A DNA stretch of 64,000 nt from Wolinella sp. (GTDB lineage Bacteria > Campylobacterota > Campylobacteria > Campylobacterales > Helicobacteraceae): contig JBQMYQ010000004.1 of the NCBI GenBank assembly GCA_052173415.1, forward strand, positions 4,703-68,702. Reading direction: 5' to 3'. Positions 1 to 64,000 of the stretch are shown here, one piece after another. A program made the position numbers and the translations under genes. Positions within the stretch are counted from its first letter, which is position 1. Each line of letters begins with the position of its first letter. A model generated the notes under the pieces. It was given only the letters and a program-made list of their open reading frames with translations. It made no database searches and was not told the DNA's origin.

Positions 1-474
1 GTCATCATTCACGCAGGTAGCGTGATTGGGAGCGATGGCTTTGGTTATGCACATACCAAAACGGGCGAACATATCAAAATCTATCACAACGGCACCGTCG
101 TCCTCGAAGATGACGTGGAGCTCGGGGCGAATAACTGTATCGATCGGGCGGTTTTTGGGCAGACACGCATTAAGCGCGGAAGCAAGATTGATAACCTCGT
201 GCAAATCGCCCATAATTGCGTGCTAGGCGAGCATTCTATCATCGTCTCTCAGGTCGGATTAGCCGGCTCGACCACCACGGGGCGCAATGTGATTTTTGGC
301 GGGCAAAGTGCGACAAGCGGACATCTGCACGTGGGAGATTTCACGACGATTGCAGCGCGCGGAGGCGTAACAAAAAGCATTCAAGGGGGCAAAACTTACG
401 CAGGATTCCCGCTTATGGAGCATAAAGAGTGGCTAAGAATGCAAGGTGCGCTCAAGGGAATTTTGAAAAAATAG
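1..474 (+). CDS. lpxD: UDP-3-O-(3-hydroxyacyl)glucosamine N-acyltransferase, C-terminal part (5' end outside window)
   Basis: The frame is open from base 1. Hexapeptide-repeat beta-helix sequence ([33 protein letters not shown]) is typical of the LpxD C-terminus. Confidence 0.85.
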
Positions 475-516
475 CAAGAATCGCGTGCAAGTAAGAACAG
501 GTAAGAACAAGAACAA

Positions 517-555
517 GTAAGAATCGGCGCGGGTTTAGGGGCGCAGGATTCTTAC
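517..555. terminator. Hairpin between convergent lpxD and transporter genes (GTAAGAATC / GATTCTTAC arms), preceded by tandem GTAAGAAC copies at 491-498 and 501-508
   Basis: 9-bp inverted repeat at 517-525 and 547-555, read directly. It lies between two convergent stop codons. Confidence 0.4.
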
Positions 556-614
556 CTGCACAAATTTGGAGCGCGCGAGCTTCAAAAATTAATAAAATGG
601 AGCGGCAGAGCCCC

Positions 615-1535
615 TTAGATTCCTCCGATAAAATGGTGTGCCAAATAGAGATACAGAGGCAAGAGTGCGGCAAAAAGTAGCGAGCTAACAAATACGGCGG
701 CGGCGACTTGCTCGGGTTTGCAATCATACAACGCGGCTAGGCTTACATTATTGACCGCCATGGGGACGCAAAGCTGGAGAAAAAGCACTGTTTTTGTAAG
801 AATCGAGAAAGGCAGAAGCGGAATAAGTAAGAGCGAAAGCAACGGCACAAATAGGAGCTTCCCGCCCACGCTCCATGAAAGTAGCGCGGGATTAATCTCT
901 TTGGCACGGATTGCGCACAAATATGTGCCAAGGAGGATTAGCTGGAGCACCAGCGCGGCGTATGCACCCATTTTGAGTGAATGATCAAACGCGCTAGGAA
1001 TCGCCACCCCACCCATGCTCCACAAAAGCGCGAAAATCGCCGCCCAGATAATGGGGAGCTTCACGATATTAAGGAGCGATTCCTTGAGGGAAAATTGCCC
1101 GCGTGAATAGAAATAGACCCCGATAATATAGACAAAAAAGGTATTTGCAATCGCAATGAGGCTCGCATGATAGAGTGCCTCTTCGCCATAGATCGCAAGC
1201 ACGATCGGGAGCCCGATATTGCCCGTGTTGCCGACGGTAGCATTCATGCTTAAAAGCGAGCGATCTCTTGGGTCACTAAAGCTCAGATAGCCAAAAAACA
1301 GCACGATTCCTAGAGCCAAAAACGTGAGTGCCAGATAAGAGAGCGGAAGTGTAAGCGAGGAGTAATCAAAGGGCTTGCGCGTGAGCCCCCAAATCGTCAA
1401 AAACGGCTGCAACAAATAGATAGATACGATGGTGAGCGTGCGCTCGTGCAGCTGTGCGCCAAAGATCTGCTTCGCGCCAAATCCAAGCAACACGAAAACA
1501 TAGATCGCCACAATCGCCATGAGGGCTTGTGCCAT
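615..1535 (-). CDS. AEC (auxin efflux carrier) family permease
   Basis: 306-aa polytopic membrane protein. N-terminus (IVAIYVFVLLGFGAKQ) and overall pattern resemble AEC/malonate-type transporters. Confidence 0.7.
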   Translation of the reverse strand: MAQALMAIVAIYVFVLLGFGAKQIFGAQLHERTLTIVSIYLLQPFLTIWGLTRKPFDYSSLTLPLSYLALTFLALGIVLFFGYLSFSDPRDRSLLSMNATVGNTGNIGLPIVLAIYGEEALYHASLIAIANTFFVYIIGVYFYSRGQFSLKESLLNIVKLPIIWAAIFALLWSMGGVAIPSAFDHSLKMGAYAALVLQLILLGTYLCAIRAKEINPALLSWSVGGKLLFVPLLSLLLIPLLPFSILTKTVLFLQLCVPMAVNNVSLAALYDCKPEQVAAAVFVSSLLFAALLPLYLYLAHHFIGGI

Positions 1536-1662
1536 GAGATTCCTAGAAGTTTTGTGTGGATTATAGCAACTATTTTAGGGGCGATACTAAAACGGGGCAT
1601 GTGTTATAATTTGCGCCACTTCTAAAGCTTAGAATTAAGGAAACATCATCAAAACAGAGTAT

Positions 1663-4272
1663 TTGTTCATCACGGCTAGCGCGATTCTTATCTTTTTGGG
1701 GATGGCGACTATTTTGGGAGATTTGGGGCTTGTAGGTCGCTATGGGACGAGCTTTGCAGAGTTTAATCTCCGATATTTCGGCGCGCTCTCCTACCTCTAC
1801 CCCTTCGCGCTCCTCTATCCGCTCTATCACCTCTATCATGAGCAGAGCCTCACGCTACGGCGAATCGAGCTTGTGCTCTCTTTTATGTTGCTTTTTTTCT
1901 GCCTATTGCTTATGCAGGCTCTAATCTTTAAAATCCCCTTTGATGGCATGATTGGACGGGCGATTATAAGGCTTCTCTACCCGCTTATCGGAATGTTTGG
2001 AATCTGGCTCATCATCGCCACAGGAATCTTCTTGGCAGGTTTGATGTTCTTTAATCAAAGTATTGAGGGAATCCTCGCGCATTTTAGGGGGCTCTATCTA
2101 AAAATGGCTCGATTCCTCGCCGCATTTTGGCAGACAAACGGGGAATCTAGCGAAGAATCGCCCAAAAGTCAGGACTTGCAAAAAGCACCCGAGCAAAAAC
2201 AAGATAAGAAACTAGGGGACGAAAAATTAGAGGAATCAGAGCCACTAAACGATGCTCCCCTAATTAACGAAGCCACAGAGGAATCTGCCCCTCTAGCACG
2301 AGAGCCACAAAAAGAGAGTATTACGCAAGATACCGCTATTGAGGCTTCCACGAGCCACTGCGTAGAGCTGCATTCCATGGAGATTCCCATGCAATTTGAA
2401 GAGGAAGATAATTACGCAAAACTTGTGCGCCTCATCAAAAAACCCAAAACCACAGAACTTACTCCAAGCACTAGCTTCCAAATCACTCAGGAATCCGCAC
2501 TAAAATCCCACACACATTCCCTGCCAAATAATGCACAAGAGCGCAAGAGCGAGCTTGTGAATAAAGAGGATTTAGCTTCAAGCGTTTCCCCCACATCTCC
2601 CGATTTTAAGGAAGCTACGCACGATACCCTTTCTGATTCCCTTTTAGAGAATACCTCGCACACTTTTACTCAGGGAATTCCCTCTAAAACGCACGATTCC
2701 CAGCCAAAAGCACCACTTTATACCACTTCTCGCACCGCCACGCTGAATGAAGCCAAAAATCCCGCCCAAAATGCGCAAAAAGCGAGCGATTCCCCCGTGA
2801 TCATCAAAGAGCTTGAGGAGAATATCGCACTTTTAAGCACACTTGATTTTGGGGAATCGAGCAAGCCAAAGGGTTTCAAGCTCCCGCATTTGGACTTTTT
2901 GCAAAAGCCAAGTGGGCAGCACGTCGAGATTGACGAAGATGAGATTGATCGTAAAATCCAAGATCTGCTCGGCAAGCTTAAGATGTTCAAAATCGAGGGC
3001 GATATCGCGCGCACCTACTCAGGTCCGATTGTGACGACGTTTGAATTCCGCCCCGCACCAAGCGTGAAGGTCTCGCGGATTCTTACGCTTGAAGATGATT
3101 TGGCGATGGCACTAAAAGCCAAAACCATACGCATTCAAGCCCCCGTGCCCGGCAAAGATGTCGTAGGAATCGAGATACCCAACAAGGACGTCGAGACTAT
3201 CTACCTGCGCGAGATTTTGGAGAGTGAGCTTTTTTTAAAATCAAGCTCGCCCCTCACGCTCGCGCTGGGTAAAGACATCGTGGGCAAGCCCTTCATCACG
3301 GATCTTAAAAAGCTCCCGCACCTCCTCATCGCCGGCACAACGGGTAGTGGCAAAAGTGTCGGAATCAACGCCATGATCCTCTCGCTTTTGTATAAAAATT
3401 CTCCCGATGATTTGAAGCTCATCATGATTGACCCCAAAATGCTTGAATTTTCCATTTACAACGACATTCCACACCTCCTAACGCCCGTGATTACGCAGCC
3501 CAAAAAAGCCATCACCGCGCTAGGAAATACCGTCGCGGAGATGGAGCGGCGTTATGAGGCGATGAGCAAAGCTAAGACGAAAAATATCGAAAACTATAAC
3601 GACAAAGCGCGCAAAGAGGGCTTCGCTCCCTTCCCCTACATCGTCGTGATTATCGATGAGCTGGCGGATTTGATGATGACGGGGGGCAAAGATGTGGAGT
3701 ATTCCATCGCGCGCCTAGCCCAGATGGCGCGAGCCAGCGGAATCCACCTCATCGTCGCGACCCAACGTCCGAGCGTGGATATTGTGACGGGATTAATAAA
3801 AGCGAATTTGCCCTCAAGAATCAGCTACAAAGTGGGGCAGAAAATCGACTCTAAGGTCATTTTGGACTCCTTTGGCGCAGAATCGCTCCTAGGTCGCGGC
3901 GATATGCTCTTCACGCCTCCGGGCGGGGGAGGAATCGTGCGCTTGCATGCGCCATGGAGTAGCGAAACAGAGATTGAAAAAATCGTCGAATACCTAAAGT
4001 CTCAGCGCGTCGCAGAGTATGATGAGAGCTTTTTGGGCGATGATGAGGAAGGGTTTGTAAAAGCGGGTAGCAGCAGCGAGGAGAGTGGCGATGAGCTCTA
4101 TGAAGAGGCGAAGCGAATTATTTTGAGTGACAAAAAGACCTCCATTAGCTATATTCAGAGGCGGCTTAGTATCGGCTATAACAAAGCGGCGAATATCATT
4201 GATGAGATGGAGAAGCGCGGATTCCTATCGCCACCAAACAGTAAAGGGAATCGAGATATCATCGGCACTTGA
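1663..4272 (+). CDS. ftsK: DNA translocase FtsK
   Basis: N-terminal TM helices, a long acidic/Ser-Thr-rich linker, and a C-terminal FtsK/SpoIIIE ATPase (Walker A GTTGSGKSV, DELADLMM) plus a gamma domain (SISYIQRRLSIGYNKAANIIDEME). TTG start. Confidence 0.9.
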   Translation: MFITASAILIFLGMATILGDLGLVGRYGTSFAEFNLRYFGALSYLYPFALLYPLYHLYHEQSLTLRRIELVLSFMLLFFCLLLMQALIFKIPFDGMIGRAIIRLLYPLIGMFGIWLIIATGIFLAGLMFFNQSIEGILAHFRGLYLKMARFLAAFWQTNGESSEESPKSQDLQKAPEQKQDKKLGDEKLEESEPLNDAPLINEATEESAPLAREPQKESITQDTAIEASTSHCVELHSMEIPMQFEEEDNYAKLVRLIKKPKTTELTPSTSFQITQESALKSHTHSLPNNAQERKSELVNKEDLASSVSPTSPDFKEATHDTLSDSLLENTSHTFTQGIPSKTHDSQPKAPLYTTSRTATLNEAKNPAQNAQKASDSPVIIKELEENIALLSTLDFGESSKPKGFKLPHLDFLQKPSGQHVEIDEDEIDRKIQDLLGKLKMFKIEGDIARTYSGPIVTTFEFRPAPSVKVSRILTLEDDLAMALKAKTIRIQAPVPGKDVVGIEIPNKDVETIYLREILESELFLKSSSPLTLALGKDIVGKPFITDLKKLPHLLIAGTTGSGKSVGINAMILSLLYKNSPDDLKLIMIDPKMLEFSIYNDIPHLLTPVITQPKKAITALGNTVAEMERRYEAMSKAKTKNIENYNDKARKEGFAPFPYIVVIIDELADLMMTGGKDVEYSIARLAQMARASGIHLIVATQRPSVDIVTGLIKANLPSRISYKVGQKIDSKVILDSFGAESLLGRGDMLFTPPGGGGIVRLHAPWSSETEIEKIVEYLKSQRVAEYDESFLGDDEEGFVKAGSSSEESGDELYEEAKRIILSDKKTSISYIQRRLSIGYNKAANIIDEMEKRGFLSPPNSKGNRDIIGT

Positions 4273-4348
4273 GGCACAAGCGTGTGTGGTTTTGTGGTAA
4301 AATCTCTTTCTTTTGCAAGAGGAATCCCGCAAAAACAAGGAGAAACGC

Positions 4349-4804
4349 ATGAAGAAGCAGGCAAGCTCGCTAAAATCCGCGAAGCGTTACCTCTTCTTTT
4401 GTGTCGGCGAGGAACGCTTTGGAATCGAGATTTTATGGGTGGTGGAGATGGTTCCCCTCTCCGATACGATTCCCCTGCCCAAAGCACCAAATTTCATCTT
4501 AGGTATGATGAATTTGCGTGGGAGGAATATCCCCATCGTGGATCTTAGCAAACGACTAGGAATCCCAAAAAGAGCTACAAATCCTTTTGAAGTAGTGATT
4601 CTTGTGCGATTTAATGAGATTGAGGTGGGATTCCTTGTTGATGAAGTCGATGAGGTTGGGAGTGAAAAAGACGAACTATTATCGGCGCAAAAGCTTGATT
4701 CCCTTGAGGAATCCTACGCAGAAAATATCATCAAAGAGCGACATCAGCAGGCAGTCGTCATTCTAAAGCCTGAAGTGTTGCTTAAAAATCTTATCTTGTC
4801 ATAA
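4349..4804 (+). CDS. cheW: Chemotaxis coupling protein CheW
   Basis: CheW-like domain (YLFFCVGEERFGIEI..VPLPKAPNFILGMMNLRGRNIPIVDL). ATG at 4349 follows AAGGAG, so it is preferred over the track start at 4313. Confidence 0.85.
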   Translation: MKKQASSLKSAKRYLFFCVGEERFGIEILWVVEMVPLSDTIPLPKAPNFILGMMNLRGRNIPIVDLSKRLGIPKRATNPFEVVILVRFNEIEVGFLVDEVDEVGSEKDELLSAQKLDSLEESYAENIIKERHQQAVVILKPEVLLKNLILS

Positions 4805-4822
4805 ATTAAAGGGGTGCATATC

Positions 4823-6814
4823 ATGAGAGAGATGACACTAGGGGTGAAAATCCGACTAGGCTTTGGTCTTATTCTAGTAATTGCAATTTTGCTCGGAGCG
4901 ATGGGAATCCACAACATGGAGAGTGCCGAAGATGTCGCAGATGAGCTTGCTAGCATTCAAGTCCCTAGGGCGAATCTTTCAGCAAAGATTCTTGCAGATA
5001 TTAACGCCCTGCGCTATCACATGCGGGCTTTTGTCTTGATTGATGATCCTGTAGAGCTTAAAAAAGCCAAAGAGCAATTTACCGCACTGCGTGCAACACT
5101 AGTGGAGATAAAGACCCTCGGGACACAGCAAAAAATTAACGACCTCATCGAGAAAGAGGCTCTAATCTCTGAGGCACTTAAGGAGCTAGTCGCCGCGACC
5201 CAGCGACTTGAGACGATCGCACAAAAGCGACAAGACGCAGATCGCGCAATCGGCGAGAGCGGAATCGTGCTTGCCGAAAATCTCGATGCTTACATCACTA
5301 CGCAGCTGCAAAATCTCCGCAATGAGACTAATAACAAATCCACAAAAACAACACACCTTCAATCAAGAGTGCAGAAAATCAGTAGCATATTCTCAATCCT
5401 AAATTATGTCTCTAATGCCCGAATTTTGGGTCAGCGCGCGCAGGTATTGCGCGACTCGGATATGCTAAACACTGCGATTACGCAATTTAGCTCGGTCTAT
5501 CCGCTCATTGATTCCATCAAACGAGCGACTACCAAGGGCGAGAACATGCGAAAGCTCGAAAAAGTCGAAGGGGCGGTGCATCAATACGAACGCATTATGG
5601 GGGATTTTATTACCTTTAATCGAGAGATTGCGACTGAACAAGCAGCATTAGTGAGTGCCTCTGCAGAAGTGATGAAACTCGCTGCAAGTATCGCAAATAC
5701 CGCTTTACAAAGCACAACTCATCTAAGCAATCACACGGCAGATTCCCTTGCGAATGCTTCTTTTACGATGCTCCTTGGGCTTATTGTCGCGCTTGTTATC
5801 GGGCTAGTTTCAAGCTTTTACATCATTCGCGGTATTACTCGTCCGCTCACAGAGGCAGTGTATACCATCACAGAGGCGAATGCACAAGTGCTCAGTGCCT
5901 CAAATCAGATCGCCGATTCCTCTACATTGCTCGCAGAAGGGTCAAATGAACAAGCCAGCTCAGTGCAGCAGATAAGCGCGACGATTGAGGAGAGCACCGT
6001 CATCAACAACCAAAATGCCGAAAATGGACGCGAAGCAGATACGCTTGCTAAAGCGGCTAATTATTCCGCTAAGCAGGGCAATGAAAAGGTGCAGCAGCTC
6101 ATGGACGCAATGGGCAGAATCACAGAAGCAAGTCAAAAGATTGCCAAAATTATTAAGACTATTGATGAGATTGCATTCCAGACCAACCTGCTCGCGCTCA
6201 ATGCCGCAGTCGAAGCGGCGCGGGCAGGCGAACATGGGCTGGGATTCGCCGTGGTCGCCGATGAGGTTAAGAATCTCGCTCAAAGAAGCGCGGAAGCAGC
6301 TAAAGAGACTGCAGCGATCATCGAAAATGCGATTGAGGAGATCAAAAATGGTAGCCAAATTGCCCGCGATACAAATGATAGCTTCACGGAAATTTTAGAA
6401 AATGTCCAAAAAACCTCCGAACTTATCGGCGAAATTTCAGTCTCCATTAGAGAGCAGGCTGAGGGCATGAACCAAGTCGCCTCGGCGATGGGACAAGTAG
6501 ATAGTGTAACGCAACAAAATGCCGCGAGCTCGGAGCAAGCAGCTGCTGCGGCTGAAGAGCTCAATGCTCAAGCCCTATCGATGATGCAGAGCACGCAAAA
6601 CATTGCACGACTTGTAGGGTTGGATGTTACCTCTCTTTTAGGCGAGGAGGGCACAACTTCACGCATGAGTGTAAAAGAGAAAGCATTGCGATACCTACCC
6701 AAGCAGATTTCCTATAAAAAGCGCGAGGATCGATACAGCCTTGCAGCAAAAGAACATCGCTCAAAAGAGGAAGAGATTTTCCCGCTCAATGCTAATGACT
6801 TAAAAGAGTTTTAG
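4823..6814 (+). CDS. Methyl-accepting chemotaxis protein (two TM helices, periplasmic helical-bundle sensor, HAMP, MA domain)
   Basis: Highly conserved MCP signalling hairpin ([43 protein letters not shown]). ATG at 4823 has a better RBS spacing than GTG at 4814. Confidence 0.9.
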
Positions 6815-6858
6815 TCTGCTAAAATAGCCCATTTTAAGCCTAATTTTGGAGTAAATTT

Positions 6859-7776
6859 ATGAAAGAAGCACAATACATTTGGATGGATGGGAATCTAATT
6901 CCTTGGCAAGAGGCGAAGATCCACGTCCTATCGCACACGTTGCACTATGGGAATGGCGTATTTGAGGGAACTCGCGCCTACAAAACCGACAAAGGTTTGG
7001 CGATTTTCCGCCTGCAAGATCACACCAAACGCCTGTTAAATTCCGCGAAAATCGTCGCTATTGACTGCCCTTACACACAAGAGCAACTTGAGCGCGCACA
7101 AATTGAATTGCTCAAAAACAACACCTTTGGGGGCAACGTCTATCTGCGTCCGATTGTTTTCCTTGGCTATGGAGCTATGGGCGTGTATCACAAACAAGCC
7201 CCCGTCAATGTCGCGATTGCCGCATGGGAATGGGGTGCGTATCTTGGTGATGAGGGCTTGGAGCGGGGAATCCGCGTCAAAACCTCCTCTTTTGTGCGCA
7301 ACTCCGTGAAATCAAACTTCGGCAAAGCCAAAGCAAGCGCAAATTACCTCAACTCGCAAATGGCAAAATACGAGGCAGTGTCGTGCGGCTTTGAAGAGGC
7401 GTTGCTCCTTGATGACAACGGCTTCATCGCCGAAGGAAGCGGCGAGTGCTTCTTCATCGTGCGCGAGGGCAAGCTCATCACTCCTCCGCACGATAATTCG
7501 CTCGAATCCATCACGCAGGCTACCATCATCGAAATTGCTGGGAATCTCGGCTATGAAGTGATTGAGCGACGCATTACGCGCGATGAGGTCTATGCCGCTG
7601 ATGAGGCGTTTTTCACTGGCACCGCCGCGGAGGTTACGCCCATTCGCGAGCTTGATTTTCGCGTCATCGGAGAGGGTAAGCGAGGCAAAATCACGCACAA
7701 GCTTCAGGAAGCCTATTTTGATGTCGTCTACGGCAGGAATCCCGCCTTTAGTAAATACCTCACCTACGTAAAATAA
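6859..7776 (+). CDS. ilvE: Branched-chain amino acid aminotransferase
   Basis: Full-length class IV aminotransferase similarity (HVLSHTLHYGNGVFEGTRAY, YLRPIVFLG, TGTAAEVTPI). Confidence 0.9.
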   Translation: MKEAQYIWMDGNLIPWQEAKIHVLSHTLHYGNGVFEGTRAYKTDKGLAIFRLQDHTKRLLNSAKIVAIDCPYTQEQLERAQIELLKNNTFGGNVYLRPIVFLGYGAMGVYHKQAPVNVAIAAWEWGAYLGDEGLERGIRVKTSSFVRNSVKSNFGKAKASANYLNSQMAKYEAVSCGFEEALLLDDNGFIAEGSGECFFIVREGKLITPPHDNSLESITQATIIEIAGNLGYEVIERRITRDEVYAADEAFFTGTAAEVTPIRELDFRVIGEGKRGKITHKLQEAYFDVVYGRNPAFSKYLTYVK

Positions 7777-7785
7777 GGAGTAGCT

Positions 7786-8898
7786 ATGCCTATTGATTTA
7801 AATGAGCACCTAAGAAAGAAAAATGCCCAACAGCAAGGCGAGAGTGGCGATTCCCAGGAATCGACTAGGAATCAGCGCAGAAACACTAACGGAGGCGGGA
7901 ATCTCCCCCCTATGCAAACGCCGGAGTTTCTTAAAGGTAAAAAGGCGGGATTTTTCTACGCACTCATTGTTGCATTCGTGCTCATCGTGATTGCAAGACC
8001 CTTTATGATTATCAACTCGGGTGAAGTGGGGATCAAAGTTACGGCGGGTAAGTTTGATAATATCCCCCTCCAGCCGGGTTTGCACTTCTTTATCCCCGTG
8101 CTTCAGAAAATCATTGTCGTCGATACGAAGGTGCGGATTATCAACTTCTCCAGCACGGAAGATATGGGGATTCGCGGGCGCAATGAGGGAATCCTCTCTA
8201 ATGAGGCGATTTCCGTGCTTGATGCGCGCGGGCTCCCCGTCTCCATCGAGATTACCGTCCAGTATAAGCTAAACCCGCTTGGCGCACCTCAAACCATCGC
8301 GACATGGGGGCTCACGTGGGAGCAGAAGATCATCAACCCCGTCGTGCGTGATGTGGTGCGAAACGTCGTGGGGCGATTCCCCGCCGAGGAGCTGCCTACG
8401 CGCCGAAATGAGATTGCGGATATGATTGATTCCCTCATTCGCGAAAACGTCGATAAGCTCGATAATATGCCCGTGCAGCTTAGCTCCATTCAGCTGCGTG
8501 AAATCGTCCTACCACCAAAGATTAAAGAGCAGATCGAGCGCGTGCAGGTGGCGCGTCAAGAAGCAGAACGCGTGAGGTATGAGGTCGATCGGGCGCGTCA
8601 GGAGGCGGAAAAGCAGGTCGCGCTCGCTAAAGGTGAGGCTGATGCGAAACGCATTAACGCACAAGGGGTGGCTGATGCGACGATTATTGAGGCGCAGGCG
8701 CAATCTAAAGCGAATAAAGCCATTGCCGAGAGCCTGAATTCGCGTCTCTTGGAGCTTCGTCAAATCGAGGTGCAGGGTAAATTCAACGAGGCACTTAAAA
8801 GCAATCAAGACGCCAAAATATTCCTAACCCCCGGGGGCTCGACACCGAATTTGTGGCTTGACACCAAAGATCGCCAACGCTCCTCTGTAAAAGAGTAG
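7786..8898 (+). CDS. SPFH/Band 7 (prohibitin-like) membrane protein
   Basis: One TM helix, then an SPFH domain ([12 protein letters not shown]...), then a coiled-coil region rich in A/E/Q/R. Confidence 0.8.
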
Positions 8899-8902
8899 TG
8901 GC

Positions 8903-9594
8903 GTGAATAGCGCAATTAGCTGGGGAAAGCTCGGGGGACTGCTCCCCGCGGTGGTGCAGGATTCCCGCAGTGGCGAACTTTTGATGCTCGCATATATGAA
9001 TAAAGAGGCTCTAGAGCTCACTCAAAGCACGAGAATCGCCCACTATTTCTCGCGCTCAAAGCAGAGAATCTGGAAAAAGGGCGAGAGCAGCGGACATCTG
9101 CAACACGTAAAGGAGATTTTCATCGATTGCGATGGCGATACGATTTTGCTTAAGGTCGAGCAGGTTGGCGTCGCGTGCCACACAGGGAATCGGAGCTGCT
9201 TTTTTACCTCCGTGCCCTTTAGGGATAGCGCGAATTCTCCCGTGAGGGAATCTGCGCCTACAGTCGATACAAGCGTGCTTTATAATATCGCCGATTCGCT
9301 CTATGAGGAGCTTTTAGGGCGCAAGAGTGCCGATGTGAAGAGCTCCTACACCGCGCAGCTCTTTCATAAGGGCGAGAATACGATTGGGAAAAAGATTGTC
9401 GAGGAGGCGACGGAGCTTAGCTTCGCGCTTAAGGATAAAAGCGGGCATGAGATTATTATGAAGCCACCGACCCGCTCTATCGCGCGCTTGAGGAGCTTGC
9501 GTTTAGAGGAATCGCGCCGTATAGGGTGCGACAAGAGCTTCTTCGTCGCCGTGGCATGAGCGGTATTACAGAGAAGAGCGCACGCAAGGATTGA
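8903..9594 (+). pseudogene. hisI: Bifunctional phosphoribosyl-AMP cyclohydrolase / phosphoribosyl-ATP pyrophosphatase HisIE, with an apparent 1-nt deletion frameshift near 9452-9459
   Basis: The HisI domain is intact ([42 protein letters not shown]). The HisE domain loses similarity after ..KSGHEII. It resumes in the +1 frame as [36 protein letters not shown].. and ends at the TGA at 9592-9594. Confidence 0.7.
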
Positions 9595-9603
9595 GAGGGA
9601 ATC

Positions 9604-10140
9604 ATGGAGCACTTTAGCGAATATTTCAATCTCTTTACCCCCTATATTGAGCGACTCGAGCTGTTTCAAATCGCGATTCTTGGATTTATCCTGTTGCTTT
9701 TTGTGCTACTTTTTGTGCTAGGAATGCTGTTGCGAGATAAGGGGGGAATCGCAATGCTCCTGCCTATAGCCTGCTCTTTGCTTCTTTTGAGCTTTGCGCC
9801 CTTTTTGATTGAGCTTGCGATGACGCGAGTATTTTTCCCTATAAAACTTGAGCTTAAGACAAACCAAAGGCTTGCTTTTTCGGATTCTTACTTTGTCGAT
9901 GGGACGATTACTAACCTCAGCAAACGCCCTATCAAAAGCTGCATTCTGACCATCACGCTCGCTCGCGGGGAAAATAATCCGCTAAAAAAGCTTCAATCTC
10001 GCCTCAAACCCGCAATCGTGCGCAAAGAGCTCATCAATAAAAAGCTCGCCCTACATGAAAGTGTGCCCTTTCAATACATCATCGACAAGCCAGCCATAGA
10101 GGGAAATATCCACTCCCACATCAGTGCCGCGTGCTATTAG
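9604..10140 (+). CDS. Hypothetical membrane protein (two predicted TM helices plus a soluble C-terminal domain)
   Basis: Open frame with hydrophobic segments (IAILGFILLLFVLLFVLGMLL; MLLPIACSLLLLSFAPFLI). No function recognised. Confidence 0.5.
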   Translation: MEHFSEYFNLFTPYIERLELFQIAILGFILLLFVLLFVLGMLLRDKGGIAMLLPIACSLLLLSFAPFLIELAMTRVFFPIKLELKTNQRLAFSDSYFVDGTITNLSKRPIKSCILTITLARGENNPLKKLQSRLKPAIVRKELINKKLALHESVPFQYIIDKPAIEGNIHSHISAACY

Positions 10141-10192
10141 GCGCGTTGGTCTGATTCCTGCGTAACGCCAAGACAGGGAATCGCCCGAGTAT

Positions 10193-12364
10193 CTAAAGCG
10201 AGACTAGAGGATAACTGCCCCCCCCCCCCCCGATTCCTACATTATTCATCTGAACATAATCGGGTGCTTGCATAACAAGTTTTCGCGAGGGTTCGCTAAT
10301 GTAATATCCTTGAGAATAATCCACACCAAAGCCTTTAATCATCTCAAAGACCTCTTTACTATGAACAAACTCTGCGACCGTCTTAATCCCTAGCCGTTTG
10401 CTAAATTCCACAATTGTCTGGGCGATGATTTGCGAATTGCGATCGGAATCGGAGTTTTTAATAATCGACGCATCAATCTTAATCACATCGACATTGAGGC
10501 GAAGAATATGGGCGAAATTCGAATACCCACTTCCAAAATCATCAATCGCGATCGAACAGCCAAGCCGCTTCATGCGCTGGATAAAATCATCAACAATTTC
10601 GTAGTTATCAATTCCCTCCGATTCCAAGATCTCAAAGAATATCCGATTCGCCACGCCATGACGCTGCACTTCGGAGGTAATGTATTCGACGGTATCGGAA
10701 TTTAGAATATCATCAATGGAGACATTAATGGAAAATTCGCAATCCAAATCCTTAAATGTCCTGCACGCATCAGCGACGATTGCACGCGTAATACGATGAT
10801 AGAGACGCGCTTTTTTTGATATATCAATAAAAAAGGGCGGATAAACCTTGCCATCTTCGCCGATGAGCCGCGCAAGGCATTCAAATTTATAAATCTTGCG
10901 CGTTTGATTATCAAACACCGGCTGAAAATAACAGACGATACGATGCTCATTGAGGGCATTTTTCAGCATACGAATCCAGCGGAAATTCTCCTCATACTCT
11001 TTCATCACCTTCATCGTATCATTATAGATTAGGTAGGGTTTATTGCGCTTTTTGGCGAGTTTAAGTGCAATATCCGCACGGGTAAGGACGGAATCACTAT
11101 CGCCATAGCACATTCCCGCAGAGATTTGAATATGGATCTCCTGCTCTTTTAAGAATATTAGATGAGAATCAACCTCGCGGTGGATTCTCGCACTTAAGCT
11201 TTCTAGATCCTCGCTACTAGGGCATTTAGGATCAAGTAGCGCGTATTCATCGGCTTGAAGCTTGTAGAGCTTGAAACGACTTTGGACGTTATAGTTTAGC
11301 AGTCGCTTGGCAATCTCCTTTAAGACAAAATCACCTACCTCCGTGCCATAAAAGTCATTGACTTCTTTGAAAGAATCGATATTAAGAAGGATTAAAAAGG
11401 GCGAAGAAGCGAGCTTCAAATCCTCCAAAAGACGCGTGCGATTGGGCAAAGAGGTGAGCTTATCGACATAGAGCTGCTCTTCTAGGAGGCGATTTTTCTG
11501 CTGAATTACCTGCATGTTATGCTTGAGTTCGCGATTAAGCTCCTCAAGCTTTGCGCGCGAATGCTCAAGCTCCTCTTTGAACCATTTCTTATCCGTTACG
11601 TCAATCATATTGACAACCGCGACAAAACGCCCCTGAAACTCAACAGAATTAACGCTAATATCTACGTATCGCACCTTGCCCGCTTTGGTCTTGACACGTG
11701 TCTCTAAATAGCGTCTTGTAGTGCAACCGATACATTCAAGCGATGAGCCGATCTCTTCAAAAATCTCAGAGCACGCCCCCTGCACAATCTTTAGAAGCGA
11801 ACCCGCCAAAAGCTCACTCTTTGAATACCCTATGATCGACTCGAGGGATTTATTCGCATAGATGATTTCATTCTCACTCAAAAGACAGATTCCCACGGGA
11901 GAATTGTCTGCGACAATGTTAATAAGCGTATCTTTCTCTTGGATATCCTTCTGCGCGCGAGTGTAATGAATGCCTGAGAGAGCCCTTTTGATTGTCTTAA
12001 CTAAGGTTCTATCGTTGACAGGCTTTAGGATATAGCCATCGATTCCTATCTGGATTGCCTTAGCAAGGAGATCTGAATCATCGTGCGCAGTGATAATGAT
12101 AATCGGCGTGTTGGGATTAAGCTCCTTAATCTTCTTGCTCATCGCCAACCCATCAAGCTCGGGCATAACGACATCAGTCATGACAAAATCAGGAGAGTGC
12201 TGCTTGAATGCTTCTAGACCCTCTTTGCCATTTTTTGCCAAATAGACTTCTTGAAATCGACGGCGCAAAAAAGTAGCAAATATCTCTAAAACCTCTAGTT
12301 CATCCTCGACAAGAAGCACTCGGAAGGATTTGAAAAAATCCTGTTCTGTCCCATTTTTTATCAT
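10193..12364 (-). CDS. Response-regulator receiver / PAS / degenerate GGDEF / EAL protein (probable c-di-GMP phosphodiesterase)
   Basis: REC domain (LLVEDE..DFVMTDVVMPELDG..KP), a PAS region, and a GGDEF-like domain with QADEY in place of GGDEF. EAL domain motifs are present (ECLARL, DDFGSGYSN, KIDASII, QGYY). Confidence 0.85.
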   Translation of the reverse strand: MIKNGTEQDFFKSFRVLLVEDELEVLEIFATFLRRRFQEVYLAKNGKEGLEAFKQHSPDFVMTDVVMPELDGLAMSKKIKELNPNTPIIIITAHDDSDLLAKAIQIGIDGYILKPVNDRTLVKTIKRALSGIHYTRAQKDIQEKDTLINIVADNSPVGICLLSENEIIYANKSLESIIGYSKSELLAGSLLKIVQGACSEIFEEIGSSLECIGCTTRRYLETRVKTKAGKVRYVDISVNSVEFQGRFVAVVNMIDVTDKKWFKEELEHSRAKLEELNRELKHNMQVIQQKNRLLEEQLYVDKLTSLPNRTRLLEDLKLASSPFLILLNIDSFKEVNDFYGTEVGDFVLKEIAKRLLNYNVQSRFKLYKLQADEYALLDPKCPSSEDLESLSARIHREVDSHLIFLKEQEIHIQISAGMCYGDSDSVLTRADIALKLAKKRNKPYLIYNDTMKVMKEYEENFRWIRMLKNALNEHRIVCYFQPVFDNQTRKIYKFECLARLIGEDGKVYPPFFIDISKKARLYHRITRAIVADACRTFKDLDCEFSINVSIDDILNSDTVEYITSEVQRHGVANRIFFEILESEGIDNYEIVDDFIQRMKRLGCSIAIDDFGSGYSNFAHILRLNVDVIKIDASIIKNSDSDRNSQIIAQTIVEFSKRLGIKTVAEFVHSKEVFEMIKGFGVDYSQGYYISEPSRKLVMQAPDYVQMNNVGIGGGGGSYPLVSL
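10218..10231. repeat. Homopolymeric C14 tract (G14 on the coding strand) inside the last 13 codons of the REC-PAS-GGDEF-EAL gene
   Basis: Read directly: ..actg(c)14gattcc... It encodes the GGGGG run of the C-terminal tail. Confidence 0.95.
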
Positions 12365-12567
12365 TGCTTGTAGATCCTAACTCATAAAATAGATAGCCCA
12401 AACAAAGCTTGCCATGCTTTTCAAGCTCATTGCACGCTATAAAACGTATCAAAAAGCCTTTCGCACTTAGAAATATTGGCATTGTATAGCAGGAAGACTG
12501 TAATTTTGCAAAAATTATAAAAAAATCATATATTGATCATAAAACAAATCCGCAAAGCTCTAAATAA

Positions 12568-13488
12568 CTATCTGCCTTTTTGGAGTTCAATGGCAGCTTT
12601 GATGGCATTTTGATAGCTCTGCGTGCGAAGATTCGCCCCCTTGTAGGCAATATCAAAAGCCGTCCCATGATCGACAGAAGTGCGTATTATGGGGAGTCCT
12701 AGCGAGATATTAACACTCTCTTCAAAATGAAGAAGCTTTAGCGCGATAAGCCCTTGATCGTGATAAAGAGCCACATAATAGCGAAACCGCTCCCTAAAAT
12801 GGGGCAAAAACGCCACATCAGGGACGAGCGGACCAAAAAATACCTCTTTTTTAAGCTTCTGATTGACCTCGCTTAACGCCGCCTCAATCTCGCGCTCCTC
12901 ATTGCCTAAAACCCCTCCATCACCCGCGTGAGGATTAAGCCCCAGCACACCGCACGACTCCATGTGGGGAATCGCCGCATAAAGGCGCAACAAAAAACGG
13001 GCGATTCCCGCCTTGGTGATAAGAGCGGGCACGCGAGCAAGCGGAACATGGTCGCTATAAAGCGCCACATAAAGCGAAGGACAACCTAGCATCATAATCG
13101 CCTCATCTTGAAAAAGATCGCGCAACGCCTCAGTGTGCCCTACGTAAGGGATTCCCGCGAGATTCCATGCCTTTTTGTGGATAGGGAGCGTGATGAGTGC
13201 GTCGACTTCTTTGCGCTTGCTCGCCCTGATTCCCGCCAGAAAGCTCTCATACGAATAACGCCCCGCCTCTTTGGTGATCATTCCCGGATTTATAGGGGAA
13301 TCTAGCCCAAGCGGAGCAATCTCAAAATCCCTAGGAATCGCCACTCCTAAACGCCGCGCCGCTTCGCCTAAAAGCGCGCTATCCACGCCATAAACAATCT
13401 CCGCCTCTTTGGCTACTTCTCTATGCGCGCGCAGGGCAAGCTCAAGCCCGATTCCATTAGGATCGCCGATGGAGACAAAAAGGCGCAA
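12568..13488 (-). CDS. pdxA: 4-hydroxythreonine-4-phosphate dehydrogenase
   Basis: Full-length PdxA similarity (ISIGDPNGIG.E, GHTE, NPHAGDGG, IIRTSVDHGTAFDIA). Confidence 0.9.
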   Translation of the reverse strand: MRLFVSIGDPNGIGLELALRAHREVAKEAEIVYGVDSALLGEAARRLGVAIPRDFEIAPLGLDSPINPGMITKEAGRYSYESFLAGIRASKRKEVDALITLPIHKKAWNLAGIPYVGHTEALRDLFQDEAIMMLGCPSLYVALYSDHVPLARVPALITKAGIARFLLRLYAAIPHMESCGVLGLNPHAGDGGVLGNEEREIEAALSEVNQKLKKEVFFGPLVPDVAFLPHFRERFRYYVALYHDQGLIALKLLHFEESVNISLGLPIIRTSVDHGTAFDIAYKGANLRTQSYQNAIKAAIELQKGR

Positions 13489-13491
13489 CGC

Positions 13492-14274
13492 CTAATCCCT
13501 AAGGAGTGCCAGCATGTCCAAAACCGCCCGCTCAAGCCCGAGGAGAATCGAACGCGCCATGATGCTATGCCCGATATTAAGCTCGCTAATCTCGGGAATC
13601 CTAGCCACTTCCGCGACATTTTGGTAATTTAGCCCATGTCCTGCAGCCACCGCAAGCCCTAGTGAATGAGCCTTTTTCGCCGCCTCTTTTAGAAGCAGGA
13701 GCGATTCCTCACATCGCATTTTTAGGCTCGCTCGATCCAAAGCAAGCGACTCAATGGCGTTGGGCGTGCGCGGAAGATTGGTGCAGTGCATGAGATGGAG
13801 ATTCGCATACTGCCCTGTGTGGAGCTCCACCATATCCGCTCCGAGCTCCTTAGATAGGTCAATAGAGGCTAAATCCGCGTCGATAAAAAGTGACACGGCA
13901 ATTTCGCTCTCCTTAAATTGCTCGATTCTTGACTTCAAAATCTCATATCGCTCCATCAAATCAAGCCCCCCCTCAGTCGTCACCTCCTCGCGCTTCTCGG
14001 GCACAAGCGTAACACGATGAGGGCGCAAATCGCACAGCAAATCAACAATCTGCTTATCCGTCGAACACTCGACATTCACGGGCAAAAACGAAGACTCGAT
14101 GATGCGCTCCACATCAAATTCATGAATATGTCGCCTATCTTCGCGCAGATGAAGTGTTACTTGCGCTACACCCGCGTGCTTAATAATCGCTAATGCCTCA
14201 AGCGGATCGGGCTCGTTGATTTTGCGCACCTCACGAAGTGTGGCGATGTGATCGATATTGATTCCTAAAAGCAT
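13492..14274 (-). CDS. pdxJ: Pyridoxine 5'-phosphate synthase
   Basis: PdxJ signature (LGINIDHIATLREVR, HLREDRRHI, ELHTG, GHGLNY). Adjacent to pdxA. Confidence 0.9.
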   Translation of the reverse strand: MLLGINIDHIATLREVRKINEPDPLEALAIIKHAGVAQVTLHLREDRRHIHEFDVERIIESSFLPVNVECSTDKQIVDLLCDLRPHRVTLVPEKREEVTTEGGLDLMERYEILKSRIEQFKESEIAVSLFIDADLASIDLSKELGADMVELHTGQYANLHLMHCTNLPRTPNAIESLALDRASLKMRCEESLLLLKEAAKKAHSLGLAVAAGHGLNYQNVAEVARIPEISELNIGHSIMARSILLGLERAVLDMLALLRD

Positions 14275-14347
14275 TTCTTCTCCTTAAATGGACATGTGTC
14301 CGCTTAATTTTATAGCAAAAATGGCTAAAGCCCGCTTCGAGATTTGC

Positions 14348-15886
14348 TTAGCGATGACGAAACGAGAGTGCCTCAAGGATATGAGCGCGCTCAATATTCG
14401 GGGAATCCTCTAGATCGGCGATGGTGCGAGCGATTCTTCGCACTTTATCCTCTGCGCGCTTTGAAAGTCCAAAACGCCGCACCGCCTCAATCATGAGCTC
14501 TTTAAGCGATTCACTCAAAGGGCAAAACCGCTCTAGCTCCTCGCCACTTAGTCGCGCATTAAAATTTCTCTGAGCGCGTGCTTTTTGTGCTTCAAATGCC
14601 TGCAAAACACGCGCGTGTAGCTCCTTTGAGCTTATGCTTGAATATTCTTGCGAATGCTCCTGCGCACTACTCTCCTGCATCGCGACAAAGAGATCGATAC
14701 GATCCAAAAACGGCTCAGAGAGATGCGATTTGTAACGTTTAATCTCCACTTCGTTGCAGCGACACTCTTTGTAAGGATTGAGCAGATTCCCGCACGGGCA
14801 GGGATTTTGCGCAGCGACAAGCAAAAACGAGCTCTCAAACTCCACTTTAGCCTGCGCGCGCGAGACGACAAAAGTGTGATTTTCCAAAGGCTCTCTCAAC
14901 GCCTCAAGCAAGGGCTTGGGAAAATGGGGCAGCTCATCAAGGAACAAAATCCCGCCGTGCGCTAGGGCAATCTCGCCGGGTTTTGCCTCGCCGTTTGGAG
15001 CGAGCGAGCCCAAAATCGCCGCCTTGGTCGAGGTAGCGTGAGGTGCGCGCATGTTGCGTAGAGCCTCATATCTAAGCTCACCTTGCTCAAATAGCTGTGC
15101 TTTGGCGCTTTTTAAAATCTCCTCTTGGCTAAGCGGAGGCAAAATATAGCGCAGACGCTTAGCAATCATGCTTTTTCCTAGCCCCGGACTCCCCTCTAGG
15201 AGAATATTATGAAACCCCGTAGCGGCAATCAAGGCGGCGCGTTTGGCAATCTCCTGCCCTTTCACATCGGCAAAATCAAGCTCAAATGAGGAATCGTAAT
15301 AGTAGGAATCGCCCGCAATCACAAGCGAGCTAAAAGGAAAATCTGCAGGCGTTTTTTGGATATTTTCGGCACTTTTGATTGCCTTGATTCCCTCACTTAG
15401 CGAGGCGATGAAGTGCAATTTCAGGAGCGGAATATTGCGATAGAGCGACTCATTTTCCTTTGGGAGCAAAATATCGCCCTCATACCCCTGCTCGGCGAGC
15501 GAAAGAAGAATTGGGTAGATATTGCGATTATCTTTTAGCTTGCCCTCTAATCCGAGCTCGCCTAGCGCAAACCACTCTTGCTGTGCCCCTTCCCTAGAGA
15601 GCTCCTCTTGATGGAGCGCAATCAAAAGCGCAATGGGAAAGTCAAAATGGCTGCCGTATTTGGGCAAATCTGAGGGGGCAAGATTAATGACAATCTTTAG
15701 CGGAGGGAAAGTAAAACCAATCGCACAAAGCGCGGATTGCGAGCGATGGCGTGCCTCTTGAATGGAGGCTTGCGCCATGCCTGTAATCGTGAATGAGGAC
15801 AACCCTTTATTAAACGCCACCTCTAGCTCGACACGCCTTGCGTCAAGCCCGATGAGCGTGGCAGAATAGATTGAATGTAGCCTCAT
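14348..15886 (-). CDS. comM: Mg-chelatase-like ATPase, YifB/ComM family
   Basis: N-terminal Lon-protease-like domain, AAA+ core (LLEGSPGLGKSM, GILFLDELPHF), C-terminal ComM domain. Confidence 0.85.
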   Translation of the reverse strand: MRLHSIYSATLIGLDARRVELEVAFNKGLSSFTITGMAQASIQEARHRSQSALCAIGFTFPPLKIVINLAPSDLPKYGSHFDFPIALLIALHQEELSREGAQQEWFALGELGLEGKLKDNRNIYPILLSLAEQGYEGDILLPKENESLYRNIPLLKLHFIASLSEGIKAIKSAENIQKTPADFPFSSLVIAGDSYYYDSSFELDFADVKGQEIAKRAALIAATGFHNILLEGSPGLGKSMIAKRLRYILPPLSQEEILKSAKAQLFEQGELRYEALRNMRAPHATSTKAAILGSLAPNGEAKPGEIALAHGGILFLDELPHFPKPLLEALREPLENHTFVVSRAQAKVEFESSFLLVAAQNPCPCGNLLNPYKECRCNEVEIKRYKSHLSEPFLDRIDLFVAMQESSAQEHSQEYSSISSKELHARVLQAFEAQKARAQRNFNARLSGEELERFCPLSESLKELMIEAVRRFGLSKRAEDKVRRIARTIADLEDSPNIERAHILEALSFRHR

Positions 15887-16408
15887 TTATTTGGGCGAGG
15901 GTCGTTTGCGCTTTTTGAGCTTGAGCTCTTTTTCAAACTTTTTGCGCTTCAAAAGGGAAAGCTTGTCAATAAAAAGCACGCCATTTAGATGGTCGTTCTC
16001 ATGCTGAAGCGCCACAGCCAAATAGCCGTGTGCCTCAAGCTCATGGCGATTCCCAAAGCGATCCTGATAGCTAAGCTTCACATATTCAGAGCGCGCCACC
16101 TCTTCGTAAAATTCCGGGACACTAAGGCACCCCTCATTAAAAATAATCTCGCCCTCTTTGCTTAGGAATTCGGGATTAATCACCTCCAGGAGATCCTCTT
16201 TATTTTGCTCGCCCTCTTCGTTAGGAAGATTTACGATCAGCACTCGTATCGGATTCCCCACTTGCACCGCAGCTAGACCTACACCCTTTTTCTCTAACAT
16301 CGTCTCATACATCTCATCAAGGAAACGATGAAGCGACTCATCGAAATGCTCTACGGGCAGGGAGCATTTTTTAAGCAATGGATTAGGATAAGTAATCACA
16401 GGTAACAT
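15887..16408 (-). CDS. def: Peptide deformylase
   Basis: The three Def motifs are present ([25 protein letters not shown]). Confidence 0.95.
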
Positions 16409-16417
16409 ACGTGCTAT

Positions 16418-17569
16418 CTACTCCTCATCTTCGAGACATACAGAGAAAGAAATCTCCGACAAATTCGCCGATTCCATCGCGTTGAGCGCGAGATTTAACG
16501 TCTCTTCCGCGCTCCGAGCGGGGAGGATTTTGGCGATTCCGATGACGATTCCCAAATTCACTTCACTATCACCGATAAAAACGCTCGTGCTCTGAGTGAG
16601 CTCCACCAATCGTTCGCACGCCTTTTTGGAGCTAGGAAGGTCGGAGTGCTTCAGCATTAACGCAAACGTGCCATTCCCATAATAAGCGATAATATCGCTT
16701 CGGCGTGAAGTTTTTAAAATGAGGCGCGAAATCGTGCGTGTAATTATAAGCAACGTCTTCTCGCTCGAAAATTTGCGAATCTTGCTATCGGGCAGTCGAG
16801 CGAGTAGCACCGTCGAGGAGTGCCCAAATTGATCCATAATTTTCGCCTCTTTGTCAATCTGTGAGAGGAGATAACGACGATTGTAGATACCAAACTGGGA
16901 ATCAAAAATCGTCTCGCTGTCGATACTATTGACGATTCTCGCACTGTCTTGATAAAACTCCTTGAGCTGGAGCGTCTGCTTTTGCGTAATCGCGTTGAGC
17001 TTCTCAATCTCCTGCTGAAAAAGGCTGAGGATATTTTGAAACACCAAAGCATTCTCCGCCTTTTGCACATCGCCCAGCCGCTTTTGGACGATATTTTGGA
17101 ACAAATTGAGATTTTTATAGAGCACCGCGACGTGCTGGAGAATGTTTTTCATATTCTTAAAGCTATCTTTAATACGCTTCTCAAAGTCGATCCGTCGCTC
17201 ATCATCACTATTGTTCTCAAGGTCGAGAATGTTTAGCGTGCTCTTTTTGAAGGCTTCGGGCTTCTCATCAAGCAATCGCTCAAAACAGAGCTGGAAATTA
17301 TCGGGAATCGGCGGGATATTATCGCGCACGAGGGCTTTTAGCACCTCATTGGCAAACGACTCAAGCGTATCTCCCTCCGCGTGATTGCTAGAGGCGGATT
17401 TCAGTGGCTCTTCGGGCACAGCAAAATCCTCGCTACTATACTCCGCCGCGCTAGGACGCGCAGGAGCAGGGGTTTCAAATGAAAAATCATCAGAGAGAAG
17501 CTTCCCCAACGAGGAATCGCTCGCACTCGGCTTTGTTTTAAAACCCTCATCTTTGTGAAGATGCACCAT
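16418..17569 (-). CDS. Degenerate GGDEF-domain protein (active site GNGTF, RxxD I-site retained)
   Basis: The C-terminal ~160 aa follow the GGDEF fold pattern (D.QFGIYNRRYL ... RRSDIIAYYGNGTFALML). The N-terminal ~220 aa are not recognised. Confidence 0.6.
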   Translation of the reverse strand: MVHLHKDEGFKTKPSASDSSLGKLLSDDFSFETPAPARPSAAEYSSEDFAVPEEPLKSASSNHAEGDTLESFANEVLKALVRDNIPPIPDNFQLCFERLLDEKPEAFKKSTLNILDLENNSDDERRIDFEKRIKDSFKNMKNILQHVAVLYKNLNLFQNIVQKRLGDVQKAENALVFQNILSLFQQEIEKLNAITQKQTLQLKEFYQDSARIVNSIDSETIFDSQFGIYNRRYLLSQIDKEAKIMDQFGHSSTVLLARLPDSKIRKFSSEKTLLIITRTISRLILKTSRRSDIIAYYGNGTFALMLKHSDLPSSKKACERLVELTQSTSVFIGDSEVNLGIVIGIAKILPARSAEETLNLALNAMESANLSEISFSVCLEDEE

Positions 17570-17590
17570 ATTCCGCTCCGATTCCTTAAA

Positions 17591-18178
17591 CTATTTGAGA
17601 CTTTTTTTCATCACGCTATCGATGAGACCATACTCTTTCGCCTCCTGCGCACTCATAAAAAAGTCCCTATCCGTATCCTTGGCAATTTTCTCAATACCCT
17701 GCCCCGTATTCTCCGCAAGAATCGTATTTAGAATGCTTTTTAGGCGCAAAATCTCTTGGGCTTGGATCTCAATATCCGTCGCCTGCCCTTTTGCACCGCC
17801 TAGCGGCTGATGGATCATAATACGACTATTGGGCAGAGAATATCGCTTCCCTTTGGCTCCGCAACTAAGCAAAAACGCGCCCATACTTGCCGCTTGACCG
17901 ATACAAATCGTGCAAATGTCAGGTTTCACGTAATTCATTGTATCATAGATACTCATACCGCTTGTAATCACGCCCCCTGGGGAGTTAATGTAGAGATAAA
18001 TATCCTTATCAGGATCTTCGGCTTCCAAAAAAAGCAGCTGCGCGACGATTGAGGAAGCGATCGCATCATCGATTTCGCCACTTAACATAATAATGCGATC
18101 CTTAAGCAGGCGCGAATAAATATCATAGCTTCGCTCGCCTCGACCCGTCCGCTCAATAACATAAGGTATATACATCAT
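17591..18178 (-). CDS. clpP: ATP-dependent Clp protease proteolytic subunit
   Basis: Near-canonical ClpP ([36 protein letters not shown]). Confidence 0.95.
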
Positions 18179-19477
18179 CTAGCCTTTGAGCCGCTTATCA
18201 AGCAGATGGGTAAGGAGCTTATCCTCAAGCATCGCCATACGCACGGCAGGAATGAGATTGTTTTTCTGATAATACTCAAGCATATTCTTAGGATCTCGCC
18301 CCATCGACATAGACTCATAATAGATCGTCTGCATAAGCTCATCGTCGCTCACGCCGATTCCCTCCGCTTTGGCGAGCGTATCAATAATAAACGTAGCTTT
18401 TACGCTTCTTGCCGCACTCTCTCGGTGCTCCTCGCGCTTGGCTTTGAGCGCCTCTTGGTCGTTACGAAGCGCCTCAACCTCCTCTTTGCTAAGCGAATTA
18501 AGCGCGCTTCTAAAGAGCAGATCCATCTCCTGCTCCACGACCATTTCGGGCAAATCAAAACTCAACGCCTCAATGAGATTATCGACGAGCTTGCCTTTTA
18601 GCTCGCTATTGTAGAGCTCCGCCTTTTTCTCATTAGCTAGTTGCTCCTTCACTCGCTCCTTTAAAAGCGCAAGAGAAGGCTCTTTCTCGCCCTGCAAGAC
18701 GCTTTTTGCAAACTCCTCGTCAATCGCCTGCTCGCCTCGCACTTGAATTTCATGAAGTGCAATTTTAAAGGTCACCTCTTTCCCCGCGAGATTTGGCGCA
18801 CCGTATTCATCGGGGAATCGCACCTGAATATCGCGCTTCTCGCCCGCTTTCATACCGATGAGCTGCGCCTCAAAGCCCGGGATAAAGGAGTTGCTCCCGA
18901 TTTGGAGTAGATAATTCTCCGCTTTCCCGCCCTCAAAAGGCTCGTCTCCGAGGAATCCCTCAAAATCAATCTTGACAAAATCGCCCTCTTCCACGCTCTT
19001 GCCCTCACTCGCATTTACAAGAGGTGCTTTAGCTTTAGCCAGCTCCGCAATGCGCTTGTCAATTTCCTCTTCACTAGGGGCTTGCAACTCAAACTCAGGC
19101 ACATAAGTAATACTCTCTTTGAGCGTGATTTCAGGCGCGATTCCGAGCTTAATCTCAACATCAATGCCGTTTTCATGACGCTTATATTCCGTGATACGCG
19201 GATCGCCAATGAGCTTATTTGGCTCGATTCCCAGCTCTTTTAGCGCGTGATCAAGAAGCTCTTGTATCGCCTCGCGCTCCGCGTCCTCTTGGAGCTTATC
19301 GCCATATCGAGCCTTAATTACGTGCGCAGGGACTTTGCCTTTTCTAAAGCCATCAACTTTCATATTTTTAGCGGCATTTTTGGAAATTTTGTCAAGCTTT
19401 TGCGCCAAAAGCTCCTTGCCAAGCGTCCCTTTAGCTCTCGCATTCGCGCTATTAATCTTCTCTGTTTGGATATTCAT
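18179..19477 (-). CDS. tig: Trigger factor
   Basis: 432 aa with a ribosome-binding N-domain (GFRKGKVP), a PPIase domain and a C-domain. Upstream of clpP, as is usual. Confidence 0.95.
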   Translation of the reverse strand: MNIQTEKINSANARAKGTLGKELLAQKLDKISKNAAKNMKVDGFRKGKVPAHVIKARYGDKLQEDAEREAIQELLDHALKELGIEPNKLIGDPRITEYKRHENGIDVEIKLGIAPEITLKESITYVPEFELQAPSEEEIDKRIAELAKAKAPLVNASEGKSVEEGDFVKIDFEGFLGDEPFEGGKAENYLLQIGSNSFIPGFEAQLIGMKAGEKRDIQVRFPDEYGAPNLAGKEVTFKIALHEIQVRGEQAIDEEFAKSVLQGEKEPSLALLKERVKEQLANEKKAELYNSELKGKLVDNLIEALSFDLPEMVVEQEMDLLFRSALNSLSKEEVEALRNDQEALKAKREEHRESAARSVKATFIIDTLAKAEGIGVSDDELMQTIYYESMSMGRDPKNMLEYYQKNNLIPAVRMAMLEDKLLTHLLDKRLKG

Positions 19478-19659
19478 TACACGATTCCTTGAAAAATTGG
19501 GGTAAATTTAGAGTCAAAATCCTGCTTAGAATATTATCAGAAAATCTTTATAAACTCTATGGAAAGGGCTTTTTATACCTTAGCAAGCAAACGGGTGCTA
19601 TCCTTGGGCGCGTTTTTTTAGAAAATTTACCTGAAATACCCGTGGGAGCATGCCAAAAT

Positions 19660-20976
19660 ATGCCACTTCGTATACCTCTTCAGTCCCTCCGCACCAAGCT
19701 CGGACAAAAGCCCCTCTCTCCGACGTTTGGAACAATTACCAAAGTATCCGCAGGGGCGATCATCGCCACAGGACTCAAGCCTTCCGTCGGGGACATCGTA
19801 AAAATCGTCCAACATCACAACAGCGAAGAGAGCATGGGAATGGTCACCGTCGTGGAATCAGAAAGCTTCACTGTTTCGCCCTTTTCATTCATCGAGGGGA
19901 GCAGGGTGGGCGATCGTATCTACCTTAATAACAAAGGGCTTCAGATTCCCGTAGGTGATGGACTTTTGGGGCGAGTAGTCAATCCGCTCGGAGAGCCCAT
20001 CGATGGTAAGGGCGAGATTTTAAGTAGCGAATACGCACCCATCATCAAATCGCCCATTGCCGCAATGAAGCGGGGCATGATTGATGAGGTGTTTAGCGTG
20101 GGCGTGAAGAGTGTTGATGGACTTTTGACCTGCGGCAAGGGTCAGAAGCTCGGAATCTTCGCCGGAAGCGGTGTAGGGAAAAGCACGCTTATGGGTATGA
20201 TTGTGCGTGGGGCAAGTGCGCCTATTAAGGTCATCGCGCTTATCGGCGAGCGTGGGCGTGAGGTGCCGGAGTTTATCGAGAAAAATCTCGGCGGGAATCT
20301 GCAAAATACTGTCCTTGTTGTCGCGACGAGTGATGATTCCCCACTAATGCGAAAATATGGAGCTTTTAGCGCGATGAGCGTGGCGGAATATTTCAAATCA
20401 CGCGGAGAAGATGTGCTTTTTATGATGGATTCCGTGACGCGTTTTGCCATGGCACAGCGAGAGATCGGACTAGCCCTAGGCGAACCACCCACGAGCAAGG
20501 GCTATCCGCCCTCGGTGCTGACGCTCCTGCCTCAGCTCATGGAGCGCGCAGGCAAAGAGAATGGGCATGGCTCGATCACGGCGTTTTTCACCGTGCTAGT
20601 CGAGGGCGATGATATGGGCGATCCGATTGCCGATCAAAGCCGCTCGATTCTTGATGGACACATCGTGCTTAGCCGCGAGCTTACGGACTTTGGGATCTAT
20701 CCGCCGATTAATATCCTAAACTCCGCCTCGCGTCTCATGAATGACGTAGCAGAAAAGGAACAAATCGAGGCGGCGCGGAAATTTAGGCGACTCTATTCGC
20801 TGCTTAAGGACAATGAGGTGCTCATTCGTATCGGTGCGTATCAGCGCGGCAATGACAAGGAGCTTGACGAGGCGATGGACAAAAAGGAGCAGATGGAAGC
20901 CTACCTCAAGCAGGGAATCGACGAGCAAAGGAGCTTTGAAGAGAGTGTTAGTGAGCTAGTTACCCTGATGGGCTAG
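19660..20976 (+). CDS. fliI: Flagellum-specific ATPase FliI
   Basis: F1/T3SS ATPase core (GIFAGSGVGKSTLMGMI, LFMMDSVTRFAMAQREI). ATG at 19660 gives a typical ~438-aa protein. The 57 codons upstream in the track ORF look non-coding. Confidence 0.9.
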   Translation: MPLRIPLQSLRTKLGQKPLSPTFGTITKVSAGAIIATGLKPSVGDIVKIVQHHNSEESMGMVTVVESESFTVSPFSFIEGSRVGDRIYLNNKGLQIPVGDGLLGRVVNPLGEPIDGKGEILSSEYAPIIKSPIAAMKRGMIDEVFSVGVKSVDGLLTCGKGQKLGIFAGSGVGKSTLMGMIVRGASAPIKVIALIGERGREVPEFIEKNLGGNLQNTVLVVATSDDSPLMRKYGAFSAMSVAEYFKSRGEDVLFMMDSVTRFAMAQREIGLALGEPPTSKGYPPSVLTLLPQLMERAGKENGHGSITAFFTVLVEGDDMGDPIADQSRSILDGHIVLSRELTDFGIYPPINILNSASRLMNDVAEKEQIEAARKFRRLYSLLKDNEVLIRIGAYQRGNDKELDEAMDKKEQMEAYLKQGIDEQRSFEESVSELVTLMG

Positions 20977-21071
20977 GCTTAATCTATTTCAAAGTTTGAT
21001 AAGGTAAATTCGAATTGAAAAATAGCCTTAGAGATAAAAATTATCCTTTAACTATTTTTATATTTTCTGCT

Positions 21072-21110
21072 CCGATTCCTGCGTTTTACTCGGTATTTGT
21101 TGGGAATCGG
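21072..21110. terminator. Inverted pair CCGATTCC ... GGAATCGG (8-bp arms, 23-nt loop) between fliI and nifS
   Basis: Read directly. It could be a fliI terminator or a nifS regulatory hairpin. Confidence 0.3.
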
Positions 21111-21132
21111 CAGGGGTCATCTCAAAATCTAA

Positions 21133-22329
<1,197 letters not shown>

Positions 22330-22339
22330 GGAGTAAAAC

Positions 22340-23323
22340 ATGGCAAAAAATGACCTTTTGGGCGGTGCACTTTGGGACGCCTATTCCAAAAAAGTCTCCG
22401 AGCGAATGGATAATCCGAAATACCTCGGCACAATCCAGCAAGAGGAAGCGGACGCGCGGGGCTTACGGCTGATTGTCGCGGACTATGGAGCGGAATCGTG
22501 CGGCGATGCAGTGCGGCTATATTGGCTCATCGACCCTGCAAGCGATAGGATTGTCGAGGCGAAGTTTAAGAGCTTTGGCTGTGGCACGGCAATCGCGAGC
22601 TCAGACATGATGGTGGAGCTCTGCTTGGGAAAAACTGTCGATGAGGCGGTGAAAATCACCAACCTTGACGTGGAATTCGCGCTCCGAGATGATCCTAACA
22701 CACCTGCCGTCCCCGGGCAGAAAATGCACTGCTCGGTCATGGCATATGATGTGATTAAAAAAGCTGCCTCGCTTTATAAAGGCGTGGATATGACGAGCTT
22801 TGAAGATGAAATCATCGTGTGCGAATGCGCGCGCGTGAGCCTTGGCACGATTAAAGATGTGATTAGGATTAATAACCTAAAGAGCGTTGAAGAGATCACT
22901 TCATACACCAAAGCCGGGGCGTTTTGCAAAAGCTGTATCCGCCCCGGAGGGCATGAGGAGCGTGAATACTACCTCGTGGATATTTTGGCTCAAACAAGGG
23001 CGGAAATGGAAGAGGAGCAGCGCAAAATGCAAGCGGATAAAAGCGCGAGCGGGGAGCTTAGCTTTGCTGATATGAGCGTGATACAAAAATCCAAAGCCAT
23101 TGATAAGGTCATCGATGAGGGAATCCGCCCGATGCTCGTAATGGACGGCGGCGATATGGAGGTGATTGACATTCGCAACTCAAGCGAAGGGCATACCGAT
23201 GTCTATATTCGATATGTCGGTGCATGCTCCGGCTGCGCGGCAAGCTCCACGGGGACGCTCTTTGCCATCGAGTCGATTTTACAGCAAAACCTCGATAGCT
23301 CCATTCGCGTATTCCCCGTCTGA
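22340..23323 (+). CDS. nifU: NifU-type Fe-S cluster scaffold protein
   Basis: Three-domain NifU: an IscU-like N-domain (GAESCGDAV..SFGCGTAIASS), a central Cys-rich domain, and a C-terminal NifU domain (GACSGCAAS). Confidence 0.9.
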   Translation: MAKNDLLGGALWDAYSKKVSERMDNPKYLGTIQQEEADARGLRLIVADYGAESCGDAVRLYWLIDPASDRIVEAKFKSFGCGTAIASSDMMVELCLGKTVDEAVKITNLDVEFALRDDPNTPAVPGQKMHCSVMAYDVIKKAASLYKGVDMTSFEDEIIVCECARVSLGTIKDVIRINNLKSVEEITSYTKAGAFCKSCIRPGGHEEREYYLVDILAQTRAEMEEEQRKMQADKSASGELSFADMSVIQKSKAIDKVIDEGIRPMLVMDGGDMEVIDIRNSSEGHTDVYIRYVGACSGCAASSTGTLFAIESILQQNLDSSIRVFPV

Positions 23324-23342
23324 TTCTTGGAATCTAGCTTAG

Positions 23343-23375
23343 GTTGCTTTAATGGGTGTGTGTGATTAAGGCAAC
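23343..23375 (+). terminator. Stem-loop downstream of nifU (GTTGCTTTAAT / ATTAAGGCAAC, 11-bp stem with one G-U pair)
   Basis: Read directly, 20 nt after the nifU stop. There is no clear U-tract. Confidence 0.4.
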
Positions 23376-23597
23376 TCAAAGCGGAATCTTCAGAGGCAAA
23401 TCCTGCATGATTCCCTAAAAAGCCTGAAAGACAAAAACCTTACGTTGCGCATGGATTCCCTCCACATATTTCATGCTAATTTTGAGAATCAGACCTCCTC
23501 TGCGTGGCGGATTCTTGCCCCAATCCGCTCCTAATTCTCATAGTCGCGGCAACCGTCGCCGCCCGTGACTCCACCCCAAAGCGAGCACGATTCCCGC

Positions 23598-24368
23598 CTA
23601 TTTAAGAAGCTTATTAAGAGCCTTCGCCCCTTTGCCTAGCGTGCTACTTCTGAGGGATTTCTCCTTCTCGCCCATGACGATAAAAAGCCCATCGAGCGTC
23701 TTGCGTGTGATATAGTCATTGAGATCCTCTTCATCGCTTGGAAGATAGTCGTCCGCTCCGAGCTTAGAGGCGATTCCCTTAATGGATTTCGCCGCATCAG
23801 ATTTCATGAGTTTGCCCTTTGCCATGTAGGAGTTCAGCCCATTATACGCCGTAGCGAAGCGATTCTCGCTCATCATCTTTTTAATAATCGGCTTGAATAC
23901 CCCCTCAAGCTCCTTACCCGATTTATCACGTAAAAACCCCGTGAAGCTGTCATTCCCGCCATCAATTACCTCTTTGAGCTCCGTATCACTCATATTCTGA
24001 ATCGCTTTGCTAAAAACCCCCGCCGCACCGCTCACAGCACTAGTCGCCGCACTATTCATCGAGACACTTAGATCCTTAGCCCACTTCTCGCCACCCACTT
24101 TTTTAGCAAGCTCTGCTGCTTTTTGAAGGTTTTGTGGAAGAGGAATCTTAGCACTCGCATTTTTGAGATACCCTCGCTCACTAAGCTCTTTGACAGCTTT
24201 TTCAAGAGCTGAAGCGACAAGGTTTTTATAATCCCCTTTGGAATCGCCCCTCGCCTCATTAACCTTATCCAGCCCCTGTGTGAGCGCGTCTTGCCAGCCT
24301 GCCAATAATAGCACGGGGAAAATCCATGCGAGAAATACTATTCGTGTCATTTTTAATCCTTTTGACAT
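23598..24368 (-). CDS. Secreted DUF4197-like protein
   Basis: Signal peptide (TRIVFLAWIFPVLLLAG). The Lys/Ala-rich repeat pattern (..KIPLPQNLQKAAELAKKVG..) resembles the DUF4197 family. Confidence 0.55.
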   Translation of the reverse strand: MSKGLKMTRIVFLAWIFPVLLLAGWQDALTQGLDKVNEARGDSKGDYKNLVASALEKAVKELSERGYLKNASAKIPLPQNLQKAAELAKKVGGEKWAKDLSVSMNSAATSAVSGAAGVFSKAIQNMSDTELKEVIDGGNDSFTGFLRDKSGKELEGVFKPIIKKMMSENRFATAYNGLNSYMAKGKLMKSDAAKSIKGIASKLGADDYLPSDEEDLNDYITRKTLDGLFIVMGEKEKSLRSSTLGKGAKALNKLLK

Positions 24369-24370
24369 TT

Positions 24371-24610
24371 TTACCAGCTAAGCACCTCGCGCTTAATCTT
24401 ATTCAATGCCTCAATGTGCTCTTTGAGCTTGCTCACTTCCATGTCGATTTGCTGCAGATTCCACACACCAAGATGCTCGGGCATATCCTGCGCACCGCGC
24501 TTAATCATAATGTAATCCACAAAAGAGATTTTCGCCAAGCCTAGCAATATCTCAAGCTCTTCTTTGGAAGCTTCGATTCCCTGCAAAATTGCCTCAATTT
24601 TCTCTAACAT
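24371..24610 (-). CDS. Small hypothetical coiled-coil protein (79 aa)
   Basis: ATG at 24610 is preceded by GGAGGG. The longer track ORF (to 24724) would overlap kpsF by 100 nt. Confidence 0.4.
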   Translation of the reverse strand: MLEKIEAILQGIEASKEELEILLGLAKISFVDYIMIKRGAQDMPEHLGVWNLQQIDMEVSKLKEHIEALNKIKREVLSW

Positions 24611-24623
24611 TAGCCCTCCCTTG

Positions 24624-25634
24624 CTACTTGATTCCCGCTTCAATGAGACGATGCAGATGCACCGCACCTTTGATTTTGCGCTCTTTATCCGTGATGATGA
24701 GCAGCTGGATCTTATTCTCTTCAATTATTTTCAGTGCCTCACTCGCCAAAATCCCCTCATCATCGCAAAATTTCGGTGTGCTGTTTGCGTAACTCATCAC
24801 GCTTTTATTTAGATCAAAATCTAAGCGCATCATCGCACGCCTCAAATCGCCATCGCTAAGCACGCCCTTAAGCCTGCCCGATTCCTCAATAATCGCACTC
24901 CCAAGTCGTCCGTTACTCATCACAACAATCGCTTCTTTTAGCGAAATATCCGCAGGGATTAGAGGCAGGTTCTCATGCTGCATAAGATCTGCAACTTTCA
25001 CAAAAAGTCGCCTCCCTAGCGAGCCTCCGGGGTGAAAAGAGGCAAAATCGCTCTCTTTAAAGCCACGCCTTTTCATCAGACACACCGCGAGCGCGTCGCC
25101 AAGTGCAAGAGTAAGCGTCGTTGAGCTCGTCGGCGCGGCATTGAGCGGACACGCCTCACGGGTAATCGCAATAGAAATAAACGCGTCACAATCACGCGAA
25201 AGCGAGCTATTTTTGTCCCTGCTCATCGTAATTAGAGGAATCCCAAAGCGTTTCAGATGGGGCAAAATCGCAACAAGCTCGCTACTCTCGCCACTGTAGC
25301 TAATCGCTAGCACCGTGTCACCCTGACTAATCATTCCCAAATCGCCGTGCATCGCCTCAGTCGGGTGTAAAAAAAAGCTCGGCGTGCCCGTGCTCGCAAA
25401 AGTTGCAGCGATTTTCGCACCGATGAGCCCTGATTTCCCCACACCTGTGATAACGACCTTGCCCCGAGTTGTCTCGATAAGCTCCACAGCACGCAAAAAG
25501 TGGGAATCCATCGCCTCACTGGAGCGCAAAATCTCCTGCGCCTCAAGCCTCAAAACCTCTCGCGCCTCCTTTAGCAACGCCTCGCCCTCCGGAGGATTCC
25601 CGACATTAGGATCGCTTGCACGCCTCTCTTCCAT
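24624..25634 (-). CDS. kpsF: Arabinose-5-phosphate isomerase (SIS + tandem CBS domains), KpsF/GutQ family
   Basis: SIS motif (KVVITGVGKSGLIGAKIAATFASTGTPSFFLHPTEAMHGDLG) and C-terminal CBS pair. ATG at 25634 follows GGTGGAG. Confidence 0.85.
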   Translation of the reverse strand: MEERRASDPNVGNPPEGEALLKEAREVLRLEAQEILRSSEAMDSHFLRAVELIETTRGKVVITGVGKSGLIGAKIAATFASTGTPSFFLHPTEAMHGDLGMISQGDTVLAISYSGESSELVAILPHLKRFGIPLITMSRDKNSSLSRDCDAFISIAITREACPLNAAPTSSTTLTLALGDALAVCLMKRRGFKESDFASFHPGGSLGRRLFVKVADLMQHENLPLIPADISLKEAIVVMSNGRLGSAIIEESGRLKGVLSDGDLRRAMMRLDFDLNKSVMSYANSTPKFCDDEGILASEALKIIEENKIQLLIITDKERKIKGAVHLHRLIEAGIK

Positions 25635-25760
25635 CACTTTCGCTCCACCTTTTGAAATTGTCAATTTTCGCACAAAAGATTTTAAACTTTGGGGAATCTT
25701 GTGGATTCCCCCTCTAAAAGCGCACCCAAAATCCATGCGGATTCCCGCCTTTTGCCCAAA

Positions 25761-27881
25761 CTATACAAAATAGATAATCGGCACGATGAGTGGATATTTT
25801 TTAGTCTTTTTAAAGATATGCTTTCGCACCACTTGGCGGATCTCATTCTCCGCTGCACGGGTATTTTGAAGGTGCTCTTTTTTACAGTTTTTCAAAAAAT
25901 GCTCCAAAATACTTTCAATCTCCTTGCTAAATGCGTGCAAATCCCGATCACCCACCAAGCCAAATGCCGTAACTCGCGGCTTATCGACTATTTTTTGCTG
26001 TGCGGGCGAAACCTGTGCAGCAATCGTGATAATCCCCTCATTTGCGAGCTTCTGGCGATCGAGCACGACGTCATTATCAATCTGTTCGTTAGTCTGATTG
26101 TCGATAAAAATCTTGCCATTTTTGACACTTCGCACCTTGCGAATGTAGCCCGGCGCGACCTCAATCTGATCTCCATCTTCCATTAGCAAAATATTTTTCT
26201 CCGACACCCCGCATTTAATCGCCGTCTCCATGTGCTTGACTATATGATTGTATTCGCCATGCACAGGGAGGAAAAATTTCGGTTGCACCAAACGCAACAT
26301 CAGCTTCTGCTCCTCTTGTGCGGCATGCCCGCTAACGTGAATCTCGCTAAAGTCCTGATATGCCACTTTCGCACCCGCTTTTTGCAAGAAATTTAGCACC
26401 GATGAGACGCTTGCTTCATTCCCGGGAATCGCCTTTGCGGACAAAATCACGGTATCGCTGGGCTTAATCTTGATGTGCCTATGCTCGTCCGTTGCCATGC
26501 GATAGAGCGCGCTCATCGTCTCGCCCTGACTTCCTGTCGTTACGATAAGCACCTCATTATCGGCATATTTCGCTACTTCATGCGCCTCAATAAATATGTT
26601 TTGCGGCAAATCGATATAGCCAAGCTCGCGCGAAATTTCCAGATTCTTCTCCATGGAACGACCAATCACAGCGACTTTGCGCCCATATTTTAGCCCGTGC
26701 TGAATTGCCTGATAGACGCGATGAATATTCGATGAAAATGTCGACATAATGACTCGCCCCTGCGCACTCATAAAAAGCTTATCAAAAGTCGGTCCAACCG
26801 TCGCTTCACTCTCTGTATAGCCTGTGCGATGCGAATTAGTCGAATCGCTTAGCATAAGTAGCACGCCCCTTTCGCCATAATAAGCCAAACGGTGCAAATC
26901 AGCCGCGAATCCATCAATAGGCGTATGGTCGATTTTAAAATCACCCGTATGGATAATCGTCCCCGCCTCGCATCTAATTGCTAACGAAGAGGAATCGATG
27001 ATTGAGTGTGTCATGTGGATCCACTCTACTTCAAAATCACCGATTTTAATAGGCTTGCGCTTCTCAACAATCCGAAACAGCGAACGAAATTTTTTCAACC
27101 CATGCTCATCAAATTTGCTCCCGATCATGCCAAGCGGCAATGGCGTGCCATAGAGAGGGAATTGCATCTGCTTGTAAAGGTGGGGCACGGCACCGATATG
27201 ATCCTCATGTGCATGCGTGATGATAACCCCGGCGATCTTGCTCTTAATCGCCTCAAGATAGCTAAAATCAGGCACCAAAATATCCACGCCATGCATGTCA
27301 TGATCGGGGAAGCTCATACCCACATCAACGATGATCGCACTATCCTCTGTCTCGATAACCGTAATATTCCCACCGATCTCTCCAAGCCCGCCAAGTGGCG
27401 TGATCCGCACGCGTCCTTTGCTCTTGGGATCAATTTTTGAATGTGGATTTAGGCGTGATTTTTGGATACGATCATTTACTTCCACGCCATGTTTTAGCTC
27501 TTTATTGAGTGCGCTAACCCCGCGCCCCTCTTGCGCGCGATGATTATCGCTTCGCGATTCCTTGCTTTGCGACTCTCTATTTTCTACTTCACGATTCTCT
27601 CGCGTCCGATTCCCGCTATTTGCCCCTTGTGGCTCGCGCCTTGTGTGATAAGGTTTGCGCTCGTGAGCGGAATATGTAGGATTCCCGCTCTTAGAGGAAT
27701 CGCTCTCACCTTGTGAGGCTTGCGCTCCGTCTCCTTTGGGGAATCGATTCCTTCCACCTCTGCGTCTGCGCGGTTTAGAGGGCTGAGACGCCCCCGCACT
27801 TTTTGCCTCCTCATTTTGCGTTTGCGGAATTTGCGCCGCACTCTGCTTTGATGGCTCATGTGAATTGTTGTTCTCTTCCAT
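25761..27881 (-). CDS. rnj: Ribonuclease J with an Arg/Ser/Gln-rich N-terminal extension
   Basis: Metallo-beta-lactamase/beta-CASP core (ITHAHEDHIGAVPHL, HVSGHA). A ~135-aa low-complexity N-extension, as described for the H. pylori enzyme. Confidence 0.9.
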   Translation of the reverse strand: MEENNNSHEPSKQSAAQIPQTQNEEAKSAGASQPSKPRRRRGGRNRFPKGDGAQASQGESDSSKSGNPTYSAHERKPYHTRREPQGANSGNRTRENREVENRESQSKESRSDNHRAQEGRGVSALNKELKHGVEVNDRIQKSRLNPHSKIDPKSKGRVRITPLGGLGEIGGNITVIETEDSAIIVDVGMSFPDHDMHGVDILVPDFSYLEAIKSKIAGVIITHAHEDHIGAVPHLYKQMQFPLYGTPLPLGMIGSKFDEHGLKKFRSLFRIVEKRKPIKIGDFEVEWIHMTHSIIDSSSLAIRCEAGTIIHTGDFKIDHTPIDGFAADLHRLAYYGERGVLLMLSDSTNSHRTGYTESEATVGPTFDKLFMSAQGRVIMSTFSSNIHRVYQAIQHGLKYGRKVAVIGRSMEKNLEISRELGYIDLPQNIFIEAHEVAKYADNEVLIVTTGSQGETMSALYRMATDEHRHIKIKPSDTVILSAKAIPGNEASVSSVLNFLQKAGAKVAYQDFSEIHVSGHAAQEEQKLMLRLVQPKFFLPVHGEYNHIVKHMETAIKCGVSEKNILLMEDGDQIEVAPGYIRKVRSVKNGKIFIDNQTNEQIDNDVVLDRQKLANEGIITIAAQVSPAQQKIVDKPRVTAFGLVGDRDLHAFSKEIESILEHFLKNCKKEHLQNTRAAENEIRQVVRKHIFKKTKKYPLIVPIIYFV

Positions 27882-28665
27882 TGTGTTCCTCGGTTAAAAT
27901 ATTTAAAAGTTGGTGATAATAAGACGTCTCTAGCTCATGTGGGCGGAAATCCTCGCTGATTCCCAAATTCAAGAAAATCTCTTTAAGCCATCCGCTCTGA
28001 TACACACAGGAGAGGTTTTTAATAAGCTTCTTGCGAGGAGCGGAGAATGCTAGACGCAACAATGCCTCAAGCCCCACAGGAATCGTCTCTCTAATTTTAT
28101 CAAGGCGAAACACTGCCGAAGTTACTCTAGGCACGGGCTCAAACGCACTGGGGGGCACTTCAAAAAGAAGCCTCGCATCTCCATAACTCTGCGCAATCAC
28201 CGAAAGAGCCGAAAAATCTCGCTCGCCCCGCTGGGCACAAAACTTCTCAGCAACCTCCTTTTGCACCATTACAACCAAAGAGCGACACATCGGGTCTTTC
28301 AGAGCCTTAAGAATCATCGCCGTAGCGACATAATAAGGAAGATTTGAGACAAGCACGTAAGGCTCTGAAAGAAGCCCATGCCCTTGCCACTCCTCCATAA
28401 CATCGCCGAAACGGATCTCCAAGCGTCCCGTCGCAAGCTCTTTTTGAAATTTTCTCTCTAAATATGGACGCAAATCCATATCCACTTCAAAGGTCAAAAT
28501 ATCCCAACAGCTAAGCAGCCTACCGGTCAAATCACCCAGTCCAGCCCCAATCTCCACGACACGAAGCTCGCGCGCACAATCGGGAATCGACTCGATGATT
28601 TTATTCACATACAGGTCATCTTTGAGGAAATTCTGCCCAAAGTGCCTCTTTGCCTTGACGCCCAT
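27856..28665 (-). CDS. rsmA: 16S rRNA (adenine1518/1519-N6)-dimethyltransferase
   Basis: KsgA motifs (HFGQNFL, VVEIGAGLGDLT, VSNLPYY). The 3' end overlaps the rnj start by 26 nt. Confidence 0.9.
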   Translation of the reverse strand: MGVKAKRHFGQNFLKDDLYVNKIIESIPDCARELRVVEIGAGLGDLTGRLLSCWDILTFEVDMDLRPYLERKFQKELATGRLEIRFGDVMEEWQGHGLLSEPYVLVSNLPYYVATAMILKALKDPMCRSLVVMVQKEVAEKFCAQRGERDFSALSVIAQSYGDARLLFEVPPSAFEPVPRVTSAVFRLDKIRETIPVGLEALLRLAFSAPRKKLIKNLSCVYQSGWLKEIFLNLGISEDFRPHELETSYYHQLLNILTEEHNGREQQFT

Positions 28666-28800
28666 TTATAGCCTTAGCTAACGTAAAAAACGAATTAGGG
28701 CGATTGTATCACAACAGCTCTATTTTTACTCTTAATTCAGGGGCTTTTGCGCCTCTTTGGGCTATGATTGGCACATTTTATCCACAAAAAGGGAAATTTT

Positions 28801-29565
28801 ATGAATTCTCTTGCAAAACGCATTATCCCTTGTCTTGACGTCAAGGACGGGCGTGTTGTGAAAGGTGTGAATTTTGTCGGTCTGCGCGATGCGGGCGATC
28901 CCATCGAAGTGGCAAAATGCTACAATGACGAGGGGCTGATGAAGTTGCATTCCTCGACATCATGGCGACGCATGAGGGGCGCGGAATCATGACAGAAATC
29001 GTCCGCTCGGTCGCAAAAGAGATTTTTATCCCGCTCACCGTAGGCGGAGGAATCCGCACGCTAGCGGACATGTATGAGCTGCTCAACGCGGGCTGTGATA
29101 AGATTAGTATTAATTCTTCGGCAATCAAAAATCCCTCGCTCATTAATAAGGGGGCGAAGCGGTTTGGTTCTCAATGTATCGTGGTTGCTATCGACGCAAA
29201 AATGCGCGCAGATGGGAGTGGCTGGAATGTCTATGCAAATGGCGGATGCATCGATACGGGAATCGACCTGCTGGAATGGGTCAAAGAGGCGAGTAATCGT
29301 GGGGGCGGGCGAGATATTGCTCACGAGCATGGATAGCGATGGGACAAAATCGGGCTATGATTGCGCGCAACTAAGCGCGGTCGCTAAAATCACAAATATT
29401 CCGCTCGTTGCAAGCGGGGGCGCAGGACGCATGGAGCACATCAAAGAGGCGTTTTTAAGCGGTGCGGACGCGGCACTTGCGGCAAGTATTTTTCATTTCA
29501 GAGAGATTGATATTATAGAGCTGAAACGTTATCTCAGAAGCGAAAAAATCGAGGTGCGAATATAG
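28801..29565 (+). pseudogene. hisF: Imidazole glycerol phosphate synthase cyclase subunit HisF, disrupted by two compensating frameshifts in G-runs
   Basis: HisF similarity runs through three track ORFs. Frame 1 covers [27 protein letters not shown]. Frame 0 covers [40 protein letters not shown]. Frame 1 resumes with [34 protein letters not shown]. The switches fall at G4 (28932-28935) and G5 (29301-29305). Confidence 0.8.
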
Positions 29566-29737
29566 TGGCTACTTTGGATATACTTTGTTGGTCAAATTTT
29601 CAACTATTTTTGGCGAAGATTCCTAATGGAATATTTCAAACTTTTCTAAAAATAGTGGAAACTTACGCAAAAATTTACAAAAAAATCTATAAAACCTGCC
29701 CTGATTCCTCGATTTATCCCAAAAAGGTAGAAATCTA

Positions 29738-30289
29738 ATGTTCATCTGTGCGGGAGCTATGGAGCAGTTTCCTTTTGCCAAACCCATAGGAATCGGGCTA
29801 ATCGATAGTGCGATCGGACTGACGCGACTAGTCCTCAGAGAGCAACCGAGCCTTTTACTGTTCCTTGGCAGTGCTGGAAGCTATGATGATAAAATCCTCG
29901 AATTGACGATTTTTGAGAGCTTTAGTGCGACTAATATTGAGCTCTCTTTCCTCGCAAATCAATCCTACACCCCAATTAATAACGCAATTTCTATGGAAGA
30001 TTTGAATGTTTCACATGAAACAAAAACGGCGATTGTCAATTCGAGTAACTATATTACCATCGATTCCCGTGCGGGTGAGCTGATGACAAAAATGGGAATC
30101 GCGCTGGAAAATATGGAATTTTACAGCGTGTTATCTGTGGCGAAAGAGTTCCATTTGCCTGCGCGCGGGATATTTTGCGTTACAAATCATACGAATTCAG
30201 CCGCTCATGAAACGTTTATCAAGAGGCATGCCGAGGCGATGAAGTTGCTCGATTCCTACGTCAGGACGCACTATGCAGAATATCTATGA
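29738..30289 (+). CDS. Nucleoside phosphorylase-family protein (PNP_UDP_1-like)
   Basis: 183 aa. The pattern (FLGSAGSY ... ENMEFYSV ... FCVTNH) resembles short Helicobacter punB-like / MTA-nucleosidase-fold proteins. The assignment is weak. Confidence 0.45.
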
Positions 30290-31352
30290 CTTCACGCTTG
30301 AGGAGCTAAAGGAGCGTTTCAAACCCGCTTTCCGCGCGAAGCAACTTTACAACTGGCTCTATCATCGCTACGAAGAAGATTTTGCTAATATGCTAAATCT
30401 CTCAAAAGAGCTACGCGATGAGCTGTCACGCGATTACTCCGCCTCTTTGACGAAAGTCATCAGAGAAGAGATCAGCAGCGATGGGAGCAGAAAATATCTT
30501 TTCCAAACTCATGACAATCTCACATTTGAGACGGTGCTCTTGAAAATGAAAGAGAAAAAGCACGACGAGAGTGGGAAAATCATCGAGGGCGAAAAATATA
30601 CCATCTGCGTCTCATCGCAAATCGGCTGTAAAGTCGGCTGTAGCTTCTGCTATACCGCTAAGGGTGGTTTTATCAGGAATCTCAGCGCGGGTGAGATTGT
30701 CTATCAGATAGTCGCGCTTAAGCGTCTAAATGCACTTGCTCCCGAAAAGCGCGTAAATATCGTCTATATGGGCATGGGCGAGCCACTGGATAATTTTGAC
30801 AATCTCACTAAAGCTATCAAAATCCTCTCCGAGCTCGACGGATTGTCTATTTCACCCAAACGTCAAACGATTTCCACAAGCGGAATCGCGCCAAAAATTA
30901 AGCAACTAGGCGAGCTTAACCTCGGAATCCAGCTCGCCATTTCGCTTCATGCCGTTGATGATGAATTGCGCTCGCGACTAATCCCGATGAATCGCGCCTA
31001 TAATATCGCGAGCATCATCGAAGCGGTGCGACGATTCCCTATTGACGCGCGGAAACGTGTGATGTTTGAATACCTCGTCATCAAAGAGGTGAATGACGAT
31101 GAAAAGAGCGCAAAAAAGCTGCTAAAACTCCTGAATAAAATCAGGTCGAAGGTTAATTTAATCTATTTCAATCCCCACGAGGGGAGCGAATTTCAACGTC
31201 CGAGCGAGAAAAAAATGATTGCTTTTCAAGAATTTTTAACTAAACATGGGCAGCTCTGCACCATACGGGAATCCAAAGGCGTGGATATCAGCGCGGCGTG
31301 CGGTCAGTTGCGAGAGAAAATCCTAAAGGAGGATCGACATGGGAATCGTTGA
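30273..31352 (+). CDS. rlmN: 23S rRNA/tRNA (adenine-C2)-methyltransferase, radical SAM
   Basis: RlmN signature ([44 protein letters not shown]). Confidence 0.9.
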
Positions 31353-31428
31353 TTGGTTTTTGACTGTTTTTATCGCGCTAGTCGTCATCATCGGCATGGG
31401 AGCGTTTCTCTATTATGCTTACAAATAG
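31339..31428 (+). CDS. Candidate 29-aa single-TM micro-protein ([29 protein letters not shown])
   Basis: ATG sits 5 nt after AAAGGAGGA and overlaps the last 14 nt of rlmN. The peptide is almost entirely hydrophobic. It is below the ORF-track size cut-off. Confidence 0.3.
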
Positions 31429-31461
31429 ATTTTTGATTAGGATTTGCAAAATTCTCTCGCT

Positions 31462-31498
31462 GGGATTTTTGAATTCCTGCCATGATTTTAAAAATCCC
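31462..31498 (+). terminator. Stem-loop GGGATTTTT ... AAAAATCCC (9-bp stem, 19-nt loop) after rlmN and the micro-ORF
   Basis: Read directly. Confidence 0.35.
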
Positions 31499-31608
31499 GG
31501 CACTGTTTAGGGATTTCGGATACAACTTATGCGCTAAATTTTCTCAAAATTTTCGAGATTCCTACTCTGAGATTCCCAAAATTTGAGACATGATTTCTAA
31601 ATTTAAAA

Positions 31609-32805
31609 ATGGTAGAAAAATCACACATGGAATATAAAAATAACCCGCAAAATTCACAAATTCGCTCCACAGATTCCCACATCGCGCCCAAAACCCTTTT
31701 GGTGCATATCTGTTGTAGCGTCGATTCGCACCATTTTTTGAGTGAATTGCGCGCCATGCTACCTGATACGGAGTTCATCGGCTATTTTTACAACCCTAAC
31801 ATTCACCCCCAAGAGGAATATGAGCTGCGCCTGTTTGATGTCCAGCGAAGTTGTAGAATGCTTAGAATCGCGCTAATATGGGAATCCTACGATCCGAGCG
31901 ACTGGCTGCATGAGAGTATCGGGCTAGAGCATTTTCCAGAAAAGGGCGAGCGATGTAGCTTTTGCTTTGATTTTCGCCTCGAAAAAAGCGCGCAAAAGGC
32001 GTTGGAACTCGGAGTGGACGCACTTAGCACGACACTGCTTGCAAGCCCGATGAAATCAATCGAACAGCTTTTTAGGCAAGGACGCACAATTGAAGAGCGT
32101 TTTGGCTTGCGATTCCTAGAAATTGACGTAAGGAGTAAGGGCGGGAGTGCTCGCCAGCAAAAGCTCGCTAAAGATTCCCACCTCTATCGTCAAAACTACT
32201 GCGGCTGCCTCTATGCGCTCAGCGCGCAACGTGAGCGGGCTCAAAAGCGAGCACTGGAGCTGTATTCGCCTGTTTCTAGGGCGCGCTACGATGAAGGGCT
32301 TTTTGCAAAAAGAATGGCTGCGCTAAAGGAGCGCGATCGCTTGGAGGCGGGGAATCGGGACTATTTTTGGGGCAAGGAGAAGCAACTTTTGTGGCAAAAC
32401 CTTTACACTTTGTTGCTTGATTCCCACAGGTGCTCCATACCTATCCATGTCCTCGCTCACTCCATCTGTAAGGGGAAAATTTCGCTCACGCTTGAGAGGG
32501 AGATTGAGCAGATTTTCTATTTTGATAAAGAGGGCGTGCGTGCTATCGCGCTGGAGCATTTTAACAAACTCATCCAAAAAAGCTACGCAAATATCTACGA
32601 GCTCATCTATTCGCCTCCTGCGATGAATGAGGAGCTGGAGCTGCGCAGAAAACTCGGCGATTCTCCCTTTGGGATCTCGCCGATCTTGGTTTTTGGCGCG
32701 ATTCCCCGTGTGGGCGATTCCTACAAATTGACGCTCCACTCCCTCTTTCAAGAGGAAAATATCGAAAAAATATGGGAAATTAAAAAATATTCTTATAATT
32801 TTTAG
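31609..32805 (+). CDS. queH: Epoxyqueuosine reductase QueH (DUF208) with a ~190-aa C-terminal extension of unknown function
   Basis: The N-terminal half carries the DUF208 Cys pattern (LLVHICCSVDS .. ERCSFCFDFRL .. YRQNYCGCLYA). The C-terminal half is not recognised. Confidence 0.7.
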   Translation: MVEKSHMEYKNNPQNSQIRSTDSHIAPKTLLVHICCSVDSHHFLSELRAMLPDTEFIGYFYNPNIHPQEEYELRLFDVQRSCRMLRIALIWESYDPSDWLHESIGLEHFPEKGERCSFCFDFRLEKSAQKALELGVDALSTTLLASPMKSIEQLFRQGRTIEERFGLRFLEIDVRSKGGSARQQKLAKDSHLYRQNYCGCLYALSAQRERAQKRALELYSPVSRARYDEGLFAKRMAALKERDRLEAGNRDYFWGKEKQLLWQNLYTLLLDSHRCSIPIHVLAHSICKGKISLTLEREIEQIFYFDKEGVRAIALEHFNKLIQKSYANIYELIYSPPAMNEELELRRKLGDSPFGISPILVFGAIPRVGDSYKLTLHSLFQEENIEKIWEIKKYSYNF

Positions 32806-32864
32806 ATAATTTTTGCTAGAATCAGTAGCAATCGTAAATATAATATATACACAAGGTTCGATGA

Positions 32865-33320
32865 ATGCTATATGACGTGCAAAAGATAAAAGAGTTCCTC
32901 CCCCATCGATTCCCGTTTTTGCTCGTAGATCGCGTTACTGCGCTCACTCTTGGAGAGAGTATCGAGGCGTATAAAAATATTACGATTAATGAGGAGATTT
33001 TTCAGGGGCATTTCCCCGTGAAGCCCGTCTATCCCGGCGTAATGGTGATTGAAGGTATGGCACAAGCGGGTGGGGTTCTCGCTTTTGTAAGCATGTTTGG
33101 CGAGGAAGCGACCAACAAAGAGGATAAGATTGTCTATTTTATGAGCATTGATCGAGCTAAGTTCCGCGTGCCTGTCGTCCCAGGCGATAGACTCGTGTAT
33201 CGCCTAAGCGTCCTAAAACAAAAAGGGGGCATTTGGGTGCTAGATGGGCGAGCTTATGTCGATGACAAGCTCGTAGCAGAGGCTGAGCTCAAAGCGATGG
33301 TCGCGGATAAGGAAAAGTAG
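32865..33320 (+). CDS. fabZ: 3-hydroxyacyl-ACP dehydratase
   Basis: FabZ hot-dog motif (LPHRFPFLLVDRV, FQGHFP..PVYPGVMVIEGMAQ). Confidence 0.95.
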   Translation: MLYDVQKIKEFLPHRFPFLLVDRVTALTLGESIEAYKNITINEEIFQGHFPVKPVYPGVMVIEGMAQAGGVLAFVSMFGEEATNKEDKIVYFMSIDRAKFRVPVVPGDRLVYRLSVLKQKGGIWVLDGRAYVDDKLVAEAELKAMVADKEK

Positions 33321-33322
33321 CC

Positions 33323-34117
33323 TTGAAAAATATAGCTCCAACTGCCATTGTAGAGGAAGGGGCAAAAATCGCCGATAACGTAGAAATCGGTCATTTTTGC
33401 TTCATCGGCGCGAAAGTTCAAATAGGTGAGGGCACAAAGCTCCACAATAACGTAACTATCACGGGTAAAACCACGCTAGGAAAGGGAAATACGGTATTCC
33501 CTGGCACGGTTTTAGGCACGCAACCACAGGATTTAAAATATGCGGGTGAGGAGACGGAGCTAATCATCGGTGAGGGGAATCTTATCCGCGAGTATGCGAT
33601 GTTCAACCCCGGGACAGTGGGAGATTCCGCGAAGACAATCATCGGTAGCGGGAATCTATTCATGGCATACACGCATGTGGCACACGATTGTGTGGTAGGC
33701 GATCAATGTATCCTTGCAAACGGAGCAACACTAGGTGGACACGTCCATATCGGGAATCGTGTCAATGTCGGCGGACTCACACCCATACATCAGTTTGTTC
33801 ATGTTGGAGATTATGCGATGATCGCGGGAGCTAGCGCACTCTCACAGGATATTCCTCCCTTTTGCATGGCAGAGGGGAATCGAGCGATCATTCGCGGTCT
33901 CAATCGCCACCGCCTCCGACAGGTATTCACGCGAGAAGAGATCGACCGACTCTATTCGCTATACAGACGGCTGTTTTCGGGTTCCGCTCCAATTAAAGAG
34001 ATCGCCCAAGAAGAGCTGGATAAAAATGCCGGAGGTGACGCAAATGTCGAATACATGTGTCGCTTTATCCTAGATTCCAAGCGGGGGATTCCTTTTTTGA
34101 GGGGCTCTAATGAGTAG
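33323..34117 (+). CDS. lpxA: UDP-N-acetylglucosamine O-acyltransferase
   Basis: Hexapeptide repeats plus the LpxA C-terminal helical domain. Sits in the fabZ-lpxA arrangement. TTG start. Confidence 0.9.
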
Positions 34118-35360
34118 TCATCAATGCAGCTTTTGTAACGCAAAAGAGAGTCCCAAAAATCCCCTCATCGCAGGGAATGGCGTCTATATTTGTAAAAATT
34201 GTATCGTCGGTGCTTATAAAATCCTCTTTGAAGCCATAGAGACGCAGAGTGAAAACGCACTAGAGGGGGAATCGGGCTCTTTACAGGTGATCCCCTCACC
34301 AAAAGAGCTCAAGAGTGCGCTAGATGAGTATGTCATCGGGCAAGAGCGCGCCAAAAAGGTCTTCTCGGTGGCGATTTACAATCACTATAAGAGGATTTTC
34401 AAAAATCACTCCGATGCCGATGAGACGGAAATTTCAAAATCCAATATCCTTCTCATCGGTCCTACGGGAAGTGGCAAGACACTTATGGCGCAGACCTTGG
34501 CTCGATTCCTTGATGTTCCTATCGCGATATGCGACGCGACGAGCCTCACGGAGGCGGGTTATGTGGGCGAAGATGTGGAGAATATCCTTACGCGCCTGCT
34601 CCAAGCCGCGAATGGAGATCTTAAAAGAGCCGAGCGAGGAATCGTGTTTATTGATGAGATTGACAAGATCTCTCGCTTGTCGGAGAATCGTTCTATTACG
34701 CGCGATGTCTCAGGCGAGGGAGTTCAGCAGGCACTCCTTAAAATCATTGAGGGTAGTATTGTCAATATTCCGCCAAAAGGCGGGCGAAAGCACCCAAATC
34801 AAGAGTTTATTCAGATGGATACTAGCCAGATTCTCTTTGTTTGCGGCGGAGCATTTGATGGTATGAATGGGCTCATTAAGCGGAGAATCGGTGGCAATAG
34901 TCTAGGATTCCACAGCAATAAGCGAGGCAAAAGCGAAGAAAGCAAGTTGCTTCACATGGTCGAACCCGATGATTTGGTAAGTTATGGGCTAATTCCTGAG
35001 CTTATCGGGCGACTTCACGTTATTACCACGCTTGATGAAATCACTAAAGAGGCAATGATACAGATTCTTACCGCGCCCAAAAATGCACTGGTCAAGCAGT
35101 ATCAAAAGCTATTCGCACTTGATGATTCCACGCTTAGCTTTGAGCCAGATGCGCTTAGTGCGATTGCCGAGCTTGCAATCAAGAGGAAAACGGGTGCAAG
35201 GGGCTTGCGCGCAATCTTAGAAGAGGTCACGCTTGATCTGATGTATGACCTCCCCGAACTCAAAGATTATGAGATTATCATCACCAAAGAGTGTGTCCAA
35301 GATCCAAAAGTCAAACCCCTGTTAATTAAAAAGAAAAAAGGCAGCAAAAATACTGCCTAA
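34110..35360 (+). CDS. clpX: ATP-dependent Clp protease ATP-binding subunit ClpX
   Basis: Zinc-binding N-domain (CSFC..C..C) and AAA+ core ([29 protein letters not shown]). Confidence 0.95.
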
Positions 35361-35385
35361 GCACTCCATTGTAAAGGTTTAACAC

Positions 35386-36420
35386 ATGATACTTGATAAA
35401 GTTGTCGGTCTCTTTTCTCACGACTTAGCCATCGACCTAGGCACAGCCAATACCATCGTGCTCGCAAAAGGGCAGGGAATTATCATCAATGAGCCCTCCG
35501 TAGTCGCTGTGCATGAGAACAAATACGGCAAAAGCGAGATTCTTGCCGTGGGCAAAGAGGCTAAAGAGATGGTAGGTAGAACCCCGGGAGGTGTTAAAGC
35601 AAAACGCCCAATGAAAGATGGTGTCATCGCAGATTTTGACATGACTGAGCGCATGATTCGTCGCTTCATTGAGAAAGCACATAAGCGCAGTTCTCTCATG
35701 CGTCCGCGCATTGTTGTTTGTGTTCCTTATGGTCTCACAGGTGTGGAGCGCAAAGCTGTGCGGGAATCGGCGATGAGTGCGGGTGCGCGGGAAGTCTTTT
35801 TAATAGAGGAGCCCATGGCAGCAGCGATTGGTGCAGGATTGCCCGTAAATGAACCGAGAGGAAACTTGGTCATTGATATTGGTGGGGGCACGACGGAAAT
35901 TGGCGTCGTCTCGCTAGGTGGGCTTGTGAAAAGTAGTTCCATACGCACCGCTGGAGATAAGCTTGATACAGCCATAGTAGATTATGCAAAACGCAAATAT
36001 AACCTAATTATCAGCGAACGGACGGGTGAAGAGATTAAAATTGAGATCGGTTCAGCAGTGAGCCTCGAGGAGCCCTTATCCATGCAAGTTAAAGGGCGTG
36101 ACCAAGTGCGTGGTCTGCCAAGTACTGTCAAATTTACTAGCGAAGATGTGCGAGAGGCAATGAAAGAGCCACTCAGAGAGATTAGTGATAGTTTAAAAAA
36201 TATCCTGGAGGACATACTTCCTGATCTTGCAGGTGATATTGTCGAGAATGGGATCGTCCTGACTGGCGGTGGTGCGCTCATTAGAGGACTAGATAAATAC
36301 CTCTCCCAGGAGGTTGGGTTGCCTGTTTTTGTTGCCGAAGAGCCATTGCTTGCTGTTGCAAAGGGCACAGGCAAAGCCTTAGAAGAGATTGACATACTCC
36401 AACAATTAGCTTACGAGTAA
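35386..36420 (+). CDS. mreB: Rod-shape determining protein MreB
   Basis: Actin-fold motifs (DLGTANT, VIDIGGGTTEI, VLTGGGALIRGLD). Confidence 0.95.
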   Translation: MILDKVVGLFSHDLAIDLGTANTIVLAKGQGIIINEPSVVAVHENKYGKSEILAVGKEAKEMVGRTPGGVKAKRPMKDGVIADFDMTERMIRRFIEKAHKRSSLMRPRIVVCVPYGLTGVERKAVRESAMSAGAREVFLIEEPMAAAIGAGLPVNEPRGNLVIDIGGGTTEIGVVSLGGLVKSSSIRTAGDKLDTAIVDYAKRKYNLIISERTGEEIKIEIGSAVSLEEPLSMQVKGRDQVRGLPSTVKFTSEDVREAMKEPLREISDSLKNILEDILPDLAGDIVENGIVLTGGGALIRGLDKYLSQEVGLPVFVAEEPLLAVAKGTGKALEEIDILQQLAYE

Positions 36421-36429
36421 GCCTATTAA

Positions 36430-37230
36430 ATGGTTCAAAAATCACTACTTTGGTTAATCTTCATCGCACTAGTCTTTATCATATCACTTGGACTTGGTAG
36501 TGAGATCCATCCACGCCTCCTCTACCTAAGCGATGCAATGAAGGTGGGATTCCTTAATGCCCGTGAGGGAATCACGCGCTCCGTGCATAGACATTTCGAC
36601 CAAGCAGATGAGATCCACCGTTTAAGCGAAGAAGTAAAAGACAAAGAGAAGCTTCAAGGCACGATTATCGCGCTTGATTCCGAGCTTAAGCGTCTTTTGG
36701 GTGCTTTCAATTCCCGCCTCAAAGTCCCTTTCCCTGATATTCATCTTGTGCGCACGCTATCCTATGCAGAGATCGGCGACTATCATAAGGTATGGCTCGA
36801 ACATGATCTTGAGGATTTCCCTCGCGACAAAATCTATGGGCTAATCAAAGATGGCTTCGCCGTGGGAATCGTAGTCAATCGTCAAGGGCGTGCGATGGGG
36901 CTACTCAATGGCGACGAACAGTGCAGTTACAGCGTATTTGTTGGCGAGGGCAGAGCTCCGGGAATCATCAGGGCTCCAGAAAATGGAAAAATCATCGCGG
37001 ACTTTATCCCCTCATGGATCGACGTAAAAGAGGGCGATGAGGTCATCACAAGCGGGCTTGATGGGATTTTTTTTGAAAATCTCAAAGTCGGGCGCATAAA
37101 TTCCATACATCAAAGACAAGGTTATTTCATCGCCGAGCTCACTCCTTATGTCGATGTGCTTCACCCCCGCTACTTTTGGCTTGTTGATACGCGCACACTG
37201 ACCCCACCTATGGCACTACGAAAAGATTAG
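36430..37230 (+). CDS. mreC: Rod-shape determining protein MreC
   Basis: N-terminal TM helix, coiled coil, and a C-terminal beta domain (VITSGLDGIFF). Immediately downstream of mreB. Confidence 0.8.
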   Translation: MVQKSLLWLIFIALVFIISLGLGSEIHPRLLYLSDAMKVGFLNAREGITRSVHRHFDQADEIHRLSEEVKDKEKLQGTIIALDSELKRLLGAFNSRLKVPFPDIHLVRTLSYAEIGDYHKVWLEHDLEDFPRDKIYGLIKDGFAVGIVVNRQGRAMGLLNGDEQCSYSVFVGEGRAPGIIRAPENGKIIADFIPSWIDVKEGDEVITSGLDGIFFENLKVGRINSIHQRQGYFIAELTPYVDVLHPRYFWLVDTRTLTPPMALRKD

Positions 37231-37318
37231 CGACATATTAAAGCTCTTTAAGTTTTACTTCACTTTTTAGAGCTCCTTTGAGCTATAATCTCCCAATCCA
37301 AGCTGATAAGGAGATTTT

Positions 37319-38392
37319 ATGGATCTATACGAGGATTTACAGCGTCTAAGCACTAGAATAGCAGGCATCAAAGTTTCCGTGCAAAGTGAAGAAGCCACAA
37401 AGCACTCATTTGTTATGCCGTTTTTTCAACTTTTAGGCTATGACATATTCGACCCGACCGTTGTCGTGCCCGAATTTACCGCCGATGTGGGAATTAAAAA
37501 AGGAGAGAAAGTCGATTATGCCATCATGCACGAGGGCAAGCCACTCATCATTGTAGAGGTCAAAAAGCATACTGAAGTGCTAGATAAGCATTCAAGCCAG
37601 CTGTATCGATATTTCAGTGCTACGGACGCTAAATTCGCGCTCCTGACCAATGGCGTGGAATATCGCTTTTATTCTGACATAAACAAAGAAAATAAACTCG
37701 ATGATAGTCCATTCCTTGTTGTGAATCTTGATGAGCTCAATAAGCGTGATACAAAGGCACTTGAACGCTTCACAAAAAGCGATCTAAACGTCAATGCGAT
37801 ACTTGAAATGGCAAATAAGCAACGCTACATCCTAGAGATTAAAAAGATATTTGAAGAAGAGACTGCTAAGCCTAGTGATGATTTGGCTGGAATTTTTGCT
37901 CGCAGAATATTACCGCAGGGAGCTCGCATGACAGGAAGTGTATTGGAGCAGTTTAAGACCTATACAAAATCCGCCCTGAATGAGATAGTAGTCGATCTGG
38001 CATCAAAAAAGATAAATTCTTTGCGAGCAGGATTAACAGCAAATATAACGAATGAGAGTGAAGATAGCAGCGAAAATGAAAACAAAATTGTAACTACAGA
38101 GGAAGAGTTACAGGGCTTTTTCATTGTAAAATCAATACTCGGCGAGTATATGGAGCTTGATAAAATTTATGCGAGAGACACAAAGAGCTATTTTGGCATA
38201 CTGTTTGATGATAATAACCGTAAGTGGATAGCTAGACTGCACTTTAACACGGCAAATAAGCACATTGGCATTCACGAAGTAGAGAAGCAAGAGACAAAAT
38301 ATCCACTTGAAAAGCTTGAAGATATTTATAAGCTTAGGGACAGACTCATCGCCACAGCCAAGAGAGTCCAAGGTGCAAAAAGCGCAGAATAA
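37319..38392 (+). CDS. HsdR-N-terminal-domain (PD-(D/E)xK nuclease fold) protein, orphan
   Basis: The N-terminal ~130 aa match the type I restriction HsdR N-terminal pattern (EEATKHSFVMPFFQLLGY .. KVDYAI..PLIIVEVKK .. ALLTNGVEYRFY). The gene has visibly lower GC than its neighbours. Confidence 0.6.
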   Translation: MDLYEDLQRLSTRIAGIKVSVQSEEATKHSFVMPFFQLLGYDIFDPTVVVPEFTADVGIKKGEKVDYAIMHEGKPLIIVEVKKHTEVLDKHSSQLYRYFSATDAKFALLTNGVEYRFYSDINKENKLDDSPFLVVNLDELNKRDTKALERFTKSDLNVNAILEMANKQRYILEIKKIFEEETAKPSDDLAGIFARRILPQGARMTGSVLEQFKTYTKSALNEIVVDLASKKINSLRAGLTANITNESEDSSENENKIVTTEEELQGFFIVKSILGEYMELDKIYARDTKSYFGILFDDNNRKWIARLHFNTANKHIGIHEVEKQETKYPLEKLEDIYKLRDRLIATAKRVQGAKSAE

Positions 38393-38436
38393 AAGATACT
38401 TTCATGCTCGCCAGATGAAGAGCGACGTAAATTAAA

Positions 38437-39708
38437 TCAAAGTCGCGCGTCGACCTCTTCTTTAGGCAAAATTCCCTTAATATCATAGACCACACCATTA
38501 GGCGCTTTGAGCGTGCTCACACTTATGGACTTAAACTCTTCATGCGCCACCGCAAGGAGTATCGCTCCATACCCTCCCTCGCACTTCATCTCATCACCGC
38601 GCTTGAGTGCGATTCCATAGACGCGCTCCACTTCGCTTGATTCCGCCCAAGGGTCATACACATCGACTTCACAGCCAAATTCACGCAATTCAGAGACAAT
38701 ATCAATCACGCGGGAGTTGCGAATATCAGGGCAATTCTCCTTAAAGGTAATCCCCAAAATAAGCACGCGCGCATGCTCGATTCTCTGCCCCTTTTTTATC
38801 ATCAGCTTCACAAGCTTATTTGCGACAAAGATTCCCATGTTGTCATTAATCCGTCGCCCCGCAAGAATCACCTGCGAATGATAACCCAGCGACTGCGCCT
38901 TGTGTGTGAGATAGTAGGGATCGACGCTGATACAGTGCCCGCCCACTAGCCCCGGAGTAAAAGGGAGAAAATTCCATTTCGTCGCGCTCGCTTTAAGCAC
39001 CTCGAGCGTGTCGATTCCCATACGTTCAAAAATCATCGCCAGCTCATTGACAAAGGCGATATTGATATCGCGCTGGGCGTTCTCAATCACCTTAGCGGCT
39101 TCGGCGACCTTGATACTGCTCGCCCTATGCGTGCCCGCCGTGATGATCGTGCGATAAAGTGCATCGACCTCCATAGCCGTCTCGGGCGTGCTTCCGCTTG
39201 TTACTTTTTTTATATCAGGGAGGCGACGCTCCTTATCCCCGGGATTAATGCGCTCGGGTGAATATCCGCAGAAAAAATCGACATTGTATTGGAGCGCGCT
39301 CTCGCGCTCCAAAATGGGCACGCAATCCTCCTCCGTGCAGCCGGGATAGACCGTGCTCTCATAGATGACAATATCCCCTTTTTTGAGCACTTTCCCCACG
39401 CTCTCGCTCGCTTTTAGGAGCGGTGTCAAATCGGGATTATTGTAAGAATCAATCGGAGTAGGGACGGTAATGATATAAATTTGCGCCTCTTTGATTGCAT
39501 TAAGCTCACTAGTTAGTCTCAGATTCCCGCTATTGTGCGCTGAGCCTAGCTCCTCTTTGCTCACCTCAAGCGTATGGTCATAGGCATTTTGCAGCTCTGC
39601 AATCCGCGAGGCATTGATGTCAAATCCCCACACCTTAAAGTGCTTTGCAAACTCCACCGCCAGTGGCAACCCAACATATCCAAGCCCGATAATTGCAATG
39701 CTTTTCAC
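38437..39708 (-). CDS. Nucleotide-sugar 6-dehydrogenase (TviB/WbpO/Cap5O-like UDP-N-acetyl-hexosamine dehydrogenase)
   Basis: Rossmann N-terminus (IAIIGLGYVGLPLAVEF) and catalytic Cys context (PGLVGGHCISVDPYYL). 423 aa. Confidence 0.8.
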   Translation of the reverse strand: MKSIAIIGLGYVGLPLAVEFAKHFKVWGFDINASRIAELQNAYDHTLEVSKEELGSAHNSGNLRLTSELNAIKEAQIYIITVPTPIDSYNNPDLTPLLKASESVGKVLKKGDIVIYESTVYPGCTEEDCVPILERESALQYNVDFFCGYSPERINPGDKERRLPDIKKVTSGSTPETAMEVDALYRTIITAGTHRASSIKVAEAAKVIENAQRDINIAFVNELAMIFERMGIDTLEVLKASATKWNFLPFTPGLVGGHCISVDPYYLTHKAQSLGYHSQVILAGRRINDNMGIFVANKLVKLMIKKGQRIEHARVLILGITFKENCPDIRNSRVIDIVSELREFGCEVDVYDPWAESSEVERVYGIALKRGDEMKCEGGYGAILLAVAHEEFKSISVSTLKAPNGVVYDIKGILPKEEVDARL

Positions 39709-39901
39709 TCTCTTGCCTTTTAAAAAGTTTCACGTGAATCAAAACCCGCGCCGCGCCACGAAAGAATCCTTGCGAAGAATCGTCCCCAAAAACCCTAATA
39801 GTCCTTTAAAAGCTTTAACAATGCACGACTCCGTCTCGCTTTCCTTACACACGCAATATCGGCAAATTTAAACGCTCGCCAAAGCAAGCGCGGGAATCGC
39901 C

Positions 39902-41689
39902 CTACTCAACCGTTACACTTTTGGCGAGATTCCTCGGCATATCGACATCATTCCCTAGGCGAATTGCAATCTCTAGGGCAAGCAACTGCAAAACGACCAT
40001 CATTTCAAAAAACTCCTCCATGTAGCTCTCACACTTGGGGATTAGAAGCAGGTCATCAGCCCCATCAAAAGGAATCGGCGTAATCGCACAAATCGTCGCA
40101 TCTCTTGCAGCAAGCTCCTCGACATTGCTCTTAATCTTCTCATGAAGAAGATTCAAAGGCATGAGTGCCACAGTGAAAAGCTCACTATCCGCAAGTGCGA
40201 TGGGTCCGTGCTTCATCTCGCCACTAGGATAGCCCTCAGCGTGCAAATAGCTAATCTCTTTGAGCTTCAACGCCCCCTCCAGCGCGAGCGGATAGAAAAT
40301 ATCACGTCCGATAAAGAAGAATCCATGCCCATGGAGGTAGCGTTTAGAGAGCTTTTTGATGCGCTCATGCACCTTTTCATCGACCTTAGTGCATTTAGCC
40401 GCTTGTATCATGGAGCGAACCTGCGCTTCGCAAGAATCCTTGCCGATACTTTTACGAATCTGCGCTAAATAAAGGGCGAACATCCACAACACCATCACCT
40501 GCGTCGCAAAGGCTTTGGTGCTCGCGACCCCCTTCTCGATTCCTGCACGGGTGAGGATCGTGCGATCTGCTTCACGGACAATTGAGCTATTATCAACATT
40601 ACAGATTGCAAGGGTTTTTAATCCCGCGCATTTTGCCTGCTTCAGAGCCTCAAGCGTATCCGCCGTCTCGCCACTTTGACTGATCACGATAAAAAGCTCG
40701 CCCTCTTTAAAAATCGGCTCGCGATAGCGCAATTCGCTGGCGATCGCCACGTTGGTCTTAATCTTTGCATACCGCTCCAAAAGGTAGCTCCCCGCAAGAG
40801 CGGCGTGATAGCTCGTCCCACACGCACAAATCGTAAGCTCATTTACTCCCTGCAAAAACTGCTCCTCCACCTCTTCAAAGCGGATTTTCAGGGAATCGAC
40901 TCGCCCCATCATCGTCTCGACGAGCACACGATGCTGCTCGTAAATCTCCTTTTCCATAAAATAGCGATGCCCCTCTTTTTGCGCATAAACCCGATTGACA
41001 CTCAGCGCTTTGGTAGTTTTCAAAGAGGAAAAAGCCTCAAGATCCATATAGCCCACCGCGCCATCTTCAAGGTAGGAGACCGTGTCCGCATAGCCGATGA
41101 GTGGCGCATCAGAGGAGGCGAAATAGACCCCATCGCCACCCCGCCCGATGATGAGTGGCGAGCCGTTTTTCGCATAATAGATACGATCGGGGCTTTTTTT
41201 AGTGATCAGCAAAATCGCATACGCACCCTTAAGAGAATCGATCGTCGCTTTAAAAGCTTCAAAAGGATCGGGGAATCTCTGAAGTTTGTTCTCAAAAAGG
41301 CGGACAATCACTTCGGTATCCGTCTGAGAGAGAAACGGATTCCCACATTTGAGCAGCTCCTCTTTAAGCTCTTGATAATTCTCGATAATGCCGTTATGAA
41401 CGACGTTTGAAAACTCGGCGACCTGTGGATGGGCGTTATTCTCCGTAGGCTTCCCATGCGTCGCCCAGCGCGTATGTCCAATCGCCACGCCAAACCCAAG
41501 CGAGGTAAAATTTTTGCACTTATTTTCGAGATTTTCCAAGCGTCCAACGGCCTTAAACACGGATAATTCGCCCTCATGAAGTATGGAGATTCCTGCTGAG
41601 TCATAGCCACGATATTCAAGCTCTCGTAACCCCTCGATGAGAATCGACTTTTTCTCGTTATTCCCGATATATCCGACGATTCCACACAT
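39902..41689 (-). CDS. glmS: Glutamine--fructose-6-phosphate aminotransferase
   Basis: N-terminal MCGIVGY Ntn-amidotransferase, two SIS domains, C-terminal ..LAKSVTVE. Confidence 0.95.
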   Translation of the reverse strand: MCGIVGYIGNNEKKSILIEGLRELEYRGYDSAGISILHEGELSVFKAVGRLENLENKCKNFTSLGFGVAIGHTRWATHGKPTENNAHPQVAEFSNVVHNGIIENYQELKEELLKCGNPFLSQTDTEVIVRLFENKLQRFPDPFEAFKATIDSLKGAYAILLITKKSPDRIYYAKNGSPLIIGRGGDGVYFASSDAPLIGYADTVSYLEDGAVGYMDLEAFSSLKTTKALSVNRVYAQKEGHRYFMEKEIYEQHRVLVETMMGRVDSLKIRFEEVEEQFLQGVNELTICACGTSYHAALAGSYLLERYAKIKTNVAIASELRYREPIFKEGELFIVISQSGETADTLEALKQAKCAGLKTLAICNVDNSSIVREADRTILTRAGIEKGVASTKAFATQVMVLWMFALYLAQIRKSIGKDSCEAQVRSMIQAAKCTKVDEKVHERIKKLSKRYLHGHGFFFIGRDIFYPLALEGALKLKEISYLHAEGYPSGEMKHGPIALADSELFTVALMPLNLLHEKIKSNVEELAARDATICAITPIPFDGADDLLLIPKCESYMEEFFEMMVVLQLLALEIAIRLGNDVDMPRNLAKSVTVE

Positions 41690-41841
41690 AAATAACCTTT
41701 AAAAAATAGATCGTATTAAAATTGGGTATTATCTCAAAAATTTCATGTTTTTTCATTTAATCATGAGTGCAAACCCTGCCTCAAAAGCGGTAAAACCTCA
41801 GCTTTTAGCTACTATTTATCTAAATGCTGCATAATATAGTC

Positions 41842-41870
41842 ATCATTAAGTGATAATGATTTTCATCTTT
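41842..41870. promoter_or_regulatory. Fur-box-like element (inverted repeat ATCATTA-N5-TAATGAT; GATAATGAT core)
   Basis: Read directly. Aligned from 41852, 14 of 19 positions match the classical GATAATGATAATCATTATC box. It lies upstream of a small ORF and pldA. Confidence 0.3.
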
Positions 41871-41890
41871 TAGAAAGGAGTCTGAAATCA

Positions 41891-42025
41891 ATGACACCCC
41901 CCAAGGATTTTCAGTTCGATTCTCAAAAAATCATTCTAGGAGCAATAAAAGGCTCAAAAGCGGTAAAAAATTACTTCAAAGATAAGGAGAAGAGCACCAA
42001 GGCGCGATCACGCGCAAAAAAATAG
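41891..42025 (+). CDS. Candidate 44-aa basic micro-protein (MTPPKDFQFDSQKIILGAIKGSKAVKNYFKDKEKSTKARSRAKK)
   Basis: ATG sits about 10 nt after AAAGGAG. It is below the ORF-track cut-off and nothing supports it beyond the RBS. Confidence 0.25.
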   Translation: MTPPKDFQFDSQKIILGAIKGSKAVKNYFKDKEKSTKARSRAKK

Positions 42026-42114
42026 CACAACCTTTATAGGAATCTAGTGCTTTTACGTGCGGATTTTGGGCTATGTTGCTACAATGGTAGCCCAAAATTC
42101 TGCGAAGGATTCCC

Positions 42115-43245
42115 GTGCGTGCGCTACTTTTATTTCTTACCTTTTCTCTACTTTATGCTTCTGAAATTTTAAGGAATCCAGCCCTAAATAACATGCCAAG
42201 AGAGCTGACACTGTGGCACACATATAGCAACGGACAAAGTCGCATTTTAGAGAGTTTAAAGCTAGATGAAGAGGAGAAAAGTTTAGAGATTTTACTCCCC
42301 ACACAGGATAAAAAAGATCCACAAATCCTCCACATTACGATCACAAAAGAGCCAAAAGGCACGCCCAATATCGAAACCTCTCTTGGCAAAGAGCAGCTAA
42401 AAATCGTCGATTTGCGCCCCGAAAAAGAGAAAAAGCCCTTGGAAAACGTCAATAAAGCGGAGTTTGAGCGTCTATACAGAGAATACAAAGATCATCGGCG
42501 ACTTTTTGGCGCATTTCTGGGAATCGAGCCCTATAAAGAGAACTACCTCCTGCCCTATTCACACAGTTTTCGCCCACGAGAAGGGGAAAAACAGCATGAA
42601 GCGAAATTCCAAATCAGCTTCAAGACACTCCTCACATCAAATATTTTCGGCACATCGCTTGATCTTTATCTCGCCTACACGCAACGCTCGTTTTGGCAAG
42701 TTTATGACGGCGAGGATTCCCGCCCTTTTAGGGAGAGCAACTATGAACCTGAAATCTTTTTCTCCTATCCTCTTGAGATTCCGCTCTTTGGAGGCGTGAT
42801 TGAACAGCTCTATTTCGGGCTAAATCACGAAAGCAACGGAAAGGACGTGCAAAAATCCAGAAGCTGGAATCGCGCCTTTATCGGGGCTGTCTATAATAAT
42901 GGGGGATTTTTTCTTGCGCTTAAGGGCTGGCATCGCTTCAAAGAGAAAGAAAAGCTCTATACAAATGACCCGCGCGGAGATGATAATCCAAAAATTGAGC
43001 GATATTTAGGGCATGGCGAAATGAAGGTCGGATATTTTCACGCGCCTCATCTCATCACCGCGACCCTGCGCAACAACCTAAACGTCCGAGGCGAGAACAG
43101 AGGCTCGATTTTGCTTGATTACTCCTACCCGTTGCAACGCAGTATCCACGCCTATGTGCAATATTTCAACGGCTATGGGGAATCGCTCATCGATTATGAC
43201 AAAAGTGTTGAGCGTGTAGGAATTGGCATGATATTCACGCGATGA
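42115..43245 (+). CDS. pldA: Outer-membrane phospholipase A
   Basis: OMPLA pattern (YKENYLLPYS, AKFQISFK, AYTQRSFWQ, RESNYEPE, GLNHESNG..SRSWNR). GTG start and signal peptide. Confidence 0.85.
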   Translation: MRALLLFLTFSLLYASEILRNPALNNMPRELTLWHTYSNGQSRILESLKLDEEEKSLEILLPTQDKKDPQILHITITKEPKGTPNIETSLGKEQLKIVDLRPEKEKKPLENVNKAEFERLYREYKDHRRLFGAFLGIEPYKENYLLPYSHSFRPREGEKQHEAKFQISFKTLLTSNIFGTSLDLYLAYTQRSFWQVYDGEDSRPFRESNYEPEIFFSYPLEIPLFGGVIEQLYFGLNHESNGKDVQKSRSWNRAFIGAVYNNGGFFLALKGWHRFKEKEKLYTNDPRGDDNPKIERYLGHGEMKVGYFHAPHLITATLRNNLNVRGENRGSILLDYSYPLQRSIHAYVQYFNGYGESLIDYDKSVERVGIGMIFTR

Positions 43246-43251
43246 GCACTT

Positions 43252-44412
43252 TTAGGAAATCTGCACAAACTTTCTGAGTTTGTAGATGAATTTACTCCCC
43301 TTTTTGGGCTCTGATTCCACGATTATGGATATTTTATGCTTAGCGCAGATACTTTTAACGATATTTAGCCCGATTCCGAACCCGCCTTGAATATCATCTC
43401 CGCGATAATAACGCTCAAAAATCAGCTTCGGATCTTTGATCCCGATTCCCTCATCTTCGCACACAAAGCACAAAAATCCCTCCTCTACACTGAGCGAGAC
43501 GGTAATATTCTTCTTAGGCAGACTGTATTTCAGCGCATTTGAAAGGGTATTGTCAATGAGACGCTGAAGCTCTAAGTGGTGAATCTCAACCCAAATCCCC
43601 TTGATGATTTTTGAAGTAATTGTAATTTCTTTAACTTTTGCAATCATGCTGAAATAGTCCAATCGATCCTCTAAAATCACGGAAATATTGCTATTTGACG
43701 CTCCATGCTGCATGCGTTTATTTTTAATAAAATATTCAATATCTTCATAGACATGCGAAAGGACTTTTAACGCCGCTTTAGTGCGCTCAAAACCTCGATG
43801 ATTTCCAAAATATTCTTCCAAAAGCTCGATATTTAAGGACATAATCCCTAGGGGCGTGCGAAGCTCGTGCATTACATCTTTAAAAAACGTATTCATGCGG
43901 GTGTTTGCGCGTTCAAAAGGCTCAATCGAGCGTCGAATAATCCAAAAAGAGCAGAGAAAAATTAGGAGAATCACCAAACTGGTAAGCAAAAAAAGATCAA
44001 AAAAAATAAGACTGTAAGAAAACTCTTTAGAAATGATGAGATGGCGCGCACCAAGGACATTTTCATCTAGGGCACTTTGATAAAAAAGCTTCCCCTCCGC
44101 GTGTAAAAATTCCCCATCTTGCAGATGAGGTGGGGAATCCAAAAGTGAAAAAAGCACCTCGCCCTGCTCGTCGAGAATCGCTGAACGAAATATTAATGAA
44201 CGTGGATAAATGAAATTAATCGTATCACTTTTCAGGGAGTAGAATTTATGCTTAAGCACGTGGGAGTATTCCAAAATCTCACTTTTTTGGCTCAATTCGG
44301 CATATTTAACCGCCAAAGAGGCGTAAAAAAGCAGAGGAATAAATCCGATAAGGATTACAAAAGCACTAAAAATTAGAGCGAAATTCAGAGCGACTTTACG
44401 ACTTTTTTGCAA
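43252..44412 (-). CDS. Sensor histidine kinase (two TM helices, ~110-aa periplasmic loop, HisKA, HATPase_c)
   Basis: H-box (FFKDVMHELRTPLG), N-box (LIDNTLSNALKY), G-boxes (DEGIGI, GGFGIGL). Confidence 0.85.
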   Translation of the reverse strand: MQKSRKVALNFALIFSAFVILIGFIPLLFYASLAVKYAELSQKSEILEYSHVLKHKFYSLKSDTINFIYPRSLIFRSAILDEQGEVLFSLLDSPPHLQDGEFLHAEGKLFYQSALDENVLGARHLIISKEFSYSLIFFDLFLLTSLVILLIFLCSFWIIRRSIEPFERANTRMNTFFKDVMHELRTPLGIMSLNIELLEEYFGNHRGFERTKAALKVLSHVYEDIEYFIKNKRMQHGASNSNISVILEDRLDYFSMIAKVKEITITSKIIKGIWVEIHHLELQRLIDNTLSNALKYSLPKKNITVSLSVEEGFLCFVCEDEGIGIKDPKLIFERYYRGDDIQGGFGIGLNIVKSICAKHKISIIVESEPKKGSKFIYKLRKFVQIS

Positions 44413-45061
44413 TTTTATATCCCATGCCGCGTCTTGAGATGATAAGCTCCTTGTGGCTTTTTTCCCTAAGCCTTTTTACCATCATGCGAATATCGCTATC
44501 GCCAATCTCCCTCCCATCCCACACATATTCCCTGATCGTCTCAATGCTGATAAAAATATCAACATTTTTTATGAATAAGATAAGAAGTTTCCGCTCTTTT
44601 TCGCTTAGGGGAATCGCGACATTTTTGTGCCACAAAATCTCAGTGGAGGGCTCAAAACTAAACTCAAACGCAAGGGCTATTTTTAGCGCAGTCGTATGAA
44701 AATGATATCTCCTAATCGCCTCTTGAATGCGATATTTCAGCTCTTTGAGCGAGAAAGGTTTGCGAATATAATCGCTACAACCAAGCTCATATCCGTGCAC
44801 TAAATTTACCTCATCAGTTAGAGAAGTGATGAAAATCACCGGGGTATTTTTCCCATATTTTCGTGCTTCGCGTAAAATTTCATAACCATCGATTCCCGGA
44901 ACACGAATATCTAAAAGCAAAAGGTCGTAATTTTTTGTAAAAATAGCATCAAGTGCCTCTTCTCCATACGAAAAATCATCAACATCATACTCTAATGATA
45001 AAAGCCAATCTTTGATCGATTCTTTATAATTATAATCATCTTCAAGAAGTAAAATTTTCAT
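44396..45061 (-). CDS. OmpR-family response regulator
   Basis: REC domain (ILLLEDD .. LLLLDIRVPGIDG .. KP) plus a winged-helix output domain (RMMVKRLREK .. GMGYK). It overlaps the kinase gene by 17 nt. Confidence 0.9.
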   Translation of the reverse strand: MKILLLEDDYNYKESIKDWLLSLEYDVDDFSYGEEALDAIFTKNYDLLLLDIRVPGIDGYEILREARKYGKNTPVIFITSLTDEVNLVHGYELGCSDYIRKPFSLKELKYRIQEAIRRYHFHTTALKIALAFEFSFEPSTEILWHKNVAIPLSEKERKLLILFIKNVDIFISIETIREYVWDGREIGDSDIRMMVKRLREKSHKELIISRRGMGYKIAKKS

Positions 45062-45945
45062 CTTATATTAACTTTCTTATTATGTTTATTTTTAGGAATT
45101 AAATCATGAATATTTTCCGCTTGTTCATATTTTTGTTCTGTTTGCACGCGCTCAAAAAGGTAGAGAATCGAGGGCTCTTTTAAGAGTTTTTGCTCAAAAA
45201 AGATTCCCAAATAGCCTAATCTCTCGCCATTAAAATTAAAAAATGGCAAAAAACCAAACACAAATCCTTCGCTCTCAAGATAGCCGTTTTCAAGCACATC
45301 GGAGTGAAGTTTACCCGTCAATTTTTCCACACACGTGTATGCACACGGACTGCTTACCAACACGTAGTCATCGATTTTAGGATTCTCTTTCATTCTAATT
45401 GCAATATCCAAATGCTTACGTTCCATCAACACAAAAAAGTTGATTCCCCGCTCTAAAAGACGCTTTTGAATCTGCTTAAATCCCAAAATCACCTCCGCAG
45501 ATCCCAAATATTCCCCCTCATTCATCATGGGGGAAATCGCCTTGATATTCAACCTCTGACCAAGCTCAATCGACCCCAAAGGACGCTGTGTCTCCTTTAC
45601 CCTTATAAGCCCGTGACGAAGGGAATTAAGCTCATTTCCGAAGGAGTTGAAATCCCAACTGTAAACATAAGTTTTGAGATCTTTTGTGTGGAGATGAATG
45701 TCAAGCTCTTGAATATCAACCCCCGCTTTGAGGCGCTCAATCTGCTCAGTAATCTCCTTAAATAAAAGGGCACGATCTTGGCGAATAAAACCCTCTTTAA
45801 TTTTTTCATTATTCGCAATTAATATCGCTAAAGAGAGGGCTTTATCAATTTCATATTCAATATATTCTTGAGCGATTCCTAAAGTAATTTCAACGCGCTC
45901 TTTTTTCTCTTTTAAATGAATTTTTTCATTAATTTTTAGCAACAA
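45058..45945 (-). CDS. Cache-like (Cache_3-Cache_2 type) periplasmic sensor-domain protein without an output domain; true start probably upstream
   Basis: The pattern DIHLHTKDLKTYVYSWDFNSFGNELNSLRHGLIRVKETQRPLGSIELGQRLNIKAISPMMNEGEYLGSAEVILGF resembles Cache sensor modules of Campylobacterota chemoreceptors. Its stop overlaps the RR start (ATGA). Confidence 0.55.
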   Translation of the reverse strand: MLLKINEKIHLKEKKERVEITLGIAQEYIEYEIDKALSLAILIANNEKIKEGFIRQDRALLFKEITEQIERLKAGVDIQELDIHLHTKDLKTYVYSWDFNSFGNELNSLRHGLIRVKETQRPLGSIELGQRLNIKAISPMMNEGEYLGSAEVILGFKQIQKRLLERGINFFVLMERKHLDIAIRMKENPKIDDYVLVSSPCAYTCVEKLTGKLHSDVLENGYLESEGFVFGFLPFFNFNGERLGYLGIFFEQKLLKEPSILYLFERVQTEQKYEQAENIHDLIPKNKHNKKVNIR

Positions 45946-46044
45946 AAATATTATTCCAAATAATAAAACACAAAAAAAATATAAAGTAACTTAGATAGAT
46001 TTTCGCTAATCGCATGGTCAAAATTATATTATCAGAAAGTAATT

Positions 46045-46063
46045 TTGACGATAAATTGACGAT
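46045..46063 (+). promoter_or_regulatory. Direct repeat TTGACGAT-N3-TTGACGAT (11-bp register) just upstream of a TAGAAT -10-like hexamer (46071-46076) and tsdA
   Basis: Read directly. The geometry fits an OmpR-family tandem binding site. Confidence 0.35.
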
Positions 46064-46111
46064 GATTTTTTAGAATTCAAACTAACCTAATCTTGAGAAG
46101 GAGGAGAAGAG

Positions 46112-47236
46112 ATGGTTCGAGGAAAAATAGTCGTTCAAAGCTTGATGGGATTTTTAGTCATTAGCTCTCTTGTGAGTGTGAGCTTTGCTTTTGAACGCTG
46201 GACATTTGAGGGCAGAGGCAAGACGGGTTACCAAGGAGAGAAGATTGAGTGGATTGAGGGGGACAAAAATCCCGCACAACCACTCATTAAATACACCACT
46301 TCGAAATTTAGCGGCGATCCATTCTGGGATACGCTAAATGCAAAGCCCATCGTGCCTGATAGCGTCTATGGCGAATTTGTTCGATACGGATACGAGCTCT
46401 TTGTCGATACGCAAGCGATCATAGGTCCAGAGGTTGCGGATCCGAAAATGCGCTATTTGGGGAATAACCTCTCCTGTAATAGTTGTCATTTGGGCGCAGG
46501 GACGACAAAATACGGCGCGGCTTTGGTCGATGTAATAGGCAATTTCCCGCAATATAGGAATCGTGAAGATACTCTAGGCACACTCAGCGCGCGAATTAAT
46601 GGCTGCATGCAACGAAGTATGAATGGTTATTCACTACCGGAAAATAGCCGCGAGATGAAGGCGTTTTTAGCCTATTTTCATTGGCTCGCTCAGGGGATTC
46701 CTGTAGGGGCGAAAATCGAGGGACGAGGTCTTAAAACGGTTAATCGAAAAATGGTGCAACAAAATGCTTCAGATCCAATTAATGGTCAAGCGGTCTATGA
46801 GCGTGAATGCGCCTCATGTCATGGGAAAAATGGCGAGGGTAAGCGCAGAGCTAGTGTAAATGGTCGGATTCCCGGGTATGAGTATCCACCACTTTGGGGA
46901 AGCGATGATACTTACAATACCGGCGCAGGAATGTATCGCACGCTCAAAGCTGCCGACTACATTAAAAGCACGATGCCTAAAGGCGCACCGACGCTAAGTG
47001 ATAAGGACGCTTATGATGTGGCGGGGTATATTAATCAATACTCACATTACAGAGCAACAAAAATCAACCGTCAAAATGACTTCCCGGATCCTAAGGTGCG
47101 CGTCCCGGATCAGGATCAAATGGGAGTCTACGGTGCTCATGGAGAGCTTAAATATCCCGATGAGGGCAAAGGGCAGATGGATTATAAATTCGGACCTTAT
47201 AAGGGAATCATTAAACAAAAACCATCAACAAAATAG
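46112..47236 (+). CDS. tsdA: Diheme c-type cytochrome, TsdA-like thiosulfate dehydrogenase / tetrathionate reductase
   Basis: Signal peptide and two CxxCH motifs (CNSCH, CASCH). A Cys lies in RINGCMQRSMNG about 39 residues after the first heme His, which is the position of the Cys heme ligand in TsdA. GAGMY is present near heme 2. Confidence 0.6.
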   Translation: MVRGKIVVQSLMGFLVISSLVSVSFAFERWTFEGRGKTGYQGEKIEWIEGDKNPAQPLIKYTTSKFSGDPFWDTLNAKPIVPDSVYGEFVRYGYELFVDTQAIIGPEVADPKMRYLGNNLSCNSCHLGAGTTKYGAALVDVIGNFPQYRNREDTLGTLSARINGCMQRSMNGYSLPENSREMKAFLAYFHWLAQGIPVGAKIEGRGLKTVNRKMVQQNASDPINGQAVYERECASCHGKNGEGKRRASVNGRIPGYEYPPLWGSDDTYNTGAGMYRTLKAADYIKSTMPKGAPTLSDKDAYDVAGYINQYSHYRATKINRQNDFPDPKVRVPDQDQMGVYGAHGELKYPDEGKGQMDYKFGPYKGIIKQKPSTK

Positions 47237-47247
47237 AGGGGGAATCG

Positions 47248-47748
47248 ATGAAAAAGAGAGTTTTATTCGGCTCATTTATGGGAATCGCGGTAGCTCTTTG
47301 TCTTAGCGGATACACGAGCACAAATCATCAAGCCACTAAAGGTGTCTCTAGTCCTTCCGTGTCGGGAATCGCCACCCAAATAGGCAGATTGCCCGATCAA
47401 AAAACTCCAATAAAAATCACAAAAAAAGGTAGAAACGTCGTTATGCTCTTCCCAGAACTAAAAAACAATATGGGTAAAAATTTTGAGCAAACGCCGTGTG
47501 AAGTGGAGTTTTTGCACAAAGGGAGCTATGAAAATCCTGCAGCTAAGGTAAAGAGCACGACCTATTTTGCACTATTGCCTAAGATGAATAATAATTGCGC
47601 GCTCTATCTTGAGACGCGCAGTGCGCAATATGGTGCGGAAAAATCGCCTCGATACCTTATAATAAATGAGGGAAAAAATGAAGCGAACTTTACTATTTCA
47701 CGAGATGTTTTGGCACAAGAGCCCATTATTAAAGGGGTTTTAAAATAG
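47248..47748 (+). CDS. Hypothetical exported protein co-transcribed with tsdA
   Basis: Signal peptide (KKRVLFGSFMGIAVALCLSG), an RBS (GAGGGGG) and an 11-nt gap after tsdA. There is no heme motif. Confidence 0.5.
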   Translation: MKKRVLFGSFMGIAVALCLSGYTSTNHQATKGVSSPSVSGIATQIGRLPDQKTPIKITKKGRNVVMLFPELKNNMGKNFEQTPCEVEFLHKGSYENPAAKVKSTTYFALLPKMNNNCALYLETRSAQYGAEKSPRYLIINEGKNEANFTISRDVLAQEPIIKGVLK

Positions 47749-47761
47749 CCCTTGATTTTTG

Positions 47762-47795
47762 CGATTCCCTCCTTCTCTCAAAAGGGCGGGAATCG
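47762..47795. terminator. Inverted pair CGATTCCC ... GGGAATCG between convergent genes (candidate bidirectional terminator)
   Basis: Read directly: 8-bp arms and an 18-nt loop. Confidence 0.4.
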
Positions 47796-47806
47796 TGAAG
47801 CTGAAG

Positions 47807-48130
47807 TTAATAACTCTTCTTTAGCGTAGCACCAACGACACAATCACTTAAAATATCGGGCTTCCTAATCGTCAATTCTATCTCTTTAAACTCATCGAAC
47901 TTCTTTTTAATCACCTCGTGCAGATCGAACAGTGCCTCTTCAATAAGCCCAAAATGCGATTCCGCTATGTGGGCTAAAATTAGCTCCTTAAGCGCGACAT
48001 AATCAGTATGGATTCCGTTAAAATCATAAGAAAATCTTCCATCAATGAGAATCCTCTGTGGTTGTTGACGCTCTTTAGTATCGATTCCTATGATGGCTTG
48101 GACTCGAAGATTTTCGATAATTAGCGTCAT
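47807..48130 (-). CDS. folB: Dihydroneopterin aldolase
   Basis: 107-aa FolB-like protein (IIGIDTKERQQPQRILID .. DYVALKE .. LIEEA .. IRKP). Confidence 0.75.
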   Translation of the reverse strand: MTLIIENLRVQAIIGIDTKERQQPQRILIDGRFSYDFNGIHTDYVALKELILAHIAESHFGLIEEALFDLHEVIKKKFDEFKEIELTIRKPDILSDCVVGATLKKSY

Positions 48131-48756
48131 ATAACCTTGCTCTCTTTACCTTCCAAAAGACGTAAAATATTCGGAAGATGTTTATAGAGAACAAAAAATA
48201 CAATGACAAAAAGCGGGAAATGTGTATCAATCACGGGAATCTTAGGGTGAATAAAATAACTCACAATCACGAAAGTTAAAAGTCCAAGTAGTGAAGAGAG
48301 TGAGGAAATTTTAAGGAATCTACCCGTGATGAACCAAATAAAAAGTCCTAAAAATGCCTCAATCGGAAGCAATACCACCATCACGCCAAAACCCGTAGCG
48401 ACCCCTTTGCCACCCTCAAATTTCAAATAGGGACTAAAACAATGCCCCATAACGGATAAAACAGCGATACTCCACTGCGTCTCTGCACTCACTTCCAACA
48501 TCTTAGCGATAAGAATTAACACTGCACCTTTGAGCGCATCTAGGAGCATGGTCAAAATCGCAATGGATTTTGCCCTCTTAGGATCTACCTCTTTTAAAGC
48601 ACGCAAAACATTCGTCGCACCGATACTCCCGCTACCCACCTCCTGTAGATTAATACTATAGAGGAATCGCACGATAAGATACCCAAATGGGATTCCCCCA
48701 ATAAAATAAGCAAGCAGGTAAAATTGAATATTGATATTTGTTAGAAGATTAATCAT
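48127..48756 (-). CDS. plsY: Glycerol-3-phosphate acyltransferase PlsY
   Basis: PlsY motifs (GSGSIGATNVLR, FKGGKGVATGFG) and multiple TM helices. Confidence 0.9.
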   Translation of the reverse strand: MINLLTNINIQFYLLAYFIGGIPFGYLIVRFLYSINLQEVGSGSIGATNVLRALKEVDPKRAKSIAILTMLLDALKGAVLILIAKMLEVSAETQWSIAVLSVMGHCFSPYLKFEGGKGVATGFGVMVVLLPIEAFLGLFIWFITGRFLKISSLSSLLGLLTFVIVSYFIHPKIPVIDTHFPLFVIVFFVLYKHLPNILRLLEGKESKVI

Positions 48757-48765
48757 TTTTATCCA

Positions 48766-51096
<2,331 letters not shown>

Positions 51097-52164
51097 TTAA
51101 AGCACGATAGGCATGATGATTGTAGAGAAGTTTTTACTTCTTATTAAGAAGGGTTCATTAGATTCATTTACACCTAGGAAAAAATCGACTGTGTCGATCT
51201 GTGAGAGGGAATCGAGCATATATTTAGAGCTGATTCCTAGAGTAAATTCCTTGTTGATTCCTGTCTCTAGCTCGATTTGTGTTTTTGCCTCGCTACTCTC
51301 CTCACTTAGAGATTCAAAGAGGATTTCACTTGGCGTAAAAGTGATTTTAATGTCCAAACTAACGGAGTTAATCAGCTTGATCGCCTCAATTATTTTCTCT
51401 TTGGGGAGTGTCATATTAAATTTTGTATCTTTAGGAATAATGCGCTCATAATCGGGGTATTTTCCATTAATGAGTTTAGAGAAGAATAGATAATTTTTAG
51501 ATTTAATGATAAGGTAGGTTTCATTGTAATAAAGTTCAACCTCTTCAAAAAATAACTTTTGTATCTCAATGATTGCTTTCTTAGGAATGATTAAGTTAAG
51601 CTTCTCAATTGAGGAATTGTCATATTTGATGAGCGCAAGGCGTCTTGTATCCGTAGCGACGAAGCTAAAAGAGTATTCTTTAATGTCAATAAGAGCACCA
51701 TTTAGCTCGAATTTTGGATTATTCGTATCGACTACAGGGATGATTTTTTTCATTGATTGAATAAGCTGAGAGGAATCTATTTCGATTTTTGGGAGCTCTT
51801 CAAAGCTTGGGAATCCTGGGAATTCACTTGCATCAAACGTAGGAAGTTTAAAAGTGCTTCGCTCTTGTTTAATAATGAGAAATTCCCCATTACGTTCCAA
51901 AATCACATCAGCGTCTTTTAGGCGGCGAATAATGTCAAGAATCTTCTTACCATTGACCGTCGTAGTTCCTTCTTCTTTGATTTTGACGTTTTCACTTTGA
52001 GCGAGTAGTCCAATCTCATAGTCCGTCGCTTGGAAGGTTAGAGTGTTTGCTTCAGCCTTGATATAAATATGCGAAGTGATTTGGCTCGCATCTTTTTTTT
52101 CAAGGAAAGGTTGGAGATTGGTTAGGATATTTTCTAGGCTACTCTTTGCGATGATGATATTCAT
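51097..52164 (-). CDS. dnaN: DNA polymerase III beta sliding clamp
   Basis: 355-aa three-domain clamp pattern, lying between dnaA and gyrB. Confidence 0.9.
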   Translation of the reverse strand: MNIIIAKSSLENILTNLQPFLEKKDASQITSHIYIKAEANTLTFQATDYEIGLLAQSENVKIKEEGTTTVNGKKILDIIRRLKDADVILERNGEFLIIKQERSTFKLPTFDASEFPGFPSFEELPKIEIDSSQLIQSMKKIIPVVDTNNPKFELNGALIDIKEYSFSFVATDTRRLALIKYDNSSIEKLNLIIPKKAIIEIQKLFFEEVELYYNETYLIIKSKNYLFFSKLINGKYPDYERIIPKDTKFNMTLPKEKIIEAIKLINSVSLDIKITFTPSEILFESLSEESSEAKTQIELETGINKEFTLGISSKYMLDSLSQIDTVDFFLGVNESNEPFLIRSKNFSTIIMPIVL

Positions 52165-52332
52165 AGCAGATTCCTTAAATATTTAAATTTTAATAGAAGT
52201 AGTAGAGGAGAGTGAAAATGTGAAAAGGCTCTACTAACATTCTTGGAATAGGGATTTTTGCTGTGAAAATGTCCCATCTCATTATTCACATTTATTCACT
52301 TTAGGGTTGTGTCATTATATCGAAGCTTTGGT
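52165..52332. other. oriC sub-region (oriC2-like) in the dnaA-dnaN intergenic region: AT-rich tract, TAG-AAG-TAG-TAG trinucleotide run, five DnaA-box-like elements
   Basis: GTGAAAA at 52212-52218, 52220-52226 and 52263-52269 (TTTTCAC on the other strand). TTATTCACA at 52282-52290 and TTATTCACT at 52292-52300. AT-rich 52175-52193. TAGAAGTAGTAG at 52194-52205. Confidence 0.6.
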
Positions 52333-53673
52333 TTATTTATCTGTTTTTATCTTATTTTTTAGACTTTCGATAATGGTCTTAAAATTTGCATCTTCTTCGA
52401 TTTCATCTTTAATAGTTTTCATTGCTTTACTAATTGAGCTATGATCTTTCATACCAAAAAATTGTGCGAGCGAGGGCATTGAATTTAGTGTAAGTGTGCG
52501 AGCGAGGTAAATGACGATTCTCCTAGCGTTTGCAATATTTTGACTGCGACTTTTACTTTTGATTTCAGCGGGTTTAATGTTTAGCTCTTTTGAAACAATA
52601 TGTATAATCTGCTCCAACGTGATATTTTCTCGTTCTTCTTTTATCTGTTCTTTTAGGACATTTTTTGCAAAATCAAGCGTAATCTCCTGACTCATTAGGT
52701 TTGCATAGGCATTAAGTTTAATGATAATTCCCTCGATTTCACGTATGTTATTGTCCATATTTGTAGCGATGTAGTTGATAATTTCATCACTAAGATAGAT
52801 TCCATCAAATTCACATTTCTTTTTAATAATATTGATTTTTGTCTCTAGCTCCGGAGGCTGAATATCAGCGACCATTCCCCATTCAAAGCGACTTTTAAGC
52901 CGTTCTTCCAGTCCAGCGATCTGTTTGGGTGTTTTATCTGAAGTGAGGATAATCTGCTTATTTTTATTGTGAAGTTCATTAAATGTGTGAAAAAACTCCT
53001 CTTGGATTTGTGGCTTCCCACCGAAAAATTGAACATCATCAATTAGAAGATAATCGCAAGCACGGTATTTATCACGGAATCGATCCATTGTGTTATTTCG
53101 AATATGATAAAGATAGTCGTTAAGAAATTGCTCGCTTGTTACATAAATAATATTTTTCTCTTTTGTAACATTAAAATTTCCGATTGCATTAAGTAGATGT
53201 GTCTTCCCTAGCCCTGTGCCCCCGTAAATTAGCAGTGGGTTATAGGCGATTCCCTGCTTTTTAGCGACATTTTGCGAGACTTCATAGGCAAAGCGGTTTG
53301 AATTACCTACTACAAAGGAATCGAACGTAAATGAGGGGTTTAAGATTGTATTCTTCTGTCCTTTAACGGTAGCATTTTTTGAAACGGAACTTTTCACATT
53401 CCCTTTGGCGATTCCCACTCGGATTTCAATTTTTGGACGTTTTCCCGTGTTAATTTCAAAAAGATGAGCCAACCGCTCGCCATATTTTGTTTTGACCCAG
53501 TTTGCGATGAATTGATTTGGGGCATGATAGATCGCTAAGTCCGTGCGAGAGGCTTCTTCATTATATTTTAGCTGTTGAATATATCGCTCATATTCAAGCG
53601 GAGAAATCTCCTCTTTAAGTTGCTTTAATGTAGTATCACCCAGCAAAATTTTAACCTTCAGTTGAGTTTTCAC
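52333..53673 (-). CDS. dnaA: Chromosomal replication initiator DnaA
   Basis: AAA+ core (LLIYGGTGLGKTHLLNAIGN, LLIDDVQFF), sensor motifs, and C-terminal DNA-binding domain (DHSSISKAM). GTG start. Confidence 0.97.
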   Translation of the reverse strand: MKTQLKVKILLGDTTLKQLKEEISPLEYERYIQQLKYNEEASRTDLAIYHAPNQFIANWVKTKYGERLAHLFEINTGKRPKIEIRVGIAKGNVKSSVSKNATVKGQKNTILNPSFTFDSFVVGNSNRFAYEVSQNVAKKQGIAYNPLLIYGGTGLGKTHLLNAIGNFNVTKEKNIIYVTSEQFLNDYLYHIRNNTMDRFRDKYRACDYLLIDDVQFFGGKPQIQEEFFHTFNELHNKNKQIILTSDKTPKQIAGLEERLKSRFEWGMVADIQPPELETKINIIKKKCEFDGIYLSDEIINYIATNMDNNIREIEGIIIKLNAYANLMSQEITLDFAKNVLKEQIKEERENITLEQIIHIVSKELNIKPAEIKSKSRSQNIANARRIVIYLARTLTLNSMPSLAQFFGMKDHSSISKAMKTIKDEIEEDANFKTIIESLKNKIKTDK

Positions 53674-53785
53674 AATGTGAATAAACGTGTGAATACTAGC
53701 GCACTCCGAGTAAGAGAAGACTAAAATTTGCCGATTCCAAAAGTTATTTTAAGTGATGTAATAATCAAAGGGAATATGTGAATAT
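53667..53785. other. oriC sub-region (oriC1-like) in the dnaA-ruvC intergenic region, with four DnaA-box-like elements
   Basis: TTTTCACA at 53667-53674 overlaps the dnaA start. TGTGAATAA is at 53676-53684 and TGTGAATAC at 53688-53696. TGTGAATAT at 53777-53785 overlaps the ruvC GTG start. Transcription diverges here. Confidence 0.6.
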
Positions 53786-54260
53786 TTTGGGAATCGACCC
53801 GGGAAGTCGGAACTGTGGCTATGCGATTTTAAAATACGATACAAAAGGTGGGAATCGGCTTATTGAGGCGGGTCTGATTAAGATTAAAGGGCGTGTGTTA
53901 CAGCACCAGATTTTGGAATTTGTCGAGGGAATCGACATGGTGCTGAAGTCTCATGATATTGATGAGGTGGCGATTGAGGATATTTTTTATGCTTATAATC
54001 CAAAAACACTCATTAAGCTCGCTCAATTCCGTGGGGCATTAAGTCTTAAAATCCTTCAAGATGTGGGTAATTTCCATGAATATACGCCACTTCAAGTAAA
54101 AAAGGCTCTCACGGGAAATGGCAAAGCTGATAAAAAACAAGTGGCATTCATGGTAAAACGCCTTTTGGGAATCAAGGGTGAAATTAAGCCACTAGATATT
54201 ACAGATGCGATTGCAGTAGCGATAACACACGCTCAGAGAGTTAAACTAGGAGGGAATTAA
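53778..54260 (+). CDS. ruvC: Holliday junction resolvase RuvC
   Basis: RuvC N-terminus ([16 protein letters not shown]) and conserved acidic residues. GTG start. Confidence 0.9.
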
Positions 54261-54262
54261 AA

Positions 54263-54877
54263 ATGAAAGTAACACTTTTGCAACACACTAGCCTGAAAGT
54301 CTGTGCGCACGCGATCCGCACATGTTGGCAGAGCTTTGAGCGAAGTGATGATGGCGGTGAGAAGGATTTGGAACTCATCGAGCGCGTAGGAAACAAAAAT
54401 AAGCACAAAAGCACATTAGAACATCTATTTTATACATTTTATATAGAGGGAATCTCCCGTGCGTGTCTGCAAGAGTTGGCACGCCATAGGATCGCTTCGC
54501 TTTCAGTCAAAAGCACGCGCTACACGCTAAAAGAGCTGAAAAAGGAGGAATCTTTCGGCAAAGATGACTTTGAGCGTGTGGGAAAATATCTCGTATTGAC
54601 CGGCGTTAAGAGCGTGGATTGTGCTTCAATTGCGGCATTAGAGAATTTGCGTGAAATTCTAAAAAGTGGTGTGAGTAATGATTATGCTAAATTTTGTATG
54701 CCTGAATGTTATAAAACCGAGCTGACATGGAGCATCAATGCAAGAGCTTTGCAGAATTTTCTCGAATTGCGCTCAGGTAAAAGCGCGCTATGGGAGATAA
54801 AAAAGCTAGCTAATAGCGTATATGAGGCGATTCCCAACGAACATCGATACCTTTTTGAGATTACTAAGGAATCGTAG
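54263..54877 (+). CDS. thyX: Flavin-dependent thymidylate synthase
   Basis: ThyX motif RHRIASLSVKSTRY. Confidence 0.95.
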   Translation: MKVTLLQHTSLKVCAHAIRTCWQSFERSDDGGEKDLELIERVGNKNKHKSTLEHLFYTFYIEGISRACLQELARHRIASLSVKSTRYTLKELKKEESFGKDDFERVGKYLVLTGVKSVDCASIAALENLREILKSGVSNDYAKFCMPECYKTELTWSINARALQNFLELRSGKSALWEIKKLANSVYEAIPNEHRYLFEITKES

Positions 54878-54943
54878 GGATTGATAAGAATCAACGCACT
54901 CCTCCGTCCAAGCCTCTATAATCGTCACTAAAAAGGAAAAAAT

Positions 54944-55372
54944 ATGGGGAATCTTGACCTCTATCTTCTCACTATTCATCTTTTTTGTGCCACACTCTTT
55001 ATCGGGACGGTCTTTTTTTGGGCATTTATCATTGATGTCGTGAGGAATCGCAACCCACACATCGATCTTGATGTCGCGGAGACGCTTATTTCGCGGCGTT
55101 TACGCCCCATTATGAGCGTGAATGTGACAGTGCTGCTACTTAGTGGCTTGGGGCTTTTTTATAATCGCTACGGCGCGTTGGCGGGCTTTGATACGCTTTA
55201 TGCTTATTTGTTGAGTGTGAAGGGAATCTTGGGCATTTTAGGGATAGGAACTTTTTATTTCATGCCTCAAATTATAAAAAATTTCAAAAACCAAGCTAAA
55301 GCCCATGATATCGCTCATCACGTGCTATTTTTCGTGATGATTCTTATCATTATTTTGGCAAAAATGCTCTAA
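54944..55372 (+). CDS. Hypothetical 4-TM membrane protein
   Basis: Four hydrophobic helices. No family assigned with confidence (distantly CopD-like). Confidence 0.45.
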   Translation: MGNLDLYLLTIHLFCATLFIGTVFFWAFIIDVVRNRNPHIDLDVAETLISRRLRPIMSVNVTVLLLSGLGLFYNRYGALAGFDTLYAYLLSVKGILGILGIGTFYFMPQIIKNFKNQAKAHDIAHHVLFFVMILIIILAKML

Positions 55373-56598
55373 AGAGTTTTACCCTCATATGCGCGAAGGG
55401 AATCGGGAAAAATTTCCAGCGAGCGCGCTAAAACCCCCTGAAAAAGGGAGAGGGCGATTCCATAGTTGGTGATGGGTAAGTGAGATTCTTGGGCTTTGGC
55501 GAGGCGTGAGAGCATGGCTGCTTGATTAAGTGTGCAAGCTCCACAGTGGATAATGAGCTTGTAGCTTTTGAGATTTTCCGGGTAATCTTTGCCATTGCAA
55601 TGGTGGATTTCTAACGTCTTGCCTGTGAATTGACGCAACAGGTGAGGAATTTTTACCCTCCCGATGTCATCTTCTAGCGCGTGATGGGTGCAAGCTTCGG
55701 CGATGAGGACTTTATCGCCCTCTTTTAGTGTGTGAATTGCTCGTGCACCGCGGCTTAGAATCGTAAGGTCGCCTTTGAGGCGCGCCATGAGAATGGAAAA
55801 GGTCGTAACTTTCACATTTTCAGGCGTGTGGGCGATGGTTTCGCGCACGCATTGGGAATCGCACACTACCAAAGCAGGAAGCTCTCTGAGGCGTTGAAAG
55901 AGGCTTTGGAGGTTGGATTCCTTAGTAATAATACAGATAGCTTCGTGATCTAAAGCATCACGGATTGCTTGCACTTGCGGGAGAATCAGCCTTCCTTTAG
56001 GGGCTTGAAGATCTATGGGGGTAACGAGCACAATCAAAGAATTAGGTGTGATTAAATCCCCTAGCAGCGAAGGCGTAGCATACCACGATGGAGGTGCAAG
56101 ACGGATAATTGCTTCCAAAATCACAGGATAATCTGCTTGATTCTTCGCGCTTAAGGATATAAGGGGTGCGCCAAATCCCTGAATATATGCCAAAAAATTC
56201 TCACTAGGGGGATTGATGTCTATCTTATTGCAAACAATAAGGAAGGGAATCTCTAGCTCCTTAAAGCGTTTAATCAATTCCTCTTCCTCCGTGCCCCACG
56301 CCCCCTCCTCGGTAACAAGCAGAGCGAGGTTGATACGCTTTAGTGTCTCAAAACTTCTACTAATCCGCTCCTTACCCAATAGACCATCATCATCTATCCC
56401 CGCAGTATCAATAAGGAGAATCGCCCCTAAAGGGTGGAGCTCCATCGCCTTTTCCACCGGATCAGTGGTCGTGCCCGGGAGATCAGAGACGATGGAGAGA
56501 TTTTGCTGGGTGATGAGGTTTAAGAGCGAAGATTTTCCTACGTTGCACTTGCCAAAGATTCCAATATGAATTCGCATACCTTTAGGCGTTTGAAGCAT
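55369..56598 (-). CDS. hydF: [FeFe]-hydrogenase H-cluster maturation GTPase HydF
   Basis: GTPase P-loop (GKCNVGKSSLLN, DTAG, NKID). C-terminal cluster-binding CxH...HCxxC motif (EACTHH ... IHCGAC). Confidence 0.85.
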   Translation of the reverse strand: MLQTPKGMRIHIGIFGKCNVGKSSLLNLITQQNLSIVSDLPGTTTDPVEKAMELHPLGAILLIDTAGIDDDGLLGKERISRSFETLKRINLALLVTEEGAWGTEEEELIKRFKELEIPFLIVCNKIDINPPSENFLAYIQGFGAPLISLSAKNQADYPVILEAIIRLAPPSWYATPSLLGDLITPNSLIVLVTPIDLQAPKGRLILPQVQAIRDALDHEAICIITKESNLQSLFQRLRELPALVVCDSQCVRETIAHTPENVKVTTFSILMARLKGDLTILSRGARAIHTLKEGDKVLIAEACTHHALEDDIGRVKIPHLLRQFTGKTLEIHHCNGKDYPENLKSYKLIIHCGACTLNQAAMLSRLAKAQESHLPITNYGIALSLFQGVLARSLEIFPDSLRAYEGKTL

Positions 56599-57634
56599 AT
56601 CGATTCCTTAAAATGAAACGTTGGCTATCGCCATTTTCAAGGGATATGGATTCCCCTAGATGGGTAATTTGGTTAGTGAGTTTGGCGTAGGAATCTTGCG
56701 ACTCATCTTGGATTGAGCCTTTACCCGGATAGAGTTGATAGAGTGTGCGCATTTCTCCTTCAGTGATGGCGGGCATTATGACGTTTGCTCCGCTTTGCAA
56801 TGCGAGGAATCGCCCCTCTGGGTGTAAAGCCTCCATAGCACTGGTGGCGGGGATATTAATGTAGGGCATTAAAAGGCGCAAGAGTGCCATAACTTTACGT
56901 GAGGTGTGGAAGTCTCCGCCTCGGGCGTGCTCTAGCGGAGTGTGTGGCGCAGGGATAAAAGGACCAATCCCAACCATATCAAAGTCTGATTCCTGAAAAA
57001 AGAGTAAATCCTCAGCGATTGATTCCAAGGACTGTCCGGGTAGCCCCACTAGAGAGCCACTTCCTGTTTCAAAGCCCAGCTTTTGGAGATTTTCTAGGCA
57101 AGTAAAGCGATTTTGATGGCTCATGTTAGGGTGGAGCGTGGCATAGAGTTGTGAATTTGTTGTCTCGATTCTTAAAAGATAGCGATTTGCACCCGATTCC
57201 TTGTAGGCTTGATACTCCTCAAAACTTTTTTCCCCAAGGCTTAAGGTAACACGCGCGCCATGATGATGGATAGCACTAATAAGCTCACACAATTCATCTC
57301 TATCATAGGCATGACTTTCGCTACTTTGAAGCACCAAAGTTTGATAGCCAGAATTAATAGCCTTTTGTGCAAGATTGATCGCCTCTTGAAGGGGGATTTT
57401 GTAGCGTTTTAGATGCCGATTCCCAGCGCGCAATCCACAATAAGAGCATGTTTTGACACAGATATTAGAGAGCTCTAGGAGTGCTTTAAGATGAATGGAA
57501 GGGCGAGCATATCGCAGGCGCACCTCATGGGCGCATTTAAACAGCGTCTCATCGTAAGAAGAATCCGCGAGAACTTTCACCAACTCTTCTAAGCTCGCCT
57601 GTTGCTTTGCCATGATTTTCAGCACTAGCGACAT
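56582..57634 (-). CDS. hydE: [FeFe]-hydrogenase maturase HydE (radical SAM, BioB-like)
   Basis: CX3CX2C (CVKTCSYC) and a biotin-synthase-like fold. Sits between hydG and hydF. Confidence 0.8.
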   Translation of the reverse strand: MSLVLKIMAKQQASLEELVKVLADSSYDETLFKCAHEVRLRYARPSIHLKALLELSNICVKTCSYCGLRAGNRHLKRYKIPLQEAINLAQKAINSGYQTLVLQSSESHAYDRDELCELISAIHHHGARVTLSLGEKSFEEYQAYKESGANRYLLRIETTNSQLYATLHPNMSHQNRFTCLENLQKLGFETGSGSLVGLPGQSLESIAEDLLFFQESDFDMVGIGPFIPAPHTPLEHARGGDFHTSRKVMALLRLLMPYINIPATSAMEALHPEGRFLALQSGANVIMPAITEGEMRTLYQLYPGKGSIQDESQDSYAKLTNQITHLGESISLENGDSQRFILRNRYASNA

Positions 57635-57651
57635 GTTATCCCTATTTAGTG

Positions 57652-59124
57652 TTACACGTGGCAGTCTGTCCCACCTGCGCCAATCTTCTCTATCATCTCC
57701 TCGACCACTTGGGCGGCTTTGGGCAAGTGCTCTTTTAACATGCCAAGATATTTAGGGATAATTACCTCTTCCCCTATTTTTCTTACCTCGGGTGAGGCAT
57801 AGTCGCGGATATATTCCTTGAACGTAAGAATCCCATTGGGAATACAGAGATATTTGATCGTAGCTTGTTTGGCTAGGGGCATAAAATTACATCCTGTGCG
57901 TCCTTCACGATAGCATGAGGTGCAAAAGGAGGGTAGTCGCCCTGCACGCACCAGCTCCAAAATAAACTCGTCGATATTGCGGTGATCGCCAATGGCGAAT
58001 TGTTGATTATGGAGGTCATTGCCTTTTTGCTCTTTGGCATAGCCCCCGATTCCTATGTTTGTCCCTGCATCAGTCTGAGAAATGCCACATTTCTGCAACA
58101 TCAAGTCACGTAACTCCGGCTCTTCTCTAGCAGTAAGAATCGTGCCTGTAAAAGGACACATAAGACGTATGATGGCGGCGATTCTTACCAGTTCTTCATC
58201 GCTGACCGCATAAGAGGAATCGCCTTTTTCTTTGCAGGAGGTAAGTTTAATGCGGGGGAAGGAGATCGTATGAGGTCCAACACCAAAAATTCGCTCCAAA
58301 TCCATAGCATGATAAAGCATGGCTAAAATTTCATATTTCCAGTCATAAAGTCCAAAAAGCACGCCAATAGCTACATCATCTAAACCCGCTTTCAAGGCGC
58401 GATGAAGCGCAAAAAGACGCCATTTGTATGCGCCCTTTAAAGTGTTTTGGGGGTGGATTTTCTCATAAGTGCCACGATGATAGGTCTCTTGAAATACCTG
58501 ATATGTGCCAATCCCCTCCGCCTTGATTGCACGATACTCCTCTTCAAACATTGGAGCAGCGTTGATATTGACACGACGGATTTCGCTCTTATCTTTCTTG
58601 ACGGAATAGATGGTTCTCACACTTTTAGCGATGTAGGCGTAATCACTCTTGGGGTGCTCGCCATAGACGGCGATGAGACGCTTTTGACCGTTATCTAAAA
58701 GTGCCCCTATCTCCTCTATAAGCTCCTTTTCTTGGAGTGTCTTTTTTGACATTTCATCGTTAGAGGAGCGAAAACCACAGTAAGAGCAGTTATTTACGCA
58801 GGGATTGGAGATATAGAGCGGGGAGAATAGCACGATACGATTCCCATAGACCTCCTCTTTGATAAAAGTGGCGGCTTTATAGACCTCTTCCCATAGATCT
58901 TCATCTTGAATGTGGAGTAAAGTCGCCGTCTCTTCGGGCGTAAGCATCGTGCCTTTGTAGGCATTTTTTTTTGCCTTTTCGATGACACCTAACACCTGCT
59001 CACGCGATGGATTCTCACTCGTCTTAAGAACGCGCGCTATCTCTTCATCGTCGATGAAATTTTGAAACTCGCTCTCTCTCTCCCAAGTCTTGATTCTCTC
59101 GAAGCGATCTTTTGTCCAAGACAT
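57652..59124 (-). CDS. hydG: [FeFe]-hydrogenase maturase HydG (radical SAM tyrosine lyase)
   Basis: CX3CX2C (CVNNCSYC) plus the HydG-specific C-terminal CX2CX22C motif (CTSC...22 aa...C). ATG at 59124 follows GGAGG, so it is preferred over the track start at 59160. Confidence 0.9.
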   Translation of the reverse strand: MSWTKDRFERIKTWERESEFQNFIDDEEIARVLKTSENPSREQVLGVIEKAKKNAYKGTMLTPEETATLLHIQDEDLWEEVYKAATFIKEEVYGNRIVLFSPLYISNPCVNNCSYCGFRSSNDEMSKKTLQEKELIEEIGALLDNGQKRLIAVYGEHPKSDYAYIAKSVRTIYSVKKDKSEIRRVNINAAPMFEEEYRAIKAEGIGTYQVFQETYHRGTYEKIHPQNTLKGAYKWRLFALHRALKAGLDDVAIGVLFGLYDWKYEILAMLYHAMDLERIFGVGPHTISFPRIKLTSCKEKGDSSYAVSDEELVRIAAIIRLMCPFTGTILTAREEPELRDLMLQKCGISQTDAGTNIGIGGYAKEQKGNDLHNQQFAIGDHRNIDEFILELVRAGRLPSFCTSCYREGRTGCNFMPLAKQATIKYLCIPNGILTFKEYIRDYASPEVRKIGEEVIIPKYLGMLKEHLPKAAQVVEEMIEKIGAGGTDCHV

Positions 59125-59182
59125 GATTATCCTCCATAGGTAAAGGATTCCCTCGCCCATACAGAGGAATCCTTTAAGTTAT

Positions 59183-59875
59183 TTAGTGTGATGTTTTGGT
59201 TAGGTCTTCTTTAAGCTGTGAAACCTGCATGAGATCCTCTTGCACCCATTTTGGCGCGTGGTGTGTGGCATCACTTAGGGGCACATCTCCTGAGCCAAAG
59301 CGGAACATCGCTTTGAAATCTTCAAAATTGATTAATGCCAAAGGTAAATGTCCGCCCAGAGCAACTGCCGTGGCAATAATCGACCCCCAAACATGGAAAT
59401 AAAAGAGGTAGGATAGGAAGCTCTTCCCGACTAACGGCGCGAAAGCATAGAGTAACCAACCACTGACGATGAGGGCAAAAATCATGAATATGAAAAAGAG
59501 ATAAGTCCCTTTTTGACCCGCGTTAAAGCGTCCTTGAGGAGCGACTTCGACTGGACCAAAAGGAATCCCAAAGAGTCGCCGTGGATAACCTCCAAAGTTT
59601 TTAAACCATGCCCATGTATCTTTGTCCCAAATGAGGAGATTCCTCATCATGAGAAAGAATCGATCAGCATTGATGATGACAAAGCCAAAGAAGTTAAAGG
59701 TAAAAAGCACCGCTACGATCATATGCACGTCCATAAGCCATGTTGCAGTGGTCTCATTCACGAGGCGAAAATAGATAAGAATCCCGCTAAGCGCTAAGAT
59801 CATCCACGTAATCATATTGATGTTGTGGAACATCTTCTCTGATAAGGGGAATTTCAATACTCTTTCTTCATGCAT
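59183..59875 (-). CDS. Membrane b-type cytochrome (FdnI / Ni-hydrogenase cytochrome b family)
   Basis: Four TM helices with conserved His residues (FHNI.., DVHM.., FHVWG.., GGH). The position is equivalent to fdhC in the Shewanella hyd locus. Confidence 0.7.
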   Translation of the reverse strand: MHEERVLKFPLSEKMFHNINMITWMILALSGILIYFRLVNETTATWLMDVHMIVAVLFTFNFFGFVIINADRFFLMMRNLLIWDKDTWAWFKNFGGYPRRLFGIPFGPVEVAPQGRFNAGQKGTYLFFIFMIFALIVSGWLLYAFAPLVGKSFLSYLFYFHVWGSIIATAVALGGHLPLALINFEDFKAMFRFGSGDVPLSDATHHAPKWVQEDLMQVSQLKEDLTKTSH

Positions 59876-60218
59876 GTTCCACCTCCTGAAGGTCTAAATT
59901 ACGGCGATTGACGTAGGTTTTAGTATGCAGAAGCTTTTCGGCGACCTCGCCCATGGGAGTGGTGTTTAGATCCTTGTAGGCTTGCATACAGCTGGGATTT
60001 TGATGAGAGCTAGTGAGATTAGCTTTTTGCAGTCGTTTGTCATCTTTGTAAAGTCCTTGCTGTCTTAGTGCAATGTATGATTTGCGCTTCTTTACAATAT
60101 CAGTGATGACATAGCCACTCACCGCGATTACACTAACAGATACCCCTGCAACCTTGAGGAAGTCGCGACGACTGAATATTTGACCTAGGGGTTTTTCTAC
60201 ATATTGATAGTGTTTCAT
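59868..60218 (-). CDS. hydB: Periplasmic [FeFe]-hydrogenase small subunit with twin-arginine signal
   Basis: Tat motif SRRDFLKVAG. The mature part resembles the Desulfovibrio HydB small subunit (..SSHQNP..AYKD....PMGE...KLLHT..). Confidence 0.75.
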   Translation of the reverse strand: MKHYQYVEKPLGQIFSRRDFLKVAGVSVSVIAVSGYVITDIVKKRKSYIALRQQGLYKDDKRLQKANLTSSHQNPSCMQAYKDLNTTPMGEVAEKLLHTKTYVNRRNLDLQEVEHA

Positions 60219-60227
60219 TGATTCTCC

Positions 60228-61583
60228 TTAAGCTCGTAGTGGTAGTGGCAAGAGAGGGTGTAGCCACGATGTTCCCATGGGTTGAATGGGTTGTCCGCCG
60301 CCATTGACACAACCTCCAGGGCAGTTCATCACTTCAATGAAGTGGTATTCGCCCTTGTTTTCGGTCAGTTTTTGGACGATTTTTTCAATATTGTGCGAAG
60401 CTCCATTAACCACCGCGACCTTGATCTCAATAATCTCTCCACCACGATCTTTAAGTGGGACGGGGATTTTTGCCTCTACTATGTCTGTGTCATAGCCTCT
60501 TACGGGGATAATATCAGGGTTGGATAGCTCCTTGCCTGAGAGAATAAAATATGCCGTCCTCAAAGCTGCCTCCATGACACCTCCACTGTTGCCAAAGATT
60601 GTTCCCGCACCAGTATAGACGTTCATTACCTCTTCTTCGCGCTCATCAGAGAGTTCTAGGGGGTTGATTCCCTTGCGTTTGAAGAGTTCAGCAATATCCC
60701 TAGCAGTCAAAACAGCATCAACATCAGGAAAAGGGGCACTTGAAGCGGGAATCTTGCCCTCTTCTTTGAGGTAGTGGTAGGCAGAGTCAAACTCAGGGCG
60801 ACTAGCTTCAAATATTTTCGCAGTGCAGGGGGTTACCGCGACCATATAGACATCTTCAGGGTCTTTCTTCCAGACATACTCCGCTGCCCATGTCTTCGCT
60901 AATGCCCCGCCCATTTGGATTGGAGATTTCGCACCAGAGATATGAGGAATCAGCTGAGGGTGAAAGGTCTCGGCGTTTTTTACCCACGCCGGACAGCAAC
61001 TTGTGAAGTGAGGGAAAGGGTGGTGCGCAACATGTTCTAAATCTTCGCCCCGCTCACCTAAAATTCAGTAGCGCACTTTCTTGATAAACTCTGTCCCCTC
61101 CTCAAGAATCGTGTTATCCGCGGCAAAATTAACATCATAGTTGTGGAATCCAGCCTTTTCAAAGGCATTATAGAGGCGATTGACCGTCAAGTCGCCGGGC
61201 TTGCCTCCAAATTCCTCAGCGATAGAGACACGCACCGCAGGTGAAGGGTGGGCGACGACGAAACTTTTTCCATCCTCAAGCCGTCGCATTACCTCATCAA
61301 CGAAGCTCATTTGCTCAATCGCACCAAAAGGGCAATTCACTAAGCACTGCCCACAGGCGACACAGCGATTCTCGCTAATAGCGTGGGCGACTCCTAAAGA
61401 GCCATTAATTGCTTCAGTAGGGCAGAACGCACTACAGGTATCACAGCCCACACAATGGTCTTGGTTAATACGAATAATTCCGCGAAGCTCTCCCTTGCGG
61501 TGAGTTCCTTCAAATTCTGCATCGCCACCTCTAGCATGCGGTGGAGGCGAGAAAGTGCGGACTTTAGAAACGTTTTCTAGCAT
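60228..61583 (-). pseudogene. hydA: Periplasmic [FeFe]-hydrogenase large (catalytic) subunit HydA, interrupted by an in-frame TGA at 61065-61067
   Basis: Two track ORFs (61065..61631 and 60228..60914) are in the same frame. Together they encode two ferredoxin-type CxxCxxCxxxCP motifs and the H-cluster motifs TSCCPAW (in the uncalled gap), TPCTAKIFE and EVMNCPGGCVNGGGQP. ATG at 61583 follows AGGAGG. Confidence 0.85.
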
Positions 61584-61858
61584 AAATCCTCCTCGTTTTG
61601 ATACACGCCCTATAGATAAGACCCGTTTCATAAGAGAATATTCTGCTAAGGCGTGCGCCGACTCTACAACAGTTAAAATAAAATTCTATATTAATACCAT
61701 AAATGGAGAATGTAATTAAGATGGGAGTATGGAGAGACGAATATCGGGTAAAATATATTTAAAGACACCATGTGCGCACATGACATCGCTTATCATGTGC
61801 CGGGTTATGTCATGATTTCGCAGTTTTATCAAACTTCTCTATTAGCAGATGATTCATT

Positions 61859-61884
61859 TAGGTAGATTCCTAGGAATCTACCTA
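61859..61884. promoter_or_regulatory. 26-bp perfect palindrome TAGGTAGATTCCTAGGAATCTACCTA, 15 nt upstream of the radical SAM gene start
   Basis: Read directly. The same intergenic region also holds CATGTGCGCACATG (61769-61782) and the pair CATGACAT/ATGTCATG (61779-61786 / 61807-61814). Confidence 0.85.
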
Positions 61885-61898
61885 TTCAGATTAGAGTT

Positions 61899-62762
61899 AT
61901 GAGTTTAGTAATCAAAAAAGTATCAACAAAAAATATAATTGTAAAATCAAACCTTATTCCTGAGGGATTTTCTGCGAATCCTTATATTGGTTGCACTCAT
62001 GCGTGTAAATATTGCTACGCTTCATATATGAAAAATTTTACTAATCATGACGAGTCTTGGGGTGAATTTATTGATATAAAACTTTGGGAATCTATCCCGA
62101 ATAAACATCGCTATACAGGCAAAGAGATTGTCATAGGCACTGCAACAGATCCTTATCTTCCTCAAGAGGCAATATATAAGCGCACCTTAAAACTATTAGA
62201 AGAGCTAAAAGCAACAAAAGCCAAGATCATTCTCATAACCAAATCGACTTTAATTTTAAGAGATATTGAGCCCATTGGTAATATTCCTAATATACAAATT
62301 TTATTTTCTATAAATTCACTTGATGAAAATTTTCAAAATAAAATAGATCGAGCACCGAAAGTTCATGAGCGACTGGAAGTGATGAGAGAATTTCATGATA
62401 GAGGAATTAAAACGCTCTGTTTAATTGCTCCAGTATTTCCGAAGATTACTCAACCTTTTGAGATTATAGACGCCATCAAGGATCGGTGCAGTGGTATTTT
62501 GATAGATAAACTAAAACTTCGTGGCGAATCTAGAGATAGGATTTTGGAGTTCATTAGGTGTGAATACCCGCAACATTTTGCGCTCTATTGTGATATTTTT
62601 CTTAGAAATATAGATACCTTCTGGGAATCTTTAGCAAGAGATTTATTGAATTTTTCACACACTAAAGATTTTCCTTTAGAGATAGAAATTCAATATAAAA
62701 AGCGAGAAAAGCCCCTAAAAAAGGAGCTAAATCTCTTTGATTTTATTTCACAACGACACTAA
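61899..62762 (+). CDS. Radical SAM protein, SplB/DNA-photolyase-like family
   Basis: CX3CX2C near the N-terminus (CTHACKYCYA). The length and pattern resemble SPL-family radical SAM proteins. AT-rich gene. Confidence 0.7.
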   Translation: MSLVIKKVSTKNIIVKSNLIPEGFSANPYIGCTHACKYCYASYMKNFTNHDESWGEFIDIKLWESIPNKHRYTGKEIVIGTATDPYLPQEAIYKRTLKLLEELKATKAKIILITKSTLILRDIEPIGNIPNIQILFSINSLDENFQNKIDRAPKVHERLEVMREFHDRGIKTLCLIAPVFPKITQPFEIIDAIKDRCSGILIDKLKLRGESRDRILEFIRCEYPQHFALYCDIFLRNIDTFWESLARDLLNFSHTKDFPLEIEIQYKKREKPLKKELNLFDFISQRH

Positions 62763-64000
62763 AAATCGTTCCATTTCGACGAACCAAAATCCGTTTCATT
62801 TTACCTCTGTTTTGTTTCATTGCTTCATTAAAAGAAGCAATATCTTTAATGAGGTAATTTTCAACCCGCACGATCACATCGCCCTCGCTAAAACCAAGCT
62901 CACTCGCTATGCTATCCTCGCGCACGCCCGTAACGAGCACGCCTTTGGTATCGGGAGCGATTCTGTATCGCTGTTTTAGTCGCTCATCAAGCGCGCCAAT
63001 TGAGAGCCCATCAATGCCACTATTACCATGCGCGATTCCGCTACCATTTTGCGGTGCTTCTGCGAGTTTAACCGTTGTGCTGAATTCCTTTTTATCACGA
63101 TTGTAGAGCACTTTTATTTTGTCGTTTGGCGAGTAGTTACCGATGATATTCTTCAAATCCGAGGCACTTTTTACTACTTTATCATCGATTTTTACGATAA
63201 GATCCCACACCTTGAGACCTGCTTTTTGTGCGGGGGAATCGGGTTCGATTCCAATTAAAACCGCCCCCTCTTGATCTCCATAGGAATCGCGCAATTCCTG
63301 TGTAAGGTCTTGAATAGAAACCCCCATGTATCCCCGCTCAATCACGCCTTTATCAATTAAAGTAAGTGCGATTTTTTTCACCATTTCAGAGGGAATTGCA
63401 AATCCGATGCCATGATTCCCTCCTGTGCGCGAGAGAATCGCTGTATTGATTCCCACCAATGCTCCACGGGAATCCACCAGCGCACCACCGGAGTTTCCGG
63501 GGTTAATGGACGCGTCGGTTTGTATAAAATTTTCATAATCATTAATCCCGATTCCGCTTTTATTGAGGGCTGAAATGATCCCTTGAGTCACGCTCTCTCC
63601 GACGCCAAAGGGATTCCCAATGGCAAAAACCACATCGCCCACTTTCGCTTCACTGCTATCTGCAAATGAGATGATCGGGAGCTCTTTCCCCTTGATTTTT
63701 ATCACGGCCAAATCACTGCGCGGATCCTTGCCCAGCACTTTTGCTTCGTATTCCTTGCCATTTTCTGGTAGTGTGACGATGACTTTATCCGCGCCATCAA
63801 TGACGTGATTATTCGTGATGATATGCCCCTCTTTTGAGATGATCACCCCGCTCCCCAAACTGCGCTCGACCCGATCTTTGGGGACCATCTGATTAAACAT
63901 ATCACCAAAAAACTGCTGAAAAAACGGGTCATTAAAGAGTGGGTGATTTTGCCCGAGATTCCCCATCTGATTTTTAATCTTTTTTTGTGTCGAGATATTG
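62743..64000 (-). CDS. htrA: Periplasmic serine protease/chaperone HtrA (DegP), N-terminus outside window
   Basis: Strong similarity to H. pylori HtrA (NDPFFQQFFGD, GSGVIISK.G.I.TNNHV, FAIGNPFGVGESVTQGI.SALNKSGIGIN.YENFIQTDASINPGNSGGAL), with two PDZ domains. The frame stays open to base 64000. Confidence 0.95.
   Translation of the reverse strand, partial: NISTQKKIKNQMGNLGQNHPLFNDPFFQQFFGDMFNQMVPKDRVERSLGSGVIISKEGHIITNNHVIDGADKVIVTLPENGKEYEAKVLGKDPRSDLAVIKIKGKELPIISFADSSEAKVGDVVFAIGNPFGVGESVTQGIISALNKSGIGINDYENFIQTDASINPGNSGGALVDSRGALVGINTAILSRTGGNHGIGFAIPSEMVKKIALTLIDKGVIERGYMGVSIQDLTQELRDSYGDQEGAVLIGIEPDSPAQKAGLKVWDLIVKIDDKVVKSASDLKNIIGNYSPNDKIKVLYNRDKKEFSTTVKLAEAPQNGSGIAHGNSGIDGLSIGALDERLKQRYRIAPDTKGVLVTGVREDSIASELGFSEGDVIVRVENYLIKDIASFNEAMKQNRGKMKRILVRRNGTIFSVVVK

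Follow-up and report, generated by a model that had tools for sequence, protein, structure and literature searches.

Short words held near saturation throughout a genome are rare, and each known example has opened either a mechanism or a long-standing question. The DUS of Neisseria and the USS of Pasteurellaceae, which are 9–12 bp long, occur about once per kb and often stand as inverted pairs in terminators, led to uptake receptors. Recognition of GAWTC or GANTC is exemplified by TfiI and HinfI; in the genes of Alphaproteobacteria, GANTC is if anything under-represented. In Campylobacter, work on RAATTY led to methylation-gated uptake: CtsM, an orphan D12 methyltransferase, methylates the word (27,514 sites in C. 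jejuni IA3902; PMC4294202), and the first uptake step in C. jejuni needs methylated DNA (PMC8468864; summarized in bioRxiv 10.1101/2024.09.10.611283). HIP1 (GCGATCGC) and the alternative highly iterated palindromes of cyanobacteria are linked to orphan methyltransferases (PMC4390886); the function of HIP1 is still being worked out, and its methylated form has lately been tied to transformation efficiency (bioRxiv 10.1101/2024.09.10.611283). Methyltransferases with GAWTC or GANTC specificity exist (PMC8919816).

Here, we describe a comparable word in a 64-kb stretch of DNA, hereafter the window. An earlier note on the same DNA had related it to Helicobacter, but its GyrB is 90% identical to that of W. 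succinogenes and the window belongs to Wolinella. The most frequent hexamer in the window is GGAATC/GATTCC, distributed as follows:

1..64000, both orientations: dispersed single GGAATC/GATTCC copies, n = 303 (156 GGAATC and 147 GATTCC), 4.7 per kb, with Poisson-like spacing

The large excess claimed by the earlier note is borne out under every null model. Dinucleotide shuffling predicts 48.2 ± 5.8 copies (maximum 62 in 100 shuffles), an order-3 Markov model 98 (z = 20.7), and an order-4 model 197 (z = 7.6), and GGAATC ranks first among hexamers whichever of the Markov orders 1–4 is used. In coding DNA, 269 copies are observed against 57.5 ± 6.4 expected when both the amino-acid sequence and the codon usage of each gene are held fixed, and against 38 when codon order is permuted; codon usage and amino-acid composition are thus insufficient to account for the word, as the note had argued. 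The observed/expected ratio of 6.2 is far from 1 and opposite in sign to restriction-site avoidance, and 80 negative-control loci, mostly from distant bacteria, gave a mean of 0.72 and a maximum of 1.68. The core is exactly 6 bp long, with 7-mers and 8-mers contributing nothing beyond the hexamer. It contains GANTC, as previously noted, and the longer consensus proposed there is recovered as RGGAATC(G), with R at −1 in 251 of the 303 copies and G at +1 in 139. A longer repeat or mobile element underlying the word was considered and rejected, the flanks being uninformative past these two positions. Local counts in the note were likewise reproduced for bases 1–2900 (19 copies), 23321–23600 (5), gyrB, and dnaA, the one exception being tsdA, with 4 copies and not 5. 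The loci concerned are:

23324..23597, no strand: intergenic, flanked by nifU and a DUF4197 gene, 5 hexamer copies (at 23329, 23383, 23409, 23454, and 23589) and further GAWTC sites (AGAATC, GATTCT); no longer repeat unit, the repeats near the word being short and at chance level
46112..47236, plus strand: tsdA-like dihaem cytochrome c gene (Pfam SoxA-TsdA_cyt-c), 4 copies
48766..51084, minus strand: gyrB, 8 copies, used in the orthologue comparison
52333..53673, minus strand: dnaA, 5 copies, 5 of 6 compatible sites used

The word fills most of the places open to it. Among the 464 sites of the coding DNA at which the amino-acid sequence permits it, 269 (58%) are written as GGAATC/GATTCC, compared with 52.8 expected from codon usage. 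All three codon phases are populated in both orientations, as had been claimed (92/40/36 and 48/24/29 copies), with 40 of 44 compatible sites used in phase 1, and the two orientations are equally used once corrected for opportunity (168/278 and 101/186). The occupied fraction is uniform over the 59 genes (chi2 59.1, df 58, P = 0.44). Density rises from 4.5/kb in coding DNA to about 7.7–7.9/kb in intergenic DNA. In gyrB, dnaN, dnaA, and ruvC, motif-rich and motif-free species have about the same number of compatible sites (24–36), but 67% of them are written as the word in the former and 4–17% in the latter, and no remodelling of proteins was seen in these four conserved orthologues. The force that keeps GGAATC abundant therefore acts at the DNA level and not on proteins, mainly at synonymous and non-coding positions. 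A skew of protein composition, which the earlier note had proposed, is accordingly a weak effect: DS (1.45x), GI (1.32x), and IP (1.29x) are over-represented as it stated, as is NP (1.67x), but ES (1.04x) and GN (1.12x) hardly are. In these genomes, a DNA-level signal locally dominates the choice among synonymous codons, which is relevant to analyses of codon usage and selection.

Three points go beyond the earlier note: a GAWTC core with lineage-specific flanks, a depletion of GAGTC/GACTC, and a likeness to the RAATTY/CtsM footprint. In about 20 kb from each comparison species, three Wolinella lineages, H. rodentium, H. pullorum, H. canadensis, and H. ibis all show an enriched GAWTC core, with 5–8 GAATC per kb, whereas four further Helicobacter species, without the enrichment, reach only 2.1–2.7. 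The core is not enriched in a Campylobacter genome fragment either, and GAATC is depleted there. The form of the word changes with the lineage: the window has GGAATC, lineage L085 and H. rodentium have AGAATC, and an AGAWTCT-like form occurs in H. pullorum and H. ibis. Such a lineage-specific word with shifting flanks is what would be expected if a recognition protein changed its specificity. GAGTC/GACTC is depleted, most so in the lineages richest in GAWTC. Relatives with and without the trait provide a natural experiment.

Motif sites evolve more slowly than adjacent neutral sites, which shows that the word is maintained. Compared with a 92%-identical relative, 74 of 100 motif sites are conserved (60 expected, P = 0.002); third codon positions diverge by 0.139 within the word and by 0.205 outside it (P = 0.016), and non-coding positions by 0.05 against 0.137 (P = 0.03). 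Motif sites are shared with W. succinogenes in 17 of 32 cases (4.6 expected) and with H. rodentium in 8 of 13 (1.5 expected), synonymous sites being otherwise saturated in both comparisons. At corresponding places, motif-free species carry the synonymous GGGATT or GGTATC.

The word is a property of resident DNA and is scarce in three inserted segments that carry defence or mobile genes. One of these lies in the window:

37231..38436, plus strand: HSDR_N-domain gene (Pfam PF04313/PF13588), 0 copies, the only stretch free of the motif

HSDR_N is the N-terminal domain of the type I restriction R subunit. With a low GC content of 0.40, no copies where 5.8 are expected (P = 0.003), and none of its 7 compatible sites used (P = 0.002), this gene is the sole outlier among the 59 and was probably acquired recently. 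It lies within the largest motif gap of the window (36961–38611). The other two segments are an island in L085 that combines R-M and IS, with 3 copies where 17.2 are expected (P = 3.5e-5), and the GmrSD of H. ibis, with 4 where 12.9 are expected.

A search for a cognate enzyme in the window found the adenine-methylase catalytic motif [DNS]PP[YFW] in none of its 59 proteins, and a Pfam scan of 40 of these returned housekeeping functions except for the HSDR_N-domain protein. A D12 adenine methyltransferase adjoining argG in H. ibis, the sole adenine methyltransferase encountered in a related locus, was considered as the cognate enzyme and rejected, since it does not track the trait: it has close homologues in the motif-free H. 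cappadocius, in H. pylori, and in many Campylobacter, and no Wolinella protein is among its best 120 matches. Literature searches on GGAATC/GATTCC turned up only primers and unrelated eukaryotic motifs, and no published function, in agreement with the earlier note; searches for Wolinella methylome data and for reports of natural transformation in Wolinella found neither.

The filling of more than half of the permissible sites is indicative of a genome-wide "self" mark that has not been described before. We suggest, with a probability of roughly one in three, that GGAATC is a methylation-marked word for self-recognition or uptake, in a system parallel to CtsM/RAATTY. In such a system, a lineage-specific word read on double-stranded DNA would be held near saturation throughout the genome. 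The GAWTC core, with a 5' G in the lineage of the window, would carry the mark of a putative orphan adenine methyltransferase, and uptake or recombination would favour DNA bearing the marked word. Biased transfer and/or selection could then spread the word across the resident genome, and new acquisitions would arrive without it. Several considerations weigh against a mark for uptake. No methyltransferase was found in the window, RAATTY and HIP1 are palindromic and GGAATC is asymmetric, uptake bias as the cause of RAATTY abundance in Campylobacter is itself unproven, and another selected function or a repair-based drive would give identical sequence statistics.

To our knowledge, Campylobacterota lack MutHLS-type repair, which counts against the strongest of the alternatives, an unlikely one, in which a sequence-specific mismatch-correction or nicking system would turn near-matches into GGAATC, the word having no function of its own. 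HIP1 offers a precedent in Elhai's model of a repair-type drive possibly tied to a methyltransferase (PMC4390886). Such a drive would fit the behaviour of motif sites as substitution sinks, the uniform fraction realised in all genes, and the depletion of GAGTC/GACTC in the most GAWTC-rich lineages. Several one-mismatch neighbours are indeed drained (observed/expected: TGAATC 0.24, CGAATC 0.32, GGCATC 0.23, GGAACC 0.10, GGGATC 0.42, GGAAAC 0.43), but AGAATC (1.42) and GGATTC (1.69) are not, and no enzyme of this kind is known to act in a GAWTC context, whether adenine-methylated or unmethylated. Since the depletion extends over many positions and includes transversions, classical very-short-patch repair, which corrects T:G to C:G at one position, does not fit and was rejected.

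Distinctly improbable is a preferred binding site of an abundant DNA-binding protein, for example a nucleoid factor or one conferring defence immunity or self-marking, kept by weak selection at each site. The strand-symmetric, even scatter of copies, their higher density in non-coding DNA, and their above-background conservation would agree with such a site, as would the scarcity of very short gaps (14 below 20 bp against a random expectation of 27). The genome is, moreover, sculpted by word-level selection, with true avoidance of GGCC (6 against 427 expected) and GTAC (2 against 136) in the window. However, no candidate protein has been identified, sister lineages differ in flank specificity, and, with some 10,000 sites in each genome, weak selection at every one would be hard to sustain without a drive.

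The view that codon usage, dipeptide content, dinucleotide bias, or restriction-site avoidance yields the word passively is very hard to maintain. The codons GGA and ATC are common, the dipeptides Gly-Ile and Asp-Ser are mildly in excess, and many restriction-type words are strongly avoided in this genome, but the excess in coding DNA withstands the synonymous-codon shuffles and codon permutation, and Markov models of orders 3 and 4, under which GGAATC still ranks first, absorb all avoidance of 4-mers and 5-mers. The enrichment is also strongest in non-coding DNA, and orthologues elsewhere carry different synonymous codons. A codon, dipeptide, or dinucleotide artefact is thus ruled out.

Finally, a chromosome word with polarity, such as Chi, the recombination signal of RecBCD/AddAB, or KOPS, which orients FtsK, can practically be dismissed for this window. 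The window does encode an FtsK with a gamma domain, and its word is, like Chi and KOPS, short and over-represented, but strand counts are alike in each 4-kb bin and beside dnaA (127 and 119 copies over 52 kb on one side), and Chi or KOPS sites as known are far less dense. The gene in question is:

1663..4272, plus strand: ftsK (Pfam FtsK domains), a motif-rich gene with 19 copies (7.3/kb) and 19 of 30 compatible sites used

If GGAATC is a methylation-marked self word, it would be a third case of methylation-type saturation by a hexamer or octamer, in a lineage adjoining Campylobacter and Helicobacter. Two predictions follow: an orphan GAWTC-type methyltransferase or binding protein should track the trait, and transformation should depend on the word. 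W. succinogenes and H. pullorum are culturable hosts for both, and genetic tools in these species might gain as those of Synechococcus did from HIP1. It is also possible, if doubtful, that Wolinella and H. pullorum, H. rodentium, H. canadensis, and H. ibis share an undescribed self-DNA recognition system outside the CtsM, DUS/USS, and HIP1 families. Its non-palindromic, GAWTC-based target would have drifted between sister lineages (GGAATC, AGAATC, AGAWTCT), with over half of the permissible sites driven to the word, either as an uptake or recombination signal for a new receptor or by a word-specific repair drive.

Set beside the known systems, the word shares features with each. The GANTC/GAWTC adenine methyltransferases (HinfI, CcrM, M.HpyAIV, TfiI, and the Pelagibacter GAWTC enzyme) target the very core enriched here, but their targets have no known genome-wide enrichment. 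Like DUS and USS, GGAATC is over-represented, lineage-specific, present on both strands, felt in coding sequences, and scarce in recently acquired DNA. Unlike them, it is only 6 bp long, several times denser, and unpaired, the relative orientation of neighbouring copies being random, the gap CV 0.985, and paired or terminator-type arrangements absent from the window; ComP and type IV pili, the receptors of DUS/USS, have no known relevance to it. With HIP1 it shares shortness, lineage specificity, a density that can reach several copies per kb and extends to every reading frame, and replacement by other words in some lineages. HIP1 is, by contrast, an 8-bp GC-rich palindrome from a different phylum, whereas the window word is an asymmetric hexamer with a GAWTC core (GGAATC 303, GGATTC 82, and the palindromic extension GGAATCC only 61). 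RAATTY is a different and palindromic word, and the window shows no excess of it (126 of its 461 compatible sites used, with 115 expected; AATT observed/expected 0.62). CtsM, methylation, and the dependence of uptake on it are features of C. jejuni, and on the Wolinella side the parallel is one of sequence statistics. Both words are nevertheless hexamers from the same phylum, with several copies per kb on both strands, and RAATTY in the Campylobacter genome fragment (144 of 235 compatible sites, or 61%, against 66.5 expected; 18.9/kb intergenic against 7.4/kb coding) leaves the same footprint as GGAATC, with about 60% of compatible sites filled and a roughly twofold higher density between genes.

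The 64-kb window carries 303 copies of GGAATC/GATTCC, 156 on the plus strand and 147 on the minus strand, and the word is the commonest of all its hexamers, with A-rich words ranking below. Dinucleotide-preserving shuffles of the window gave 48.2 ± 5.8 copies (maximum 62), and Markov models of order 3 and order 4 predict 98 and 197, respectively. Among the 2080 strand-pooled hexamers, GGAATC has the top z-score under models of order 1, 3, and 4. Because an order-5 model fully accounts for the 7-mers and 8-mers that contain it, the unit is exactly six bases long. Its flanks are weakly informative: of the 303 copies, 251 are preceded by R at -1 and 139 are followed by G at +1. Copies are single and dispersed (spacing CV 0.985), the relative orientation of adjacent copies is random, and no strand skew was found in any 4-kb bin of the window; over the 52 kb lying to one side of dnaA, the two strands carry 127 and 119 copies. 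The local densities that an earlier note had read from the sequence alone were reproduced on recounting for the first 2.9 kb (19 copies), for 23321-23600 (5), for gyrB (8, for a claimed number of about 8), and for dnaA (5), and tsdA was found to have 4 copies rather than 5. The window yielded no tRNA or Rfam match.

Coding constraints were considered over 59 called genes, which span 93% of the window. The word is denser between genes (7.9/kb) than within them (4.5/kb), and it occupies all three codon phases in both orientations, as the earlier note had claimed (92/40/36 for GGAATC on the coding strand and 48/24/29 for GATTCC). Its further claim, that codon usage cannot account for the excess, withstood a codon-aware null that also fixed the amino acids: synonymous shuffling with the protein and per-gene codon usage fixed gave 57.5 ± 6.4 copies in coding DNA versus 269 observed, and codon-order permutation gave 38. 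Compatible sites, where the encoded amino acids permit the word, carry it in 269 of 464 cases (58%; 52.8 predicted from codon usage). This includes 40 of the 44 compatible sites in phase 1, and GGA-ATC encodes 92 of the 148 Gly-Ile pairs. Hexamers of similar composition, used as controls, showed no comparable filling. The filled fraction is even over the 59 genes (chi-square 59.1, 58 df, P = 0.44), and the two orientations are equal relative to opportunity (168/278 and 101/186).

Relatives were sampled as about 15-22 kb around gyrB each. The GyrB of the window is 90% identical to that of W. succinogenes and 75-78% identical to those of Helicobacter species, which assigns the window to a species of Wolinella rather than to Helicobacter. 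One Logan contig is identical to window 42052-56430, and an ENA/NCBI contig from a close relative (L090) matches the window in two blocks at 92.6% and 86% nucleotide identity. The genes gyrB, dnaN, dnaA, and ruvC offer similar numbers of compatible sites in all taxa (24-36), and it is the filled fraction that differs: the window fills 67% of them, W. succinogenes 52%, H. rodentium 38%, and the others 4-17%. The force is therefore exerted at synonymous positions. At aligned motif sites, motif-free species use synonymous forms such as GGGATT, GGTATC, or GGCATT. The earlier suggestion that the word remodels protein composition is thus reduced to at most a small effect, compatible-site numbers being alike in all taxa.

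GGAATC is maintained in these genomes. Orthologue codon alignments show that 17 of 51 window sites are common to W. succinogenes (7.2 expected), that 17 of 32 W. succinogenes sites also occur in the window (4.6 expected), and that 8 of 13 H. rodentium sites do so (1.5 expected), despite an overall orthologue identity of just 67-70%. Against L090, 74 of 100 sites are kept (60 expected, P = 0.002), and divergence is lower inside the word than outside it, both at third codon positions (0.139 versus 0.205, P = 0.016) and in non-coding DNA (0.05 versus 0.137, P = 0.03). Within 38747-61121, the window strain has 100 sites and L090 has 83, and the private sites number 26 and 9, respectively (P = 0.006), which suggests that the density of the word is still shifting between close lineages.

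The core GAWTC (GAATC/GATTC) reaches 5.1-7.8/kb in the window, W. succinogenes, a low-GC Wolinella-like lineage (L085), H. rodentium, and H. pullorum, 5.9/kb in H. canadensis, and 4.4/kb in H. ibis. It stays at 2.1-2.7/kb, about as expected, in Helicobacter sp. 11S02596-1, H. mustelae, H. anseris, and H. cappadocius. In 75 unrelated bacteria, the observed/expected ratio of GGAATC averages 0.72 and does not exceed 1.68. The base preceding the core varies: the window has 303 GGAATC, 85 AGAATC, 19 CGAATC, and 14 TGAATC, AGAATC is commoner than GGAATC in L085 and H. rodentium, an AGAATCT/AGATTCT-like form occurs in H. pullorum, H. canadensis, and H. ibis, and W. succinogenes has a relaxed flank. 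Depletion affects GAGTC/GACTC and is strongest in those Helicobacter species that are rich in GAWTC (0 and 1 copies versus about 13 expected).

The word is a property of resident DNA, and little of it is found in inserted segments of defence or mobile type. The loci concerned, together with others mentioned below, are as follows.

Window 37319-38392, plus strand: HSDR_N-domain gene, 357 aa, GC 0.40 (PF04313/PF13588)
L085 3012-6124: defence insertion with Bpu10I-like endonuclease, m5C methylase, and IS1595 transposase
H. ibis (L089) 12316-14034: defence insertion, GmrSD immediately after gyrB
H. canadensis (L087) 1-761: defence insertion, HinP1I-like R-M system adjoining argG
Window 61899-62762, plus strand: below-cut-off match to NCBIfam 'radical SAM mobile pair protein B', GC 0.33
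Window 55369-59160, minus strand, and L090 1-1258: HydF and two radical-SAM maturases (HydE/HydG-like), an ordinary metabolic locus

The only domain of the HSDR_N product is the nuclease-like one found at the N terminus of type I restriction R subunits. Its gene, flanked by mreC and a UDP-glucose dehydrogenase gene, is the sole outlier for GGAATC in the window (0 copies versus 5.8 expected; 0 of 7 compatible sites filled) and is probably a defence-type gene that was inserted recently. The R-M and IS1595 island of L085 holds 3 copies of the word versus 17.2 expected, and the H. ibis GmrSD gene holds 4 versus 12.9.

The thyX-ruvC-dnaA-dnaN-gyrB block is conserved, and variable defence insertions adjoin it in relatives. 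The gene at 61899-62762, with 2 of 7 compatible sites filled, is likely another acquired gene. The HydF/maturase locus adjoins genes for the large and small subunits of an [FeFe]-hydrogenase and for cytochrome b. GC content, about 0.48 over 1-42 kb, falls to about 0.40 near the two-component genes, dnaN, dnaA, ruvC, and thyX; GGAATC density is unchanged across this drop (43000-56000 versus the rest of the window).

Other words are skewed in the window as well. GGCC has 6 strand-counts versus 427 expected, GTAC 2 versus 136, and GGATG/CATCC 18 versus 124, and CCGG, GGCGCC (0), AGCGCT (4), TTCGAA, ATGCAT, and GGATCC are also strongly depleted. Such a pattern is what several active restriction systems typically leave behind. 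CGATGA/TCATCG, the top word in Helicobacter sp. 11S02596-1, is in excess (144 versus 46 expected), as is AAAGAG/CTCTTT, the top word in W. succinogenes (166 versus 58), which may stem from an over-represented Lys-Glu dipeptide.

In several related lineages, a strong, genome-wide, strand-symmetric force thus targets the DNA word as such. Near-words with one mismatch are drained at many positions, transversions included, a pattern better explained by selection or drive on the entire word than by very-short-patch repair at a single position. The most likely mechanism behind the force, at a probability of roughly 35%, is that GGAATC would serve as a methylation-marked word for self-recognition or uptake; this reading ranks first on account of the parallels with RAATTY/CtsM and HIP1 and of the known methyltransferases specific for GAWTC (PMC8919816). 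No adenine methylase gene is encoded in the 64-kb window, and the one D12 enzyme encoded in the sampled H. ibis region was rejected as the cognate methyltransferase, its presence not following the trait. A repair or conversion drive that generates the word is a less probable source. Somewhat more doubtful still is a role in protein binding or protection. The excess cannot be put down to codon bias, to a repeat family, to a polar chromosome signal, or to restriction avoidance. Literature searches found no published description of the GGAATC word or related terms, and nothing on Wolinella competence or methylome. The phenomenon is of real interest, being directly testable in culturable organisms.

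The closest known parallel is RAATTY, the word that CtsM/M.CjeIAI, an orphan D12 adenine methyltransferase, recognizes; C. jejuni IA3902 has 27,514 of these sites (PMC4294202). The top hexamer in a Campylobacter MAG fragment (CAUPXB010000013.1, 45% GC) is AAATTT (observed/expected 5.1), and RAATTY there fills 144 of 235 compatible sites (61%; 66.5 expected), at 18.9/kb in intergenic DNA and 7.4/kb in genes. This may be the first time that saturation by the CtsM word to such a degree has been put in these numbers. This footprint is the same as that of GGAATC in the window, but the words differ: the window shows no enrichment of RAATTY, and the Campylobacter fragment is depleted of GAATC (11 versus 30 expected). 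A second analogue is the cyanobacterial highly iterated palindrome HIP1, which is tied to orphan methyltransferases (PMC4390886) and whose methylated form has been linked to higher transformation efficiency (bioRxiv 10.1101/2024.09.10.611283). GGAATC belongs with these known lineage-specific words held at very high frequency, and differs from them in its sequence, its asymmetry, its host lineages, and the drift of its flank between sister taxa.
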